In this document: positions 1 through 28,475 of the stretch, piece by piece
Layout of the letters: the number at the start of each line of letters is the position of its first letter
Numbering within the stretch: position 1 is the first letter of the stretch
DNA from: Pseudomonadota bacterium
GTDB lineage: Bacteria > Pseudomonadota > Alphaproteobacteria > ATCC43930 > CGMCC-115725
Direction: 5' to 3'
Length of the DNA: 28,475 nucleotides
NCBI GenBank assembly: GCA_021790295.1
Contig: JAJYIC010000002.1
Span: 1 to 28,475 of the forward strand
The notes under the pieces: generated by a model
Database searches by the model: none
Told to the model about the DNA's origin: nothing
The model's input: only the letters and a program-made list of their open reading frames with translations
Made by a program: the position numbers and the translations under genes

Positions 1-26
1 GTTCGGATCGGATAACGAAAACGACT

Positions 27-125
27 ATGCCCAATTCTGCCGTCAAACACCTGGAAGCCGAAATCAAGGAACTGGAATACGAACTCCACAACGTTCTGCC
101 CAAGGAACTCGAACGCGCGCGCGCC
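27..125 (+). pseudogene. greA: 5' fragment of a GreA-type transcription elongation factor (short, Acidobacteria-like N-terminus), truncated at a junction
   Basis: MPNSAVKHLEAEIKELEYELHNVLPKELERARA matches the GreA N-terminal coiled-coil pattern; the expected (H/L)GDLSENAEY that follows is absent. Confidence 0.6.
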
Positions 126-230
126 TCTGAGGCGCCTCTTCTCGGGGAAGCAAACGAGGCCATTTTCGCGGGCGAACTCGCTCTTTCCCCGAGCGAAATC
201 CAAACCCTCAGCGCGGAACGGGTGTTGTGA
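126..230 (+). pseudogene. 3' remnant of a family III (CaiB/BaiF) CoA-transferase
   Basis: EAPLLGEANEAIFAGELALSPSEIQTLSAERVL* matches the C-termini of the other transferases in this window (PLLGQHNDEVYGGVLGL..ELRGRGVI; PRLGADNEMVLGSLLGL..ELVAAGAV). Its TGA overlaps the GTG start of the next gene. Left boundary is approximate. Confidence 0.75.
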
Positions 231-1402
231 GCAAAGCAAAAAGAAAGGGCGCTCTCGAGGGGGTTCGCATCCTCGATTTCAGTTGGGTTTGGGCGGGACC
301 CCAGGCGACCAAGATGCTCGGCGCCATGGGCGCGGAAGTGATCAAGATCGAAACCGCGACGCGGCCCGAATTCACCAACCGCGTCGGCTGGTTCCGCGTT
401 CTCAACAACAACAAGAAAAGCTGCAGCATCGACATACGCCACCCCCGAGGCCAGGATCTGATCCGCGCTCTCGCGGTCAAAAGCGATGTCGTGGTCGAGA
501 ATTTTTCCTCCGGCGTTTTATCGAAGTATGGGCTCGGTTACGAAGATCTCCGGCGCCTCTGCCCCGACATCGTTTTCCTCTCCGCTTCGGGCGTGGGGCG
601 CACCGGCCCGCAACAGAGCGCTCTTGCCTACGGCACGCTGTTGCAAGCCTATAGCGGCCGCGCGGGGATGATCGGCGCCGTCAATCCGCGCATGGAAGCG
701 ATGGGGATCCAGCCCGCCTGGACGGATCCCATCACCGCATTATGGGAAGGGGTTGCGATCCTCGCCGCCCTCATTCATAGGCGTCAGAGCGGAGCGGGCG
801 CCTTTATCGATCTCTCGATGCTCGAAAGCACCGTGGCGCTTTTGCCCGAGGCTCTTTTGCGTCAAGGGCTCGGTTTGAGCGAGGCGGGAGGGAATTCGGA
901 AAAGGGCGCCGCCCCTTGCGGCTCTTTCCGCTGCGCGGGCGAAGATGCCTGGCTCGCGCTTTCGGTGCGCTCGCAGGAAGAGTGGCTCGGGCTTGCCCGG
1001 GCGATGAGGCGCCCCGATCTCGAGGCGGACCCGCGCTATGCCGACCCTTCCCTCCGCCTCGCCCAAAAAGAGGCGCTTGACGGCGAAGTCGCCGCCTGGC
1101 TGCGGGGAGAAGACGCGGCCGAAGCCGAAGCGCTGTTGCAGGCGCAGAGGGTTCCGGCGGCGCGGGCGCGCCATATCGGTGAGTTGATCGAGGATCCTCA
1201 CGTCATCGCCCGCGGGCTTTACGCCCACCTTGCGGACGGCTCCTGCACGACCACGCTCCCCTGGATCGACGACACCGGCGGGCGCGGCGTTTCGACGCCA
1301 ACGCCGCGCCTCGGGGCGGATAACGAGATGGTTCTCGGTTCGCTTTTGGGCTTGAGCCGGGAGCGCATCGAGGAACTCGTCGCCGCCGGAGCGGTGCGCT
1401 GA
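227..1402 (+). CDS. Family III CoA-transferase (CaiB/BaiF), subunit carrying the catalytic Asp
   Basis: LEGVRILDFSWVWAGP, GAEVIKIE, NNNKKS, DVVVENF and WTDP (Asp codon at 725-727); GTGA start/stop overlap. Confidence 0.93.
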   Translation: MSKAKRKGALEGVRILDFSWVWAGPQATKMLGAMGAEVIKIETATRPEFTNRVGWFRVLNNNKKSCSIDIRHPRGQDLIRALAVKSDVVVENFSSGVLSKYGLGYEDLRRLCPDIVFLSASGVGRTGPQQSALAYGTLLQAYSGRAGMIGAVNPRMEAMGIQPAWTDPITALWEGVAILAALIHRRQSGAGAFIDLSMLESTVALLPEALLRQGLGLSEAGGNSEKGAAPCGSFRCAGEDAWLALSVRSQEEWLGLARAMRRPDLEADPRYADPSLRLAQKEALDGEVAAWLRGEDAAEAEALLQAQRVPAARARHIGELIEDPHVIARGLYAHLADGSCTTTLPWIDDTGGRGVSTPTPRLGADNEMVLGSLLGLSRERIEELVAAGAVR

Positions 1403-1474
1403 AGAGGGGCGCGCCTCTCGCGTCCCTTTGCGCCCCGGTTCCGCGCCCTTTCAACGGCAAAAGGAGAAGAAGGC

Positions 1475-2464
1475 ATGCGCCCAGTCCTTTCAGTCGAGCC
1501 GCCCGAGCTTTTCTTCGAGGATTTTGACGAAGGCGGGGAATTTCCGGTCGAGACCCGGGGGCCTTTGATGGTCGGCCATCAGGTGCGCTGGGCGGGCGCG
1601 ACCGACAATTACGATTCGGAATTCCACCACGACGAATATGTGGCAAAGGCCCAAGGGCTGCCGGGAATCCTTCTCTCCGGCCCTTTTATCGCCGCCTGGC
1701 TTCTCTCCTCGATCAACCGCTGGATGGGACGAGAAGCGCGCGTCCTGCGCTTTGCCGACCGCAACACCGGCTGGATCATGCCGCGCGAGGTTTTGCGCTT
1801 TGAGGGCCGCGTCGCAAGCACCGCCCGGCAGGAAGGAGGAGGCCTTGTCGATCTCGATTGCCGGGTCGAAAACGATCGCGGCGTTACGGTGACGACGGCG
1901 AGGGCGAGTCTCCTCCTGCCTTCGCGCGAGAAAAGCGCCAAGAGGGCGGCGCTTTCGCCCCTCGCACCGGAAGAAAACGCCAGGGAAAACGGCACGGAAA
2001 ACCGGGCGCCCGTTGGCGCCGGGGCGCTCGAAGCCGAACTGCAAAAAATGCTCGGGCCGATGGGCGAACCCGAAACCTTGCCGATCGAACTCCTCGCCGT
2101 CAGGCGCATGGCGACGACCGTCGAGGATTTCGATCCGATCCATTTCGACGAGGAAAAAGCGCGCTCCCGCGGCTATCGCGGGATCGTCGCGCCTTGGCCC
2201 ATCCTATGGCTTCTCTATTTCAACTGTTCGCATCAGAGGCCGCAATTCTCTTTCGGCAAGGCCACCGTTCACGGCGAAGACGCCTATGCGTTTTTCGAAC
2301 CGATCATCGTTGGCGACAGCATCACGGTCGAGGCCGCGGTCACCGATGCGCGGGTGAAAGAGGGCCGTTCCGGCCTTCTCGGCTTTCTCACGACGGAGCG
2401 CCGTTTTGTCAACGGTTCGGGGAAGTTGTGCGCCACCCTGCGCACCCTCGTGATCAGGCGTTGA
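1475..2464 (+). CDS. Double hotdog-fold (MaoC + MaoC_dehydrat_N-like) acyl-CoA hydratase/dehydratase
   Basis: Domain 1: FFEDF..G, RWAGATDNYDSEFHHD, GLPGILLSG. Domain 2: EDFDPIHFDEEKARSRGYRGIVAP, HGEDAYAFFEPIIVGDSI. AGGAG RBS upstream. Confidence 0.88.
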   Translation: MRPVLSVEPPELFFEDFDEGGEFPVETRGPLMVGHQVRWAGATDNYDSEFHHDEYVAKAQGLPGILLSGPFIAAWLLSSINRWMGREARVLRFADRNTGWIMPREVLRFEGRVASTARQEGGGLVDLDCRVENDRGVTVTTARASLLLPSREKSAKRAALSPLAPEENARENGTENRAPVGAGALEAELQKMLGPMGEPETLPIELLAVRRMATTVEDFDPIHFDEEKARSRGYRGIVAPWPILWLLYFNCSHQRPQFSFGKATVHGEDAYAFFEPIIVGDSITVEAAVTDARVKEGRSGLLGFLTTERRFVNGSGKLCATLRTLVIRR

Positions 2465-2576
2465 AAAGGGTTCCCGGATTAGACACGGGAGCCTGCCTGC
2501 GAGGATCGAGACCCTTGGGTCAGGCCCCGCAAGGCGGCTTCCGCTGCGGCTTCGGCTCTGCCCTCGGCATCACTTC

Positions 2577-2780
2577 CTAGGGCGCGCGGGCATAGTTTTC
2601 GGGGTGGGCGAGAAACTTGCTGCGACATTCGAGGCTGTCGAAATAATACCACGTACCGTTGTAGAATTGCCGCGTCCCCTTCGCCGGATCGGTCTCCGGT
2701 GCGCCGTGGGCGGTAAAACCTGTGGTCGCGCGCGCCGCCCTTTCATCGATGGCCTTGCCGCAAACCGGACACTCTGCCAT
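2577..2780 (-). CDS. YHS/TRASH-like small metal-binding domain protein
   Basis: CPVCG...YNGTWYYFDSLECRSKFLAHPENY follows the YHS pattern. It lies 57 nt downstream of the acyl-CoA dehydrogenase on the same strand, with GGGGAG upstream. Confidence 0.8.
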   Translation of the reverse strand: MAECPVCGKAIDERAARATTGFTAHGAPETDPAKGTRQFYNGTWYYFDSLECRSKFLAHPENYARAP

Positions 2781-2837
2781 GCCCCTTTTCTCCCTTTGCT
2801 GATTGCGCGCGAAATTTTCCGGCTTCTCGCTCCCCTT

Positions 2838-4019
2838 TCAGGGTTCGGGAACGACCGGCACCGGTCTCCCCAGAATGACGCGCCCCGGATGGTCGAGAAG
2901 CGCCTCGGCGATCCGCGCGCGATGCTCGTAGCTGGTGCCGAGCCTCAAGGTCCATGCCGCGACGCGCCGGTACCAGAGGTGAAGGTCGAATTCCATCATA
3001 AAGCCGATCCCGCCATGGATCGTCTGGCAAAGGCGAACCACCGCCTCGCATTTCTCGTTGCAAAAGGCCTTGGCCTGGGAAACCTCGACAGCGGCCGGAA
3101 GGCCCTGATCCATCTTCCAAAGCGCCTCAGAGGTGAGAAGCTCGCCGCCGTCGATCCACATCAGCATGTCGGCGCCCATATGCCAGATCGATTGGAAGGC
3201 GCCGATAGGCTGGCCGAAAGCGCGGCGGAATTTGGCGTATTCGATCGCGGTTTCGAAGTCTTTGCGCGTCGCCCCCAGCATCTCCGAGCAAAGAAGGGCG
3301 GTCGCCTCCTCCAAGAGGCGCTGCGCGGCCGGCGCTCCCTCATGGAGCCTTCCGACAAGAGAGGATTTGGGGACCAGGACATCGGCAAAGGTCACTTCGC
3401 TCACCTTGTCTTTGGCGAGGGTGACGAGAGGCCTCTCGGAAATGCCGCGGGTCTTGGTGTCGACAAGGAAAAGCGAAAGCCCGGCGCTTTGCGGCGAAGC
3501 CGGAGCGGTGCGGCAAACGACGAGACAGCGATCGGCGGCGGCAAAATTTTCGACAAAAAGCTTGGTGCCGTTGATGACGAAATCAGCGCCCGACGCTTTC
3601 GCTTCGGTCTTGACCGTTTGCGGGAGAAAACGCGGATCCTGTTCCGAGAAAGCCCAGGTGAGGACGGTGTCGCCGGCGCTGACGGCCGGCAGCAGGGAAG
3701 CCTTCTCTTCTTCCGAGCCCTCTCTTGCAACGGCGAGAGCCGTCACCACCGTAGAGAGAAGCGGCAAAGGGGCGACGGCGCGCCCGATCTCTCCGAAAAT
3801 GAGGCCGAGATAGGTGAGAGGCATGCCGCTTCCGCCATAGCGTTCGGGCAAAGCCATCCCTTGCCAGCCGAGATCCGCGGCCTTTTTCCACAACGCCGGA
3901 GGATAGCCTTTGGCGTCGTTTTCCATCTCGCGTACGAGGCGGGTCGGGCATTCCGCCTCGAGGAACTTGCGGGCGGTCTCACGGACCATCAATTCTTCTT
4001 CAGTCAGTGTCGTATCCAT
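2838..4019 (-). CDS. Acyl-CoA dehydrogenase, beta-type subunit of a probable heteromeric pair
   Basis: Start re-assigned to MDTTLTEEELMVRE (GGAGG upstream). Motifs: INGTKLFV, EYAKFRRAFGQPIGAFQ, HGGIGF..EFDLHLWYRR. Confidence 0.92.
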   Translation of the reverse strand: MDTTLTEEELMVRETARKFLEAECPTRLVREMENDAKGYPPALWKKAADLGWQGMALPERYGGSGMPLTYLGLIFGEIGRAVAPLPLLSTVVTALAVAREGSEEEKASLLPAVSAGDTVLTWAFSEQDPRFLPQTVKTEAKASGADFVINGTKLFVENFAAADRCLVVCRTAPASPQSAGLSLFLVDTKTRGISERPLVTLAKDKVSEVTFADVLVPKSSLVGRLHEGAPAAQRLLEEATALLCSEMLGATRKDFETAIEYAKFRRAFGQPIGAFQSIWHMGADMLMWIDGGELLTSEALWKMDQGLPAAVEVSQAKAFCNEKCEAVVRLCQTIHGGIGFMMEFDLHLWYRRVAAWTLRLGTSYEHRARIAEALLDHPGRVILGRPVPVVPEP

Positions 4020-4101
4020 AAGAGATCCTCCAGGAAGAGCCCCTTTCGGGCCTCGCCCGTTTCGATCATTGCGCCTGAAAAAAGCCGGCCTCGAACCGCC
4101 C

Positions 4102-5331
4102 TCACTTGCGCGGCATGTCGAGACCGCGGCGGGCAACTTGGTCGCGCATGACCTGAGTGCTGCCGTGGTTTATCCCGGACTGGAAGGCGCCCATCAGATT
4201 GTGGGCGAAAACGCCGCTTTCGATCGCCAGAGGCGAGCCGTTGAGCAACTGCCCGTAAGGCCCCAAAATCTGGGCGATGGCTTCGGTCGTCTTGACCCCG
4301 TGTTCGGGCGCCCAGACCTTCTCGGCAGAACCTTCATAAGTGAAATTGCCGCCGTGCTCGACGATCGACATGCTGCGCATCGTCATCAGGCGGCAGATCT
4401 GGGCCTCGATCCACAATTCCGCGATCTTGTCCCTGACCGCCGGATCCTTGGCCGGGGCATAACCGTCGAAGCTGTTCTCCTTGATCCAATTGACGATATC
4501 TTCGTCGCGGCGGACCGAAATGAGATAGCGCATGGCGCCGACCCGGTCGAGGTTGAGCCCCATGGCGCCGACCCGCCAGCCTTCGTTCTCCGCTCCGAGA
4601 AGAGCCGACCGCGGCACCCTTACGTCATCGAAGAAAACCTCGTTTGTCCGGGCCGTGCCGTAGGTCGTTCCGCTCGGCGCCCTGGGGGCGTTCTGGATCG
4701 TCCACAAAGGCCGCACGGTAATGCCCGGGGTATCCATCGGGATGAGAAAGATGGAGATGCCCCGGTGCTTGGGAAGATCGGGGTTGGTGCGGGCCATCAG
4801 GTAGATGTGGGTGGCGAAATGAGCGGCCGAGGTGTACATCTTCTGGCCGTTGATGGCGAACTCCTCGCCGTTGCCGACGCCGACGGCCCGGCACTGCAAG
4901 GAAGCGAGATCCGCCCCGGCGTTCGGCTCGGTAAAACCCAAGGCAAAGGAAACTTCGCCGCTGATAAGCCTTGGAATGAAATAGCGCTTCTGCTCTTCCG
5001 TTCCGGCGGCGAGGATTGCGGGCGCGCCGCTTCCGCCGAGCCCGACGGCGATGTTGACCCGGCCGAATTCTTCCTCGACGATGTATTGAGAGAGGCGGTC
5101 GCCGCCCTGCCCTCCGTACTCCTTGGGATAGCTGATCCCGAGCCAGCCGCGCGCCGCGATCTTTTGGAAAAGCTCGTAAAGAGGACCGCTTTTATGACGG
5201 CTCGGGCTTGCGCCGAAGCCGTCGTTCAACTCCTCCATCTCCGCGCGCAACTCCGGGGTCAGGTTTTCGGCGATAAAGGCGCGCACGCTTTTGCGAAGAG
5301 CCTCTTGCTCCGGTGTGTATCCGAAATCCAT
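4102..5331 (-). CDS. Acyl-CoA dehydrogenase, alpha-type subunit of a probable heteromeric pair
   Basis: MDFGYTPEQEALR, FALGFTEPNAGADLASL, INGQKMYTS, KHRGISIFL, NEVFFDDVRVP, ENEGW. It lacks the RxxFG..IG motif that the partner has. Confidence 0.93.
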   Translation of the reverse strand: MDFGYTPEQEALRKSVRAFIAENLTPELRAEMEELNDGFGASPSRHKSGPLYELFQKIAARGWLGISYPKEYGGQGGDRLSQYIVEEEFGRVNIAVGLGGSGAPAILAAGTEEQKRYFIPRLISGEVSFALGFTEPNAGADLASLQCRAVGVGNGEEFAINGQKMYTSAAHFATHIYLMARTNPDLPKHRGISIFLIPMDTPGITVRPLWTIQNAPRAPSGTTYGTARTNEVFFDDVRVPRSALLGAENEGWRVGAMGLNLDRVGAMRYLISVRRDEDIVNWIKENSFDGYAPAKDPAVRDKIAELWIEAQICRLMTMRSMSIVEHGGNFTYEGSAEKVWAPEHGVKTTEAIAQILGPYGQLLNGSPLAIESGVFAHNLMGAFQSGINHGSTQVMRDQVARRGLDMPRK

Positions 5332-5778
5332 CCTCGTCTCACTCCCTCTTCTTCCGGCTCGCGCAAACAGGGTTTGGCGCAGCCGGACCCTCGCGGGTTG
5401 CCCCGTGCCCCGAAGGACAGAACCGGGGGAAGAGACTATGACGCCAAAGAGGGGCTTCTCAACATGCGAATAAAGCGCCCCCCCGGCGCGGAATCATGGG
5501 CAAGACCCTTTGCCCCGGCGGCGGCCGCCGGAGCGATTGATCCAAATCAATGCCGCGTTTCGAGCGCCCGTCCGAGGCTTTGGCGGGCCGCGCCGGGCAA
5601 AGAGGACCCTAAACGCGGGAAGGCAGAGAACGGTTTTTCTTCGCCACGGCCGAAACGGCCGCACCGTTGGTGAGCCTTTGACGACGGCGAGAAAGCCCTG
5701 CCGCGCGGGAGGAGGCGCGCGCAACCCTGCCGAACGCTTTTCGAAGGGCGGAGAGGGTTTGCCGAGAGCGGCTTTGTT

Positions 5779-5784
5779 TATAAT
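5779..5784 (+). promoter_or_regulatory. Possible sigma70-type -10 element
   Basis: Perfect TATAAT in a GC-rich context, ending 6 nt before ATG 5791; no well-spaced -35 found. Confidence 0.35.
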
Positions 5785-5790
5785 AAGAGG

Positions 5791-6993
5791 ATGAACATGT
5801 TCCCCTCAGCATTGGACGACATCAAGGTTCTCGATCTGAGCCGGGGGATCGCTGGGCCGCTTTGCGCGAGGCTCCTCGGCGATTTCGGCGCCGATGTGAT
5901 CAAGGTCGAGCCTCGCGAAGGCGAATGCGGGCGGCGCATGCCGCCCTTTTTCGGGACAGAGCCCGATCCCGAAAAAAGCCTCTTCTTCCTTCTCGCCAAT
6001 CTCAACAAGCGCGGCGTCACCCTCGATCTCGAAACCCCGCAAGGCGCGGCCCTCCTCCGCGCCCTCGCCCGCAAGGTCGACGTCGTCGTCGAAAGCTTCC
6101 CTCCGGGCTATCTCGCCTCTCAGGGCCTCGATCTCGCCTCTCTCGAAAGGGAGAACCCGGGGCTCATCATGACCTCGATCACGCCTTTCGGCCAAACCGG
6201 CCCCAAGAGCCATTACAACGGAAACGAGATCGTCGCCTACGCGACGAGCGGAATCATGCACATCAGCGGCACCGCCGATCGCGAGCCTTTGAAACACGGC
6301 GGGTTTCCCGCCCAGTACGAGGCCGGCATGAACGGCATGCTGGCGACTCTCATGGCGCTCCTGGTTCGCGACGAAACCGGAGAGGGCCAGGCGGTTGACG
6401 TCTCGGTGCAGGAGGTTGCGGCCTCGACCCTGGTGATCAATCAGCCTTATTACAGCTGGAGCGGGGGCGTCCAGAACCGCCGGCGTTCGGAGGGGAGCCT
6501 TTTCGGCCAGGTCACCCCATGCAAAGACGGGTTTTTTGTCTGCCAGGAAGGCGGCGGCGCCTCCTGGGATGAGCTGGCCGATTTTTTCGGGCGGGAGGAA
6601 TTGAAAGAGGAGCGTTTTGCCGATCCGGCGCAAAGGGCTTTGAACGGAGAAGCTCTCGACGAGATCCTCTTGGCCGCGACCTGCGAACGCAGCATGGCGG
6701 AAATGTTCGAGACCGCTTGCGGGAAGTACCGGATGCTGTTCGGGATCGTGCAGACCCCTGCCGACCTTGCGCGCTGTCGCCAGCTCGAAGCGCGAAAATT
6801 CTACGAAGAGGTGGACCACCCGGTGATCGGCAGGATCAGGGTTCCATTCCGCCTCTTCAACATGACCGCCGGCGGCGCCCAGTGCCGGCGTCCCTCCCCT
6901 CTCCTCGGCCAGCACAACGATGAGGTCTACGGCGGCGTCCTCGGGCTTTTGGAGAAGGAACGCGCGGAATTGCGCGGCCGCGGCGTCATCTGA
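5791..6993 (+). CDS. Family III CoA-transferase, probable non-catalytic subunit (Asp replaced by Gln)
   Basis: KVLDLSRGIAGPLC, GADVIKVEP, NLNKRGVTLDL. FPAQYEAG has Gln (6313-6315) where the catalytic Asp aligns. Start could be 5797. Confidence 0.92.
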   Translation: MNMFPSALDDIKVLDLSRGIAGPLCARLLGDFGADVIKVEPREGECGRRMPPFFGTEPDPEKSLFFLLANLNKRGVTLDLETPQGAALLRALARKVDVVVESFPPGYLASQGLDLASLERENPGLIMTSITPFGQTGPKSHYNGNEIVAYATSGIMHISGTADREPLKHGGFPAQYEAGMNGMLATLMALLVRDETGEGQAVDVSVQEVAASTLVINQPYYSWSGGVQNRRRSEGSLFGQVTPCKDGFFVCQEGGGASWDELADFFGREELKEERFADPAQRALNGEALDEILLAATCERSMAEMFETACGKYRMLFGIVQTPADLARCRQLEARKFYEEVDHPVIGRIRVPFRLFNMTAGGAQCRRPSPLLGQHNDEVYGGVLGLLEKERAELRGRGVI

Positions 6994-7044
6994 GTTTTGC
7001 AACTGGGCTGCAGGGCGCCGGGGATGGTGAGGAGCGAAAGCGGA

Positions 7045-8412
7045 ATGGAAGAGAGAGAAAAAAAGCTGCCGCTCGAAGGGCTGCGGATCGTCGACATCAG
7101 CAATATCTTTTCGCTGCCTTACGCTTCGGCCCTTCTTGCCGACCTCGGCGCCGAAGTCATCAAGATCGAGGGCCCGGGGAGGATCGATCTCACCCGCCAA
7201 GGCGGACTTTCCGGCGCCTATCCCGACAACCAGCCGGGGGACGACCCCTGGAACCGGATGAGCACTTTCAATCTTCTCAACCGCGGCAAGAAAGACCTGA
7301 CGCTCGACCTCAGCCGGCCCGAAGGGCGCGAGGTCCTCAAAGACCTGATCAAGATCAGCGACGTCTTGATGGAGAATTTCACGCCTCGGGTCATGCGCAA
7401 CTGGAAGCTCGATTACCCGAATGCGAAAAAGTTGAATGACGACCTGATCATGGTGTCAAACAGCGGCTATGGCCAGGAAGGGCCTTATTCGCAATATCCG
7501 GCTCAGGCCACCACCCAGGAAGCAACCCACGGGCTTGCCGACGCCACCGGGTACGAAGGCGGCGCGCCGTCGAAGGCCGGGCAATCTTTTGTCGATTTCC
7601 TCGCCACCTGGGCTCTCGTCATGGGCACGGCGCTCGCCTTGCGTTACCGGCGCCGTTTCGGCAAAGGGTTGTGGGTCGACGTCGGCATGTACCAGCTCGG
7701 CTGCGCCATGGTCAGCGAACGCATTCTCGACCACGAGGCCAATGGCCGCCGCAGCGAACGCATCGGCAACCGCCATCCTTGGCTTGCCCCCCAGGGCTGC
7801 TACCGCTGCGCCGGAGAGGACCAGTGGTGCGTCCTTTCGGTGCGTGACGAAGAGGAGTGGAAGGCTTTATGCCGGGAAATAGGCCGGCCGGAACTCGAAA
7901 GCGACGAACGCTTTCTTTCGAATGAAGCGCGCATCGCCCACCACGACGAAATCGATGCGGTGATCGGCGCGTGGACGGCCCGTCAAGACAAATTCGCGGT
8001 GATGGAACGCCTCCAGGCGGCCGGCGTTCCCGCAGGCGCGGTCTTCGACGCGCGCGATCTCAATCTCGACCCGCATCTGCGTTCCCGCGGCTTTCTCGAA
8101 ACACTCGACTTCCCTCCCGAGCGCGGCATCGGCAAAAGGCAGATCATCGGCCGGCCTTGGCGCCTCGGCAAGACTCCGCTGCGGGCGCGCGGGCCCGCCC
8201 CGACCTTGGGACAAAACAATCGCGCGATCCTCGAAGGCCTTCTCGGCTACAGCAGGGTGCGGGTCGAAGAGCTCGAAGAGGCAAAGATCATAGCCACGGA
8301 GCCGACAAAGGCGCGCCCTGTCGTTCACCTCGAGATGGACGAGCATGTAAGGCAAGGCCGCCTCTCCTATTGGGACCCCGATTTCAAGGCGCACCTCGAC
8401 AGCGAAGAGTGA
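7045..8412 (+). CDS. Family III CoA-transferase, catalytic-Asp subunit with C-terminal extension
   Basis: Start re-assigned to MEEREKKLPLEG (GAGGAG upstream). Motifs: LGAEVIKIE, LNRGKKDLTLDL, MENFTP, FVDFLA (Asp at 7594-7596). About 40 extra C-terminal residues. Confidence 0.92.
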   Translation: MEEREKKLPLEGLRIVDISNIFSLPYASALLADLGAEVIKIEGPGRIDLTRQGGLSGAYPDNQPGDDPWNRMSTFNLLNRGKKDLTLDLSRPEGREVLKDLIKISDVLMENFTPRVMRNWKLDYPNAKKLNDDLIMVSNSGYGQEGPYSQYPAQATTQEATHGLADATGYEGGAPSKAGQSFVDFLATWALVMGTALALRYRRRFGKGLWVDVGMYQLGCAMVSERILDHEANGRRSERIGNRHPWLAPQGCYRCAGEDQWCVLSVRDEEEWKALCREIGRPELESDERFLSNEARIAHHDEIDAVIGAWTARQDKFAVMERLQAAGVPAGAVFDARDLNLDPHLRSRGFLETLDFPPERGIGKRQIIGRPWRLGKTPLRARGPAPTLGQNNRAILEGLLGYSRVRVEELEEAKIIATEPTKARPVVHLEMDEHVRQGRLSYWDPDFKAHLDSEE

Positions 8413-8548
8413 GCGTCTGCGGCCCGCCGCAGGGACAAGAGGGCCGCGGCGCAAGCGGCCGAAAGGCAGCGGGGCTCTGCCCGCGACGCGGGCAGAGGAA
8501 GGCGGTAGAATGCGGCAAACGGGTCAAACCCGAGGATCGGAGGCGCCG

Positions 8549-10177
8549 GTGAAGACCACGATCACAAGCATGATTTCTGGGGAAAGGGAACGCGCGATCC
8601 GGCAGGGACGGTTCTGGCCGGACCGTCTCATCACCGACTATCTCGACCGAAACCTCGAAGAGAGGCCGCAAGCTCTCGCCGTCGTCGACGAGAACAGCAT
8701 GACCGGAGAGAGGGATGCCCTCTCTTATGCCGAACTCGGCCGCCGGGTGGATTGTCTGGCGGCAGGTCTTGCCCGGCTCGGCTTGAAGCGCGGCGATGTC
8801 CTCTCCTTTCAGCTTCCGAACTGGTGGCAGTTCACCGCCCTTCACCTAGCGGCGATGAGGCTTGGCGCCATCACCAACCCGTTGATGCCGATTTTTCGCG
8901 AACGCGAGCTTCTTTTCATGCTCTCTCTCGCCGAAACGAAAATCTTTGTCGTGCCGCGCTCCTTCCGCGGTTTCGATTATAGGGCGATGGCCGTGGCGTT
9001 GCGCCCCAAACTTCCGGCCCTGCAGCGCGTTCTCGTCATCGGCGGCGAAGGCGAAGAGGCGTTCGAGTCTCTCCTCGAAGAGCCGGGCGATGTGTCCGGA
9101 TCGCCCGCAACCGCAGACGAAGTGATCCAGGTGCAATTCACTTCGGGCACCACAGGTGAACCGAAAGGGGTGATGCACAGCTCGAACACGCTTATTTCCG
9201 CCCTTACCCCTTATGCCGAGCGTCTCGGCCTTTCTCGATCCGACGTCTTCCTCATGGCATCGCCCATGGCGCATCAGACCGGCTTTATGTACGGTTTGAT
9301 GCTGCCGATCGTTCTCGGGGCAAAGGCCGTCCTTCAGGATATCTGGAGCCCGCAAAAGGCGGCCGATCTCGTCGCCGCGGAGCGCGTCAGCTTTACCATG
9401 GCGGCGACCCCGTTTCTCGCCGACCTCACCGCCGAGGCAGAGCGGCGTCCCGCCGATTTTAGGAGCCTTCGCATCTTTCTTTCCGCCGGCGCCCCGATCC
9501 CGCGCGTTCTCGTGCGCCGCGCCGCCGAGCATCTCGGCGCCGCCATCATCTCGGCCTGGGGCATGACCGAAAACGGCGCCGTCACCACGACAAAGCCCGA
9601 AGACCCTGCCGAAAAGGTGTTCGAGACCGACGGCTGCGCTTTGCCGGGGATGGAGATCCGCATCGTCGATGAAGAACGACGGGTGCTGCCCGCGGGGGTC
9701 GAGGGACGCCTCGAAGTGCGCAGTTGCAGCAATTTCGCCGGTTATCTGAAACGCCCGGAATGGTACACGATCGACGCGCAAGGCTGGTTCGACAGCGGCG
9801 ACCTCGCGCGCATGGATAAAGAGGGATATGTGCGCCTCACCGGCCGCACAAAGGACATCGTCATCCGCGGCGGGGAGAACATCCCGGTGGTCGAGGTCGA
9901 AGGTCTCATCTACCGGCACCCGGCGGTGGCCGAGGCGGCGATCGTCGCCATGCCGGATGCGCGTCTCGGAGAACGCGCCTGCGCCTTTGTCGTCACCCGC
10001 GAAGGCCGCCCGCTTTCCCTTGCCGAACTCTCGGAGTTTCTTTTGGCGCAAAAGATCGCCAAACCCTATCTGCCCGAAAGGCTCGAAATCCTTTCGGCAT
10101 TGCCGAAGACGCCCTCCGGCAAGATCCAGAAATTCCGTTTGCGCGAGATCGCTAAGGAATTCGGCGCGGCCGAGTGA
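8549..10177 (+). CDS. aliA: Cyclohexanecarboxylate-CoA ligase-like (AliA-type) acyl-CoA synthetase
   Basis: FQLPNWWQF, NPLMPIFRERE, FTSGTTGEPKGVMHSSNTL, MASPMAHQTGFMYG, AWGMTE, FDSGDL, PKTPSGKIQKF. GTG at 8549 has GGAGG upstream; alternative ATG at 8510. Substrate not provable from sequence. Confidence 0.8.
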   Translation: MKTTITSMISGERERAIRQGRFWPDRLITDYLDRNLEERPQALAVVDENSMTGERDALSYAELGRRVDCLAAGLARLGLKRGDVLSFQLPNWWQFTALHLAAMRLGAITNPLMPIFRERELLFMLSLAETKIFVVPRSFRGFDYRAMAVALRPKLPALQRVLVIGGEGEEAFESLLEEPGDVSGSPATADEVIQVQFTSGTTGEPKGVMHSSNTLISALTPYAERLGLSRSDVFLMASPMAHQTGFMYGLMLPIVLGAKAVLQDIWSPQKAADLVAAERVSFTMAATPFLADLTAEAERRPADFRSLRIFLSAGAPIPRVLVRRAAEHLGAAIISAWGMTENGAVTTTKPEDPAEKVFETDGCALPGMEIRIVDEERRVLPAGVEGRLEVRSCSNFAGYLKRPEWYTIDAQGWFDSGDLARMDKEGYVRLTGRTKDIVIRGGENIPVVEVEGLIYRHPAVAEAAIVAMPDARLGERACAFVVTREGRPLSLAELSEFLLAQKIAKPYLPERLEILSALPKTPSGKIQKFRLREIAKEFGAAE

Positions 10178-10316
10178 GGCCCACCGGGAAAAGAGGGCCC
10201 TTCGAATAGGAGGGGCTCGACCCTCTCGCAGATCAAATAGAGAGCGCAGGATGGGGCCATCCGTCCGCCTCGGGCTTTCCCCGCGCGTCTGCCGCGCTTC
10301 CCTCGGATCAGCCTTT

Positions 10317-11156
10317 CTATGCGCTTCCCTTCGACGATTTCCATCCCATCGCCGCGAGCATTTGCGCGGCCCGGCCGAGGTCTTCGTCGGGATCGGCCGA
10401 GATGATTTCGAGAACGACGGGTCCGCGATAGGAAATCTCCTCCAGAACCGGCGGGAGGGCGGCAAAAGGGACAGAGCCCGAGCCGATCGGCCCGTGGCGG
10501 TAACGATCCCGGTTCGTATCGGAGAGATGCAATAGGGAGAGCCGCTTGCCTATCAGACGCAAGGCCTCGGACAGATCCTCGCCGGCGAAATAGCCGTTCG
10601 CGGCGTCATAAACGAGGCCCAAACCGTCGAAGCCATAGCCTTCGAGAACGGCAAGCAAAGAGGCCGCACGCGGCAGGAACGCAAACGGCATGTTCTCGAC
10701 CCAAAGCGCGACGCCGAGCGCTCTTGCCCGCGGCAAAAGCTGATCGAGAGCGGCAAGAAAATGCGGCAGAAGGCGTTCCGGCGGTTCCGGGAATAGGCCG
10801 TTCGCCTTGCCGGGCCCGATGACAACCCCCGGCACTGCGAGATCGGCGGCAAGTTCGACCACCCCGCGCAGGATCGCAACCGTATGAGAGCGCATCTCGC
10901 GCGCCGCCGCGGCGAGATTGAGATCGATGTTCGGCATGTTGAGGGCGATGATGCCGAGGCCCCTTTCGGCAAGGGAGCGGCGCAAGGCCGCTCTTCCCGC
11001 GCCATCGACCTCGCCGGGCCACAGATGGCCCGGATACATCATCACCTCGAAATCGCAAAACCCGCGCCGGGAAAGGCGTTCGAGACATTGCGAGAGCGGA
11101 AGGCTTTGGATGTAGGAATAGGTATTGGCGACAAACGGGCTTTCCGGCCGAGCCAT
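10317..11156 (-). CDS. Sugar phosphate isomerase/epimerase family (xylose-isomerase-like TIM barrel)
   Basis: Start at MARPESPF. Metal-ligand motifs WVENMP, YDAAN, LHLSD, RHGPIGSG and VVLEI are present. Confidence 0.88.
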   Translation of the reverse strand: MARPESPFVANTYSYIQSLPLSQCLERLSRRGFCDFEVMMYPGHLWPGEVDGAGRAALRRSLAERGLGIIALNMPNIDLNLAAAAREMRSHTVAILRGVVELAADLAVPGVVIGPGKANGLFPEPPERLLPHFLAALDQLLPRARALGVALWVENMPFAFLPRAASLLAVLEGYGFDGLGLVYDAANGYFAGEDLSEALRLIGKRLSLLHLSDTNRDRYRHGPIGSGSVPFAALPPVLEEISYRGPVVLEIISADPDEDLGRAAQMLAAMGWKSSKGSA

Positions 11157-11275
11157 AGGCTTTTCCCCCCTTGCCGGCTCGCCGCCTGCGCCCCTTTCCC
11201 CCGCTCGCCTTTGCGCGTCATCCATTTGCGGCGGCGGCGGAAAGACGCTCTGGCCTAAAGCCGCCGCAACGGCCT

Positions 11276-11548
11276 TCAGGCTACCTTCCAGATCTCCCCG
11301 GTTTTGGCGAGATGCCGGATCGGCGTGATGCTTTCGACCTGCCAGCCTTTCTTTTGCAGCCAGGCTTCGAAATCCGCCTGTTTCTGGCCGTGGCATTCCG
11401 CCAGAAGGCGCCCGTCGGCAAGCGCGAAAACAGTGGTGATGGTGGTGCGCGGGTCGGCGCGCCACTCTTTGGTCGCCTTCATTTGCGCGGTGAATTTCGC
11501 GACGTCGTCCCATCCGGGCGCCGTCCCGATCGCAATCCAGCGTCCCAT
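11276..11548 (-). CDS. Hypothetical 90-aa protein
   Basis: Strong AAGGAGAG RBS, normal amino-acid composition, and position between co-oriented cluster genes. Confidence 0.8.
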   Translation of the reverse strand: MGRWIAIGTAPGWDDVAKFTAQMKATKEWRADPRTTITTVFALADGRLLAECHGQKQADFEAWLQKKGWQVESITPIRHLAKTGEIWKVA

Positions 11549-11606
11549 GATCTCTCCTTTACAAATGCGAGGCGGGCCCTCTCGGAAAGGGCCTCGTCGA
11601 GGTTAT

Positions 11607-12110
11607 TTATGCGCCTTTCGGCGGCACGAACGGATAGGGGATCGGGCGGCCGCCGCGGATCGGCAAAACGATGGTCGCCTTCCCCGGACAGCTTTCGACG
11701 TCGCCGTCGAGCCTCATGCCGACATCGAGATCGACAAAACCAAGCCCTTCCTTTTCGGATTTGCCGGTGGCTTTCGCCCACACGGTGAGGGTGTCGCCCG
11801 GAACGATCATCGCCCGGTGCTGGAACGACACCTTCCACGGCCAGCCGTCGGGAAGACACAAGTCTTTGAGATAGCGCGGCAGGATGCTCTGCTTCCAGGA
11901 TCCCTGCCCGAGGATGTTAGGCAGGCCGTCGTGGTAGACCGCAAAATTCTGGTCGTAATGGATCCGATGCCAGTTTTCTATGGCCGCGCTCCAGCGGAAG
12001 AGATGGGTCGGCGTCATAGGGCCGATGACGAGAGGCGGCAATTCTGCGCCGACGCTCACGTCGTCGTAATAGAGCTGAGCCTTGAAGCGAAGCTCGTCCG
12101 CGCTCACCAT
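11607..12110 (-). CDS. MaoC-like hydratase subunit with an Ich/Meh/HTD2-type motif
   Basis: LYYDDVSVG, LFRWSAAIENWHRIHYD, DGLPNILGQG, VPGDTL; AGGAGG RBS. Confidence 0.88.
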   Translation of the reverse strand: MVSADELRFKAQLYYDDVSVGAELPPLVIGPMTPTHLFRWSAAIENWHRIHYDQNFAVYHDGLPNILGQGSWKQSILPRYLKDLCLPDGWPWKVSFQHRAMIVPGDTLTVWAKATGKSEKEGLGFVDLDVGMRLDGDVESCPGKATIVLPIRGGRPIPYPFVPPKGA

Positions 12111-12122
12111 GACTTCTTCCTC

Positions 12123-12707
12123 CTAACGCCTGATGGTCGACGCCCGCAGGATGCAAAGGCGGTCGCCGTCCTGGTTGGTGTAGGTCGTCTCCGTCGTGAT
12201 GACGAGCATCGGGCTGCCGTCCTTGGTGATGTGCCCTTTGATGTCCGCGTAACGCGCTTGCGAATAGATGCGGTCGCCCAATCGCGGGTATTGGTAAAGC
12301 TCGATCTCGTTGCCGGCGTTGAGAATGCGCTTCAACGGCGTCGGCACCGGCGGCAAGGCCCCGGGCCCGCTGTCGCCGCCTTCGCGTACCCCGCCGATGC
12401 CGTCCGACTCCGGGTTTTCGCGAAACGCGCGCGAGATCGGGTCTTCGGCGCCGGCCGGCGTTTTGCGACTCAAATACGAGCAGTAGATCGGCGGCGTCAC
12501 GATCCCGCCGAAGCGCGTCTTCCTGGCAAATTCCTCATCCCAGTAACGCGGATCGGGATCCATGATGGCATTGGTAAAAAGGCGCAAACCCTCGCGCTCG
12601 ATGCCCCAACGGGGGCTTGCTTCGACCCTCTCGGCCGAGGTGCCGATCAACGCCTTTATCTTGTCGGTCAAAGGATTTTCGGCTGCGCCGGTCTTGGCCT
12701 CGCTCAT
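12123..12707 (-). CDS. MaoC_dehydrat_N/FAS1-like hotdog subunit (partner of the next gene)
   Basis: AIMDPDPRYWDEEFARKTRFGGIVTPP, LNAGNEIELYQYPRLGDRI, YTNQDGDRL; ends 12 nt before the partner gene. Confidence 0.88.
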   Translation of the reverse strand: MSEAKTGAAENPLTDKIKALIGTSAERVEASPRWGIEREGLRLFTNAIMDPDPRYWDEEFARKTRFGGIVTPPIYCSYLSRKTPAGAEDPISRAFRENPESDGIGGVREGGDSGPGALPPVPTPLKRILNAGNEIELYQYPRLGDRIYSQARYADIKGHITKDGSPMLVITTETTYTNQDGDRLCILRASTIRR

Positions 12708-12797
12708 CGGCAGCTCCCTAAGGGTCTCGGACGATGGCGGGCCGGCTTTGCGATCGCCGGCCCGCCCACGAAAGCGTCTTCTTCGGGCCTTGGCCCT

Positions 12798-13997
12798 TTA
12801 CTTCGCCGGAACCATGGGCTTGGGGAAGAATTCCTCTTCCCACGGCCAGGCTCCGTTAACCTCGTAAGCGGGCAAGCCACCTTTGACGCGGTCGAGATAC
12901 GGGCTCGTTATCGGCTTGTCCCACGGATAGATGCAGCCTTCATAGGCCTTCGGACCGAGCATGAAGTGTTTTGCCTGCTCGATCGTTTCGACAAAAGGCG
13001 CATTGGCGTCGAACAACTGCTCGCGCCTTGTCGGCCGCGGGCCGGCGCGCGAGACATGACCAAAGGCATAACGGCCGATCATCTTTTCGAGCATCCAGGC
13101 GCATTCGACGAGCTTATTGAGATCGACCCCGGTCTCGATCCCCATGCCTTCGAGCATGTGCATGAAATCCTCGGTCGGCGCCATGCTGGTGGCGCGGCCG
13201 TTGCCGCAATAAGGGCAGCCGCCGATGCCGCCGACGGTGCCTTGAAGGCGCAGCGTGTCCTCGCCGTCGAGCGCCTTGATGGCGGCGTAAGCGGTGGGGA
13301 GCGCCATCCCTCGGGCGTTGTGAAGATGGGCGTTGAAGTCATGGATCTCGGGCCAGCGCTCTTTGACGCGGCCGAAGATCTGCTCGATCTTGAGAGGATG
13401 GCACCAGGCCATCGGGTCGCCGACGCTGACTGCGGTCACCTTGATGCCGACCGCGTCCCACAGCTCGTGCTGCTTTTCGAGAAACTTCATCGTCATATCG
13501 ACGCTGAAGTCGCCGACGAAATTGGAGCCGAAGGTGGCATTGGTTCCGATCCCGGCCGCCTTGGCGCCCTTGGCCACGGCGTTCTCGATGATCTGCGGCC
13601 AACGCGCCATTTCCTGCATCTGCGAGCGGTTGGTGTTGCGGCGCACGAAGACGTCGCATTGGTGGACAAATAGCCGCGGCACCCCGCTTCCGCGCTCGAT
13701 CGTGAGCGGCGGCGCGTATTGCTTGGCGCGCTCGACGCCTTTCTCGTTGAGGGCGAGAGCGGTGTATTTGACGCCTGGCTTCGGGTGGAACTTCTGCACG
13801 ATCTCGTCGATCCGAGCCATTTGCGGCGTGTATTTCGGACTGACGAAAGAGCCGACGACGATTTCCTCGAGACCGGTTTCGGAAAGGGCGTCCAAAAGCT
13901 CGACCTTGGCGTCGACCGGGATGTTGGCATCCTCGATCTGCATGCCCTCGCGCATCACCTCTTCGGTATAGACGATCTTGGGATATCGACCAGCCAT
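12798..13997 (-). CDS. HMG-CoA lyase-like DRE-TIM metallolyase
   Basis: EEVMREGMQ, GSFVSPKYTPQM, AHLHNARG, GGIGGCPYCG, APTED, GIETGVDL. Confidence 0.88.
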   Translation of the reverse strand: MAGRYPKIVYTEEVMREGMQIEDANIPVDAKVELLDALSETGLEEIVVGSFVSPKYTPQMARIDEIVQKFHPKPGVKYTALALNEKGVERAKQYAPPLTIERGSGVPRLFVHQCDVFVRRNTNRSQMQEMARWPQIIENAVAKGAKAAGIGTNATFGSNFVGDFSVDMTMKFLEKQHELWDAVGIKVTAVSVGDPMAWCHPLKIEQIFGRVKERWPEIHDFNAHLHNARGMALPTAYAAIKALDGEDTLRLQGTVGGIGGCPYCGNGRATSMAPTEDFMHMLEGMGIETGVDLNKLVECAWMLEKMIGRYAFGHVSRAGPRPTRREQLFDANAPFVETIEQAKHFMLGPKAYEGCIYPWDKPITSPYLDRVKGGLPAYEVNGAWPWEEEFFPKPMVPAK

Positions 13998-14016
13998 GGC
14001 ACTTCTCCTTGTTCGA

Positions 14017-15360
14017 TCAGTGAACCGCCGTCAACTCGCGCGCCTTGAGGGAGCGAATGCCCTGCAGTCTAGCATACAGCGTCTCGGCGGGGATGGCGGA
14101 ACCTCCAAAGGCGAGGCAATCGATAAACTTGTCGTGAAGCTGGGCTTCGGAAAGCGGCCTTTCGGCGTGTCCCGTTGCCCGGCTCACCTTCGGACCTTCG
14201 ATGCGCCGCCCCGACGACAGCTCGATGCACACCTGCTCCCAGGGCGGAGAGCGCCGGTTTTCGGGATCGACCTCATCGGTGATGTCGAGTTCGACCCGGC
14301 GCATCATGCTTTGCACCTCGGGACGGCGGACAAAGGAGTCGGTCAGCTCCTGAAGAGTGACGCGCCGGGCAATGAGGCTCGAGGCCATCGCAAATTCCAT
14401 GCTGAACTTGGCGGAAAGCCCTGTGTCCGGCTGATGGTTGCGCAGGATTTTCGAGGTCAGGCGGCCGAAATGGACCGAAACCTTGCGCACGTCGTCGGGC
14501 TTTACCGGATGTTCGGCGAGGAGTTCGAGGATGCTGTCGATGGCGCGGTGGGTGCCGTAACAGGCCGGATACTTCTTGATGCTGAGCCCGTGTTTGAGGA
14601 TCGCCCACTCCTCGCCGAGACGGCCGTCGCCGTCGCGATCGGGGCCGCCCTCCGGCGAGACGGCGGTGAGGAAGCCTTGCGGGTGTTCGAGAGCGTCCTC
14701 ACTCGCGGTGAAACCGGCTTCGGCGAGCCGCGCCGCCATGATCCCGGCATGGGCCGCGCGCCCGGCGTGAAAGGGTTTTGTCATGGTCCCGAAATTGGCC
14801 ATGATGCCGGCGCTTTGCGAGGCGCCGAGGGCGATCGCGATGGCCGTGCGCGCCGGATCGAGACGGCGCATCTTGGCGCAGGCCGCGGCCGCGCCGATGG
14901 CGCCGAAGATCCCGGTCGGATGCCAGCCTTTGGCGTGGTAGGTCGGCATGTCGCGCCGGCAAAGCTCGGCCCAGGTCTCGTAACCGGCGACATAGGCGAC
15001 GATCATGTCGAGGCCGCCCGCGTTCAAAACCTCCGCTTCGGCGAGGATCGCGGGAACCAGAACCGTCGACGGATGGCCCTGCATGCCGACGTCGTCGTAA
15101 TCGAGGGCATGGGCCGCGGCGCCGTTGATCCAGCCGGCCTCGGGGCCGGGGCTCCTCTCGCCGCTGAAATAAAGCGAGGCCGGCCCCGCCGGAGGTGCGA
15201 GGACGCTTTTGAGGATCTGCGTTGACGCCTCATTGCGCCCGGCGATCATGGTGCCGATGCAGTCCGTAAAGCCGAGGCAGGCAATCCTCACCGCCTCTTC
15301 CGGCAACCGGTTCGGCGACAGATCGGCGACGAACTGGCCGAGCGCTTTGGTGAGTGTCAT
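14017..15360 (-). CDS. MmgE/PrpD family protein
   Basis: Start at MTLTKALGQF. Motifs: NGAAAHALDYDD, GHPS, GWHPT, KPFHAG, KKYPAC, KFSMEF. Confidence 0.92.
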   Translation of the reverse strand: MTLTKALGQFVADLSPNRLPEEAVRIACLGFTDCIGTMIAGRNEASTQILKSVLAPPAGPASLYFSGERSPGPEAGWINGAAAHALDYDDVGMQGHPSTVLVPAILAEAEVLNAGGLDMIVAYVAGYETWAELCRRDMPTYHAKGWHPTGIFGAIGAAAACAKMRRLDPARTAIAIALGASQSAGIMANFGTMTKPFHAGRAAHAGIMAARLAEAGFTASEDALEHPQGFLTAVSPEGGPDRDGDGRLGEEWAILKHGLSIKKYPACYGTHRAIDSILELLAEHPVKPDDVRKVSVHFGRLTSKILRNHQPDTGLSAKFSMEFAMASSLIARRVTLQELTDSFVRRPEVQSMMRRVELDITDEVDPENRRSPPWEQVCIELSSGRRIEGPKVSRATGHAERPLSEAQLHDKFIDCLAFGGSAIPAETLYARLQGIRSLKARELTAVH

Positions 15361-15638
15361 TGTCCGTTCCCTTTCCCTGCAATCGCGGCGGCGATTGTCC
15401 CGGAGCTTTTTGTGCCGGCACTCTAGGCCGCCCGCCGCGCGCCCACCACGTTGTTTTCGCATATGAGATGAGAGGATTTCGAGGCGCCGGCGCCGCCCAT
15501 TTGCGCGTTTAGGGAAGGATCGGCGGCCGCGCGAAAGGCGATTCGATCGGGATCGACGAAATCCGTCGCGGCCGGCGTCGAGCAGCCTATGATCGAAAAA
15601 TAAAAGAGCCCAAACGAAGGTTTGAGGAAAGGACCTCT

Positions 15639-16514
15639 ATGAGCGAACCGAGAGCCGAGACGAACAAGGCCGAGAGCGCGGCCCCGGCCGAAGCCGCGCG
15701 GGCTTTTCTCGCCGAACTCGAACAAAAGGCGCGGCTTATCCGGACCCCCTGCGGCGAGGGGACGATGGCTTGGCGGCTCTGGGGCCGAGGGCCGGCGCTC
15801 GTCCTTTTCCACGGCGGCGCCGGCTCCTGGCGCCACTGGGTGCGCAACATCGAGTTGGCCGCGCGCAGCCGCACCGTGATCGCGGCGGACCTGCCGGGGC
15901 TCGGCGATTCAACGCGCGCCCCTGACCCTGTCGGCGCGCCGGCGATCGCCGCGATCGTTGCCGAGGGCCTCGATAGCGTCCTCGGCAAAGGCGAGCGTTA
16001 CGATATCGCCGGTTTCTCGTTCGGCGCGGTGATCGCAGGGCTTCTCGCGGCGCAAGGGAAAGAGCGCGTCCGCTCCCTGACCCTGGTCGGCTCCGGCGGC
16101 CTCGGACCGCCGAGCCGTTCGGTTCCTCTTCTCAAGGTTCGCGACAAGACCGGCGCGGAGAGAAGGGAGGCGCACCGCGCCAATCTCGCGCGGATGATGA
16201 TCTTCGATCCGGCGAAGATCGACGCTCTCGCCTTGGAGATCCAGGAAGAGAATTCGAAAAGGGCGCGCCTCAATAGCGGCGGCATGTGGATTTCGCCGGT
16301 CTTGCTGGACGCCCTGCCGCTGGTGCGCGCCCCGGTTCACGCCGTCTGGGGCGAACACGAGATGGCAGACCGCACCCTTCTCGATCGCCGCATTGCCCTC
16401 ATGCGGCAGGCGCGCGCCGATGCCGACGTGACGGTCGTCAAGGGCGCGGGACACTGGGTCTTTTACGAGGCGGCCGAAGAGTTCAACGCGCTCCTCGCGC
16501 TTTTCCTCGAATAA
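15639..16514 (+). CDS. Alpha/beta-fold hydrolase
   Basis: FHGGAGSW, DLPGLGDS, nucleophile elbow GFSFG, GAGHW; AGGA RBS. Confidence 0.9.
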   Translation: MSEPRAETNKAESAAPAEAARAFLAELEQKARLIRTPCGEGTMAWRLWGRGPALVLFHGGAGSWRHWVRNIELAARSRTVIAADLPGLGDSTRAPDPVGAPAIAAIVAEGLDSVLGKGERYDIAGFSFGAVIAGLLAAQGKERVRSLTLVGSGGLGPPSRSVPLLKVRDKTGAERREAHRANLARMMIFDPAKIDALALEIQEENSKRARLNSGGMWISPVLLDALPLVRAPVHAVWGEHEMADRTLLDRRIALMRQARADADVTVVKGAGHWVFYEAAEEFNALLALFLE

Positions 16515-16555
16515 CGACGGCGGCGCGGGTCCTCAGACCCTCCTTCCTGCAAGGA

Positions 16556-17197
16556 TCAGCGCGGCGCCCCGTAGCCTCCCTCGGCGGGCGGCGGCCCGCC
16601 ATAGCCTCCTCCGGAGGAGGACGATGCGCCGCCGCCATAGCCGGCGCCGCCGGGCGCTCCATAACGGCCACGCGCGGCCCGCCAGGCCCGCATTTCGTAA
16701 GGCTCTATGATGCCGTTGTGATCGGTGTCGATGCGATCAAACCGGCGCTCGGCGAACATCGCCGCCCGATCGGGGTCGCGGCCATGGTTGATCGCGCGCC
16801 TGCGGGCGCGGGTGATGAATTGCCGCCTCGTGATCCCGTGAACCCGACCGTAGGAAGGGGGGGGACCATAGGACGGCGGAGCGGAGGGAGCAGGCGGACC
16901 ATAGGAAGGCGGCGGTCCCGCGCCCTCGCCGTAACCGGGAGGAGAGCTCGGCGGATAGCCGCTTGCTCCCGGCGGCGGCCCGCTTTCCTCATAGCCCGTT
17001 GCAGGCGGAGGGCCGCCATAACCGCCGTCAGGAGGAGGCGGCCCGCCTTCGGCATATCCCGGGCCCGGTGGCGGGCCGGGAGGGTAAGGTTCGGCGGCGC
17101 AGGCGCCGAGGACGAGCCCGGCGGCGATGATCGCGGCTGCGCCAAGAGACAAAGACGGCAGCCTCTTTCCAAGAGTCAATCGGGGCGGCTCGATCAT
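16556..17197 (-). CDS. Pro/Gly/Tyr-rich lipoprotein with an EF-hand
   Basis: Hydrophobic signal ending LVLGAC (Cys33), canonical EF loop DTDHNGIIEPYE, AAAGGAG RBS. Confidence 0.8.
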   Translation of the reverse strand: MIEPPRLTLGKRLPSLSLGAAAIIAAGLVLGACAAEPYPPGPPPGPGYAEGGPPPPDGGYGGPPPATGYEESGPPPGASGYPPSSPPGYGEGAGPPPSYGPPAPSAPPSYGPPPSYGRVHGITRRQFITRARRRAINHGRDPDRAAMFAERRFDRIDTDHNGIIEPYEMRAWRAARGRYGAPGGAGYGGGASSSSGGGYGGPPPAEGGYGAPR

Positions 17198-17462
17198 TCC
17201 TGAAACACTCCTTTAGGGCGTCTTCGGTTGAGCGGTCCCCGCCCTTTTCGCGGCCGGCGGCGGGAAGGGCGAGCCGCGCAAAAGCGTTGCCGAGGCCGCA
17301 CCATCAGAACGCGCCTCGCCTCTTTTGATCCCGCCTTGTTGCACGATCTCTTCCCGCTTGTCGCTTGCCCTGCCGCAGCCCGCGCGGGCCCTTTATAGAT
17401 AGGCGGGAAAAAGCCGATCCCTCCCCGCGCCTTGCGCAAAAGCGCCTTTGCCGCAACGCCTC

Positions 17463-18335
17463 TCACCCTCCCGCGCTCCCTTTCCCGCCAAGCCCCAAAA
17501 GGCGGCGCGCGAGAGTGAGATGCGGTCTGTCGAGCATTCGTCCTTCGAGCGCGATCGTTCCCGACCCGGGGTTCTGGGCAAAGAGAGAGACCACCTTTTT
17601 CGCCCAAGCGATTTCCTCTTCGCTCGCGGTGAAGGCCTTGTTGATCACGCCGACCTGCGCCGGATGGATAGCGATCTTGGCGACAAAGCCTGCCCTGCGC
17701 GCCGCCTCGCATTCCGCCCGCAACCCTTTCTCGTCAGCGAAATCGGTGCTGACCGTGTCGATCGCCGCAACCCCGGCCGCCGCCGCAGCCAAAAGGCAAA
17801 GCGCGCGCGCCAAGCGATAAACGTCCTCGTAAACGCCGTCCTTTCGGCGATTGTTCCCGCCGACGACGGCCGCCAGATCCTCGGCCCCCCAGGTGAGGCC
17901 TTCGAGGCGGTCGGAAACTCCCTGGTAGCCGCCCAAGGAAAACATCGCCTGCGGCGTTTCGGTGGCGATCGCGATCACCTTGACGGCGCCGGCGGCAAGC
18001 CCGGAAGCGGCCTCGAGGGCAGAAAGCGCGTGATCGAGAGAAGAGAGATCGGCGGGAACGCATTTCGGCAAAAGGATCCCGTCCGGTCCCGCCGGGATGA
18101 CCGCAGCCAGATCTTCGAGCGCCCATTCGCTCGCGAGAGGATTGATGCGGACAAAACGGCGGAAGGAGGAACCGCGGCTTGCCGCGAGAAAGGCCCGCGC
18201 GGCGACCCTCGCCTGCGGCCGGTTTTCCGGCACGACCGAATCCTCGAGATCGAGAATGAGCGCGTCCGCACCCGTTTGCGGCGCGCGGGCGAGTTTTCTT
18301 TCGCTGTCGGCGGGGACGAACAGAAGCGAGCGCAT
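17463..18335 (-). CDS. CitE-family (HpcH/HpaI aldolase/citrate lyase) acyl-CoA lyase, Rv2498c-like
   Basis: [45 protein letters not shown]; TGATG coupling with the upstream gene. Confidence 0.92.
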   Translation of the reverse strand: MRSLLFVPADSERKLARAPQTGADALILDLEDSVVPENRPQARVAARAFLAASRGSSFRRFVRINPLASEWALEDLAAVIPAGPDGILLPKCVPADLSSLDHALSALEAASGLAAGAVKVIAIATETPQAMFSLGGYQGVSDRLEGLTWGAEDLAAVVGGNNRRKDGVYEDVYRLARALCLLAAAAAGVAAIDTVSTDFADEKGLRAECEAARRAGFVAKIAIHPAQVGVINKAFTASEEEIAWAKKVVSLFAQNPGSGTIALEGRMLDRPHLTLARRLLGLGGKGSAGG

Positions 18336-18793
18336 CAGGAGACCTTTGGCCGGCAAAGCATCAAAGCCGCGCGTTTGCAGACGGCCACGATCTCGCCCCT
18401 CTGGTTGAGCCCCTGATGCTCGAATTCGACGATGCCGGCGTCGGCGCGCGAGCGGCTGCGGCGCGTGCCTAGCACGATCGTGCGCGCTCTCAAGGTGTCG
18501 CCGTGGAAGACCGGTTTTGGAAAGCGGACCTCGGTCATGCCGAGGTTGGCGACGGTGGTGCCGAGAGTGGTGTCGCCGACGGAAAGGCCGACGACGAGGC
18601 CGAGAGTGAAGATGCTGTTGACGAGGCGCTCTTTGAACTCCGTCCCTTTGGCGAATTCGGCGTCGAGGTGAAGGGGCTGAGGGTTCATCGTCAGGGTGGT
18701 AAAGAGCACGTTGTCCATCTCGGTAACGGTGCGCGTGGTCTCGTGCTCGAATATTTCGCCTTCGGCGAATTCCTCGAAATAGCGTCCGCTCAT
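18335..18793 (-). CDS. MaoC family dehydratase, Rv2499c-like
   Basis: [56 protein letters not shown]. Confidence 0.92.
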
Positions 18794-20232
18794 CGCTTCT
18801 CCTCCTTTTGCGGCCCCCTTTCGCGGCGGAGGGGTGCGATCATCGCCTCGGGCCGCACCCAGCGATCGAAATCGGCGGCGCGAAGAAAGCCGGTCTGCAA
18901 AGCCGCCTGCCGCAGCGACAGCCCTTCGCGCTCCGCGAGAAGGGCAATCTGCGCCGCCTTTTCGTGGCCGATATGGGGGACAAGGGCGGTCGCGAGCATC
19001 AAGCCGCTTTCGAGATGCTCCCTGATCCGCTTCTCGTCGGGCTCGAGGCCTCGGGCGCAGCGCTCATCGAAAGAGCGACAGGCGTCGGCGAGAAGCTCGG
19101 CCGATTCGAGAACATTATGCAAGATCACCGGCTTATAGGCGTTCAATTGAAACTGGCCCTGCGAGCCGGCGAAGGCGACCGCATGATCGTTGCCGAAAAC
19201 CTGCACGCACACTTGTGTCAAGGCTTCGCATTGCGTGGGGTTGATCTTGCCGGGCATGATCGAGGAGCCGGGTTCGTTTTCCGGGATCTTGAGTTCGCCG
19301 ATCCCGGCGCGCGGGCCGCATGCGTAAAGGCGTATATCGCTCGCGATCTTGTAAAGGGCGCCCGCAAGGGTGCGCAGCGCGGCGCTCGCATTGACGAGAG
19401 CATCGTGAGCGGAAAGCGCGGCGAACTTGTTCAGCGCCGAGAGGAAAGGCCGGCCCGTCTCTGCCGCGATCATGGCCGCCGCGCTCTCGCCAAAACGCGG
19501 ATCGGCGTTGAGCCCGGTGCCGACCGCGGTGCCCCCGAGGGCCAGAGAAAGGAGCCGCTTTTCCGCACTTTCGATCAGGGCCATCCCCTCTTGGAGCTGG
19601 GCTTCCCAACCCGAGATCACCTGCCCCAATAAAATGGGTGTGGCGTCCTGAAGATGGGTTCGGCCGACCATGACGATCCCCGCATAGGCCGCCCTCTTTT
19701 CGCCGAGCGTGCGCGAAAGCCCGGCAAGCGCCGGGAGAAGGCGGCCGGAGAAAGCCTCGACCGTGGCGATATGCATGACCGTCGGGAAGACGTCGTTCGA
19801 GGATTGCCCGCAATTCACGTCGTCGTTCGGATGGATCGGCGACTTCCCTCCGAGAGCGCCGCCGGCGAGCGCGTTGGCCCGATTCGCGATGACCTCGTTC
19901 GCGTTCATGTTGGTTTGCGTTCCCGAGCCGGTCTGAAAGACGACGAGGGGAAATTCGGCGTCGAGCGCGCCCTCGATCACTTCCTGCGCCACCCTTTCGA
20001 TAAGCGCCGCCTTTTCCGCGGAAAGGACGCCCAGATCCCGGTTCGCTCGGGCCGCGCTTTTCTTGACGATCCCGAGCGCGCGTATGACCCCGCGCCCCCA
20101 GCGGAAACGATCTTTCCCGATCGGGAAGTTTTGCCGCGAGCGCTCCGTCTCGGCGCCCCAAAGCCGCTCGGCCGGCACCTTGACCTCGCCAAGGGCATCC
20201 CCTTCGATGCGGTATCGCGCCTTTCTAGCCAT
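18790..20232 (-). CDS. fumC: Class II fumarate hydratase
   Basis: [39 protein letters not shown], signature [15 protein letters not shown]. Confidence 0.96.
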
Positions 20233-20474
20233 CCCTTCGCTTCTCCCCCAAAGCTCGGGGTTGCGGTCCCGGCGAAAGCGCCTAGGCTAAGACTTTGCTT
20301 TCGAGGACCGCGAGGTGGGCGCACAGTGATAGCATCGCCGGGCAGAAAGGGCATGGCGAAAAAAGGCGATCGCACCGGGGCGCAAGCGCTCTTCCCCAAA
20401 GCGCGGCCGCGGGGACCCGGCGGCGGCGCCCGGGAAGGATAAAAAACCCTTTTGCCGGGGCAGAGAACGAGCCT

Positions 20475-21281
20475 GTGGATATCAATCGTCTGATCGTCGA
20501 GAACGGCGCCTATTTCTATCTGATCGCGTTCGCCTGGACCTTTCTCGAAGGCGAGACGATCGTCCTTGTTGCCGGCTTTGCCGCCGCGCAAGGCTTTCTC
20601 AATCCGGTCTTTCTTCTGTTTGCGAGCTGGCTCGGGAGCTTTAGCGGCGATCAGCTTTATTTCTGGATCGGCCGATTCTTCGGGTCGCGGGTGCTGAGGC
20701 TCTTTCCCCCTTGGCGGCGCGGGGTCGAAGCCGCGCTTTGCTGGCTTGAACGCTACGACGCAGGGTTCATCCTCTCCTTCCGTTTCATCTACGGGATCCG
20801 CAACGTCTCCTCTTTTGCCATGGGGTTGTCGCAGATCAACTGGCAGCGGTTCCTGTCGTTGAACTTCCTTGCGGCGGCATTGTGGGCCGCGGTGTTCGTC
20901 GGCTTCGGCTATTTTCTCGGCCACGCCTTTCGCGCGATGCTCGGCGACCTCGCCCGTTCGTTCAGCCTCGTCATGCTCGGCGTCTTTCTCCTTCTCGCGG
21001 TCGCGATCGGCCTTTGGCGCCGGTGGCGCAAAAGGCGCCGGGGCGGCTTTGCGGCGCTTCGGGGCGCTGCACCCGCCTTCGCCCCTTCCCTTCTTTCAAA
21101 GAATGACCTCGACGCCGCTGCCGATCTCGAGGCGAAGGAGGGCGTCGGCGCGCCCGCCATTGACGGCAATCTCTGCGAGACCGTTGGCGTTCTCGTACCA
21201 GAACGCGCTTCCCCGCCCGACGTCGGCAAAGGTTCGGGCGCGGGCGAATATCCCTCCGCCGGCCCCAAGCCGCGCCGTTGA
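20475..21281 (+). CDS. DedA family membrane protein (with a suspicious C-terminal run-on)
   Basis: FLEGET, GSFSGDQLYFWIGR, RFIYGIR, FLSLNFLAAALWA; GTG start at 20475 inferred. Confidence 0.85.
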   Translation: MDINRLIVENGAYFYLIAFAWTFLEGETIVLVAGFAAAQGFLNPVFLLFASWLGSFSGDQLYFWIGRFFGSRVLRLFPPWRRGVEAALCWLERYDAGFILSFRFIYGIRNVSSFAMGLSQINWQRFLSLNFLAAALWAAVFVGFGYFLGHAFRAMLGDLARSFSLVMLGVFLLLAVAIGLWRRWRKRRRGGFAALRGAAPAFAPSLLSKNDLDAAADLEAKEGVGAPAIDGNLCETVGVLVPERASPPDVGKGSGAGEYPSAGPKPRR

Positions 21282-21833
21282 CGGCAGGAAAGAAGCCCGC
21301 AGCCCCGTGATCGCATTGCCGAAGCGGTCGATATAGACGATCTGCGGCAGATCGTCCGGCCATTCCGGGCGGCGGCCGCTTTCGCGCGCGCGCAGAGCCC
21401 CTTGCGGGCGCTCGCCGAGAGCGAGCCGCGCCGCCGCCGGGGCAAACACGTCGCGCCCGTGAAAGCTCGCGGAAAGCATGCCGAAAGGCGGCTCTCTGGG
21501 CGCGATTTCCCAGCTTCGAGAGCGGCGGGCGCGCCGTCTCACCAGCTCGAAAAGCCCGTTTTCGGGACCGACAAAGGAACGCCCGTCGGCTTCGAGGATG
21601 ATCGCTTCGCGATCGCTTCCCACACCCGGATCGACGACCGCAAGAAAGACGGTTGCGGGCACAAACCAGGACGCATAAGCGGCGAGAAGGTAGGCCGCGG
21701 GCTTAGGACTTCTCGCAGGGGCGTCGGCAAAAAGATCGACGACCGGCACGGCCGGTGCGAGAGAGTGCAAAACCGCTTTGACCTGGCCCGTATACGGGCC
21801 TTCGAGACCGAAATCGGTGAAGAGCACGATCAT
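21096..21833 (-). CDS. DUF62 SAM hydrolase (SAM hydroxide adenosyltransferase) family protein
   Basis: MIVLFTDFG, AVVDPGVGSDR, GPENG, FHGRDVFAPAAA, YIDRFGN, EIAVN. The Asp-Arg-His triad typical of DUF62 hydrolases is present. Confidence 0.9.
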   Translation of the reverse strand: MIVLFTDFGLEGPYTGQVKAVLHSLAPAVPVVDLFADAPARSPKPAAYLLAAYASWFVPATVFLAVVDPGVGSDREAIILEADGRSFVGPENGLFELVRRRARRSRSWEIAPREPPFGMLSASFHGRDVFAPAAARLALGERPQGALRARESGRRPEWPDDLPQIVYIDRFGNAITGLRASFLPSTARLGAGGGIFARARTFADVGRGSAFWYENANGLAEIAVNGGRADALLRLEIGSGVEVIL

Positions 21834-21968
21834 GACGCCGACTATGGGAAGCCTCCCCTCTTCTCCGCAAGCCCGCACAAGGCAGAGGAGCGTCCGGGCG
21901 CGCCCTTGAAATCGGTTTGCGGGCGGCTATGATCGCGCCATCGGGCATGATGGTTTTCGGGGGACCAG

Positions 21969-22439
21969 ATGGGGAAAATCGCCCTTCTAATGACGCTCGG
22001 GACAGTAATGCTCGCGGCAACGACGCTCGGGGCCGTTTCGGCAGCGCAGGGCGTCTGCTTTACAAAAGCCGACAACGACGCCAAGGCGGCCATCCTCTTT
22101 CAGACAAAGCTGATGGTGGCGAGTTCGAGCTGTCACGATCTGACCTATGCCCGCTTTCGCCTGCGCAACCGGCTTCAGATCATCCGCTATCAGAACCAGA
22201 TGATCGCGCATTTCCGCCGCGGCGGGGCGCGCCTTCCCGCGCAACGATTCGAAAGCTGGATAACCGAGCTCGCCAACGAGGATGCGGGAAAGGTGGCCGG
22301 CCTGACGATCCCGCAAGTGTGCGAGAAGGCGGCAGGCCTTTTCACTCTCGCCAAAAGCCTCGACGCCAAAGGATATCGGCTCTACGCCGCCGCCGAAGCG
22401 AAAAAAGACCCCTCCGACGACCGGCGCTGCGGGCGCTGA
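21969..22439 (+). CDS. Exported hypothetical protein with four Cys
   Basis: N-terminal signal peptide ending AVSA/AQG, four Cys, normal composition. Confidence 0.75.
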   Translation: MGKIALLMTLGTVMLAATTLGAVSAAQGVCFTKADNDAKAAILFQTKLMVASSSCHDLTYARFRLRNRLQIIRYQNQMIAHFRRGGARLPAQRFESWITELANEDAGKVAGLTIPQVCEKAAGLFTLAKSLDAKGYRLYAAAEAKKDPSDDRRCGR

Positions 22440-22515
22440 AAGAACGCCTCAAAGCGCCGGCCGCTGAGCGGCCGGCGCGCGCCTCTCTGCGCTGAGGCGG
22501 AAAAGCCGCCCTCTC

Positions 22516-22827
22516 TTACCGGCAGAACGGCGAAGGCCCGAGATTGACGGCTCTGGGCGAGGTCGCCGCACCCAAAAGCCCGCCGCCGGCGGCGCCCGCC
22601 GCCGCGCCGAGCGCGGGAGCGCCGGCGATGGCGCCGATTGCCGCACCTCCTGCCGCACCGATCCCCGCACCGGTTACCGCGCGGCAACCGGGGGTGACGC
22701 CGCACCCCGCGAGCGTCAAGGCGCCGAGAAGGCCGGACACGGCGAAAAGAGGTCTGACACCTTTGCCGAGGACGCCCGCAAAGACGCCCTGGCGCAAGGA
22801 ATGGATCGCTGTCGTAAGAGGTCTCAT
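22516..22827 (-). CDS. Glycine-zipper lipoprotein
   Basis: Lipobox LAGC followed by GAGIGAAGGAAIGAIAG..GAAAGAAGGGLLGA; GGAG upstream of ATG 22827. Confidence 0.75.
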   Translation of the reverse strand: MRPLTTAIHSLRQGVFAGVLGKGVRPLFAVSGLLGALTLAGCGVTPGCRAVTGAGIGAAGGAAIGAIAGAPALGAAAGAAGGGLLGAATSPRAVNLGPSPFCR

Positions 22828-23224
22828 TCTGTTCGCTCCACAGGCCGCGACACCGCAGATTGTGGTGCCGGAAACTTTCTAAATGGAAAACAACCGAACG
22901 GCGCCGAGGGTTCCGCGCGGCACCAGGGGTTGCCGAGCCCTTTCCCTTTGCCGCGCGGGCCGAAGCCGAGCGCGAGGCGGCGCGGCTTCACTTTCGCGAG
23001 CGCGATTTGTGGATTTTTTCGCATCCTTGCGGCATCATCGCCCTGCCGAAAGCGGGCATGGTGCGGGATCGGTCGAGCGTAAGGCGTTCGCGCCTTTCCC
23101 GTTTTGCCCTCACCGCGGCAAGGGCGGGGAGGCGCCCTCTGTTTGCGGCAAAAGGAAAGGCCGCCACGCTGGCGCCATGATTGGCGTCCTCTTTCTGGCG
23201 GGCGGCGCGCGGAGGGTGTTGGAA

Positions 23225-24523
23225 ATGAGGTGGTTGGCAAGCGTGTTCCTGGCGGCGGGGCTTTTGTTCCCCGGCTTCGCGGCGGCCGCGCCCGCCTCCG
23301 CCAAAAGCCTCCCGGCGCCATCGACCGCCGCCTACAGCTCCGTCTATGACGACCTCAATCTGTTCAACCAGGCTTTCGACCGCATCCGCCGCGACGCGGT
23401 GCAGCAGATGGCGGGGGAGCCTTTGGTGCGGGCCGCGATCGCCGGCATGTTGGCTTCCCTCGATCCCCATGGGGCCTATTTCGACAAAAAGGCGCTCTCT
23501 CTCGGGCGCGGCGCCGAGGATACGGTCGGTCTCGCGGTGACGTTGCGGCAGGGGACGGTTCGGGTGATCGCGCCGCGCGAGGGCTCTCCGGCGGCCGCGG
23601 CGGGCATCAAGGCCGCAGACATCATCTTGACCATCGGCAAAAAGCCGGCCGGCGTGATGACCCTCGGCGATATCGAAAAGCGGCTCCAAGGCCCGCCCGG
23701 AAGCGTCCTCGAATTGCAGATCGAACGCGCCGGCATCGATCATCCTCTCAAAGTCAAGGTGACGCGCGCGCTCTTCAGCTTGCAGACGGTCAGCTCCCGG
23801 CTTTTGGGGGATATAGGTTACATACGCCTTGCCGGTTTCGACGCCGGCACGCCGGCGGCCGTGGCGGCGGCAATCTCGGATTTCAGGCAGAAGCGCGGGA
23901 AAAAGCTGATCGGGATCATCCTCGATTTGCGCAACAATCCGGGAGGGAATTTCGCCTCCGCGGTCAAGGTCGCCGATGAGTTTCTCGACAAAGGGGTGAT
24001 CGCCCTCATCGAGGGCCCGCAGCCGCCGTCAAAGCCGATCCGGGCAAAGGCGGGGGATCTTGCCTCGGCTCTGCCGATGGTCGTCCTCATCAACCGCGGT
24101 ACGGCCGACGAGGCCGAACTCCTCGCCGCCGCGCTCAAGGACAACCGGCGGGCGGTTCTGGTCGGCAGGCGCAGCTTTGGCGAAAGCGCGATCGAGGCGA
24201 TGATCCCGCTCGCCGACGGCGGCGCGATCCGTCTCGCCACCACACGCTTTCTCACTCCCGACGGCCGCAACATCGAAGGCAAGGGCATAAGTCCCGACAT
24301 CGCGGTAAAGCCGCTAAAGCTCGTCAAGATCAAGGAGGGCCTGCGCATCCGCGAGGCCGATCTGCCCGGTGCGCTCAAAAACCCCGACGGCAAGACGCTG
24401 CCGCCGGCGCCGGCAGCGGCCGGGCCCGGGGCCGCCTTCGCAAGCCACGGCGACGAACAGCTCGTCCGCGCCGCCGATATCCTGCGCGCTCTCGCCATTG
24501 CCAAAAGCCCGGACCCGGGGTGA
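23225..24523 (+). CDS. S41A/CtpA-like C-terminal protease homolog (PDZ + protease domain) lacking the catalytic Ser and Lys
   Basis: Signal peptide MRWLASVFLAAG, LDPHGAY, GSPAAAAGIKAAD, IGYIRL, LDLRNNPGG, RFLTPDGRNIEGKGISPDI; GGAGG RBS. Confidence 0.9.
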   Translation: MRWLASVFLAAGLLFPGFAAAAPASAKSLPAPSTAAYSSVYDDLNLFNQAFDRIRRDAVQQMAGEPLVRAAIAGMLASLDPHGAYFDKKALSLGRGAEDTVGLAVTLRQGTVRVIAPREGSPAAAAGIKAADIILTIGKKPAGVMTLGDIEKRLQGPPGSVLELQIERAGIDHPLKVKVTRALFSLQTVSSRLLGDIGYIRLAGFDAGTPAAVAAAISDFRQKRGKKLIGIILDLRNNPGGNFASAVKVADEFLDKGVIALIEGPQPPSKPIRAKAGDLASALPMVVLINRGTADEAELLAAALKDNRRAVLVGRRSFGESAIEAMIPLADGGAIRLATTRFLTPDGRNIEGKGISPDIAVKPLKLVKIKEGLRIREADLPGALKNPDGKTLPPAPAAAGPGAAFASHGDEQLVRAADILRALAIAKSPDPG

Positions 24524-24627
24524 GTCTGGTGAAAAAGCGGGGCGATGCGTTTGCGCCGCGGGAAAGCCGGCGGCGCCGGAGTTCTGCCAGCGGGCGCGGC
24601 CCCGCAAGCGGATAAGCAGAACTCGCG

Positions 24628-25425
24628 ATGGGCACGGTCATCCTCGAACGGCGCCAAGGGGTGTTGGAGATCATCCTCAACCGCCCCGATATCTTGAACG
24701 CCGCCAACCGCGAGCTGATCACCGAATTGGCCGAGGCCGCCGCCGAAGCGGAGAACGACCCTGGCGCGCGGGCGGTGCTTTTGCGCGGGGCCGGCTCGCA
24801 TTTCATGGCCGGCGGGGACATCCGCATGTTCGGGGAGCTGTGCGCGCTTTCGAGCGAGGCGCGGCGGGAGGCGCTTTACGAGATTGTCGACGGCCTCCAT
24901 CCGATCCTTCTCTCGTTGCGTCACATGGGAAAGCCGGTCGTCGCCGCGGTCCAGGGCGCCGCAGCCGGGGTCGGCCTCAGCCTCGTTCTCGCCGCAGACC
25001 TCGCGCTTGCCGCAGAAAACGCGATCTTTGCCTTCGGCTACATCCATCTCGGGACGAGCCCCGACGGGGCGGCGACGGCAACCTTGCCGAGGCTTGTCGG
25101 GTTGAAGAGGGCGACCGAACTGATGTTTCTCGGCGAGCGCTTCGATGCGCGCCAAGCGCTCGAATGGGGCCTCATCAACCGGGTTGTGCGAGAAGAGGCT
25201 CTTTTGCCCGAGGCGCGCGCTCTCGCCGGCCGTCTCGCCGCCGGGCCGACGGCGGCCTATGCGCGCACGAAAGCCCTGATCGAGGCTTCGAGCCGGCAGG
25301 CGCTCGCTACGCAGCTAAAGCGCGAAGCGGAAAGTTTTGCCGCCTGTGCCGCGAGCGAGGATTTTGTCGAAGGGGTGCGCGCCTTTCTCGAAAAGCGCCC
25401 GCCTTCTTTTAACGGGCGGGGCTGA
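24628..25425 (+). CDS. Enoyl-CoA hydratase/isomerase (crotonase), PaaG-like
   Basis: LNRPDILNA, FMAGGDI, KPVVAAVQGAAAGVG, GTSPDG, DFVEGVRAFLEKRPP. Confidence 0.92.
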   Translation: MGTVILERRQGVLEIILNRPDILNAANRELITELAEAAAEAENDPGARAVLLRGAGSHFMAGGDIRMFGELCALSSEARREALYEIVDGLHPILLSLRHMGKPVVAAVQGAAAGVGLSLVLAADLALAAENAIFAFGYIHLGTSPDGAATATLPRLVGLKRATELMFLGERFDARQALEWGLINRVVREEALLPEARALAGRLAAGPTAAYARTKALIEASSRQALATQLKREAESFAACAASEDFVEGVRAFLEKRPPSFNGRG

Positions 25426-25457
25426 GCGAGCGTTTCCTTGAGGCGGGGGACCGCGCG

Positions 25458-25778
25458 ATGACGAGCCGAGCTTGGCGTTTGTGGCCGCTGCTGCCGGCGG
25501 TCCTCTCGGCGGCCGCGCTCAGCGGTTGCTATTTCAATCCTTATACGGGATACGTCTATCCTTGCGACGCGTATTACGGCTGTTTCTCGACGCCTTATTA
25601 TTCCTACCCGCCTTATTATTTTTACCCGCCGGGCCCGTGGGGTTTTGCGCCCGGCGCTTTCGGCCGGAGCGCAGGGCGTTTGCCGCCGCGATCGGCGCCG
25701 CCCTCGACAGCGGGTGCGGTCGCTGCGAAGAGGCTTCCCCCGGCCCCTCCCTCGACTTCCCGGCCTTCGACCCGCTAG
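25458..25778 (+). CDS. Small Tyr-rich lipoprotein
   Basis: Lipobox LSGC, Tyr/Pro-rich mature N-terminus, GGGGGA upstream. Confidence 0.65.
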   Translation: MTSRAWRLWPLLPAVLSAAALSGCYFNPYTGYVYPCDAYYGCFSTPYYSYPPYYFYPPGPWGFAPGAFGRSAGRLPPRSAPPSTAGAVAAKRLPPAPPSTSRPSTR

Positions 25779-25796
25779 CAGCCTTTCAGCTCCCTT

Positions 25797-26618
25797 TCAC
25801 CCGCTCGCTTCTGCCGCTTCGAGGGCCTCCATCACTTTGAAAGCGTCGCTGAGCGCCGCGGGGTCGTGCGTGCGGATGAAGTCGGCGCCCTTCGATGCGG
25901 CATAAAGTTCGGCCGCCAGCGTCGCCGCGGCGAGACGGGAGGGAGGGCTCTGCGCCGTAAGGGCGCGCAAAAACGACTTGCGTGAAACCGAGACGAGGAC
26001 GGGAAGGCCATAGCGCCCTTTGAGACGATCGAGGTTGGCCAAAACCGAAAGCGAGGCTTCTCCCCTTCGGCCGAGGAAATAGCCCATGCCGGGGTCGAGG
26101 ATCAGCCGTTCGCGGGCGATTCCCGCCTCTTCGAGCGCTCTCGTCCGGGCGTCGAATAAGCCTTCGATGCTGCGCCAGACTTCCCCTTCCGCCACATCCG
26201 CCTGCCCTGCCCGGTCGCGTTCGAGAAGGGCATGCATGACGATGAGCCGCGCCTTCGAGCGGGCGAGAAGAGGGTACAGGGCCGGGTTTTCGAAGCCCTT
26301 TATATCATTCAGAAAAGCAACCCCGCGCGCGATCGCCCAGCGTTGCGTTTCGGGCCGGAAGCTGTCGACCGAGATCGCTGCGCCCCGCGCTTCGAGAGCG
26401 GCGACCACAGGCTCGAGGCGGCGTATCTCTTCGTCCGCGCCGACCGCCGCCGCGGCGATGTTGCTTGCCGAAGGGCCAAGATCGATGACGGCGGCTCCCT
26501 CGTCGAGGAGGCGCAAAGAGTGTTCGATCGCCGCCGCCGGGTCGAGATAAAGGCCGCCGTCGGAAAAGCTGTCCGCGGTGAGGTTGACGATGCCGAAGAT
26601 CGGCGGACGAGCCTTCAC
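25797..26618 (-). CDS. folP: Dihydropteroate synthase, Sul2-like (folP* type)
   Basis: IFGIVNLTADSFSDGG, VIDLGP, DSFRPETQ, LNDIKGF, LILDPGMGYFLG, SVSRKSFLRALT, AATLAAEL, GADFIRTH. Confidence 0.95.
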   Translation of the reverse strand: MKARPPIFGIVNLTADSFSDGGLYLDPAAAIEHSLRLLDEGAAVIDLGPSASNIAAAAVGADEEIRRLEPVVAALEARGAAISVDSFRPETQRWAIARGVAFLNDIKGFENPALYPLLARSKARLIVMHALLERDRAGQADVAEGEVWRSIEGLFDARTRALEEAGIARERLILDPGMGYFLGRRGEASLSVLANLDRLKGRYGLPVLVSVSRKSFLRALTAQSPPSRLAAATLAAELYAASKGADFIRTHDPAALSDAFKVMEALEAAEASG

Positions 26619-26657
26619 CGCTTTCTCCCTTTCATCCGCGCGGAATCGCCGCCGCCC

Positions 26658-27065
26658 TCACGGCTCGCGTCCCCGTTCGAGGATCGCGCCGACGCCGTCG
26701 GCATCGGCGAAAACGTCCAGTTTTTCGACAGAGACCCTCACCCTTTCGACTTTGGGATCGAGAAGGCAGACGGCGCAGATGCGTTCGGCCAAGCCCTCGC
26801 AAAGATCGACGTGGCCCTTTTGCGCGATCTCGCGGATCCGGGCCACGACCTTTTCGTAATTGATGACGCGGCCGCGATCTTCGCCCGGGAAAGGGGACGC
26901 GGCGAGAAGATCGACTGAGACGCGTACGCGCTGTTTGTGCCGGCGCTCGCTCTCGTCTATGCCGATGCTGCACATCAGAACAAGGCCGCGTATGGTGACG
27001 GTGTAGCGCGCCTGGGAGGGCGAGGAGCCGAAACCCTCGCCGAAAGAAAGATCGCTCTTTGTCAT
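26658..27065 (-). CDS. folB: Dihydroneopterin aldolase
   Basis: IRGLVL..SIGI..ERRHKQRVRVSV, INYEKV, LCEGLAE, VRVSVEK (catalytic Tyr/Glu/Lys positions retained); directly upstream of the DHPS gene. Confidence 0.88.
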   Translation of the reverse strand: MTKSDLSFGEGFGSSPSQARYTVTIRGLVLMCSIGIDESERRHKQRVRVSVDLLAASPFPGEDRGRVINYEKVVARIREIAQKGHVDLCEGLAERICAVCLLDPKVERVRVSVEKLDVFADADGVGAILERGREP

Positions 27066-27169
27066 CCCGCGAGGATGCCCGAACGGGAAGCCGCGCGGCA
27101 ATGCGACAGTCGGACTTTTTTGTAGGATTGCCGCATGCTATCGTCAGCGACGGCAACGGCAAGCGGGCA

Positions 27170-27427
27170 ATGGGCTTTTTCTATTTTGTGATCGGCGTCC
27201 TGGTCGGCCTCTCTCTGATCGCCGCCTTGCCCTTCCTTTTTGCCCTCTTCGGCATGGCGCTGGCGCTCGCCATGATCCTCTTTCTGCCGCTTTTTGCGGC
27301 GGCCTTTTTCTTTTTCGGCGTCCTCGCGCTGATGCCGGCGATCGGCTATGCCCTTGCCATCGCCGCTCTTATCGTCATCCTGTGGGTCAGCGAAAAGAAA
27401 CGGCGGCCGACGGGAGGGCGCGCATAA
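27170..27427 (+). CDS. Small multi-pass membrane hypothetical protein
   Basis: About 70 contiguous hydrophobic residues followed by a basic tail (EKKRR); start at MGFFYF. Confidence 0.65.
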   Translation: MGFFYFVIGVLVGLSLIAALPFLFALFGMALALAMILFLPLFAAAFFFFGVLALMPAIGYALAIAALIVILWVSEKKRRPTGGRA

Positions 27428-27535
27428 ACGCCGCCGCCGGCCGCTCCGCCACAAAGCCAAGCAAGAGAAGAGGGATGCCGCGGCGTTGACGCCGGTTTTG
27501 GGCCTCGGCCGCGGCACCCTTTTGCTGCGAGCGCT

Positions 27536-27925
27536 CTAGCGCCAGTGGCCTCCGAGCCAGACCCAGCCGCGAGCCCCGCGGTGGATCCAATGCCCCGGCA
27601 CCCAGGCGGCTCCGACGCGCGGGCCGATCACCCATCTTCCGCCGCCCCACACCCAACGGCTCCCTCTCCACCACCAGTGGCCGGGTTGCCAGACGTATCT
27701 CGCGCCCGGGCGCGGCGGGATCACTTCGCGCCGCAAAGGCGGAGGTCCGAGGCGGACAAAGACGTCGGCCTGTATAAGCTGCACCCCAGAAGGCTGGGCG
27801 AGGGCCGGCGCCCCCGTGGCCAAGAGCGCGAGGACGGCAACCGCCCCGGCGCCGTGGCGCAAGCTCGAGGCAAATCTTTGCAACAGCGCAGTCTTGGAAA
27901 CGCCTATGGCAACATCTGATCGCAT
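27536..27925 (-). CDS. WXXGXW/YXWGXW repeat exported protein
   Basis: Signal peptide ending ALA/Q; PPPLRREVIPPRPG; repeats WQPGHW, WGGGRW, WVPGHW, WLGGHW; AAAGGAG RBS. Confidence 0.88.
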   Translation of the reverse strand: MRSDVAIGVSKTALLQRFASSLRHGAGAVAVLALLATGAPALAQPSGVQLIQADVFVRLGPPPLRREVIPPRPGARYVWQPGHWWWRGSRWVWGGGRWVIGPRVGAAWVPGHWIHRGARGWVWLGGHWR

Positions 27926-28375
27926 GTTCTTTCTCCTTTGTTCAGACGGATTGCTGTTGTTTGTGAGACCTACAGTTGCAACATCGCCAGGTCAGTCCGC
28001 TTCGGCGCGGTGAGCGGGAAATCCCACCCGCGCCGAGACCGACCTTCCTGAGGCCTTCCGGCACCGAAGGGCCGAACCAATCGAAGAGAGCCTTTCAAAC
28101 GATGGGCGCCGACCATCCCTTTCCGCTTTTGCCGCCGCAAACGCGACCCTTTGCGAAGGCTCGCATCGGGATCGGCGACACCGCGGCATTCTCGTTCTCG
28201 CAGTAGATTTGTACCGCGATGCGTGAACACAAGGCGTCGGCCACAACGATGACTCAGCCGCGATCATCGGGGCTCCTCCTCCCCGCCGGCACGCCGGCAA
28301 GCGAAAAGCCTTGATCGCGAGAGCCCATCTCCCTAAAGGCTCATGGGAACGAAACAGGCTGAAGCGAGAGCGCCG

Positions 28376-28475
28376 ATGCTCCCTATCGACCCCGCCCTTC
28401 TGGACGCTTTGAGAGCCTTCGACACCCGAACCATTTGCAACGCCCGCGAAGTGGTCTCTCCCGCGCCCCGCGCCA
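28376..28475 (+). CDS. Partial RraA/HMG-aldolase-like protein N-terminus (runs off the window)
   Basis: MLPIDPALLDALRAFDTRTICNAREVVSP resembles the family motif LRxFDTPTICNALE, with two non-conservative differences. Confidence 0.55.
   Translation, partial: MLPIDPALLDALRAFDTRTICNAREVVSPAPRA

Follow-up and report, generated by a model that had tools for sequence, protein, structure and literature searches.

A nine-gene cluster conserved in uncultured bacteria most likely encodes an uncharacterised CoA-dependent catabolic system

Results

The window analysed here (the whole stretch of 28,475 nucleotides) holds a real conserved cluster, in which nine core genes (C, D, E, G, H, K, L, M and N) are linked in uncultured members of three or more bacterial phyla. 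Their products, a YHS protein and two ACADs, two family III CoA-transferases, an HMGL-type lyase, two hotdog subunits and a 90-aa protein, most likely form a conserved, uncharacterised CoA-dependent catabolic system with unusual versions of known enzymes. In a synteny census covering 80 related loci out of approximately 495, all nine genes were found together within 8-13 kb at 28 loci, and at least four of the nine were present at 52. Both the linkage and the order within sub-operons are kept across three phyla, with core-gene identities of 50-86% across the genomes with conserved linkage. The core loci come from Alpha- and Betaproteobacteria, Rokubacteria and Dehalococcoidia/SAR202, the source of every locus record being a MAG or uncultured assembly; the hosts are mostly heterotrophic Proteobacteria MAGs, and Chloroflexota are also represented.

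Pfam and NCBIfam scans confirmed, at their positions, all of the genes that an earlier, sequence-only reading of this DNA had listed, and two further genes were missing from its list, those for a fused double-hotdog protein (B) and a xylose-isomerase-like TIM barrel (J). Its interpretation is partly supported. The clustering is not due to chance for the nine-gene core, whose members recur together in other genomes, and the non-standard active-site motifs to which the reading pointed are real and invariant among orthologues. The synteny check that it had proposed upholds a single conserved system for the core and not for ligase I, transferase A, B and J, which are lineage-specific in the window, do not travel with the core and therefore cannot be counted as parts of a conserved system; the MmgE/PrpD protein (O) and the hydrolase (P), also taken as members, recur with the core only loosely. 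Family scans of the whole 28.5-kb contig, in which several ORFs have no family match, detected no regulator or transporter families, as the same reading had remarked, and no cluster-related coding sequence was found at positions 126-226. In other genomes, the neighbours of the cluster include TctC-type receptors and ABC systems, as well as luciferase-like oxidoreductases, GMC oxidoreductases and hydrolases. Elsewhere on the contig, a CitE-type lyase and a MaoC hydratase adjoin fumC.

The ACAD pair is encoded on the minus strand. The alpha subunit (E, 4102-5331), recognised by Pfam and scoring 171.5 bits with pimC_large, is closest to the heteromeric steroid ACADs Tcur3483 (197.6 bits) and ChsE4 (188.8 bits), its best PDB matches, and also to PimC. 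It carries Asp262 in place of the Glu of ChsE4 and Tcur3483 and His389 at the position of MCAD Glu376, both invariant in 38 sequences, together with a conserved loop insertion at approximately 213-230. The PimD-like beta subunit (D, 2838-4019; start trimmed to Met40 because orthologues have 388-393 aa) matches three ACAD Pfam domains and scores 152 bits with pimD_small. In alignments to FadE3 and CarC it is without the catalytic Glu, reading LRLGT where MCAD reads IYEGT, and this is conserved across orthologues. Dehydrogenase activity of E and D is predicted, and the Asp in place of Glu makes it less certain.

The 67-aa YHS/TRASH-like protein (C, 2577-2780, minus strand) has orthologues of 65-69 aa that follow the ACAD pair and on which precomputed Pfam YHS matches are weak or faint. 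Its motif CPVC...FDSxxC is likely a metal site, and Cys and Asp covary at positions 4 and 48. A modelled complex of C with ACAD-alpha gave an ipSAE of 0.67, against 0.00 for the best of three controls, a level attained by 58 of 80 solved complexes and by 2 of 110 mismatched pairs in a benchmark that applies only approximately, because the model had three chains and was built on our own alignments. The model suggests that C probably binds ACAD-alpha as a third ACAD subunit, which is new here.

The core transferases lie side by side on the plus strand. G (5791-6993; PF02515, 306 bits) scores 146 bits against BbsE and 102 bits against BbsF, and places Gln175 in the column of the Asp of 4ed9, 10uh and SUGCT, where BbsE (9fn0_A) has Tyr; this position is Gln in 33 of 43 orthologues and Asp in none. 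H (6997-8412; PF02515, 337.9 bits), which bears a C-terminal tail, matches BbsF (9fn0_B) best, at 208.8 bits with the next match at 172.4, and its Asp200 is invariant in 40 sequences. On these residues we assign G as a BbsE-like structural subunit without the catalytic Asp and H as the catalytic subunit of the pair, an arrangement like that of BbsEF, in which the partner alone keeps the Asp. Both also match succinate-hydroxymethylglutarate CoA-transferase at approximately 155 bits, and scores with the NCBIfam equivalog models for succinyl-CoA:mesaconate and succinate-glutarate transferases are far under the cut-offs. The stand-alone family III CoA-transferase A (227-1402, plus strand; PF02515, 300.7 bits) appears to keep the catalytic Asp: in a three-sequence alignment re-registered by hand, the Asp of its TDPITAL motif matches that of H, the two being one column apart in the unedited MAFFT alignment. 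Its best matches in the related loci reach only 25-34% identity.

The intergenic region between the divergent ACAD and transferase operons (5332-5790) presumably holds a promoter region. It shares the 11-mer CCCTAAACGCG with the divergent region between O and P, which is weak evidence, as a rough estimate puts the number of matches of this kind expected by chance at approximately 0.06. A 94-aa ORF at 5510-5794 is probably not a gene: it failed the GC3 coding filter, matches no family and is without counterpart in the related loci.

Both hotdog subunits are encoded on the minus strand. L (11607-12110) carries the motif ENWHRIHYD, which is invariant in 50 sequences except for Arg/Lys at position 49. 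Its best PDB match, a weak one (E 0.005, 39 residues), spans the motif and lies in the C-terminal half of the itaconyl-CoA hydratase from P. aeruginosa (8khg/8huc); in the protein atlas, L neighbours clusters of MaoC, Htd2 and 3-methylfumaryl-CoA hydratase. M (12123-12707), a HadA-like protein with a FAS1_DH_region (PF13452, 66.3 bits) and weak HadA matches, lies between the lyase and L in every locus viewed. Motif and matches mark L as the putative catalytic subunit of a split Ich/Meh-type hydratase and M as its non-catalytic subunit, the counterpart of the Ich N-terminal half. The 329-aa fused protein B (1475-2464, plus strand) reverses the Ich domain order, its N-terminal half being L-like (residues 11-169 by blastp, E 4e-16) and its C-terminal half M-like (FAS1_DH_region/MaoC matches, residues 198-321), and a counterpart is absent from all 80 related loci.

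The HMGL-fold acyl-CoA lyase N (12798-13997, minus strand; PF00682, 74.6 bits) scores 168 bits with NF004283, under the cut-off of 246. An alignment with YngG (1ydo) and motif conservation in 80 sequences show that it reads REG, not RDG, and retains HxH and GGCPY, and in its AF2 model a Trp/Pro-rich C-terminal arm of approximately 80 aa has almost no regular secondary structure. N is 27-30% identical to HMG-CoA lyases, LiuE and Chloroflexus (R)-citramalyl-CoA lyase, equidistant from the first and the last of these, and only 14-21% identical to synthases; by sequence, we class it as a distinct REG-type subfamily in the CoA-ester lyase branch of the HMGL fold. Known hydratase and lyase pairs combine a crotonase with an HMGL enzyme or a hotdog protein with a CitE-type lyase, and we know of no stereochemical pairing of an R-specific hotdog hydratase with an HMGL-type lyase. 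The actual intermediates may therefore depart from the citramalyl-CoA analogy. PMC6689899 documents only the leucine route of M. tuberculosis, which is R-stereospecific.

The 90-aa orphan K (11276-11548, minus strand) has no family match in Pfam or NCBIfam. Its AF2 model (pLDDT 95.5) has a ferredoxin-like alpha+beta fold that bears only a weak structural resemblance to DUF4242/SCO4226, muconolactone isomerase and ABM proteins. Among 1.84 billion proteins, its relatives make up 55 representative clusters; those that are close (E up to 1e-11) are all short and stand-alone, and in the loci examined K always follows L and is found only in this gene context. It is possibly a small isomerase or accessory subunit.

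Among the accessory genes, O (14017-15360, minus strand), with the N and C domains of MmgE/PrpD in Pfam, is closest to iminodisuccinate (IDS) epimerase (2hp3/2hp0, approximately 210 bits). It keeps equivalents of H85, D88, H99, H150, K198 and K266, which bind a four-carbon 1,4-dicarboxylate in all known family members (PMC12290011). A PrpD-family gene is present at 26 of 49 core loci, and O is presumed to be a loosely linked accessory that acts as epimerase or isomerase of a free dicarboxylate. Divergent from O is P (15639-16514, plus strand; Abhydrolase_1 and Abhydrolase_6), a PcaD/MenH/HsaD-like alpha/beta hydrolase whose NCBIfam matches are all under cut-off and whose orthologues are 58-71% identical at 9 proteobacterial loci and 34-39% identical at 5 loci of Betaproteobacteria/Burkholderiales. 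The AliA-like, AMP-forming acyl-CoA ligase I (8510-10177, plus strand) scores 738.4 bits with the cyclohexanecarboxylate-CoA ligase model TIGR03208 (cut-off 792.3) and is probably co-transcribed with G and H in this window, and none of the 80 related loci has a counterpart. J (10317-11273, minus strand; PF01261, 109.6 bits; start codon uncertain) lies directly downstream of K, and a 71% identical orthologue follows K in the nearest relative, L011, only.

Discussion

The explanation that we favour, with slightly better than even confidence, is that the nine-gene module and its additions convert a branched carboxylic acid, most likely a 2-substituted succinate, to acetyl-CoA and a carbonyl product. 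From homology, O would interconvert stereoisomers of the free acid; the BbsEF-like pair, with catalytic Asp200 in H and structural Gln175 in G, would make the CoA thioester; E and D would introduce a 2,3-double bond, with the YHS protein probably on the alpha middle domain; the split Ich-type M and L would add water to give a tertiary 3-hydroxyacyl-CoA; and cleavage of this by N would yield acetyl-CoA together with a 2-oxo acid or, from a substrate other than a succinate, a ketone. K is a module member with no step assigned, and P may hydrolyse an ester or lactone to set the acid free. The sequence-only reading had proposed the order of epimerisation, CoA activation, dehydrogenation, hydration and retro-aldol cleavage, with which these homologies are consistent, and the parts on which it drew reappear here: a heteromeric transferase pair that mirrors BbsE/BbsF in having one subunit without the catalytic Asp, an Ich motif (in L) and an HMGL-like lyase, which falls in the CoA-ester lyase branch. 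The steps follow the logic of the Pseudomonas/Cupriavidus methylsuccinate pathway (Msi-Ict-Mcd-Ich-Ccl), carried out here by heteromeric, split or non-orthologous parts. Against this explanation, the BbsEF analogy is imperfect: BbsEF has another regiochemistry, and its next step is thiolysis and not lyase cleavage. A search for RNA evidence also returned none.

Read from family habits, the substrate is most likely a 1,4-dicarboxylate, with a beta-branched or alicyclic mono-acid possible; as the PrpD gene lies outside the strict core, the case for a dicarboxylate draws on those habits and on a gene whose linkage is loose. We consider it unlikely, if the best of the alternatives, that the same enzyme order acts on such a mono-acid (e.g. 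a cycloalkyl-acetic or 3-alkyl-branched acid) from which the lyase frees a ketone. This would be the gene-less Arthrobacter route via (1-hydroxycyclohexan-1-yl)acetyl-CoA lyase (EC 4.1.3.35), reportedly described by Ougham and Trudgill in 1982. A beta-branch calls for a tertiary-alcohol lyase, ACAD-alpha is nearest to ACADs for bulky steroid CoA esters, and the luciferase-like and GMC oxidoreductases and hydrolases nearby in other genomes would suit such a substrate, as would the presence of the cluster in SAR202, a proposed oxidiser of alicyclic dissolved organic matter (PMC5395668). The AliA-like ligase in the G-H operon likewise suggests an alicyclic mono-acid and speaks against a dicarboxylate, but it is the very gene missing from all 80 related loci, and the PrpD-family gene, BbsF-like transferase, PimCD-like ACAD scores and TctC receptors fit dicarboxylates better.

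Somewhat less probable still is a non-orthologous replacement of a known small-acid route, for methylsuccinate, mesaconate, itaconate, citramalate or 3-methylglutarate (to HMG-CoA), which would involve no new substrate. All four activities reside in strictly conserved heteromeric, split or altered-motif enzymes (for ACADs and hotdog hydratases, such architecture is known for bulky substrates, as in ChsE/ChsH), the contig already has the CitE-type lyase and MaoC hydratase beside fumC, and the mesaconate and glutarate transferase models score far too low, all of which argues against this replacement, even though its step order is identical (PMC12290011), the L motif agrees with itaconyl-CoA hydratase, (R)-citramalyl-CoA and HMG-CoA lyases are as near to N as anything, and G and H match succinate-hydroxymethylglutarate CoA-transferase.

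An assimilatory or biosynthetic direction, e.g. 3-hydroxypropionate-bicycle-like assimilation of glyoxylate or acyl-CoA with an SmtAB-like transferase pair, is very improbable. Chloroflexus has heteromeric family III transferases, Meh-type hydratases and an HMGL-type citramalyl-CoA lyase (A9WGE2), and the cluster is found in Chloroflexota; the conserved core ACAD pair, however, has no role in a 3-hydroxypropionate-type cycle, no carboxylases or Mct were found near the cluster in the related loci viewed, and the mainly heterotrophic proteobacterial hosts also speak against it. Least credible is that unrelated CoA-metabolising genes came to lie together by chance in a paralogue-rich genome: A, B, I and J are not conserved with the rest and genomes of this kind hold many CaiB and ACAD paralogues (PMC5395668), but synteny across the 80 related loci refutes it for the core, whose nine genes hold their linkage and sub-operon order over three phyla and include K, of a family that is short and stand-alone in all close relatives and, in the loci examined, is tied to this one context.

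Gene content of the contig

The source assembly comprises 2.7 Mb in 415 contigs (84% complete, 64% G+C), and the window is one entire 28,475-bp contig of it. Genes were defined by GC3-guided ORF calling together with Pfam and NCBIfam scans, and genes C, D and O were given later starts that bring them to the lengths of their orthologues. All of the gene classes listed in an earlier, sequence-only reading of this DNA were present in these scans, which also revealed two genes absent from that list: B, a fused double-hotdog protein (1475-2464, + strand), and J, a xylose-isomerase-like TIM barrel (10317-11273, - strand). As that reading had stated, no regulator or transporter family was detected in Pfam and NCBIfam scans, here of the whole contig; for a second transferase pair formed with a remnant at 126-230, no evidence was found. 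A 94-aa ORF at 5510-5794 was not counted as a gene.

Nine genes recur together across phyla

Homologues of the HMGL-like lyase N (12798-13997, - strand) number in the thousands, and the best 120 are 70-100% identical to it and nearly all metagenomic. Among 185,579 species-representative genomes (one genome per species), approximately 495 stretches contain relatives of N, each confirmed by tblastn; the best 80 of these were taken with 10-kb flanks, and all 21 window proteins were run against them by tblastn. Nine genes were found to co-recur in these 80 loci at 50-86% identity: the YHS-like small protein C (2577-2780, -), the acyl-CoA dehydrogenase (ACAD) beta and alpha subunits D (2838-4019, -) and E (4102-5331, -), the CoA-transferases G (5791-6993, +) and H (6997-8412, +), the 90-aa protein K (11276-11548, -), the hotdog subunit L (11607-12110, -), the FAS1_DH_region hotdog subunit M (12123-12707, -) and the lyase N itself. 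The complete set lies within 8-12.7 kb in 28 of the 80 loci, and 24 more loci carry four to eight of the core genes, many of them truncated by contig ends. By record title, the complete loci belong to Alphaproteobacteria or unclassified proteobacteria (8), Betaproteobacteria/Burkholderiales (10), Dehalococcoidia/SAR202 (9) and Rokubacteria (1). The sub-operons lyase-M-L-K, ACADalpha-ACADbeta-YHS and G-H are the same in independently called genes of four long contigs.

Other genes of the region are less faithful companions. Close orthologues of the MmgE/PrpD protein O (14017-15360, -) and the alpha/beta hydrolase P (15639-16514, +) are confined to the nearest proteobacterial loci among the 80 examined, and a PrpD-family gene of some kind is present in 26 of 49 core loci. 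The family III CoA-transferase A (227-1402, +), the fused hotdog protein B and the AMP-forming CoA ligase I (8510-10177, +) were not found by tblastn in any of the 80 loci, and an orthologue of J occurs only in the nearest relative among them, locus L011. By these counts, the proposal that the region encodes a single CoA-dependent catabolic system, its genes co-occurring in other genomes, holds for the nine-gene core, which stays linked, and fails for the four peripheral genes A, B, I and J, which are not conserved with it. The core is a genuine conserved catabolic module that has not been previously characterised; full-text literature searches gave no description of such a cluster and returned only the analogous methylsuccinate pathway (PMC12290011) and general surveys of SAR202 paralogues (PMC5395668).

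The lyase also occurs by itself: in 26 loci labelled Dehalococcoidia or Chloroflexi (L066-L089 and L093 noted), a lyase of 63-68% identity has no other core gene within 10 kb. Such lone lyases may serve another context in Dehalococcoidia, or their partner genes may sit elsewhere in the genome. All 80 examined loci come from metagenome-assembled genomes or uncultured assemblies, with no named isolate among them, and their habitats are peat, soil, groundwater, lakes, oxygen-minimum zones and mine drainage.

Several further gene families recur beside the core in other genomes, as noted in loci L001/L018, L015, L026, L030, L037 and L040. Among them are metallophosphoesterase-like genes, which in Alphaproteobacteria encode Metallophos proteins of approximately 258 and 200 aa and in Dehalococcoidia PGA_cap proteins; the slot after K is occupied by a Metallophos gene in alphaproteobacterial loci and by the TIM-barrel gene J in the window. 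Luciferase-like (F420/LLM) and GMC oxidoreductases are likewise recurrent.

A probable heteromeric acyl-CoA dehydrogenase with a predicted third subunit

The solved structures that score highest against E are the alpha subunits of heteromeric steroid ACADs, Tcur3483 (197.6 bits) and ChsE4 (188.8 bits), and the NCBIfam models pimC_large and pimD_small match E and D, respectively. As in the heteromeric (alpha2beta2) steroid ACADs ChsE4-ChsE5 and Tcur3481-Tcur3483 and in the pimeloyl-CoA dehydrogenase PimCD, alpha and beta genes are adjacent, the alpha active site lies at the IVD/ChsE-type helix position and the beta subunit lacks a catalytic base, since D reads LRLGT where MCAD-type enzymes have IYEGT. 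The window pair differs from these systems in the active site itself: E reads LNLDRV where ChsE4 and Tcur3483 have LNHERV, placing Asp262 at the catalytic Glu, and carries His389 at the MCAD-type Glu position. Both residues are invariant in 38 sequences, and Asp262 could act as the base. The window alpha subunit is further set apart from these systems by a strictly conserved loop insertion (residues ~213-230) and by a predicted small YHS partner.

That partner, C, shows the pattern CPVC...FDSxxC, for which the family form is D/C-P-V-C ... F-C/D-S-x-x-C. It has no Pfam match at E <= 0.01, and its orthologues have weak or faint precomputed matches to YHS (PF04945). The residues at positions 4 and 48 vary together, as expected of ligands that share one metal site: they are Cys/Asp in Proteobacteria, Asp/Cys in one locus of Dehalococcoidia (L053) and Cys/Cys in three further loci of that class, which suggests that C carries a four-ligand metal site. 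A three-chain model of E, D and C, in which C is placed on the middle domain of E beside the insertion, reached a score of 0.67 (best of three controls, 0.00), which supports the predicted binding of C to E; 58 of 80 solved complexes attain this level, as do 2 of 110 mismatched pairs, counts that serve only as a rough guide because our own alignments and three chains were used.

Activation and hydration by predicted two-gene enzymes

A, G and H are full-length family III CoA-transferases by their PF02515 scores (300.7, 306.3 and 337.9 bits against a cut-off of 23.3), and the G and H genes are 3 bp apart. Among solved structures, H is closest to BbsF, a subunit of the benzylsuccinate CoA-transferase BbsEF (9fn0_B, 208.8 bits; next best, 172.4 bits) and its Asp200 is invariant among orthologues. 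In G, Gln175 aligns to the Asp column of 4ed9, 10uh and SUGCT, which we take to be that of the family III catalytic Asp that forms the acyl-aspartyl anhydride; the residue is Tyr in BbsE (9fn0_A), and G orthologues have Q, L, M or E there, in no case D. Given the invariant Asp of H and its consistent absence from G, the two genes most probably encode a BbsEF-type arrangement of one catalytic and one structural subunit. The resemblance extends to the adjacency of two paralogous subunits, of which the one lacking the catalytic Asp corresponds to BbsE. It does not extend to a specific affinity of G for BbsE, as G scores 146 bits against BbsE and 102 bits against BbsF and homomeric transferases outscore both, nor to the downstream route, which in the Bbs system consists of a dehydrogenase and a thiolase and in the window of a hydratase and a lyase.

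M is a FAS1_DH_region/HadA-like hotdog protein, and L has no Pfam match. Within L, the motif ENWHRIHYD aligns with FNGHRIHYD of the P. aeruginosa itaconyl-CoA hydratase (8khg/8huc), in a short and weak alignment of 39 residues (E = 0.005), and this motif is invariant in 50 sequences except for Arg/Lys at position 49. In the protein atlas, L lies next to clusters named MaoC, Htd2 and '3-methylfumaryl-CoA hydratase'. Taken together, the hotdog type of M and the motif and neighbours of L mark the pair as a putative split hydratase of the Ich/Meh (mesaconyl-C4-/itaconyl-CoA) type. The two are encoded separately in the window, as in all loci with called genes, rather than as a single-chain MaoC_dehydrat_N/FAS1_DH fusion. 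Fused halves do occur in B, where an L-like and an M-like hotdog are joined in the reverse of the Ich order; as B adjoins the stand-alone CoA-transferase A, these two may form a separate two-gene unit for activation and hydration.

A divergent lyase and a 90-aa protein

Residues 5-320 of N align with HMG-CoA lyases; its PF00682 score is 74.6 bits (cut-off, 29), and its score against the HMG-CoA lyase subfamily model NF004283, 168.2 bits, falls below the cut-off of 246. In comparisons with Swiss-Prot models, N is 27-30% identical to HMG-CoA lyases, LiuE and the Chloroflexus (R)-citramalyl-CoA lyase alike and 14-21% identical to isopropylmalate and homocitrate synthases, an even spacing from which N would constitute a separate subfamily inside the CoA-ester lyase branch. 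With these DRE-TIM lyases N shares the TIM barrel, the Arg, the HxH motif and the Cys of the GGCPY loop (Cys261). It departs from them, beyond its sub-cut-off NCBIfam score, in three respects. First, REG replaces RDG in all 80 N sequences, putting Glu in place of the Asp metal ligand. Second, the column of the human HMGL ligand Asn275 holds Met, Gln or Leu in N, with the alignment uncertain around a two-residue insertion. Third, N has a C-terminal arm of approximately 80 residues that is nearly without regular secondary structure in the AF2 model (pLDDT 80.5), in which the barrel is confident and residues 314-345 are of low confidence.

K has no Pfam or NCBIfam match. Its model (pLDDT 95.5) is a ferredoxin-like alpha+beta fold with an extra hairpin, for which Foldseek returned nothing from the PDB at E <= 0.001 and, from AlphaFold DB clusters beyond its own family, weak matches to DUF4242/SCO4226, muconolactone isomerase and ABM proteins. 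Only 55 clusters emerged when 1.84 billion representatives were searched with a profile, and no fusion pointed to a partner; every close relative (E up to 1e-11) is a short, stand-alone protein, and the few multi-stretch matches in long proteins are weak. At 90% identity there are 338 clusters, every one a metagenomic hypothetical protein. Our guess is that K is a small isomerase or adaptor.

Relation to known pathways and candidate substrates

The closest functional parallel is the itaconate-methylsuccinate cluster (Msi, Ict, Mcd, Ich and Ccl) of P. aeruginosa and Cupriavidus necator, which likewise runs from isomerase through CoA-transferase, ACAD and hydratase to a C-C lyase and acetyl-CoA, with an MmgE/PrpD isomerase acting on the free dicarboxylate and an Ich hydratase whose motif is common to L (PMC12290011). 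In the Pseudomonas and Cupriavidus itaconate clusters, the ACAD is a methylsuccinyl-C4-CoA dehydrogenase and the PrpD protein a methylsuccinate isomerase (Gonner et al., 2025; PMC12290011). The window enzymes differ from this system at nearly every step: the transferase is heteromeric with one subunit predicted to be dead, the ACAD is heteromeric with its Asp/His site and YHS partner, the two halves of the Ich-type hydratase are separate genes, the lyase is of the HMGL fold instead of CitE/HpcH, O is nearer iminodisuccinate epimerase among solved structures, K is additional, and the hosts are uncultured. A CitE/HpcH-type (S)-citramalyl-CoA lyase, a single-chain Ich and homomeric Ict and Mcd, which occur in one cluster in the Pseudomonas type, do not come together in the core. 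With its HMGL-fold lyase and its two-gene hydratase, transferase and ACAD, the core would thus work like the methylsuccinate pathway without being a member of it.

O bears on the substrate. It contains both MmgE/PrpD Pfam domains (184.6 and 110.2 bits), and its best solved relative is iminodisuccinate epimerase (2hp0/2hp3, ~210 bits), with which it shares equivalents of the six dicarboxylate-coordinating residues H85, D88, H99, H150, K198 and K266, including the catalytic His; the second base of that enzyme, Tyr145, aligns instead to a His in O, with a Tyr one residue earlier. Characterised MmgE/PrpD enzymes all act on a four-carbon 1,4-dicarboxylate gripped by six conserved residues (PMC12290011). 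A close orthologue of O accompanies the core only in the nearest alphaproteobacterial loci, and other loci have PrpD paralogues of 30-34% identity. In other genomes, TctC receptors and SBP_bac_5 ABC systems are neighbours of the core. The residues of O, the BbsF-like transferase, the PimCD-like ACAD scores, the Ich-type hydratase and the TctC/ABC neighbours together favour a 2-substituted succinate, which would be converted to acetyl-CoA and a 2-oxo acid, a reading that draws on the habits of the families and on a gene only loosely linked to the core. Counting against it is the joining of a hotdog hydratase to an HMGL-type lyase, which to our knowledge is not a known stereochemical pairing; the known pairs are crotonase with HMGL and hotdog with a CitE-type lyase. 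One account of M. tuberculosis documents only the R-stereospecific leucine route (PMC6689899).

Also counting against a substituted succinate are the AliA-like ligase I (738 bits against a cut-off of 792) and the affinity of E to steroid-type ACADs, which keep an alicyclic or beta-branched mono-acid in play as substrate. A module of the 3-hydroxypropionate bicycle is rejected because the conserved ACAD pair has no role there, and a steroid side-chain ChsE/ChsH/Ltp2 system on the grounds that an Ltp2- or DUF35-type aldolase is missing and that the hydratase belongs to the Ich type.

Tentatively, and with rather more doubt than confidence, we propose that the nine genes make up an undescribed pathway for a common class of acids, substituted dicarboxylic or alicyclic, and that gene transfer has carried it among uncultured bacteria of soil, groundwater, peat, lakes and oceans, SAR202 included. 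Three new enzyme variants would take part: an Asp/His ACAD whose third subunit is a YHS protein that binds metal, a DRE-TIM acyl-CoA lyase of the REG type, with Glu as ligand and an added C-terminal arm, and a new 90-aa family supplying a missing isomerase or adaptor step. Conservation across phyla implies a widespread substrate outside current pathway maps, perhaps some part of the organic matter that is branched or rich in carboxyl groups. Knowing it would give function to several large groups of 'CaiB / ACAD / PrpD / HMGL-like' paralogues by which such genomes are dominated, possibly supply genes for an orphan lyase activity, and extend both enzymology and the synthetic-pathway toolbox by an ACAD capped with a YHS protein and a DRE-TIM lyase of the Glu type.

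Probable horizontal spread

The lyase of the window is 81% identical to that of Rokubacteria and 70-72% identical to those of Burkholderiales and Dehalococcoidia, and no lyase orthologue was found in the 30 nearest genomes, where the best match is 38% identical. This combination of high identity across phyla and absence from near relatives argues for horizontal spread of the module. The fumC gene of the contig (18790-20232) is itself only 51-60% identical to genomes labelled as the same genus, order or class; with this divergence and no lyase orthologue in the nearest genomes, vertical descent of the locus is untraceable. The contig may also have been mis-binned, rather than its cluster region acquired by transfer. 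G+C content is 61-64% over most of the cluster (~1-14 kb; single 1-kb windows up to 66%) and 63-69%, mostly 64-69%, in the rest of the contig. A mine-drainage metagenome is the only DNA run containing 90% of the locus. The locus was not found in RNA runs, and its words are almost wholly missing from the metatranscriptomes of that mine-drainage study, which is not to be equated with silence.

Other features of the contig

Elsewhere on the contig, an apparent operon on the - strand (17463-20232) contains a class II fumarase (18790-20232), a MaoC hydratase (18335-18793) and a CitE/HpcH lyase (17463-18356). The hydratase scores 146 bits against the RipB/Ich model (cut-off, 340) and the lyase 166 bits against the RipC/Ccl model (cut-off, 375); together they resemble another, classical pairing of hydratase and lyase that would act on CoA esters of the malyl or citramalyl type. 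This operon does not travel with the nine-gene core. By family assignment, the remainder of the contig includes an S41 peptidase with a PDZ domain (22883-24523, +) and a folP-folB pair (25797-27101, -).

The two divergent promoter regions share the 11-mer CCCTAAACGCG, at 5607-5617 and in opposite orientation within 15361-15638, and no other common element. By a rough estimate, about 0.06 such matches are expected by chance. We make no claim for CCCTAAACGCG, which may be half of an operator site or may be coincidental.

Follow-up and report, generated by a model that had tools for sequence, protein, structure and literature searches.

In the textbook mechanism of acyl-CoA dehydrogenases (ACADs), a single Glu at one of two interchangeable positions serves as the catalytic base. 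The locus described here raises the question of how a two-subunit ACAD might work when both of these positions hold something else. The window (the whole stretch of DNA analyzed, 28,475 nucleotides from contig JAJYIC010000002.1 of a Pseudomonadota bacterium, assembly GCA_021790295.1) encodes such a pair, alpha and beta, together with a set of probable partner genes. The source genome is 84% complete and comprises 415 contigs, among which no 16S rRNA was found.

The two subunits and their catalytic positions

The pair and the sites discussed below are as follows.

4102..5331, minus strand: alpha subunit, 409 aa, predicted catalytic ACAD that binds the FAD isoalloxazine (three ACAD Pfam domains, PDB matches, motifs)
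4546..4548, minus strand: codon of Asp262 (GAC), helix-G base position of IVD, LCAD and ChsE4 (alignment, conservation, codons)
4165..4167, minus strand: codon of His389 (CAC), J-K loop base position, Glu376 of MCAD (alignment, conservation, codons)
4645..4698, minus strand: residues 212-229, a loop inserted in the middle beta domain between two of its strands (opposite a gap in ChsE4 and Tcur3483; AF2 model)
2838..4019, minus strand: beta subunit, 393 aa from the ATG at 4019, predicted non-catalytic partner completing the FAD site (three ACAD domains, motifs)

PF02771, PF02770 and PF00441 scored over their cut-offs in both alpha and beta. The Pfam scan also returned a weak match to HpaB_N. 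Tcur3483 and ChsE4 were the top PDB matches of alpha by sequence and again the top fold matches of an AF2 model of alpha (pLDDT 91.8 from a 133-sequence alignment; a run on 17 near-identical sequences gave a pLDDT of 43 and was discarded), with TM scores to ACAD structures of 0.76-0.83, normalized to the query.

The initial annotation had placed LNLDRV of alpha (residues 259-264) at the helix position that usually holds Glu, and INHGS of alpha (residues 387-391) and LRLGT of beta at the MCAD-type site; all three placements were borne out. HMMER alignments pair Asp262 with the Glu of LNHERV/LNHERI in ChsE4 (4x28_A) and Tcur3483 (6wy8_B), the ChsE4 residue being Glu247, and the match to IVD, which ends at query residue 265 and chain residue 257, puts Asp262 on IVD Glu254. 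His389 aligns in a profile alignment with the Leu of beta RLGTS, and in MCAD-type enzymes the counterpart of this Leu is the Y-E-G-T Glu; this mapping of His389 onto MCAD was made via beta, the C-terminal 110 residues of alpha, when searched alone, having reached no MCAD-type chains. The catalytic Glu of the superfamily is absent at both helix G and the J-K loop, where alpha carries Asp262 and His389, and beta Ala and Leu. Topologically, the helix-G and J-K loop positions are equivalent, and they converge in three dimensions; in heteromeric ACADs it is indeed the alpha subunit that supplies the catalytic Glu, as the annotation had assumed of one of the subunits (PMC11153573).

The insertion that had been reported as roughly 10 residues before NEVFF is present (IQNAPRAPSGTTYGTART, alpha residues 212-229, with NEVFF immediately after), but the size needs correction: it lies opposite a 12-residue gap in ChsE4 and Tcur3483 in the HMMER alignment, and by our own count amounts to about 9 residues relative to MCAD. 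In the AF2 model it forms a loop between strands 204-210 and 228-240, and the segment that contains it has a constant length across all 199 homologs.

Alpha keeps its flavin-ring motifs (TEPNAGAD and Y-T-S). Glu135, Asp141 and Thr167 are invariant in homologs, as are the TEP..G.D and Y/F-T-S/T motifs (n = 199). Beta is devoid of TEP..GSD and instead keeps Y.K.R.AFG and Q..HGG.GF, both degenerate in alpha; judged by these motifs, beta would bind FAD in trans, touching its ADP part only. Its LRLGT is at residue 397 of a long TTG-initiated ORF, or 358 counted from the ATG at 4019; the ATG is the likelier start, because it is preceded by GGAGGA and the resulting 393 aa equal the length of the homologs. 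Alpha and beta are neighbors in 80 of 80 loci.

The annotation had named variability of D262 and H389 among close homologs as a point against its reading. No such variability was seen: every close alpha homolog has Asp262 (199/199) and all but one have His389 (198/199), a pattern that chance does not explain. The roughly 200 homologs in which both residues are fixed share 65-91% identity and span several phyla, and at least 561 species genomes contain alpha homologs, among them genomes of Acetobacteraceae, Burkholderiales, Rokubacteria, NC10 and Dehalococcoidia/SAR202, the closest homologs being from ‘Proteobacteria’ and Acetobacteraceae MAGs. Across 89 genes, Asp262 is encoded by GAC (70) or GAT (19) and never by GAR, and His389 by CAC (81) or CAT (8) and never by CAR. 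Given that GAR is one step from GAY and yet is absent from all 89 genes, Glu is selected against at position 262; Asp262 and His389 are both held constant by selection that disfavors Glu and Gln.

Gene neighborhood and a candidate route

The following genes of the window recur around alpha elsewhere. The counts refer to 38 non-Chloroflexi alpha loci. Gene context was rebuilt from raw loci by ORF clustering, a procedure that is crude in high-GC DNA.

5791..6993, plus strand: family-III CoA-transferase CoAT2, divergent from alpha (Pfam CoA_transf_3; 20/38 loci, 60-75% identity)
6997..8412, plus strand: family-III CoA-transferase CoAT3, probable partner of CoAT2 (Pfam; 19/38 loci, 57-75% identity)
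11276..11548, minus strand: conserved 90-aa protein, matching no Pfam or NCBIfam family (16/38 loci, 65-80% identity)
11607..12110, minus strand: probable hot-dog hydratase subunit, short (faint Pfam match only; 19/38 loci, mostly 76-86% identity)
12123..12707, minus strand: hot-dog (MaoC/FAS1_DH-like) hydratase subunit, long (Pfam; 15/38 loci, 64-79% identity)
12798..13997, minus strand: HMG-CoA-lyase-like lyase (Pfam HMGL-like; adjacent in 14/38 loci)
14017..15462, minus strand: MmgE/PrpD-family protein, frequent companion of the gene set (Pfam; 5/38 loci, 73-80% identity)

The conserved set of transferases, hydratase subunits and lyase is found in Acetobacteraceae, Rokubacteria, Lambdaproteobacteria and Burkholderiales. 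The closest NCBIfam model and the closest PDB chains of the lyase are HMG-CoA lyases, and substrates of the MmgE/PrpD family share a common C4-dicarboxylate core (PMC12290011). The arrangement in Dehalococcoidia is different, in that the alpha/beta pair has neither transferase nor hydratase genes beside it. The lyase accompanies alpha in that class, occurring in 8/8 sampled genomes with alpha versus 6/293 without it (Fisher p = 2e-12, a value that overstates the evidence because the genomes are related). Immediately upstream of alpha, 29 Dehalococcoidia loci carry a fused EtfB-EtfA gene, a linkage confined to this one class; at locus L038, a gap of about 545 nt with a 77-aa ORF separates ETF and alpha.

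These genes can be arranged into a route in which the two-subunit family-III CoA-transferase would activate an acid, alpha/beta would desaturate the acyl-CoA, the two-subunit hot-dog hydratase would add water, and the HMG-CoA-lyase-like enzyme would cleave the 3-hydroxy product to acetyl-CoA and a keto acid. The most likely substrate for such a route would therefore be a 3-branched dicarboxylyl-CoA of the methylsuccinyl or 3-methylglutaryl type, and the gene set probably breaks down branched dicarboxylic acids.

On balance, and with moderate confidence, we favor alpha/beta as an ETF-linked α2β2 dehydrogenase of a 3-branched dicarboxylyl-CoA with an Asp/His catalytic pair. An Asp/His-based variant was among the possibilities raised by the initial annotation, and it is the one that the data support best, both residues being fixed at the two canonical base positions of an alpha/beta flavin-binding apparatus that is otherwise intact. 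Flavin ring, substrate pocket and catalytic residues would all reside in alpha, with beta contacting FAD at its ADP part only. The side chains of Asp262 on helix G and His389 on the J-K loop are predicted to meet at the substrate α-carbon, at distances read from homology. One of the pair would take the α-proton as hydride passes to FAD N5, and the other would tune the first or hold a carboxylate on the substrate β-carbon; the electrons would then exit via ETF.

Alternative roles for Asp262 and His389

The labor may be divided less evenly than an Asp/His pair implies. A sister family carries Gly262/His389 in 101/101 members and retains the alpha-type flavin motifs, and throughout the 13-member superclade in the tree His389 is constant, with Asp, Glu or Gly at residue 262. 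Since the sister family is uniformly Gly262/His389, His389 is the older, shared feature that predates Asp262, and an acid at 262 is not essential to the wider clade. It is therefore conceivable, though we advance it only tentatively, that His389 is the true general base of a histidine-type ACAD and that Asp262 serves only to orient and polarize it, the two forming an Asp-His dyad; in the sister family, the place of Asp262 in the dyad would be empty, or taken by water or by the carboxylate of the substrate. His389 does sit where MCAD has its base, a position at which the backbone NH ordinarily binds the thioester carbonyl (PMC11153573). Within the family, however, Asp262 is conserved as strictly as His389, and the Gly/His sister family may catalyze a different reaction. 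No Gly262/His389 members were found in a metagenome scan, in 300 genomes of the window’s phylum or in 300 Dehalococcoidia genomes, and searches of the literature gave no precedent for a His base in the ACAD superfamily and nothing relevant on heteromeric ACADs with a His base or without the Glu. That the clade and its sister family alike use His as the α-proton base, backed in this family by the Asp262 dyad, is a possibility that we consider doubtful. Less likely still is that the substitution has no mechanistic meaning, with Asp262 doing the job of Glu and His389 lining the pocket in connection with substrate specificity. Asp alone can occupy the site: 7 of the other 125 nearest 50%-identity representatives, belonging to other alpha-type lineages, have it at 262, combined with Gly, Ala or Ser at 389. 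The absence of GAR codons speaks against such neutrality, as does His389, which is equally fixed and older than Asp262.

Non-dehydrogenase flavin chemistry had also been suggested, and of the readings considered here we find it the least probable. The reaction could be redox-neutral or otherwise atypical, an elimination, isomerization or decarboxylation following transient α,β-oxidation; 4-hydroxybutyryl-CoA dehydratase is an example of this reaction type. Proton transfers at both C-α and C-γ would need two acid/base groups, and the catalytic locus does offer two ionizable residues rather than one; the weak HpaB_N match can be read in the same direction. Examples with ACAD domains are ACAD10, ACAD11 and LvaC, which have a catalytic Asp and eliminate phosphate (PMC12440821); that Asp can act catalytically in ACAD domains also speaks for the Asp/His reading favored above. 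The Asp of ACAD10 and ACAD11 is, however, accompanied by a kinase domain and an HCMR motif (PMC12440821), and the ORFs of the window that were scanned against Pfam show no kinase domain. The subsequent hydratase and lyase steps require a plain 2-enoyl-CoA as the product, and the fused ETF conserved upstream of alpha in Dehalococcoidia argues against the suggestion, which we retain only as an improbable one.

Throughout a large and strongly conserved family, both ACAD base positions are occupied by ionizable residues other than Glu, and a sister family keeps only the His, so that the minimal base in the ACAD fold becomes directly testable by a few point mutants. A His base, if true, would give the ACAD superfamily a third solution to its catalysis. 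It would also mark an undescribed pathway of branched-dicarboxylate catabolism, one that is highly conserved and has spread horizontally in uncultured bacteria of soil, groundwater and the sea (SAR202/Dehalococcoidia, Rokubacteria, NC10 and peat Acetobacteraceae). The pair anchors an unstudied eight-gene set in abundant uncultured lineages, and the substrate of the gene set would add a step to models of dicarboxylic and branched acid turnover in soil and sea.

Comparison with known acyl-CoA dehydrogenases

The nearest characterized relatives are the α2β2 steroid side-chain ACADs ChsE4-ChsE5 (FadE26-FadE27, PDB ID: 4x28) and Tcur3481-Tcur3483 (PDB IDs: 6wy8/6wy9), which resemble the present pair in their adjacent alpha and beta genes, in a catalytic locus on helix G of ChsE4 and Tcur3483, and in a beta subunit that keeps only trans FAD contacts; this division of labor has been published for ChsE4-ChsE5 (PMC11153573). 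Alpha differs from ChsE4 and Tcur3483 (∼30-32% identity) in having Asp for the catalytic Glu and in the 12-residue insertion. Asn388-His389 also sit at the Gly-Gly of the steroid ACAD J-K loop, including the position of Tcur3483 G363A, and the gene context is of a dicarboxylate type (CoA-transferases, hot-dog subunits, HMG-lyase-like enzyme, PrpD), with steroid genes absent. The bulkier substrate proposed in the initial annotation is accordingly disfavored, the filled Gly-Gly site and the small branched dicarboxylates indicated by the partner genes making a steroid or other bulky substrate less likely. In view of these residue differences and the non-steroid gene context, the label ‘3-oxocholest-4-en-26-oyl-CoA dehydrogenase alpha subunit’ carried by some homologs in JGI is probably wrong; such labels in some public annotations would yield false steroid-degradation calls in metagenomes.

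IVD and LCAD, with the base on helix G, and MCAD, with the base on the J-K loop, share the fold of alpha, but they are homotetramers with one Glu at one position and a small residue at the other, whereas here both residues are ionizable and neither is Glu. The IVD-type base position accompanies 3-branched substrates, which fits the lyase-based route proposed above. ACAD10, ACAD11 and LvaC have their Asp at the C-terminal (MCAD-type) position and not on helix G, and are kinase-coupled, whereas no kinase is linked to the present pair. PimC/PimD is a two-subunit ACAD acting on dicarboxylyl-CoA, and among NCBIfam models PimC scores best with alpha, whereas PimD comes second with beta. Membership of either family (TIGR03204/TIGR03203) was rejected, at 171.5 bits against a cut-off of 623.85 and 152 against 652.7.

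The closest parallel in gene organization is the itaconate cluster of Pseudomonas and Cupriavidus, whose (RS)-methylsuccinyl-C4-CoA dehydrogenase (PA0879) acts on a branched C5-dicarboxylate (PMC12290011). Methylsuccinyl-CoA is already handled in these genera by an unrelated single-gene ACAD, an observation that counts against it as the substrate here. As at the present locus, an ACAD is grouped with a family-III CoA-transferase, a hot-dog hydratase, a C-C lyase and an MmgE/PrpD protein; the likeness to PA0879/Q0K3E4 is one of cluster logic only. The two differ in their parts: PA0879 is encoded by a single gene and is paired with an HpcH/Ccl-type lyase, whereas the ACAD, transferase and hydratase described here are all two-subunit proteins and the linked lyase belongs to the HMG-CoA-lyase type.

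Active-site residues of a heteromeric acyl-CoA dehydrogenase pair

The window (64% G+C) carries two acyl-CoA dehydrogenase (ACAD) genes in tandem, each encoding three ACAD Pfam domains:

4102-5331, minus strand: alpha subunit, 409 aa
2838-4136 as listed from a TTG, with a likelier ATG at 4019, minus strand: beta subunit, 393 aa from the ATG

Judged from the sequence, beta almost certainly starts at the ATG, which is preceded by GGAGGA, gives a product of 393 aa matching homologs and puts 82 nt between alpha and beta. The closest solved structures to alpha are those of Tcur3483 (6wy8/6wy9, E = 3e-57) and ChsE4 (4x28, E = 1e-54), alpha subunits of steroid α2β2 ACADs, and the AF2 model of alpha (pLDDT 91.8) matches their fold with a TM score of 0.83 normalized to the query. 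NCBIfam returned PimC as the top model for alpha and PimD as the second-best for beta, but identification as PimCD was rejected because the scores reached only about a quarter of the cut-offs. Alpha keeps the T-E-P-x-A-G-x-D and Y/F-T-S/T motifs and has lost R..FG and Q..GG.G; beta conserves Y.K.R.AFG and Q..HGG.GF, has a degenerate T-E-P motif and carries Ala and Leu at the two base positions. This division matches the published ChsE4-ChsE5 arrangement, in which alpha provides the isoalloxazine-binding and substrate sites together with the catalytic residue, and the ADP-ribose is bound by beta (PMC11153573). In all respects tested save the defining glutamate, the pair is a genuine alpha/beta ACAD.

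The motifs LNLDRV and INHGS reported for alpha in the initial annotation were confirmed at residues 259-264 and 387-391, and alignments place both at canonical base positions. LNLDRV aligns on LNHERI/LNHERV of Tcur3483/ChsE4, so that Asp262 replaces their helix-G Glu, and Asp262 falls on Glu254 of IVD. In a profile alignment, His389 falls on the Leu of R-L-G-T-S in beta, which in turn corresponds to the Glu of Y-E-G-T in enzymes of the MCAD type and thus puts His389 at the MCAD-type base position; Tcur3483 and ChsE4 have instead the middle Gly of F-G-G-G. As the helix-G and J-K-loop positions are topologically equivalent in three dimensions (PMC11153573), Asp262 and His389 should be neighbors at the substrate alpha-carbon. 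A loop insertion before NEVFF is also present, but its size had been put at about 10 residues and the steroid enzymes show a 12-residue gap opposite residues 216-227; the 18-residue stretch originally quoted (residues 212-229) lies ahead of NEVFF, and in the AF2 model the insertion loops out between strands 204-210 and 228-240.

Conservation and origin of Asp262 and His389

Searching a 90%-identity protein library gave 7973 of 8000 scored candidate clusters at E ≤ 1e-20; the 120 matches listed were 77-91% identical, and NC10/Methylomirabilis was among the source names. In a species-genome collection, 561 stretches encode a relative, and the best 80 of these loci came from Acetobacteraceae, other Alphaproteobacteria, Burkholderiales, Rokubacteria, Lambdaproteobacteria and many Dehalococcoidia/SAR202, with beta following alpha in 80/80. 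Several alpha homologs among the matches listed are labeled "3-oxocholest-4-en-26-oyl-CoA dehydrogenase alpha subunit" by JGI, probably a misannotation inherited from ChsE4.

Conservation of the two residues had been proposed as a check, and among close homologs (65-91% identity) neither proved variable: Asp262 was present in 199/199 and His389 in 198/199, within invariant L-N-L-D-R and I-N-H-G surrounds and with an insertion segment of constant length. Seven extra Dehalococcoidia genes agreed with this pattern. Across 89 genes, Asp262 is encoded by GAC (70) or GAT (19) and His389 by CAC (81) or CAT (8); the third position has changed repeatedly at both codons and never produced Glu or Gln, which argues that selection favors Asp and His specifically. 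On this comparative evidence, the Asp262/His389 arrangement is genuine and strongly selected. The distribution of the Asp/His alpha family is patchy (8/301 sampled Dehalococcoidia genomes and 0/300 other genomes sampled from the phylum of the window).

A wider survey took the nearest full-length representatives of clusters at 50% identity, 127 in all; position 262 is Glu in 108 of them and Asp in 9. Asp262 and His389 occur together only in the present clade (representatives P0001 and P0121); the remaining Asp262 cases are separate lineages in which residue 389 is Gly, Ala or Ser, so that Asp at the helix-G site is, by these alignments, a minority state that recurs among subunits of the alpha type. 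One such lineage (P0159, P0201, P0214 and P0224) has a conserved L-E-G-D-R-F-W, with Asp at helix-G and Gly at the MCAD position. In the tree, the clade groups with P0121 (Asp/His, insertion) and P0125 (Glu/His, insertion), and P0122 is the next branch outward (support 0.98-0.999). The large P0122 family, 51% identical to alpha, keeps the alpha-type motifs, is without the insertion and reads L-N-L-G-R and A-H-G-G (Gly262/His389) in 101/101 members. By sequence it has no acidic residue at the canonical catalytic site; P0122 and its relatives are absent from the window. Asp, His and the insertion recur in L102, a divergent relative from a metagenome (41% identity), whose beta is translationally coupled. 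Taken together, the tree, the Gly/His family and L102 indicate that His389 is a shared derived feature of the superclade, within which the helix-G residue varies between Asp, Glu and Gly.

Gene neighborhoods of the pair

In 38 non-Chloroflexi loci, several on short contigs, the pair occurs with the following genes, all of which the window also contains, at identities of mostly 60-86%:

5791-6993, plus strand: family-III CoA-transferase CoAT2, 20 loci
6997-8412, plus strand: family-III CoA-transferase CoAT3, 19 loci
12798-13997, minus strand: HMG-CoA-lyase-like protein, 14 loci
12123-12707, minus strand: hot-dog protein, long, 15 loci
11607-12110, minus strand: hot-dog protein, short, 19 loci
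11276-11548, minus strand: 90-aa protein, 16 loci (65-80% identity)
14017-15462, minus strand: MmgE/PrpD protein, a frequent further companion, 5 loci
alpha/beta hydrolase, likewise a frequent further companion, 6 loci

The lyase resembles HMG-CoA lyases most closely (168 bits versus a subfamily cut-off of 246; E = 1e-30 against HMG-CoA lyases in the PDB). For the 90-aa protein, encoded next to the pair of hot-dog genes, neither Pfam nor NCBIfam gave a match; it may act as an accessory subunit. No conservation alongside the pair was seen in these 38 loci for the window's TIM-barrel protein or for these other genes of the window:

227-1402: third family-III CoA-transferase
1475-2464, plus strand: adjoining fused double hot-dog (MaoC/FAS1_DH) protein, 329 aa
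8510-10177, plus strand: acyl-CoA ligase (738 bits versus the cyclohexanecarboxylate-CoA ligase model, cut-off 792 bits)
17463-18356, minus strand: citrate-lyase-beta/RipC-like C-C lyase (HpcH family)
18790-20232, minus strand: class II fumarase

The latter two, lying downstream, fit dicarboxylate metabolism. The genome has more than 25 family-III CoA-transferase genes, one of them on another contig (C48) beside a 60%-identical paralog of the 329-aa protein.

In Dehalococcoidia, the pair is preceded in 29 loci by a single-polypeptide EtfB-EtfA of 613 aa, as at 7470-9311 of locus L055, where it lies directly upstream, and likewise in 28 others; synteny extends to a gene for nicotinate phosphoribosyltransferase on the upstream side and one for a luciferase-like monooxygenase on the downstream side. 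At locus L038, the ETF-to-pair gap is ∼545 nt and holds a 77-aa ORF. A lyase ortholog (56-66% identity) was found in 5/5 tested Dehalococcoidia genomes, elsewhere in the genome or a few kb from the pair. Across 301 genomes, it was present in 8/8 with alpha versus 6/293 without (Fisher p = 2e-12, overstated since the genomes are related).

Proposed substrate and reaction

The CoA-transferase pair, the R-hydratase-type hot-dog pair and the HMG-CoA-lyase-type enzyme point to a β-oxidation-like route ending with C-C cleavage of a tertiary 3-hydroxyacyl-CoA, which implies a 3-branched substrate. IVD, whose substrate is 3-branched, likewise has its base on helix G. The substrates of MmgE/PrpD enzymes have a C4-dicarboxylate core, and methylsuccinate is processed in Pseudomonas/Cupriavidus by a family-III transferase and an ACAD working with an MmgE/PrpD isomerase (PMC12290011). 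Our best guess, by analogy, is therefore a methylsuccinyl- or 3-methylglutaryl-type CoA ester.

We speculated that the shorter acid together with His could be an adaptation to a substrate with a carboxylate or branch at the beta-carbon. His389 might hold the substrate carboxylate; alternatively, it might be the base and Asp262 the partner. A central role of His is favored by the Gly/His sister family, and the strict conservation of Asp262 shows that the acid matters in the Asp/His family. Linkage to ETF, together with the downstream enzymes, makes a redox-neutral reaction in place of dehydrogenation less likely. The pair represents an uncharacterized Asp/His-type heteromeric ACAD family within an uncharacterized, widely spread catabolic gene set. 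ACAD10/11 and LvaC offer a precedent for Asp as the catalytic residue of the ACAD domain (PMC12440821), but they are kinase-coupled eliminases, unlike this pair, for which the Pfam-scanned ORFs of the window include no linked kinase.

Follow-up and report, generated by a model that had tools for sequence, protein, structure and literature searches.

Catalytically dead homologues kept as regulators or partners of active enzymes are represented by C. difficile CspA/CspC and by the iRhoms, and the EnvC/NlpD dLytM factors are degenerate-enzyme regulators of envelope hydrolases. Among rhomboids, subtilisins and M23 peptidases, pseudoproteases are already well documented. The protein analysed here would follow the same principle, but all of these systems have other folds (M23 for EnvC/NlpD, subtilisin for CspA/CspC and rhomboid for iRhoms) and none of them is S41. 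Within the S41 fold, the vertebrate RBP3/IRBP modules act as binders, not peptidases. These modules were detected as homologues of the protein studied here (PDB 9frx with E 1e-15 and 7jti with E 3e-4), from which they differ in being eukaryotic, devoid of a PDZ domain, arranged as tandem modules, lipid/retinoid binding and unrelated to CtpA oligomers. No paper on a bacterial S41/CtpA pseudoprotease was found in the literature collection searched, and the novelty lies in a clade of dead CtpA proteins that is well sampled and under selection, together with a specific, structure-based hypothesis of their role.

The closest described system is the S41A protease CtpA of P. aeruginosa (7rpq, 8sxe–8sxh). 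Cryo-EM of its LbcA3–CtpA6 complex revealed that a single protomer in each CtpA dimer becomes active (PMC11021448). The inactive 'back' protomer reaches into the adjacent dimer with its trans-interacting loop (TIL, aa 376–411), where Glu385' forms a bond with His84 of the active protomer and Asn394' one with Gln360 (PMC11021448). The H1 residues Leu46, Phe49 and Leu53 contact LbcA (PMC11021448). The E385A substitution reduced the activity of CtpA; deletion of the whole TIL barely reduced it (PMC11021448). A role in dimerisation was described for the C-terminal helix with its Leu426/Leu430 zipper (PMC8764530).

The window, i.e., the whole stretch of 28,475 nucleotides analysed here, originates from a metagenome-assembled genome (MAG) of 2.7 Mb, composed of 415 contigs and 84% complete. 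The following features, all on the plus strand, were assigned to the locus of interest:

23211..23215, plus strand: Shine–Dalgarno-like GGAGG, 9 nt 5' of the ATG (read directly).
23225..24523, plus strand: coding sequence of a triad-less CtpA paralog, 432 aa plus stop (ORF translation, Pfam and structure-database alignment).
23225..23302, plus strand: probable Sec signal peptide, aa 1–26, with a hydrophobic core followed by A-S-A (inspection of the translation only).
23327..23464, plus strand: N-terminal dimerisation region (NDR), helices aa 35–57 and 64–79 (helices of the AF2 model, alignment to H1/H2 of P. aeruginosa CtpA).
Directly upstream of the PDZ domain, plus strand: carboxylate-binding loop T100-V-G102-L, partly degenerate (canonical form R-G-E-F-G-G).
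23525..23779, plus strand: PDZ domain, aa 101–185 (Pfam PDZ_6 and PDZ_2).
23810..24307, plus strand: S41 core domain, aa 196–361 (PF03572; the genome search gave the same span; pLDDT >90).
24107–24109, plus strand: Asp295 at the nucleophile position, corresponding to P. aeruginosa Ser302 (alignment).
24182–24184, plus strand: Glu320 at the general-base position, corresponding to P. aeruginosa Lys327 (alignment).
24194–24196, plus strand: Glu324 at the position of P. aeruginosa Gln331 (alignment).
24350..24388, plus strand: TIL motif R-E377-A-D-L-P-G-A-L-K-N386-P-D (alignment to P. aeruginosa CtpA).
24452..24505, plus strand: C-terminal dimerisation helix, aa 410–427, DEQLVRAADILRALAIAK (alignment; model helix 411–427).

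The preliminary description had proposed an unbroken CtpA-like ORF at 23225–24523, and this was confirmed by the translation of 432 aa without an internal stop, by Pfam and by the alignment to P. aeruginosa CtpA. An in-frame open extension reaches back to 22883 upstream of the ATG; the start was placed at 23225 because of the GGAGG located 9 nt upstream, and a database protein (P0002) has the identical length of 432 aa. The signal-peptide region lacks a lipobox Cys and was modelled with a pLDDT below 55. Pfam assigned Peptidase_S41 (PF03572, E 3e-44) to aa 196–361 as a full-length match of the profile (1–165), together with PDZ_6 (E 1.6e-10), PDZ_2 (E 2.4e-7) and a CtpB_N-like domain. The NCBIfam model TIGR00225 ('prc') scored 217.0 bits, below its curated cut-off of 218.6, and the CtpA/B/C/Z exception models scored far under their cut-offs. 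Where the proteins of the clade described below are named in databases, they are called 'S41 family peptidase [Stellaceae bacterium]'. The earlier statement that the structural motifs were well kept held for the Phi-G-Phi core of the PDZ loop (V-G102-L), in which G102 is invariant in the clade alignment, but not for the degenerate segment before this loop, where Thr100 occupies a position with Gly invariant in 117 canonical relatives.

The best match among the solved structures was P. aeruginosa CtpA (7rpq/8sxe; aa 41–427, nearly full length, E 5e-65), whose motifs GSASAAE and SFGKGSVQ align with GTADEAE and SFGESAIE of the window protein. The numbering of the aligned chain was converted to the published one by adding 33, an offset checked on Ser302 and Lys327. 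The two motif readings given at the outset, together with the coordinates 24107–24109 and 24182–24184 of the replaced residues, proved exact in the residue alignment. The window protein has the same order of elements as the inactive 'back' protomer of P. aeruginosa CtpA (NDR, PDZ, cap/core, TIL and C-terminal helix) and shares with this enzyme His84 (His82 in the window protein), the TIL residues Glu385 and Asn394, the hydrophobic face of H1 and the zipper helix. The differences are the replacement of Ser302, Lys327 and Gln331 by Asp, Glu and Glu and the remodelling of the tunnel neighbours (A296E, G321S, Y342F and a changed S349). Moreover, the window protein is a separate gene product, whereas the inactive CtpA' of P. 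aeruginosa is a conformational state of one protein. From the residue alignment, the features of the hexameric CtpA type (the NDR, the C-terminal zipper helix and the equivalents of TIL Glu385 and Asn394) all appear to be present.

The position of the nucleophile was occupied by Ser and that of the general base by Lys in 117 of 117 canonical representatives. Both residues were absent from each of the best 120 homologues (120/120) found among 5.8 billion proteins, hence close orthologues do not retain Ser/Lys, and the changes are neither a sequencing error, considered improbable from the beginning, nor recent decay. In the clade formed by these homologues, the canonical-invariant positions altered around the active-site tunnel were S295, A296E (97%), I299L, K320E, G321S, V323I, Q324E, Y342F and S349E (77%), along with G100 of the PDZ loop. 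The Lys position held E in 82% of the clade members and D in most of the others, and the Gln position was E in 77%. The Ser position was R in 67%, with D, E, G, A, H, N and Q in the remainder, and read G, G, Q, D and G in the five nearest relatives. Asp295 of the window protein is considered idiosyncratic and without special meaning because the residue at this position varies even among these five relatives. The clade feature is an acid at the Lys position only, where it appears to be fixed, usually accompanied by one at the Gln position.

The proposal that the acidic replacements form a meaningful acidic or metal site was not borne out, and a designed site of this kind is not supported by the alignment, in which the Ser position varies among orthologues. 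A broader version of the same idea assumes a cryptic enzyme whose acidic pocket (D295, E296, E298, E320 and E324) binds a metal or forms a new catalytic centre. Conservation of E296, E298, E320 and E324 in the clade speaks for such a pocket; the variable residue at the nucleophile position, the relaxation of the core relative to the active paralogs and the clade alignment, in which the surroundings of the site have gained no conserved Ser, Cys, His or Lys, make it very improbable.

Analysis of the source MAG revealed seven S41 genes, including four CtpA-like genes and one long form with the Ser/Lys/Gln triad (S/K/Q) and two genes without it. The second triad-less gene, located on contig C93, is 60% identical to the window copy and reads G/L/E. 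Strict matches were counted at a threshold of E ≤ 1e-95. They were obtained in 63 of the 66 sampled genomes of genus g1, to which the window belongs, and in 38 of the 44 genomes of genus g17, both of which belong to the same alphaproteobacterial family, labelled "Stellaceae" by NCBI. None of the 18 other genera of the order contained a strict match, and for the sister family and relatives at class level the best matches were ordinary S/K/Q enzymes. Among the three g1 genomes without a strict match, the gene was cut by a contig end in one and frameshifted in another (G194), and an internal stop was encountered in only one of about 125 strict matches. The tallies include two genomes flagged as unpublished (G020 and G122), and the comparison sequence L099 comes from the unpublished genome G075; no conclusion depends on any of these alone. 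To our knowledge, the organisms of the clade are represented only by uncultured metagenome-assembled genomes.

In a quick PMSF tree, the dead clade was monophyletic (SH-aLRT 100) with a long stem. Among the 150 nearest representatives of 50%-identity clusters, 28 outside the clade also had degenerate dyads, and the loss of the dyad is thus recurrent in the S41 family. A protein reading V/S/Q (P0122) was considered as an intermediate and rejected, since its best matches in the order were ordinary S/K/Q CtpAs of about 50% identity, pointing to another origin. A peptide-pattern search of the genome contigs returned matches only to canonical CtpAs of Desulfobacterota and others (L008–L041).

The selection acting on the gene was estimated as dN/dS by the NG86 method for the same genome pairs with dS of 0.3–1.0. 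The values were 0.11–0.19 for the dead copy, 0.07–0.18 for the active paralog act1 and 0.06–0.12 for the second active paralog, act2. The dead copy is clearly under purifying selection, relaxed about 1.5–2 times. The window's own sub-clade has long branches with dN/dS of 0.31–0.35, which are saturated values (dS ~0.9–1.0), and dN/dS was equally inflated for distant pairs of active paralogs; because of this saturation, closer pairs within the clade were used to assess selection. The fragmentation of the source MAG could still suggest a pseudogene in decay or a mistake in sequencing or assembly, but the ORF is intact and preceded by a Shine–Dalgarno-like sequence, intact orthologues with the same losses are present in more than 100 species and dN/dS is well under 1. 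This reading has already been refuted and its probability is negligible.

Every examined genome with a dead copy also carries active S/K/Q paralogs, so the gene co-occurs with active ctpA. The monophyly of the clade, its low dN/dS and this co-occurrence agree with the preliminary description, which had regarded the gene as encoding a selected non-proteolytic paralog, and support this assignment. It is near certain that the protein cannot use the Ser–Lys mechanism and represents a lineage-specific pseudoprotease maintained by selection. The 'protease' counts in genomes with a dead copy are inflated.

Regional constraint was expressed as the mean pairwise identity in the same eight genomes and compared between the dead clade and act1. 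The identity of the NDR was 0.78 in the dead clade vs. 0.73 in act1 and that of the C-terminal helix 0.80 vs. 0.68. The opposite relation was observed for the PDZ domain (0.69 vs. 0.88), the segment of the carboxylate-binding loop (0.57 vs. 0.89) and the core (0.75 vs. 0.89). The oligomerisation elements of the dead clade are at least as conserved as those of act1, whereas its ligand-binding and catalytic parts are relaxed. The first NDR helix of the dead copy was 45% identical to that of act1 and 10% identical to that of act2. Residues L44, F47 and F51 of the NDR align with Leu46, Phe49 and Leu53 of H1 in P. aeruginosa CtpA, and the C-terminal helix aligns with the P. aeruginosa helix bearing the Leu426/Leu430 zipper.

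The roles listed in the preliminary description can be refined: that of a partner or scaffold subunit of active CtpA is favoured by these data and that of a free trap for C-terminal peptides less so, because constraint is lowest on the PDZ domain with its loop and highest on the oligomerisation helices and the TIL. The same comparison bears on a stand-alone, non-catalytic binder, which would form its own homo-oligomer and, independently of act1, hold C-terminal tails or envelope proteins by its PDZ domain and tunnel, serving as a trap, chaperone or adaptor. The retained fold, Phi-G-Phi core with G102, NDR, C-terminal helix and TIL are what such a binder would possess, and the TIL also connects protomers inside a homo-hexamer (PMC11021448). 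The low constraint on the PDZ domain and the binding loop does not fit this function, however, and the act1-like first helix of the NDR is left unexplained by it. Taken together with the distribution of the TIL motif described below, an independent binder of this kind is rather unlikely, though it is the foremost of the alternatives.

Alignment with P. aeruginosa CtpA assigned E377 to Glu385 and N386 to Asn394. No variation was seen at E377 across the 84-row alignment, and N386 was present in 100% of the clade. The motif of the dead clade was defined as hEADLxGALKN, a TIL-like motif was recognised with a looser pattern in 129 of 138 clade members, and canonical CtpAs were scored at least on the core E-x-[DN]-[LFY]. 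By this scoring, the motif was missing from act1 in all 21 genomes (0/15 in g1 and 0/6 in g17). It was present in the canonical CtpAs of other genera of the family, which have no dead copy (6/6), as well as in those of the sister family (4/4) and of class outgroups (9/9), and act2 retains it as HE[SR]DLxGALKN. The loss is complementary, with the dead copy keeping the TIL and lacking the triad and act1 keeping the triad and lacking the TIL motif; both are retained by the single-copy CtpAs of neighbouring genera. In g1 and g17, most of the examined genomes with a ctpA paralog devoid of the trans-loop motif also carry a dead partner. This complementary loss constitutes a single evolutionary event and is therefore not open to a statistical test. 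TIL retention as a general trait of dead CTPs was considered and rejected, as a TIL-like motif occurred in only 3 of the 28 other degenerate representatives.

The tree uniting the dead clade with act1 of g1 and g17 was better by 17 lnL than the one obtained in the free quick search (p-AU 0.89), which is consistent with a duplication that preceded the divergence of these genera. The following course of events is proposed. A housekeeping CtpA would have been duplicated in the common ancestor of g1 and g17 and the two copies would then have decayed in a complementary manner. In this process, act1 would have retained Ser/Lys/Gln but not the TIL motif; in the other copy the triad would have disappeared, while the TIL motif and the oligomerisation helices at both termini were preserved. 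The dead protein would now act as the permanent non-catalytic 'back' subunit in a mixed oligomer with act1, donating its TIL, perhaps also providing an adaptor-binding face (L44, F47 and F51), and would support or gate the activity of act1 on envelope substrates. The 'back' subunit is proposed because in P. aeruginosa the inactive protomer sends Glu385' of its TIL to His84 of the active one.

The chances are about even that the secreted pseudoprotease is a non-catalytic partner subunit in a mixed act1/dead CtpA oligomer. For this partnership, we infer the physical association, an activating rather than inhibitory effect and the substrates. A more far-reaching version, somewhat less probable than the partnership as such, is that the active 'front' and the loop-donating inactive 'back' of the CtpA protomer have been split into two genes, giving an obligate hetero-oligomeric protease. 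Such a split may tentatively be read as a natural duplication–degeneration–complementation of a homo-hexameric protease, with the pseudoprotease supplying the TIL and the adaptor-binding face; this interpretation also falls a little short of an even chance. The dead clade offers a natural test of the asymmetric-dimer/trans-loop model presented for P. aeruginosa CtpA in 2024, and should the dead copy be a 'back' subunit of fixed type, the role of the inactive protomer with its loop would be strong enough to be retained in its own right.

In genome G046 of g17 (99% complete), act1 lacks the TIL motif and no dead copy was detected. Together with the frameshifted copy of the g1 genome G194, this case indicates that the dead partner is dispensable in at least some lineages. 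G046 favours a stand-alone binder over the partner subunit, while the loss of the TIL by act1 in exactly the genera carrying the dead copy would be left unexplained by a protein acting on its own. The minor effect of the whole-TIL deletion on P. aeruginosa CtpA (PMC11021448) speaks against a partnership, as the loop may be non-essential.

The structure of the window protein was predicted with AF2 using the 84-row alignment (pLDDT 84.9, core above 90), and the top Foldseek matches of the model were CtpA of P. aeruginosa and of H. pylori. Superposed on 8sxe, 8sxf and 8sxh, the model was closer to chain B (TMq 0.74) than to chain A (0.56–0.57), and with CtpB it resembled the resting form (4c2e, 0.67) more than the active one (4c2c, 0.56). 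With 399 residues, chain B is the longer one in 8sxh and is presumably the protomer with the ordered TIL, hence the inactive one.

A complex of the dead copy with act1 of the same genome was also predicted. The mark used was passed with a score of 0.55 (0.00 for the best of three controls). Among 80 solved complexes 58 had passed this mark, as had 2 of 110 mismatched pairs, and the score lies in the range up to 0.60 that contained only 7 of the 80 solved complexes plus both passing mismatches. At least 96% of contacts were shared between the runs, and the partner pLDDT was at least 79. The predicted complex gives weak support to the pairing; the pass may reflect likeness only, because CtpA homodimers have already been solved.

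The predicted complex, the regional constraint and the first NDR helix would serve equally well a dominant-negative regulator, also among the roles suggested initially, which would co-assemble with active CtpA and poison its oligomers, tuning the degradation of cell-wall hydrolases under particular conditions. The acidic tunnel of the dead protein (E296 in 97% of the clade, E320, E324 and E349 in 77%) could block the passage of substrates. A pure inhibitor, however, needs no invariant Glu in the TIL, a residue supporting activity in P. aeruginosa (PMC11021448), and the loss of the TIL in act1 suggests dependence and not antagonism. Inhibition by the dead copy is accordingly judged improbable, clearly more so than independent binding, and the reading of a partner subunit activating act1 is preferred.

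The genomic context was compared between the window and relatives. No conserved neighbour or operon partner of the dead copy was found, and act1 and the dead copy were not neighbours, with no gene linkage detected between them, which counts against the partnership and in favour of a stand-alone binder. The datasets listed with the gene included no RNA, and the only full DNA match was a mine-drainage metagenome, from which the window itself may derive. The window copy is flanked by a divergent gene for a Gly-zipper lipoprotein upstream and by an enoyl-CoA hydratase gene downstream, and a divergent 4HBT thioesterase gene was located upstream of the dead copy in 9 of 12 relatives. The neighbour genes of the dead copy are unrelated to envelope proteolysis.

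The metagenome-assembled genome (MAG) to which the window belongs encodes a second CtpA paralog devoid of the catalytic triad (Ser302/Lys327/Gln331 in P. aeruginosa CtpA).

Contig C93, 27482-28717, (-) strand: second triad-less CtpA paralog of the MAG (locus L007, protein P0008)

This protein was 59-60% identical to the window protein and carried G/L/E at the triad positions (GTAGEAE / SFGLDQIE), with READLPGALKNPD retained and a very long branch (0.65-0.85). Near-duplicate pairs were also found among the active paralogs of this MAG (L001/L002, 82% identical, and L003/L004), the size of which was 2.7 Mb versus 4-6 Mb in relatives. Two related populations may have been co-binned in the MAG and, because of this, the window gene and L007 could be orthologues from two separate organisms instead of true paralogs.

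Among the triad-less orthologues from the window's genus and genus g17, one g17 locus (L118 in genome G093) again possessed Ser at the nucleophile position (GGTASEAEL), with Gln replacing the Lys (TFGQSAIET). These residues fit free drift at the Ser position. In another orthologue, L129, from a 97% complete genome, the reading frame was lost directly after GGTARE, so that the gene is a pseudogene with a frameshift or else was misassembled.

Genome G194, contig C3, 1743525-1744340: L129, triad-less CtpA orthologue

The loss of the dyad seems to be frequent and independent across CtpA-like proteins. In the survey of the 150 nearest cluster representatives at 50% identity (P0122-P0270), 28 proteins outside this clade had a degenerate Ser/Lys/Gln triad (e.g., A/R/Q, A/N/Q, G/L/Q or S/E/Q), and a motif resembling the trans-interacting loop was present in only three of them.

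The following open frames lie upstream of the window gene.

Window 21969-22439, (+) strand: 156-aa ORF with a signal-peptide-like N-terminus
Window 22516-22827, (-) strand: divergent 103-aa glycine-zipper (YMGG-like) lipoprotein-like ORF
Window 22883-23224, (+) strand: in-frame open stretch of 114 codons preceding the accepted start

The first had no Pfam match, and neither it nor the glycine-zipper ORF was kept beside the triad-less ctpA in relatives. The translation of the third was Arg/Gly-rich and looks non-coding; such a stretch is typical for a high-GC genome, in which real genes share their sequence with numerous long ORFs that are spurious.

Follow-up and report, generated by a model that had tools for sequence, protein, structure and literature searches.

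Organization of the folB-folP* locus

The window, i.e., the whole stretch of DNA analysed here, is a 28.5-kb contig of a metagenome-assembled genome (MAG) of 2.7 Mb. The MAG consists of 415 contigs and is 84% complete, with 3.4% contamination. The only sequencing run found to contain this DNA is the probable source metagenome, which derives from mine drainage. The features of the locus are collected in Table 1. The gene for a Sul-type dihydropteroate synthase (DHPS), designated folP*, is preceded on the same strand by folB, the stop codon of which lies 39 nt upstream of folP*. The start of folB was assigned to the ATG at 27065; the longest open reading frame begins at TTG 27101. The span 25797-27065 marked in the earlier note on this DNA comprises folB and folP*, and its upper coordinate is the folB ATG.

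Table 1. Coordinates of genes and sequence features in the folB-folP* region of the window.
Feature	Position	Strand	Description	Basis
S41 peptidase gene	23225..24523	+	C-terminal-processing peptidase homologue	Pfam Peptidase_S41 150 bits + PDZ
Enoyl-CoA hydratase (ECH) gene	24628..25425	+	convergent with folP*	Pfam ECH_1 194 bits
106-aa ORF	25458..25778	+	Tyr/Pro-rich, lipoprotein-like N-terminus; between ECH and the folP* end	ORF list
folP*	25797..26618	-	Sul-type dihydropteroate synthase, 273 aa, GTG start	ORF list, Pfam, NCBIfam, PDB, AlphaFold
alpha6 motif	26070..26096	-	DPGMGYFLG with two-residue Sul-type insertion	translation, alignment
Tyr180 codon	26079-26081	-	position of Sul2 Phe179 / Sul1 Phe178 / Sul3 Phe177
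Loop-2 segment	26460..26477	-	GPSASN, canonical counterpart GGESTRPG	translation; alignment with canonical and Sul-type sequences
Shine-Dalgarno-like sequence	26625..26632	-	AAAGGGAG (AAGGGAG), 6 nt 5' of the folP* GTG	direct sequence reading
folB	26658..27065	-	dihydroneopterin aldolase, 135 aa	PF02152 76 bits; TIGR00526 57 bits vs cut-off 45

The neighbouring genes that were scanned are all metabolic or housekeeping ones, encoding fumarase, a DedA/VTT protein, SAM hydroxide adenosyltransferase, the S41 peptidase and enoyl-CoA hydratase. The 106-aa ORF between ECH and folP* had no family match in Pfam. A scan of the neighbouring ORFs between 17.4 and 28.5 kb, part of the window's ORFs, gave no match to glmM, integrase or transposase, in agreement with the earlier description of a folB neighbour and of a setting free of mobile-element signs. 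The GC-content of folP* is 0.656 and its GC3 is 0.748, both similar to those of the neighbouring genes. A tRNA search around folP* found none, and no meaningful flanking repeats were detected. An 18-nt direct repeat (16/18 identical) at 25790-25807 and 26625-26642 brackets the gene and was considered as an insertion scar. It is missing from six relatives, was rejected as such and is treated as chance or RBS-like sequence.

The arrangement is conserved. Orthologues of folB in relatives are 63-75% identical to that of the window and adjoin folP*. Orthologues of ECH (65-71% identical) adjoin folP* in genomes G014, G004 and G020 and adjoin canonical folP in G003. The S41 peptidase gene keeps its syntenic place in G004 and also in contigs carrying homologues P0003 and P0077. 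The S41-ECH-folP*-folB block as a whole is kept in genus relatives and in independent NCBI/ENA contigs carrying 71%- and 63%-identical homologues. folB and folP* share a single base in the contigs with P0003, the homologue of 71% identity, and are separated by a 3-nt gap in those of P0077. The common strand, the 39-nt gap in the window and the overlap in relatives indicate that folB and folP* are probably co-transcribed. As to expression, the metatranscriptomes of the source study contain next to none of the sampled words of this DNA.

Family assignment and predicted structure of the folP* product

The folP* product passes the generic DHPS equivalog model TIGR01496 with 234 bits against a cut-off of 162.6 and matches Pterin_bind (PF00809) with 197 bits against 25.5, the whole model (positions 1-244 of 244) being aligned. 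NCBIfam scores were 306 bits for Sul2, 272 for Sul3 and 245 for Sul1. The cut-offs of these allele-level models range from 475 to 600 bits, and the product remains below all three. With 306 bits against the Sul2 cut-off of 575 (NF000295), the protein has no near-identical counterpart among described sul alleles; such a counterpart would have told against the novelty claimed for it. A sequence search of the PDB gave the same order, with Sul2 at 286 bits (7s2j, E 2.7e-84), Sul3 at 266 and Sul1 at 236. Canonical DHPS reached at most 167 bits. The likeness to Sul2 described in the earlier note is real and far above chance. The identity to plasmid sul2 is 57.6% over 261 residues (tblastn), that to sul3 is 50.8% and that to Sul1 is about 49%.

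The AlphaFold model, built with a 30-sequence alignment, has a pLDDT of 91.4 and a pTM of 0.90. The top 15 PDB matches to the model are all Sul1-3, followed by canonical DHPS structures. The model superimposes on ligand-bound Sul3 (8scd) with a TM-score of 0.94 and an rmsd of 1.3 A and on Sul2 (7s2k) with a TM-score of 0.92 and an rmsd of 1.4 A.

The sequence motifs on which the earlier reading was based (DPGMGYFLG, GPSASN, DSFRPETQ, LNDIKGF and SVSRKSFLRALT) are all present in the translated product. Alignments with 12-13 canonical alphaproteobacterial FolPs leave no doubt about the two-residue insertion, GMGYFLG standing against canonical GIGF--GK. An alignment of 78 DHPS sequences (12 canonical FolP and 66 Sul-type) was used to assess conservation. 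All 36 columns conserved at 95% or more are retained in the window protein, e.g., N12, D85, N104, D175, K214, R249 and H251, as are 12 of the 14 positions at which the Sul-type and canonical sets differ, Met178, Phe181 and Leu182 among them. Phylogenetic analysis led to the same assignment. The Sul-type clade splits from canonical FolP with 100/100 support in both of the trees constructed, and the window protein lies inside the Sul-type part.

The published PROSITE seed pattern for the Sul motif (43 positions, including G-F-F-L) is matched with seven mismatches, one of which is Y180 for F. Within the sequence set analysed, the exact pattern occurs only in Sul1-3; the number of mismatches is 2-5 in Parvibaculum sequences and 19 in canonical FolP. 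The strictness of this seed pattern may explain why lineages such as that of the window were missed.

FolP* as the apparently only dihydropteroate synthase of the host

The earlier note had proposed an intrinsic chromosomal enzyme and a check for a second folP in the genome. No second folP was found in the 84%-complete MAG, in which the only Pterin_bind match apart from FolP* is methionine synthase MetH. The folK gene is located on another contig. Relatives with 95-99% completeness encode one DHPS each, and this DHPS is of Sul type. Together with the local GC and GC3, the conserved synteny and the lack of mobile-element signs around the gene, these observations support the proposal that folP* is intrinsic to the chromosome. 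As the sole DHPS found, in a genome with folB and folK, its product would join DHPP to pABA on the de novo route to folate.

It might be argued that folP* was recently acquired as an accessory gene for resistance, or that its contig was mis-binned, the real folP being hidden in the unassembled 16% of the genome. The fragmentation, incompleteness and contamination of the MAG leave room for such an explanation, and one relative, G020, carries both DHPS types. On the other side, S41-ECH-folP*-folB is syntenic with the genus relatives, the GC and GC3 of the gene are like those of its neighbours, mobile-element features were not found, and FolP* is the only DHPS in near-complete relatives. In addition, the contig with the canonical copy of G020 is 2.5 kb long, and this copy shares no more than 57% identity with the other sampled canonical FolPs, so it may be contamination. 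An accessory or misplaced gene is hence scarcely credible, and we regard folP* with high confidence as the chromosomal housekeeping DHPS of its host, belonging to the Sul type (FolP*).

Phylogenetic position among Sul-type lineages

In the phylogenetic analysis, the window protein falls into one clade (100/98) with the proteins of its genus relatives and with metagenomic ones. Its closest homologues are 71% identical, and the clade also includes an NCBI protein from a MAG named "Stellaceae bacterium" (62% identical). Sul2 takes a different place. The FolP* proteins of Parvibaculum and other Parvibaculaceae are 77-81% identical to Sul2, which is nested among them with 100/97-99 support in both trees. 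The position of Parvibaculaceae as the nearest chromosomal kin of Sul2 agrees with the published proposal (PMC6335563).

The relation of the window clade to Sul1 depended on sampling. In the first tree, which lacked environmental relatives of Sul1, the long Sul1 branch was sister to the window clade with 98/87 support. For the second tree, 15 environmental proteins 56-63% identical to Sul1 were added. Sul1 then joined these relatives (100/98), and the support for its pairing with the window clade fell to 71/89. Consequently, the window clade was dropped as a firm sister of Sul1. Forcing the window clade and the Sul2 clade together cost 10.8 log-likelihood units, with an AU p-value of 0.27. The backbone of the Sul-type tree is a polytomy of at least eight lineages, in which the window clade pairs weakly with the Sul1-containing clade in the best tree. 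The window lineage is separate from the Parvibaculaceae genes behind sul2.

These results bear on the idea, put forward in the earlier note, that the gene represents a reservoir or a sister lineage of sul2. Sul2 is indeed the top match in both NCBIfam and the PDB, and the AU test does not reject a union with the Sul2/Parvibaculaceae clade. However, the identity to Sul2 is just 57.6%, and the Parvibaculum/Parvibaculaceae sequences, at 77-81%, enclose Sul2. A glmM neighbour, which marks the locus from which sul2 arose (PMC6335563), is missing among the flanking ORFs scanned, and the best tree joins the window clade to the Sul1-containing clade instead. The reservoir part of the claim is thereby refuted, and the sister part gains no support but is not rejected either; taken together, an origin of mobile sul2 in this lineage or next to it seems quite improbable.

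A further reading concerns sul1. Among chromosomal genes with a taxonomic anchor, the Sul-type folP of the two carrier genera in the window's family (see below) could be the nearest sister of the sul1 lineage, combined with in-place displacement of the canonical gene and with Tyr as an alternative to Phe. This combination is put forward tentatively and is rather doubtful. If it were true, sul1 would not be derived from the Rhodobiaceae gene via sul2, contrary to what has been proposed, natural target replacement would be older than drug use, and Tyr would be able to stand in functionally for the "essential" Phe. A gene of the SMR family was noticed beside a Sul1-like gene in the P0363 contigs, recalling the qacE-sul1 arrangement; this candidate link was discarded, as the neighbour is not kept in three other members of the P0363 clade.

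Tyr180 and predicted sulfonamide discrimination

Numbering against Sul1-3 places Tyr180 at Sul2 Phe179, Sul1 Phe178 and Sul3 Phe177, and both translation and alignment confirm the earlier remark that the first Phe of the motif is Tyr here. The adjoining Met178, Phe181 and Leu182 are conserved, and the AlphaFold model shows a helix at residues 179-181. In Sul enzymes, the side chain of this Phe excludes sulfonamides sterically, and its backbone amide bonds pABA; replacement of Phe by Gly drops the Ki for sulfamethoxazole (SMX) 90-243-fold with catalysis unharmed, a Trp introduced there in Sul1 and Sul3 leaves co-substrate interactions largely unaltered, and the Leu and Met beside the Phe matter too (PMC10328974). 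E. coli carrying the FolP* of Parvibaculum or Leptospira has an SMX MIC of at least 512 mg/L, compared with 8 mg/L without it (PMC6335563). The substituted residue in the window protein is thus the one proven decisive, and the extra hydroxyl of Tyr180 lies near the pABA carboxylate site.

The motif was compared in about 131 close homologues. FFLS is found in 108 of them, LFLS in 15, FFLG in five, YFLG in two and HFLS in one. Tyr at the site is rare yet recurrent, being present in the window protein, in P0117, in the genome behind L025 (from another family) and in three Sul1 relatives. More widely, there are natural Sul-type lineages with Tyr, Leu, Met or His in place of Phe179 of Sul2. As all four occur, the site accepts large side chains. 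No description of natural Tyr variants at the Sul Phe site was found in the literature search.

Since the alpha6 region is remodelled with two extra residues, the enzyme would most likely be intrinsically sulfonamide-insensitive, and because the mechanism is steric, Tyr180 is expected to keep the discrimination. Going by the motif, the fold and published results on related enzymes, we consider it likely that Tyr180 retains sulfonamide discrimination and that the enzyme is insensitive.

The alternative is an enzyme of Sul type by sequence which is nevertheless sulfonamide-sensitive or weakly discriminating owing to Tyr180 and to the differences following the motif (RRGEA for xxPET). Weak discrimination is favoured by the seven mismatches to the 43-position Sul pattern, the Phe included, and by the scarcity of Tyr at the site (2 of about 131 close homologues), a residue not mentioned for this position in PMC10328974. 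Yet Tyr is no smaller than Phe, which matters for a steric mechanism, and even Trp in Sul1 and Sul3 left the co-substrate interactions largely unaltered (PMC10328974). Moreover, Tyr occurs in at least four separate Sul-type lineages, with Leu, Met and His also found, Met178 and Leu182 are kept, and the predicted alpha6 is helical like that of the Sul structures. A sensitive enzyme is accordingly regarded as unlikely, and the sulfonamide-insensitive reading is preferred.

Distribution of Sul-type folP and probable replacement of the canonical gene

In a sample of 300 alphaproteobacterial genomes, Sul-type proteins scored at least 236 bits and canonical ones at most 172 bits, leaving a clear gap between the two. 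A Sul-type gene is present in about 18 of these genomes, distributed over roughly nine further families. Among the 19 genera sampled in the window's own family, two have the Sul-type gene and 17 have canonical FolP only. The gene was present in 12 of 13 genomes sampled from the window's genus and in 13 of 14 from the second carrier genus. Canonical FolP only was found in G003, G016, G022 and G371, which are species of the window's genus.

The canonical gene is situated at the same locus. In G003, G016, G022 and the genome G254 of an outgroup genus, canonical folP lies between ECH and folB in the orientation opposite to that of folP*. It is convergent with folB in G016, G022 and G254, and in G003 it is located downstream of ECH and co-directional with it. 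The canonical FolPs of G003, G016 and G022 are mutually 74-79% identical. By folB and ECH identity, species with the canonical gene are at least as close to the window as those with FolP*, and the locus may therefore have undergone repeated exchange. Fumarase was tried as a proxy for the species tree and abandoned, since a close orthologue (73-76%) is found in 2 of the 24 genus genomes and the rest are about 53% identical, as are those of other classes.

This pattern suggests an old in-place replacement at the folB-ECH locus. A Sul-type gene would have entered the interval beside folB in an ancestor, the canonical folP at the locus would then have been lost, i.e., displaced in place, and folP* would subsequently have been inherited vertically in the window's genus and in one other genus of the family. 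Outgroup parsimony makes displacement of canonical folP by folP* the probable direction of the change. The description of the locus as a native folB-folP setting consequently stands as regards the folB-folP operon devoid of mobile signs; it needs to be qualified in that an old replacement of canonical folP is indicated within the family. As a whole, the evidence favours the combined interpretation of a housekeeping Sul-type DHPS of an uncultured mine-drainage alphaproteobacterium, likely sulfonamide-insensitive, which displaced the canonical enzyme long ago and is separate from the source of sul2.

Significance

The FolP* type was defined in Rhodobiaceae and Leptospiraceae (PMC6335563), and the Gly-Phe-Phe motif has been noted in hundreds of NCBI DHPS entries, with unclear significance (PMC10328974). 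Public databases contain thousands of Sul-type homologues, labelled "dihydropteroate synthase type 2" by JGI. The gene of the window is a member of this large environmental group and is ordinary within its own clade. The literature search found no paper on a Sul-type folP in the window's family. The candidate undescribed lineage of the earlier note can hence be upheld as to the family, for which no published Sul-type folP was found, but not as to the proteins themselves, thousands of which were already in public databases. The results suggest two modest novelties, namely, the in-place replacement of canonical folP and the natural Tyr at the key site.

Sul-type, probably sulfonamide-insensitive DHPS thus extend beyond Rhodobiaceae and Leptospiraceae. 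For surveillance, environmental sul2-like matches at about 55-70% identity are mostly housekeeping genes of free-living bacteria. In terms of evolution, an insensitive gene is proposed to have taken the place of the canonical target at its locus long before drug use, and some lineages naturally have Tyr, Leu, Met or His instead of the "essential" Phe. Clinical understanding is unchanged by the window gene.

Comparison with known systems

The FolP* of Parvibaculum lavamentivorans and other "Rhodobiaceae" (PMC6335563) is likewise the chromosomal, own DHPS of an alphaproteobacterium and has the two-residue insertion. The sampled Parvibaculum/Parvibaculaceae proteins are about 53-59% identical to the window protein and form a separate clade. 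The loci differ, the Parvibaculum type being ftsH/tetR-folP*-glmM (PMC6335563) and that of the window folB-folP*-ECH. Parvibaculum-type FolP* has the key Phe, whereas the window protein has Tyr. The window FolP* also comes from a family other than that of Parvibaculum; in the window's family, two of the 19 sampled genera carry the type.

Sul2 (7s2j/7s2k) has the alpha6 architecture in common with the window protein, with Met, Leu and the second Phe kept; the differences include Tyr180 for Phe179 and GPSASN for GPASSN. Sul2 is plasmid-borne, whereas the window gene is not mobile and has no glmM fragment among the flanking ORFs scanned. The mobile context of Sul2 (ISCR2, a glmM fragment, or strA-strB on small plasmids) was not encountered there, the window neighbours being folB, ECH and the S41 peptidase gene. 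With Sul1, most members of the window clade have the GFFLS form in common, whereas the window protein itself has GYFLG. Canonical FolP (E. coli, Yersinia, Xanthomonas) shares with the window protein the TIM-barrel fold and all near-invariant residues for pterin, PPi and Mg, but it is 30-41% identical to this protein, does not contain the two additional alpha6 residues and has GGESTRPG as loop 2.

Organization of the ECH-folB interval

The interval between the enoyl-CoA hydratase gene (ECH) and folB was compared in the window (24628-27065), in three genomes of the same genus, G016 (L059), G022 (L060) and G003 (L061), and in the outgroup genome G254 (L063). Depending on the species, the folP found there is either of the Sul type and runs in the same direction as folB, or canonical and oppositely oriented; the interval looks like a site where an essential gene has been replaced in place. 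In the window, folP* is bracketed exactly by two copies of an 18-nt direct repeat, one containing its ribosome-binding site and the other overlapping its stop codon; the repeat was not conserved in the six relatives compared. The adjoining small ORF encodes a 106-aa product whose N-terminus is lipoprotein-like (..LSGC) and which contains a repeat rich in Tyr and Pro. This product had no family match, and a tblastn search of the relatives' loci gave none either.

Coordinates of the features described
Feature	Location	Strand	Remarks
106-aa ORF	window 25458-25778	+	flanked by ECH and the 3' end of folP*
18-nt tandem repeat in this ORF	window 25591-25626		
18-nt direct repeat	window 25790-25807 and 26625-26642		16/18 identical; minus-strand reading G[A/G]TGAAAGGGAG
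Class II fumarase/aspartase-family gene	window 18790-20232	-	
Sul-type folP	G019:C12:163029-163824		split/interrupted match
Sul-type folP	G023:C56:183294-184095		split/interrupted match
Sul-type folP	G437:C53:63117-63930		split/interrupted match
Sul-type folP	G011:C1:362745-363540		weak, broken matches only
Canonical folP of G020	L058 (G020:C222)		2.5-kb contig
P0363 locus	L103:5140-6840 and L104		ena:ERZ27252098 k141_240960; jgi:3300005563 Ga0068855_100000530

Interrupted and additional folP genes in relatives

In several relatives the match to the Sul-type folP either fell into two neighbouring segments or was interrupted by stop codons, which may reflect frameshifts, pseudogenes or assembly errors. 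In genome G020, a Sul-type folP occupies the usual locus, and a very short contig bears a canonical folP as well. The product of the latter shares at most 57% identity with every other canonical FolP sampled, and the gene may be contamination or a second copy acquired separately.

Fumarase-family gene

Close orthologues of the fumarase-family gene (73-76%) were found in only 2 of the 24 genus genomes, and the remaining ones gave a match of about 53%, which does not exceed the level seen in other classes. The gene is probably not the housekeeping fumC but a distinct paralogue linked to the adjoining catabolic cluster.

SMR transporter gene beside a Sul1-like DHPS

The environmental Sul1-like DHPS P0363 (motif GMGYFLS) is about 58-59% identical to Sul1. 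Its gene lies among genes for a PQQ dehydrogenase and P450s, in surroundings that look chromosomal. About 530 bp upstream, on the same strand, both contigs carry a gene for a 109-aa SMR transporter, which is 53% identical to QacEdelta1 and has the integron-type Qac family as its top NCBIfam match (138 bits, below the cut-off of 188). Since three further representatives of the Sul1-like clade lack this adjacency, the pairing may be due to chance. The SMR-DHPS order at this locus resembles the qacE-sul1 order of the 3'-conserved segment of class 1 integrons.
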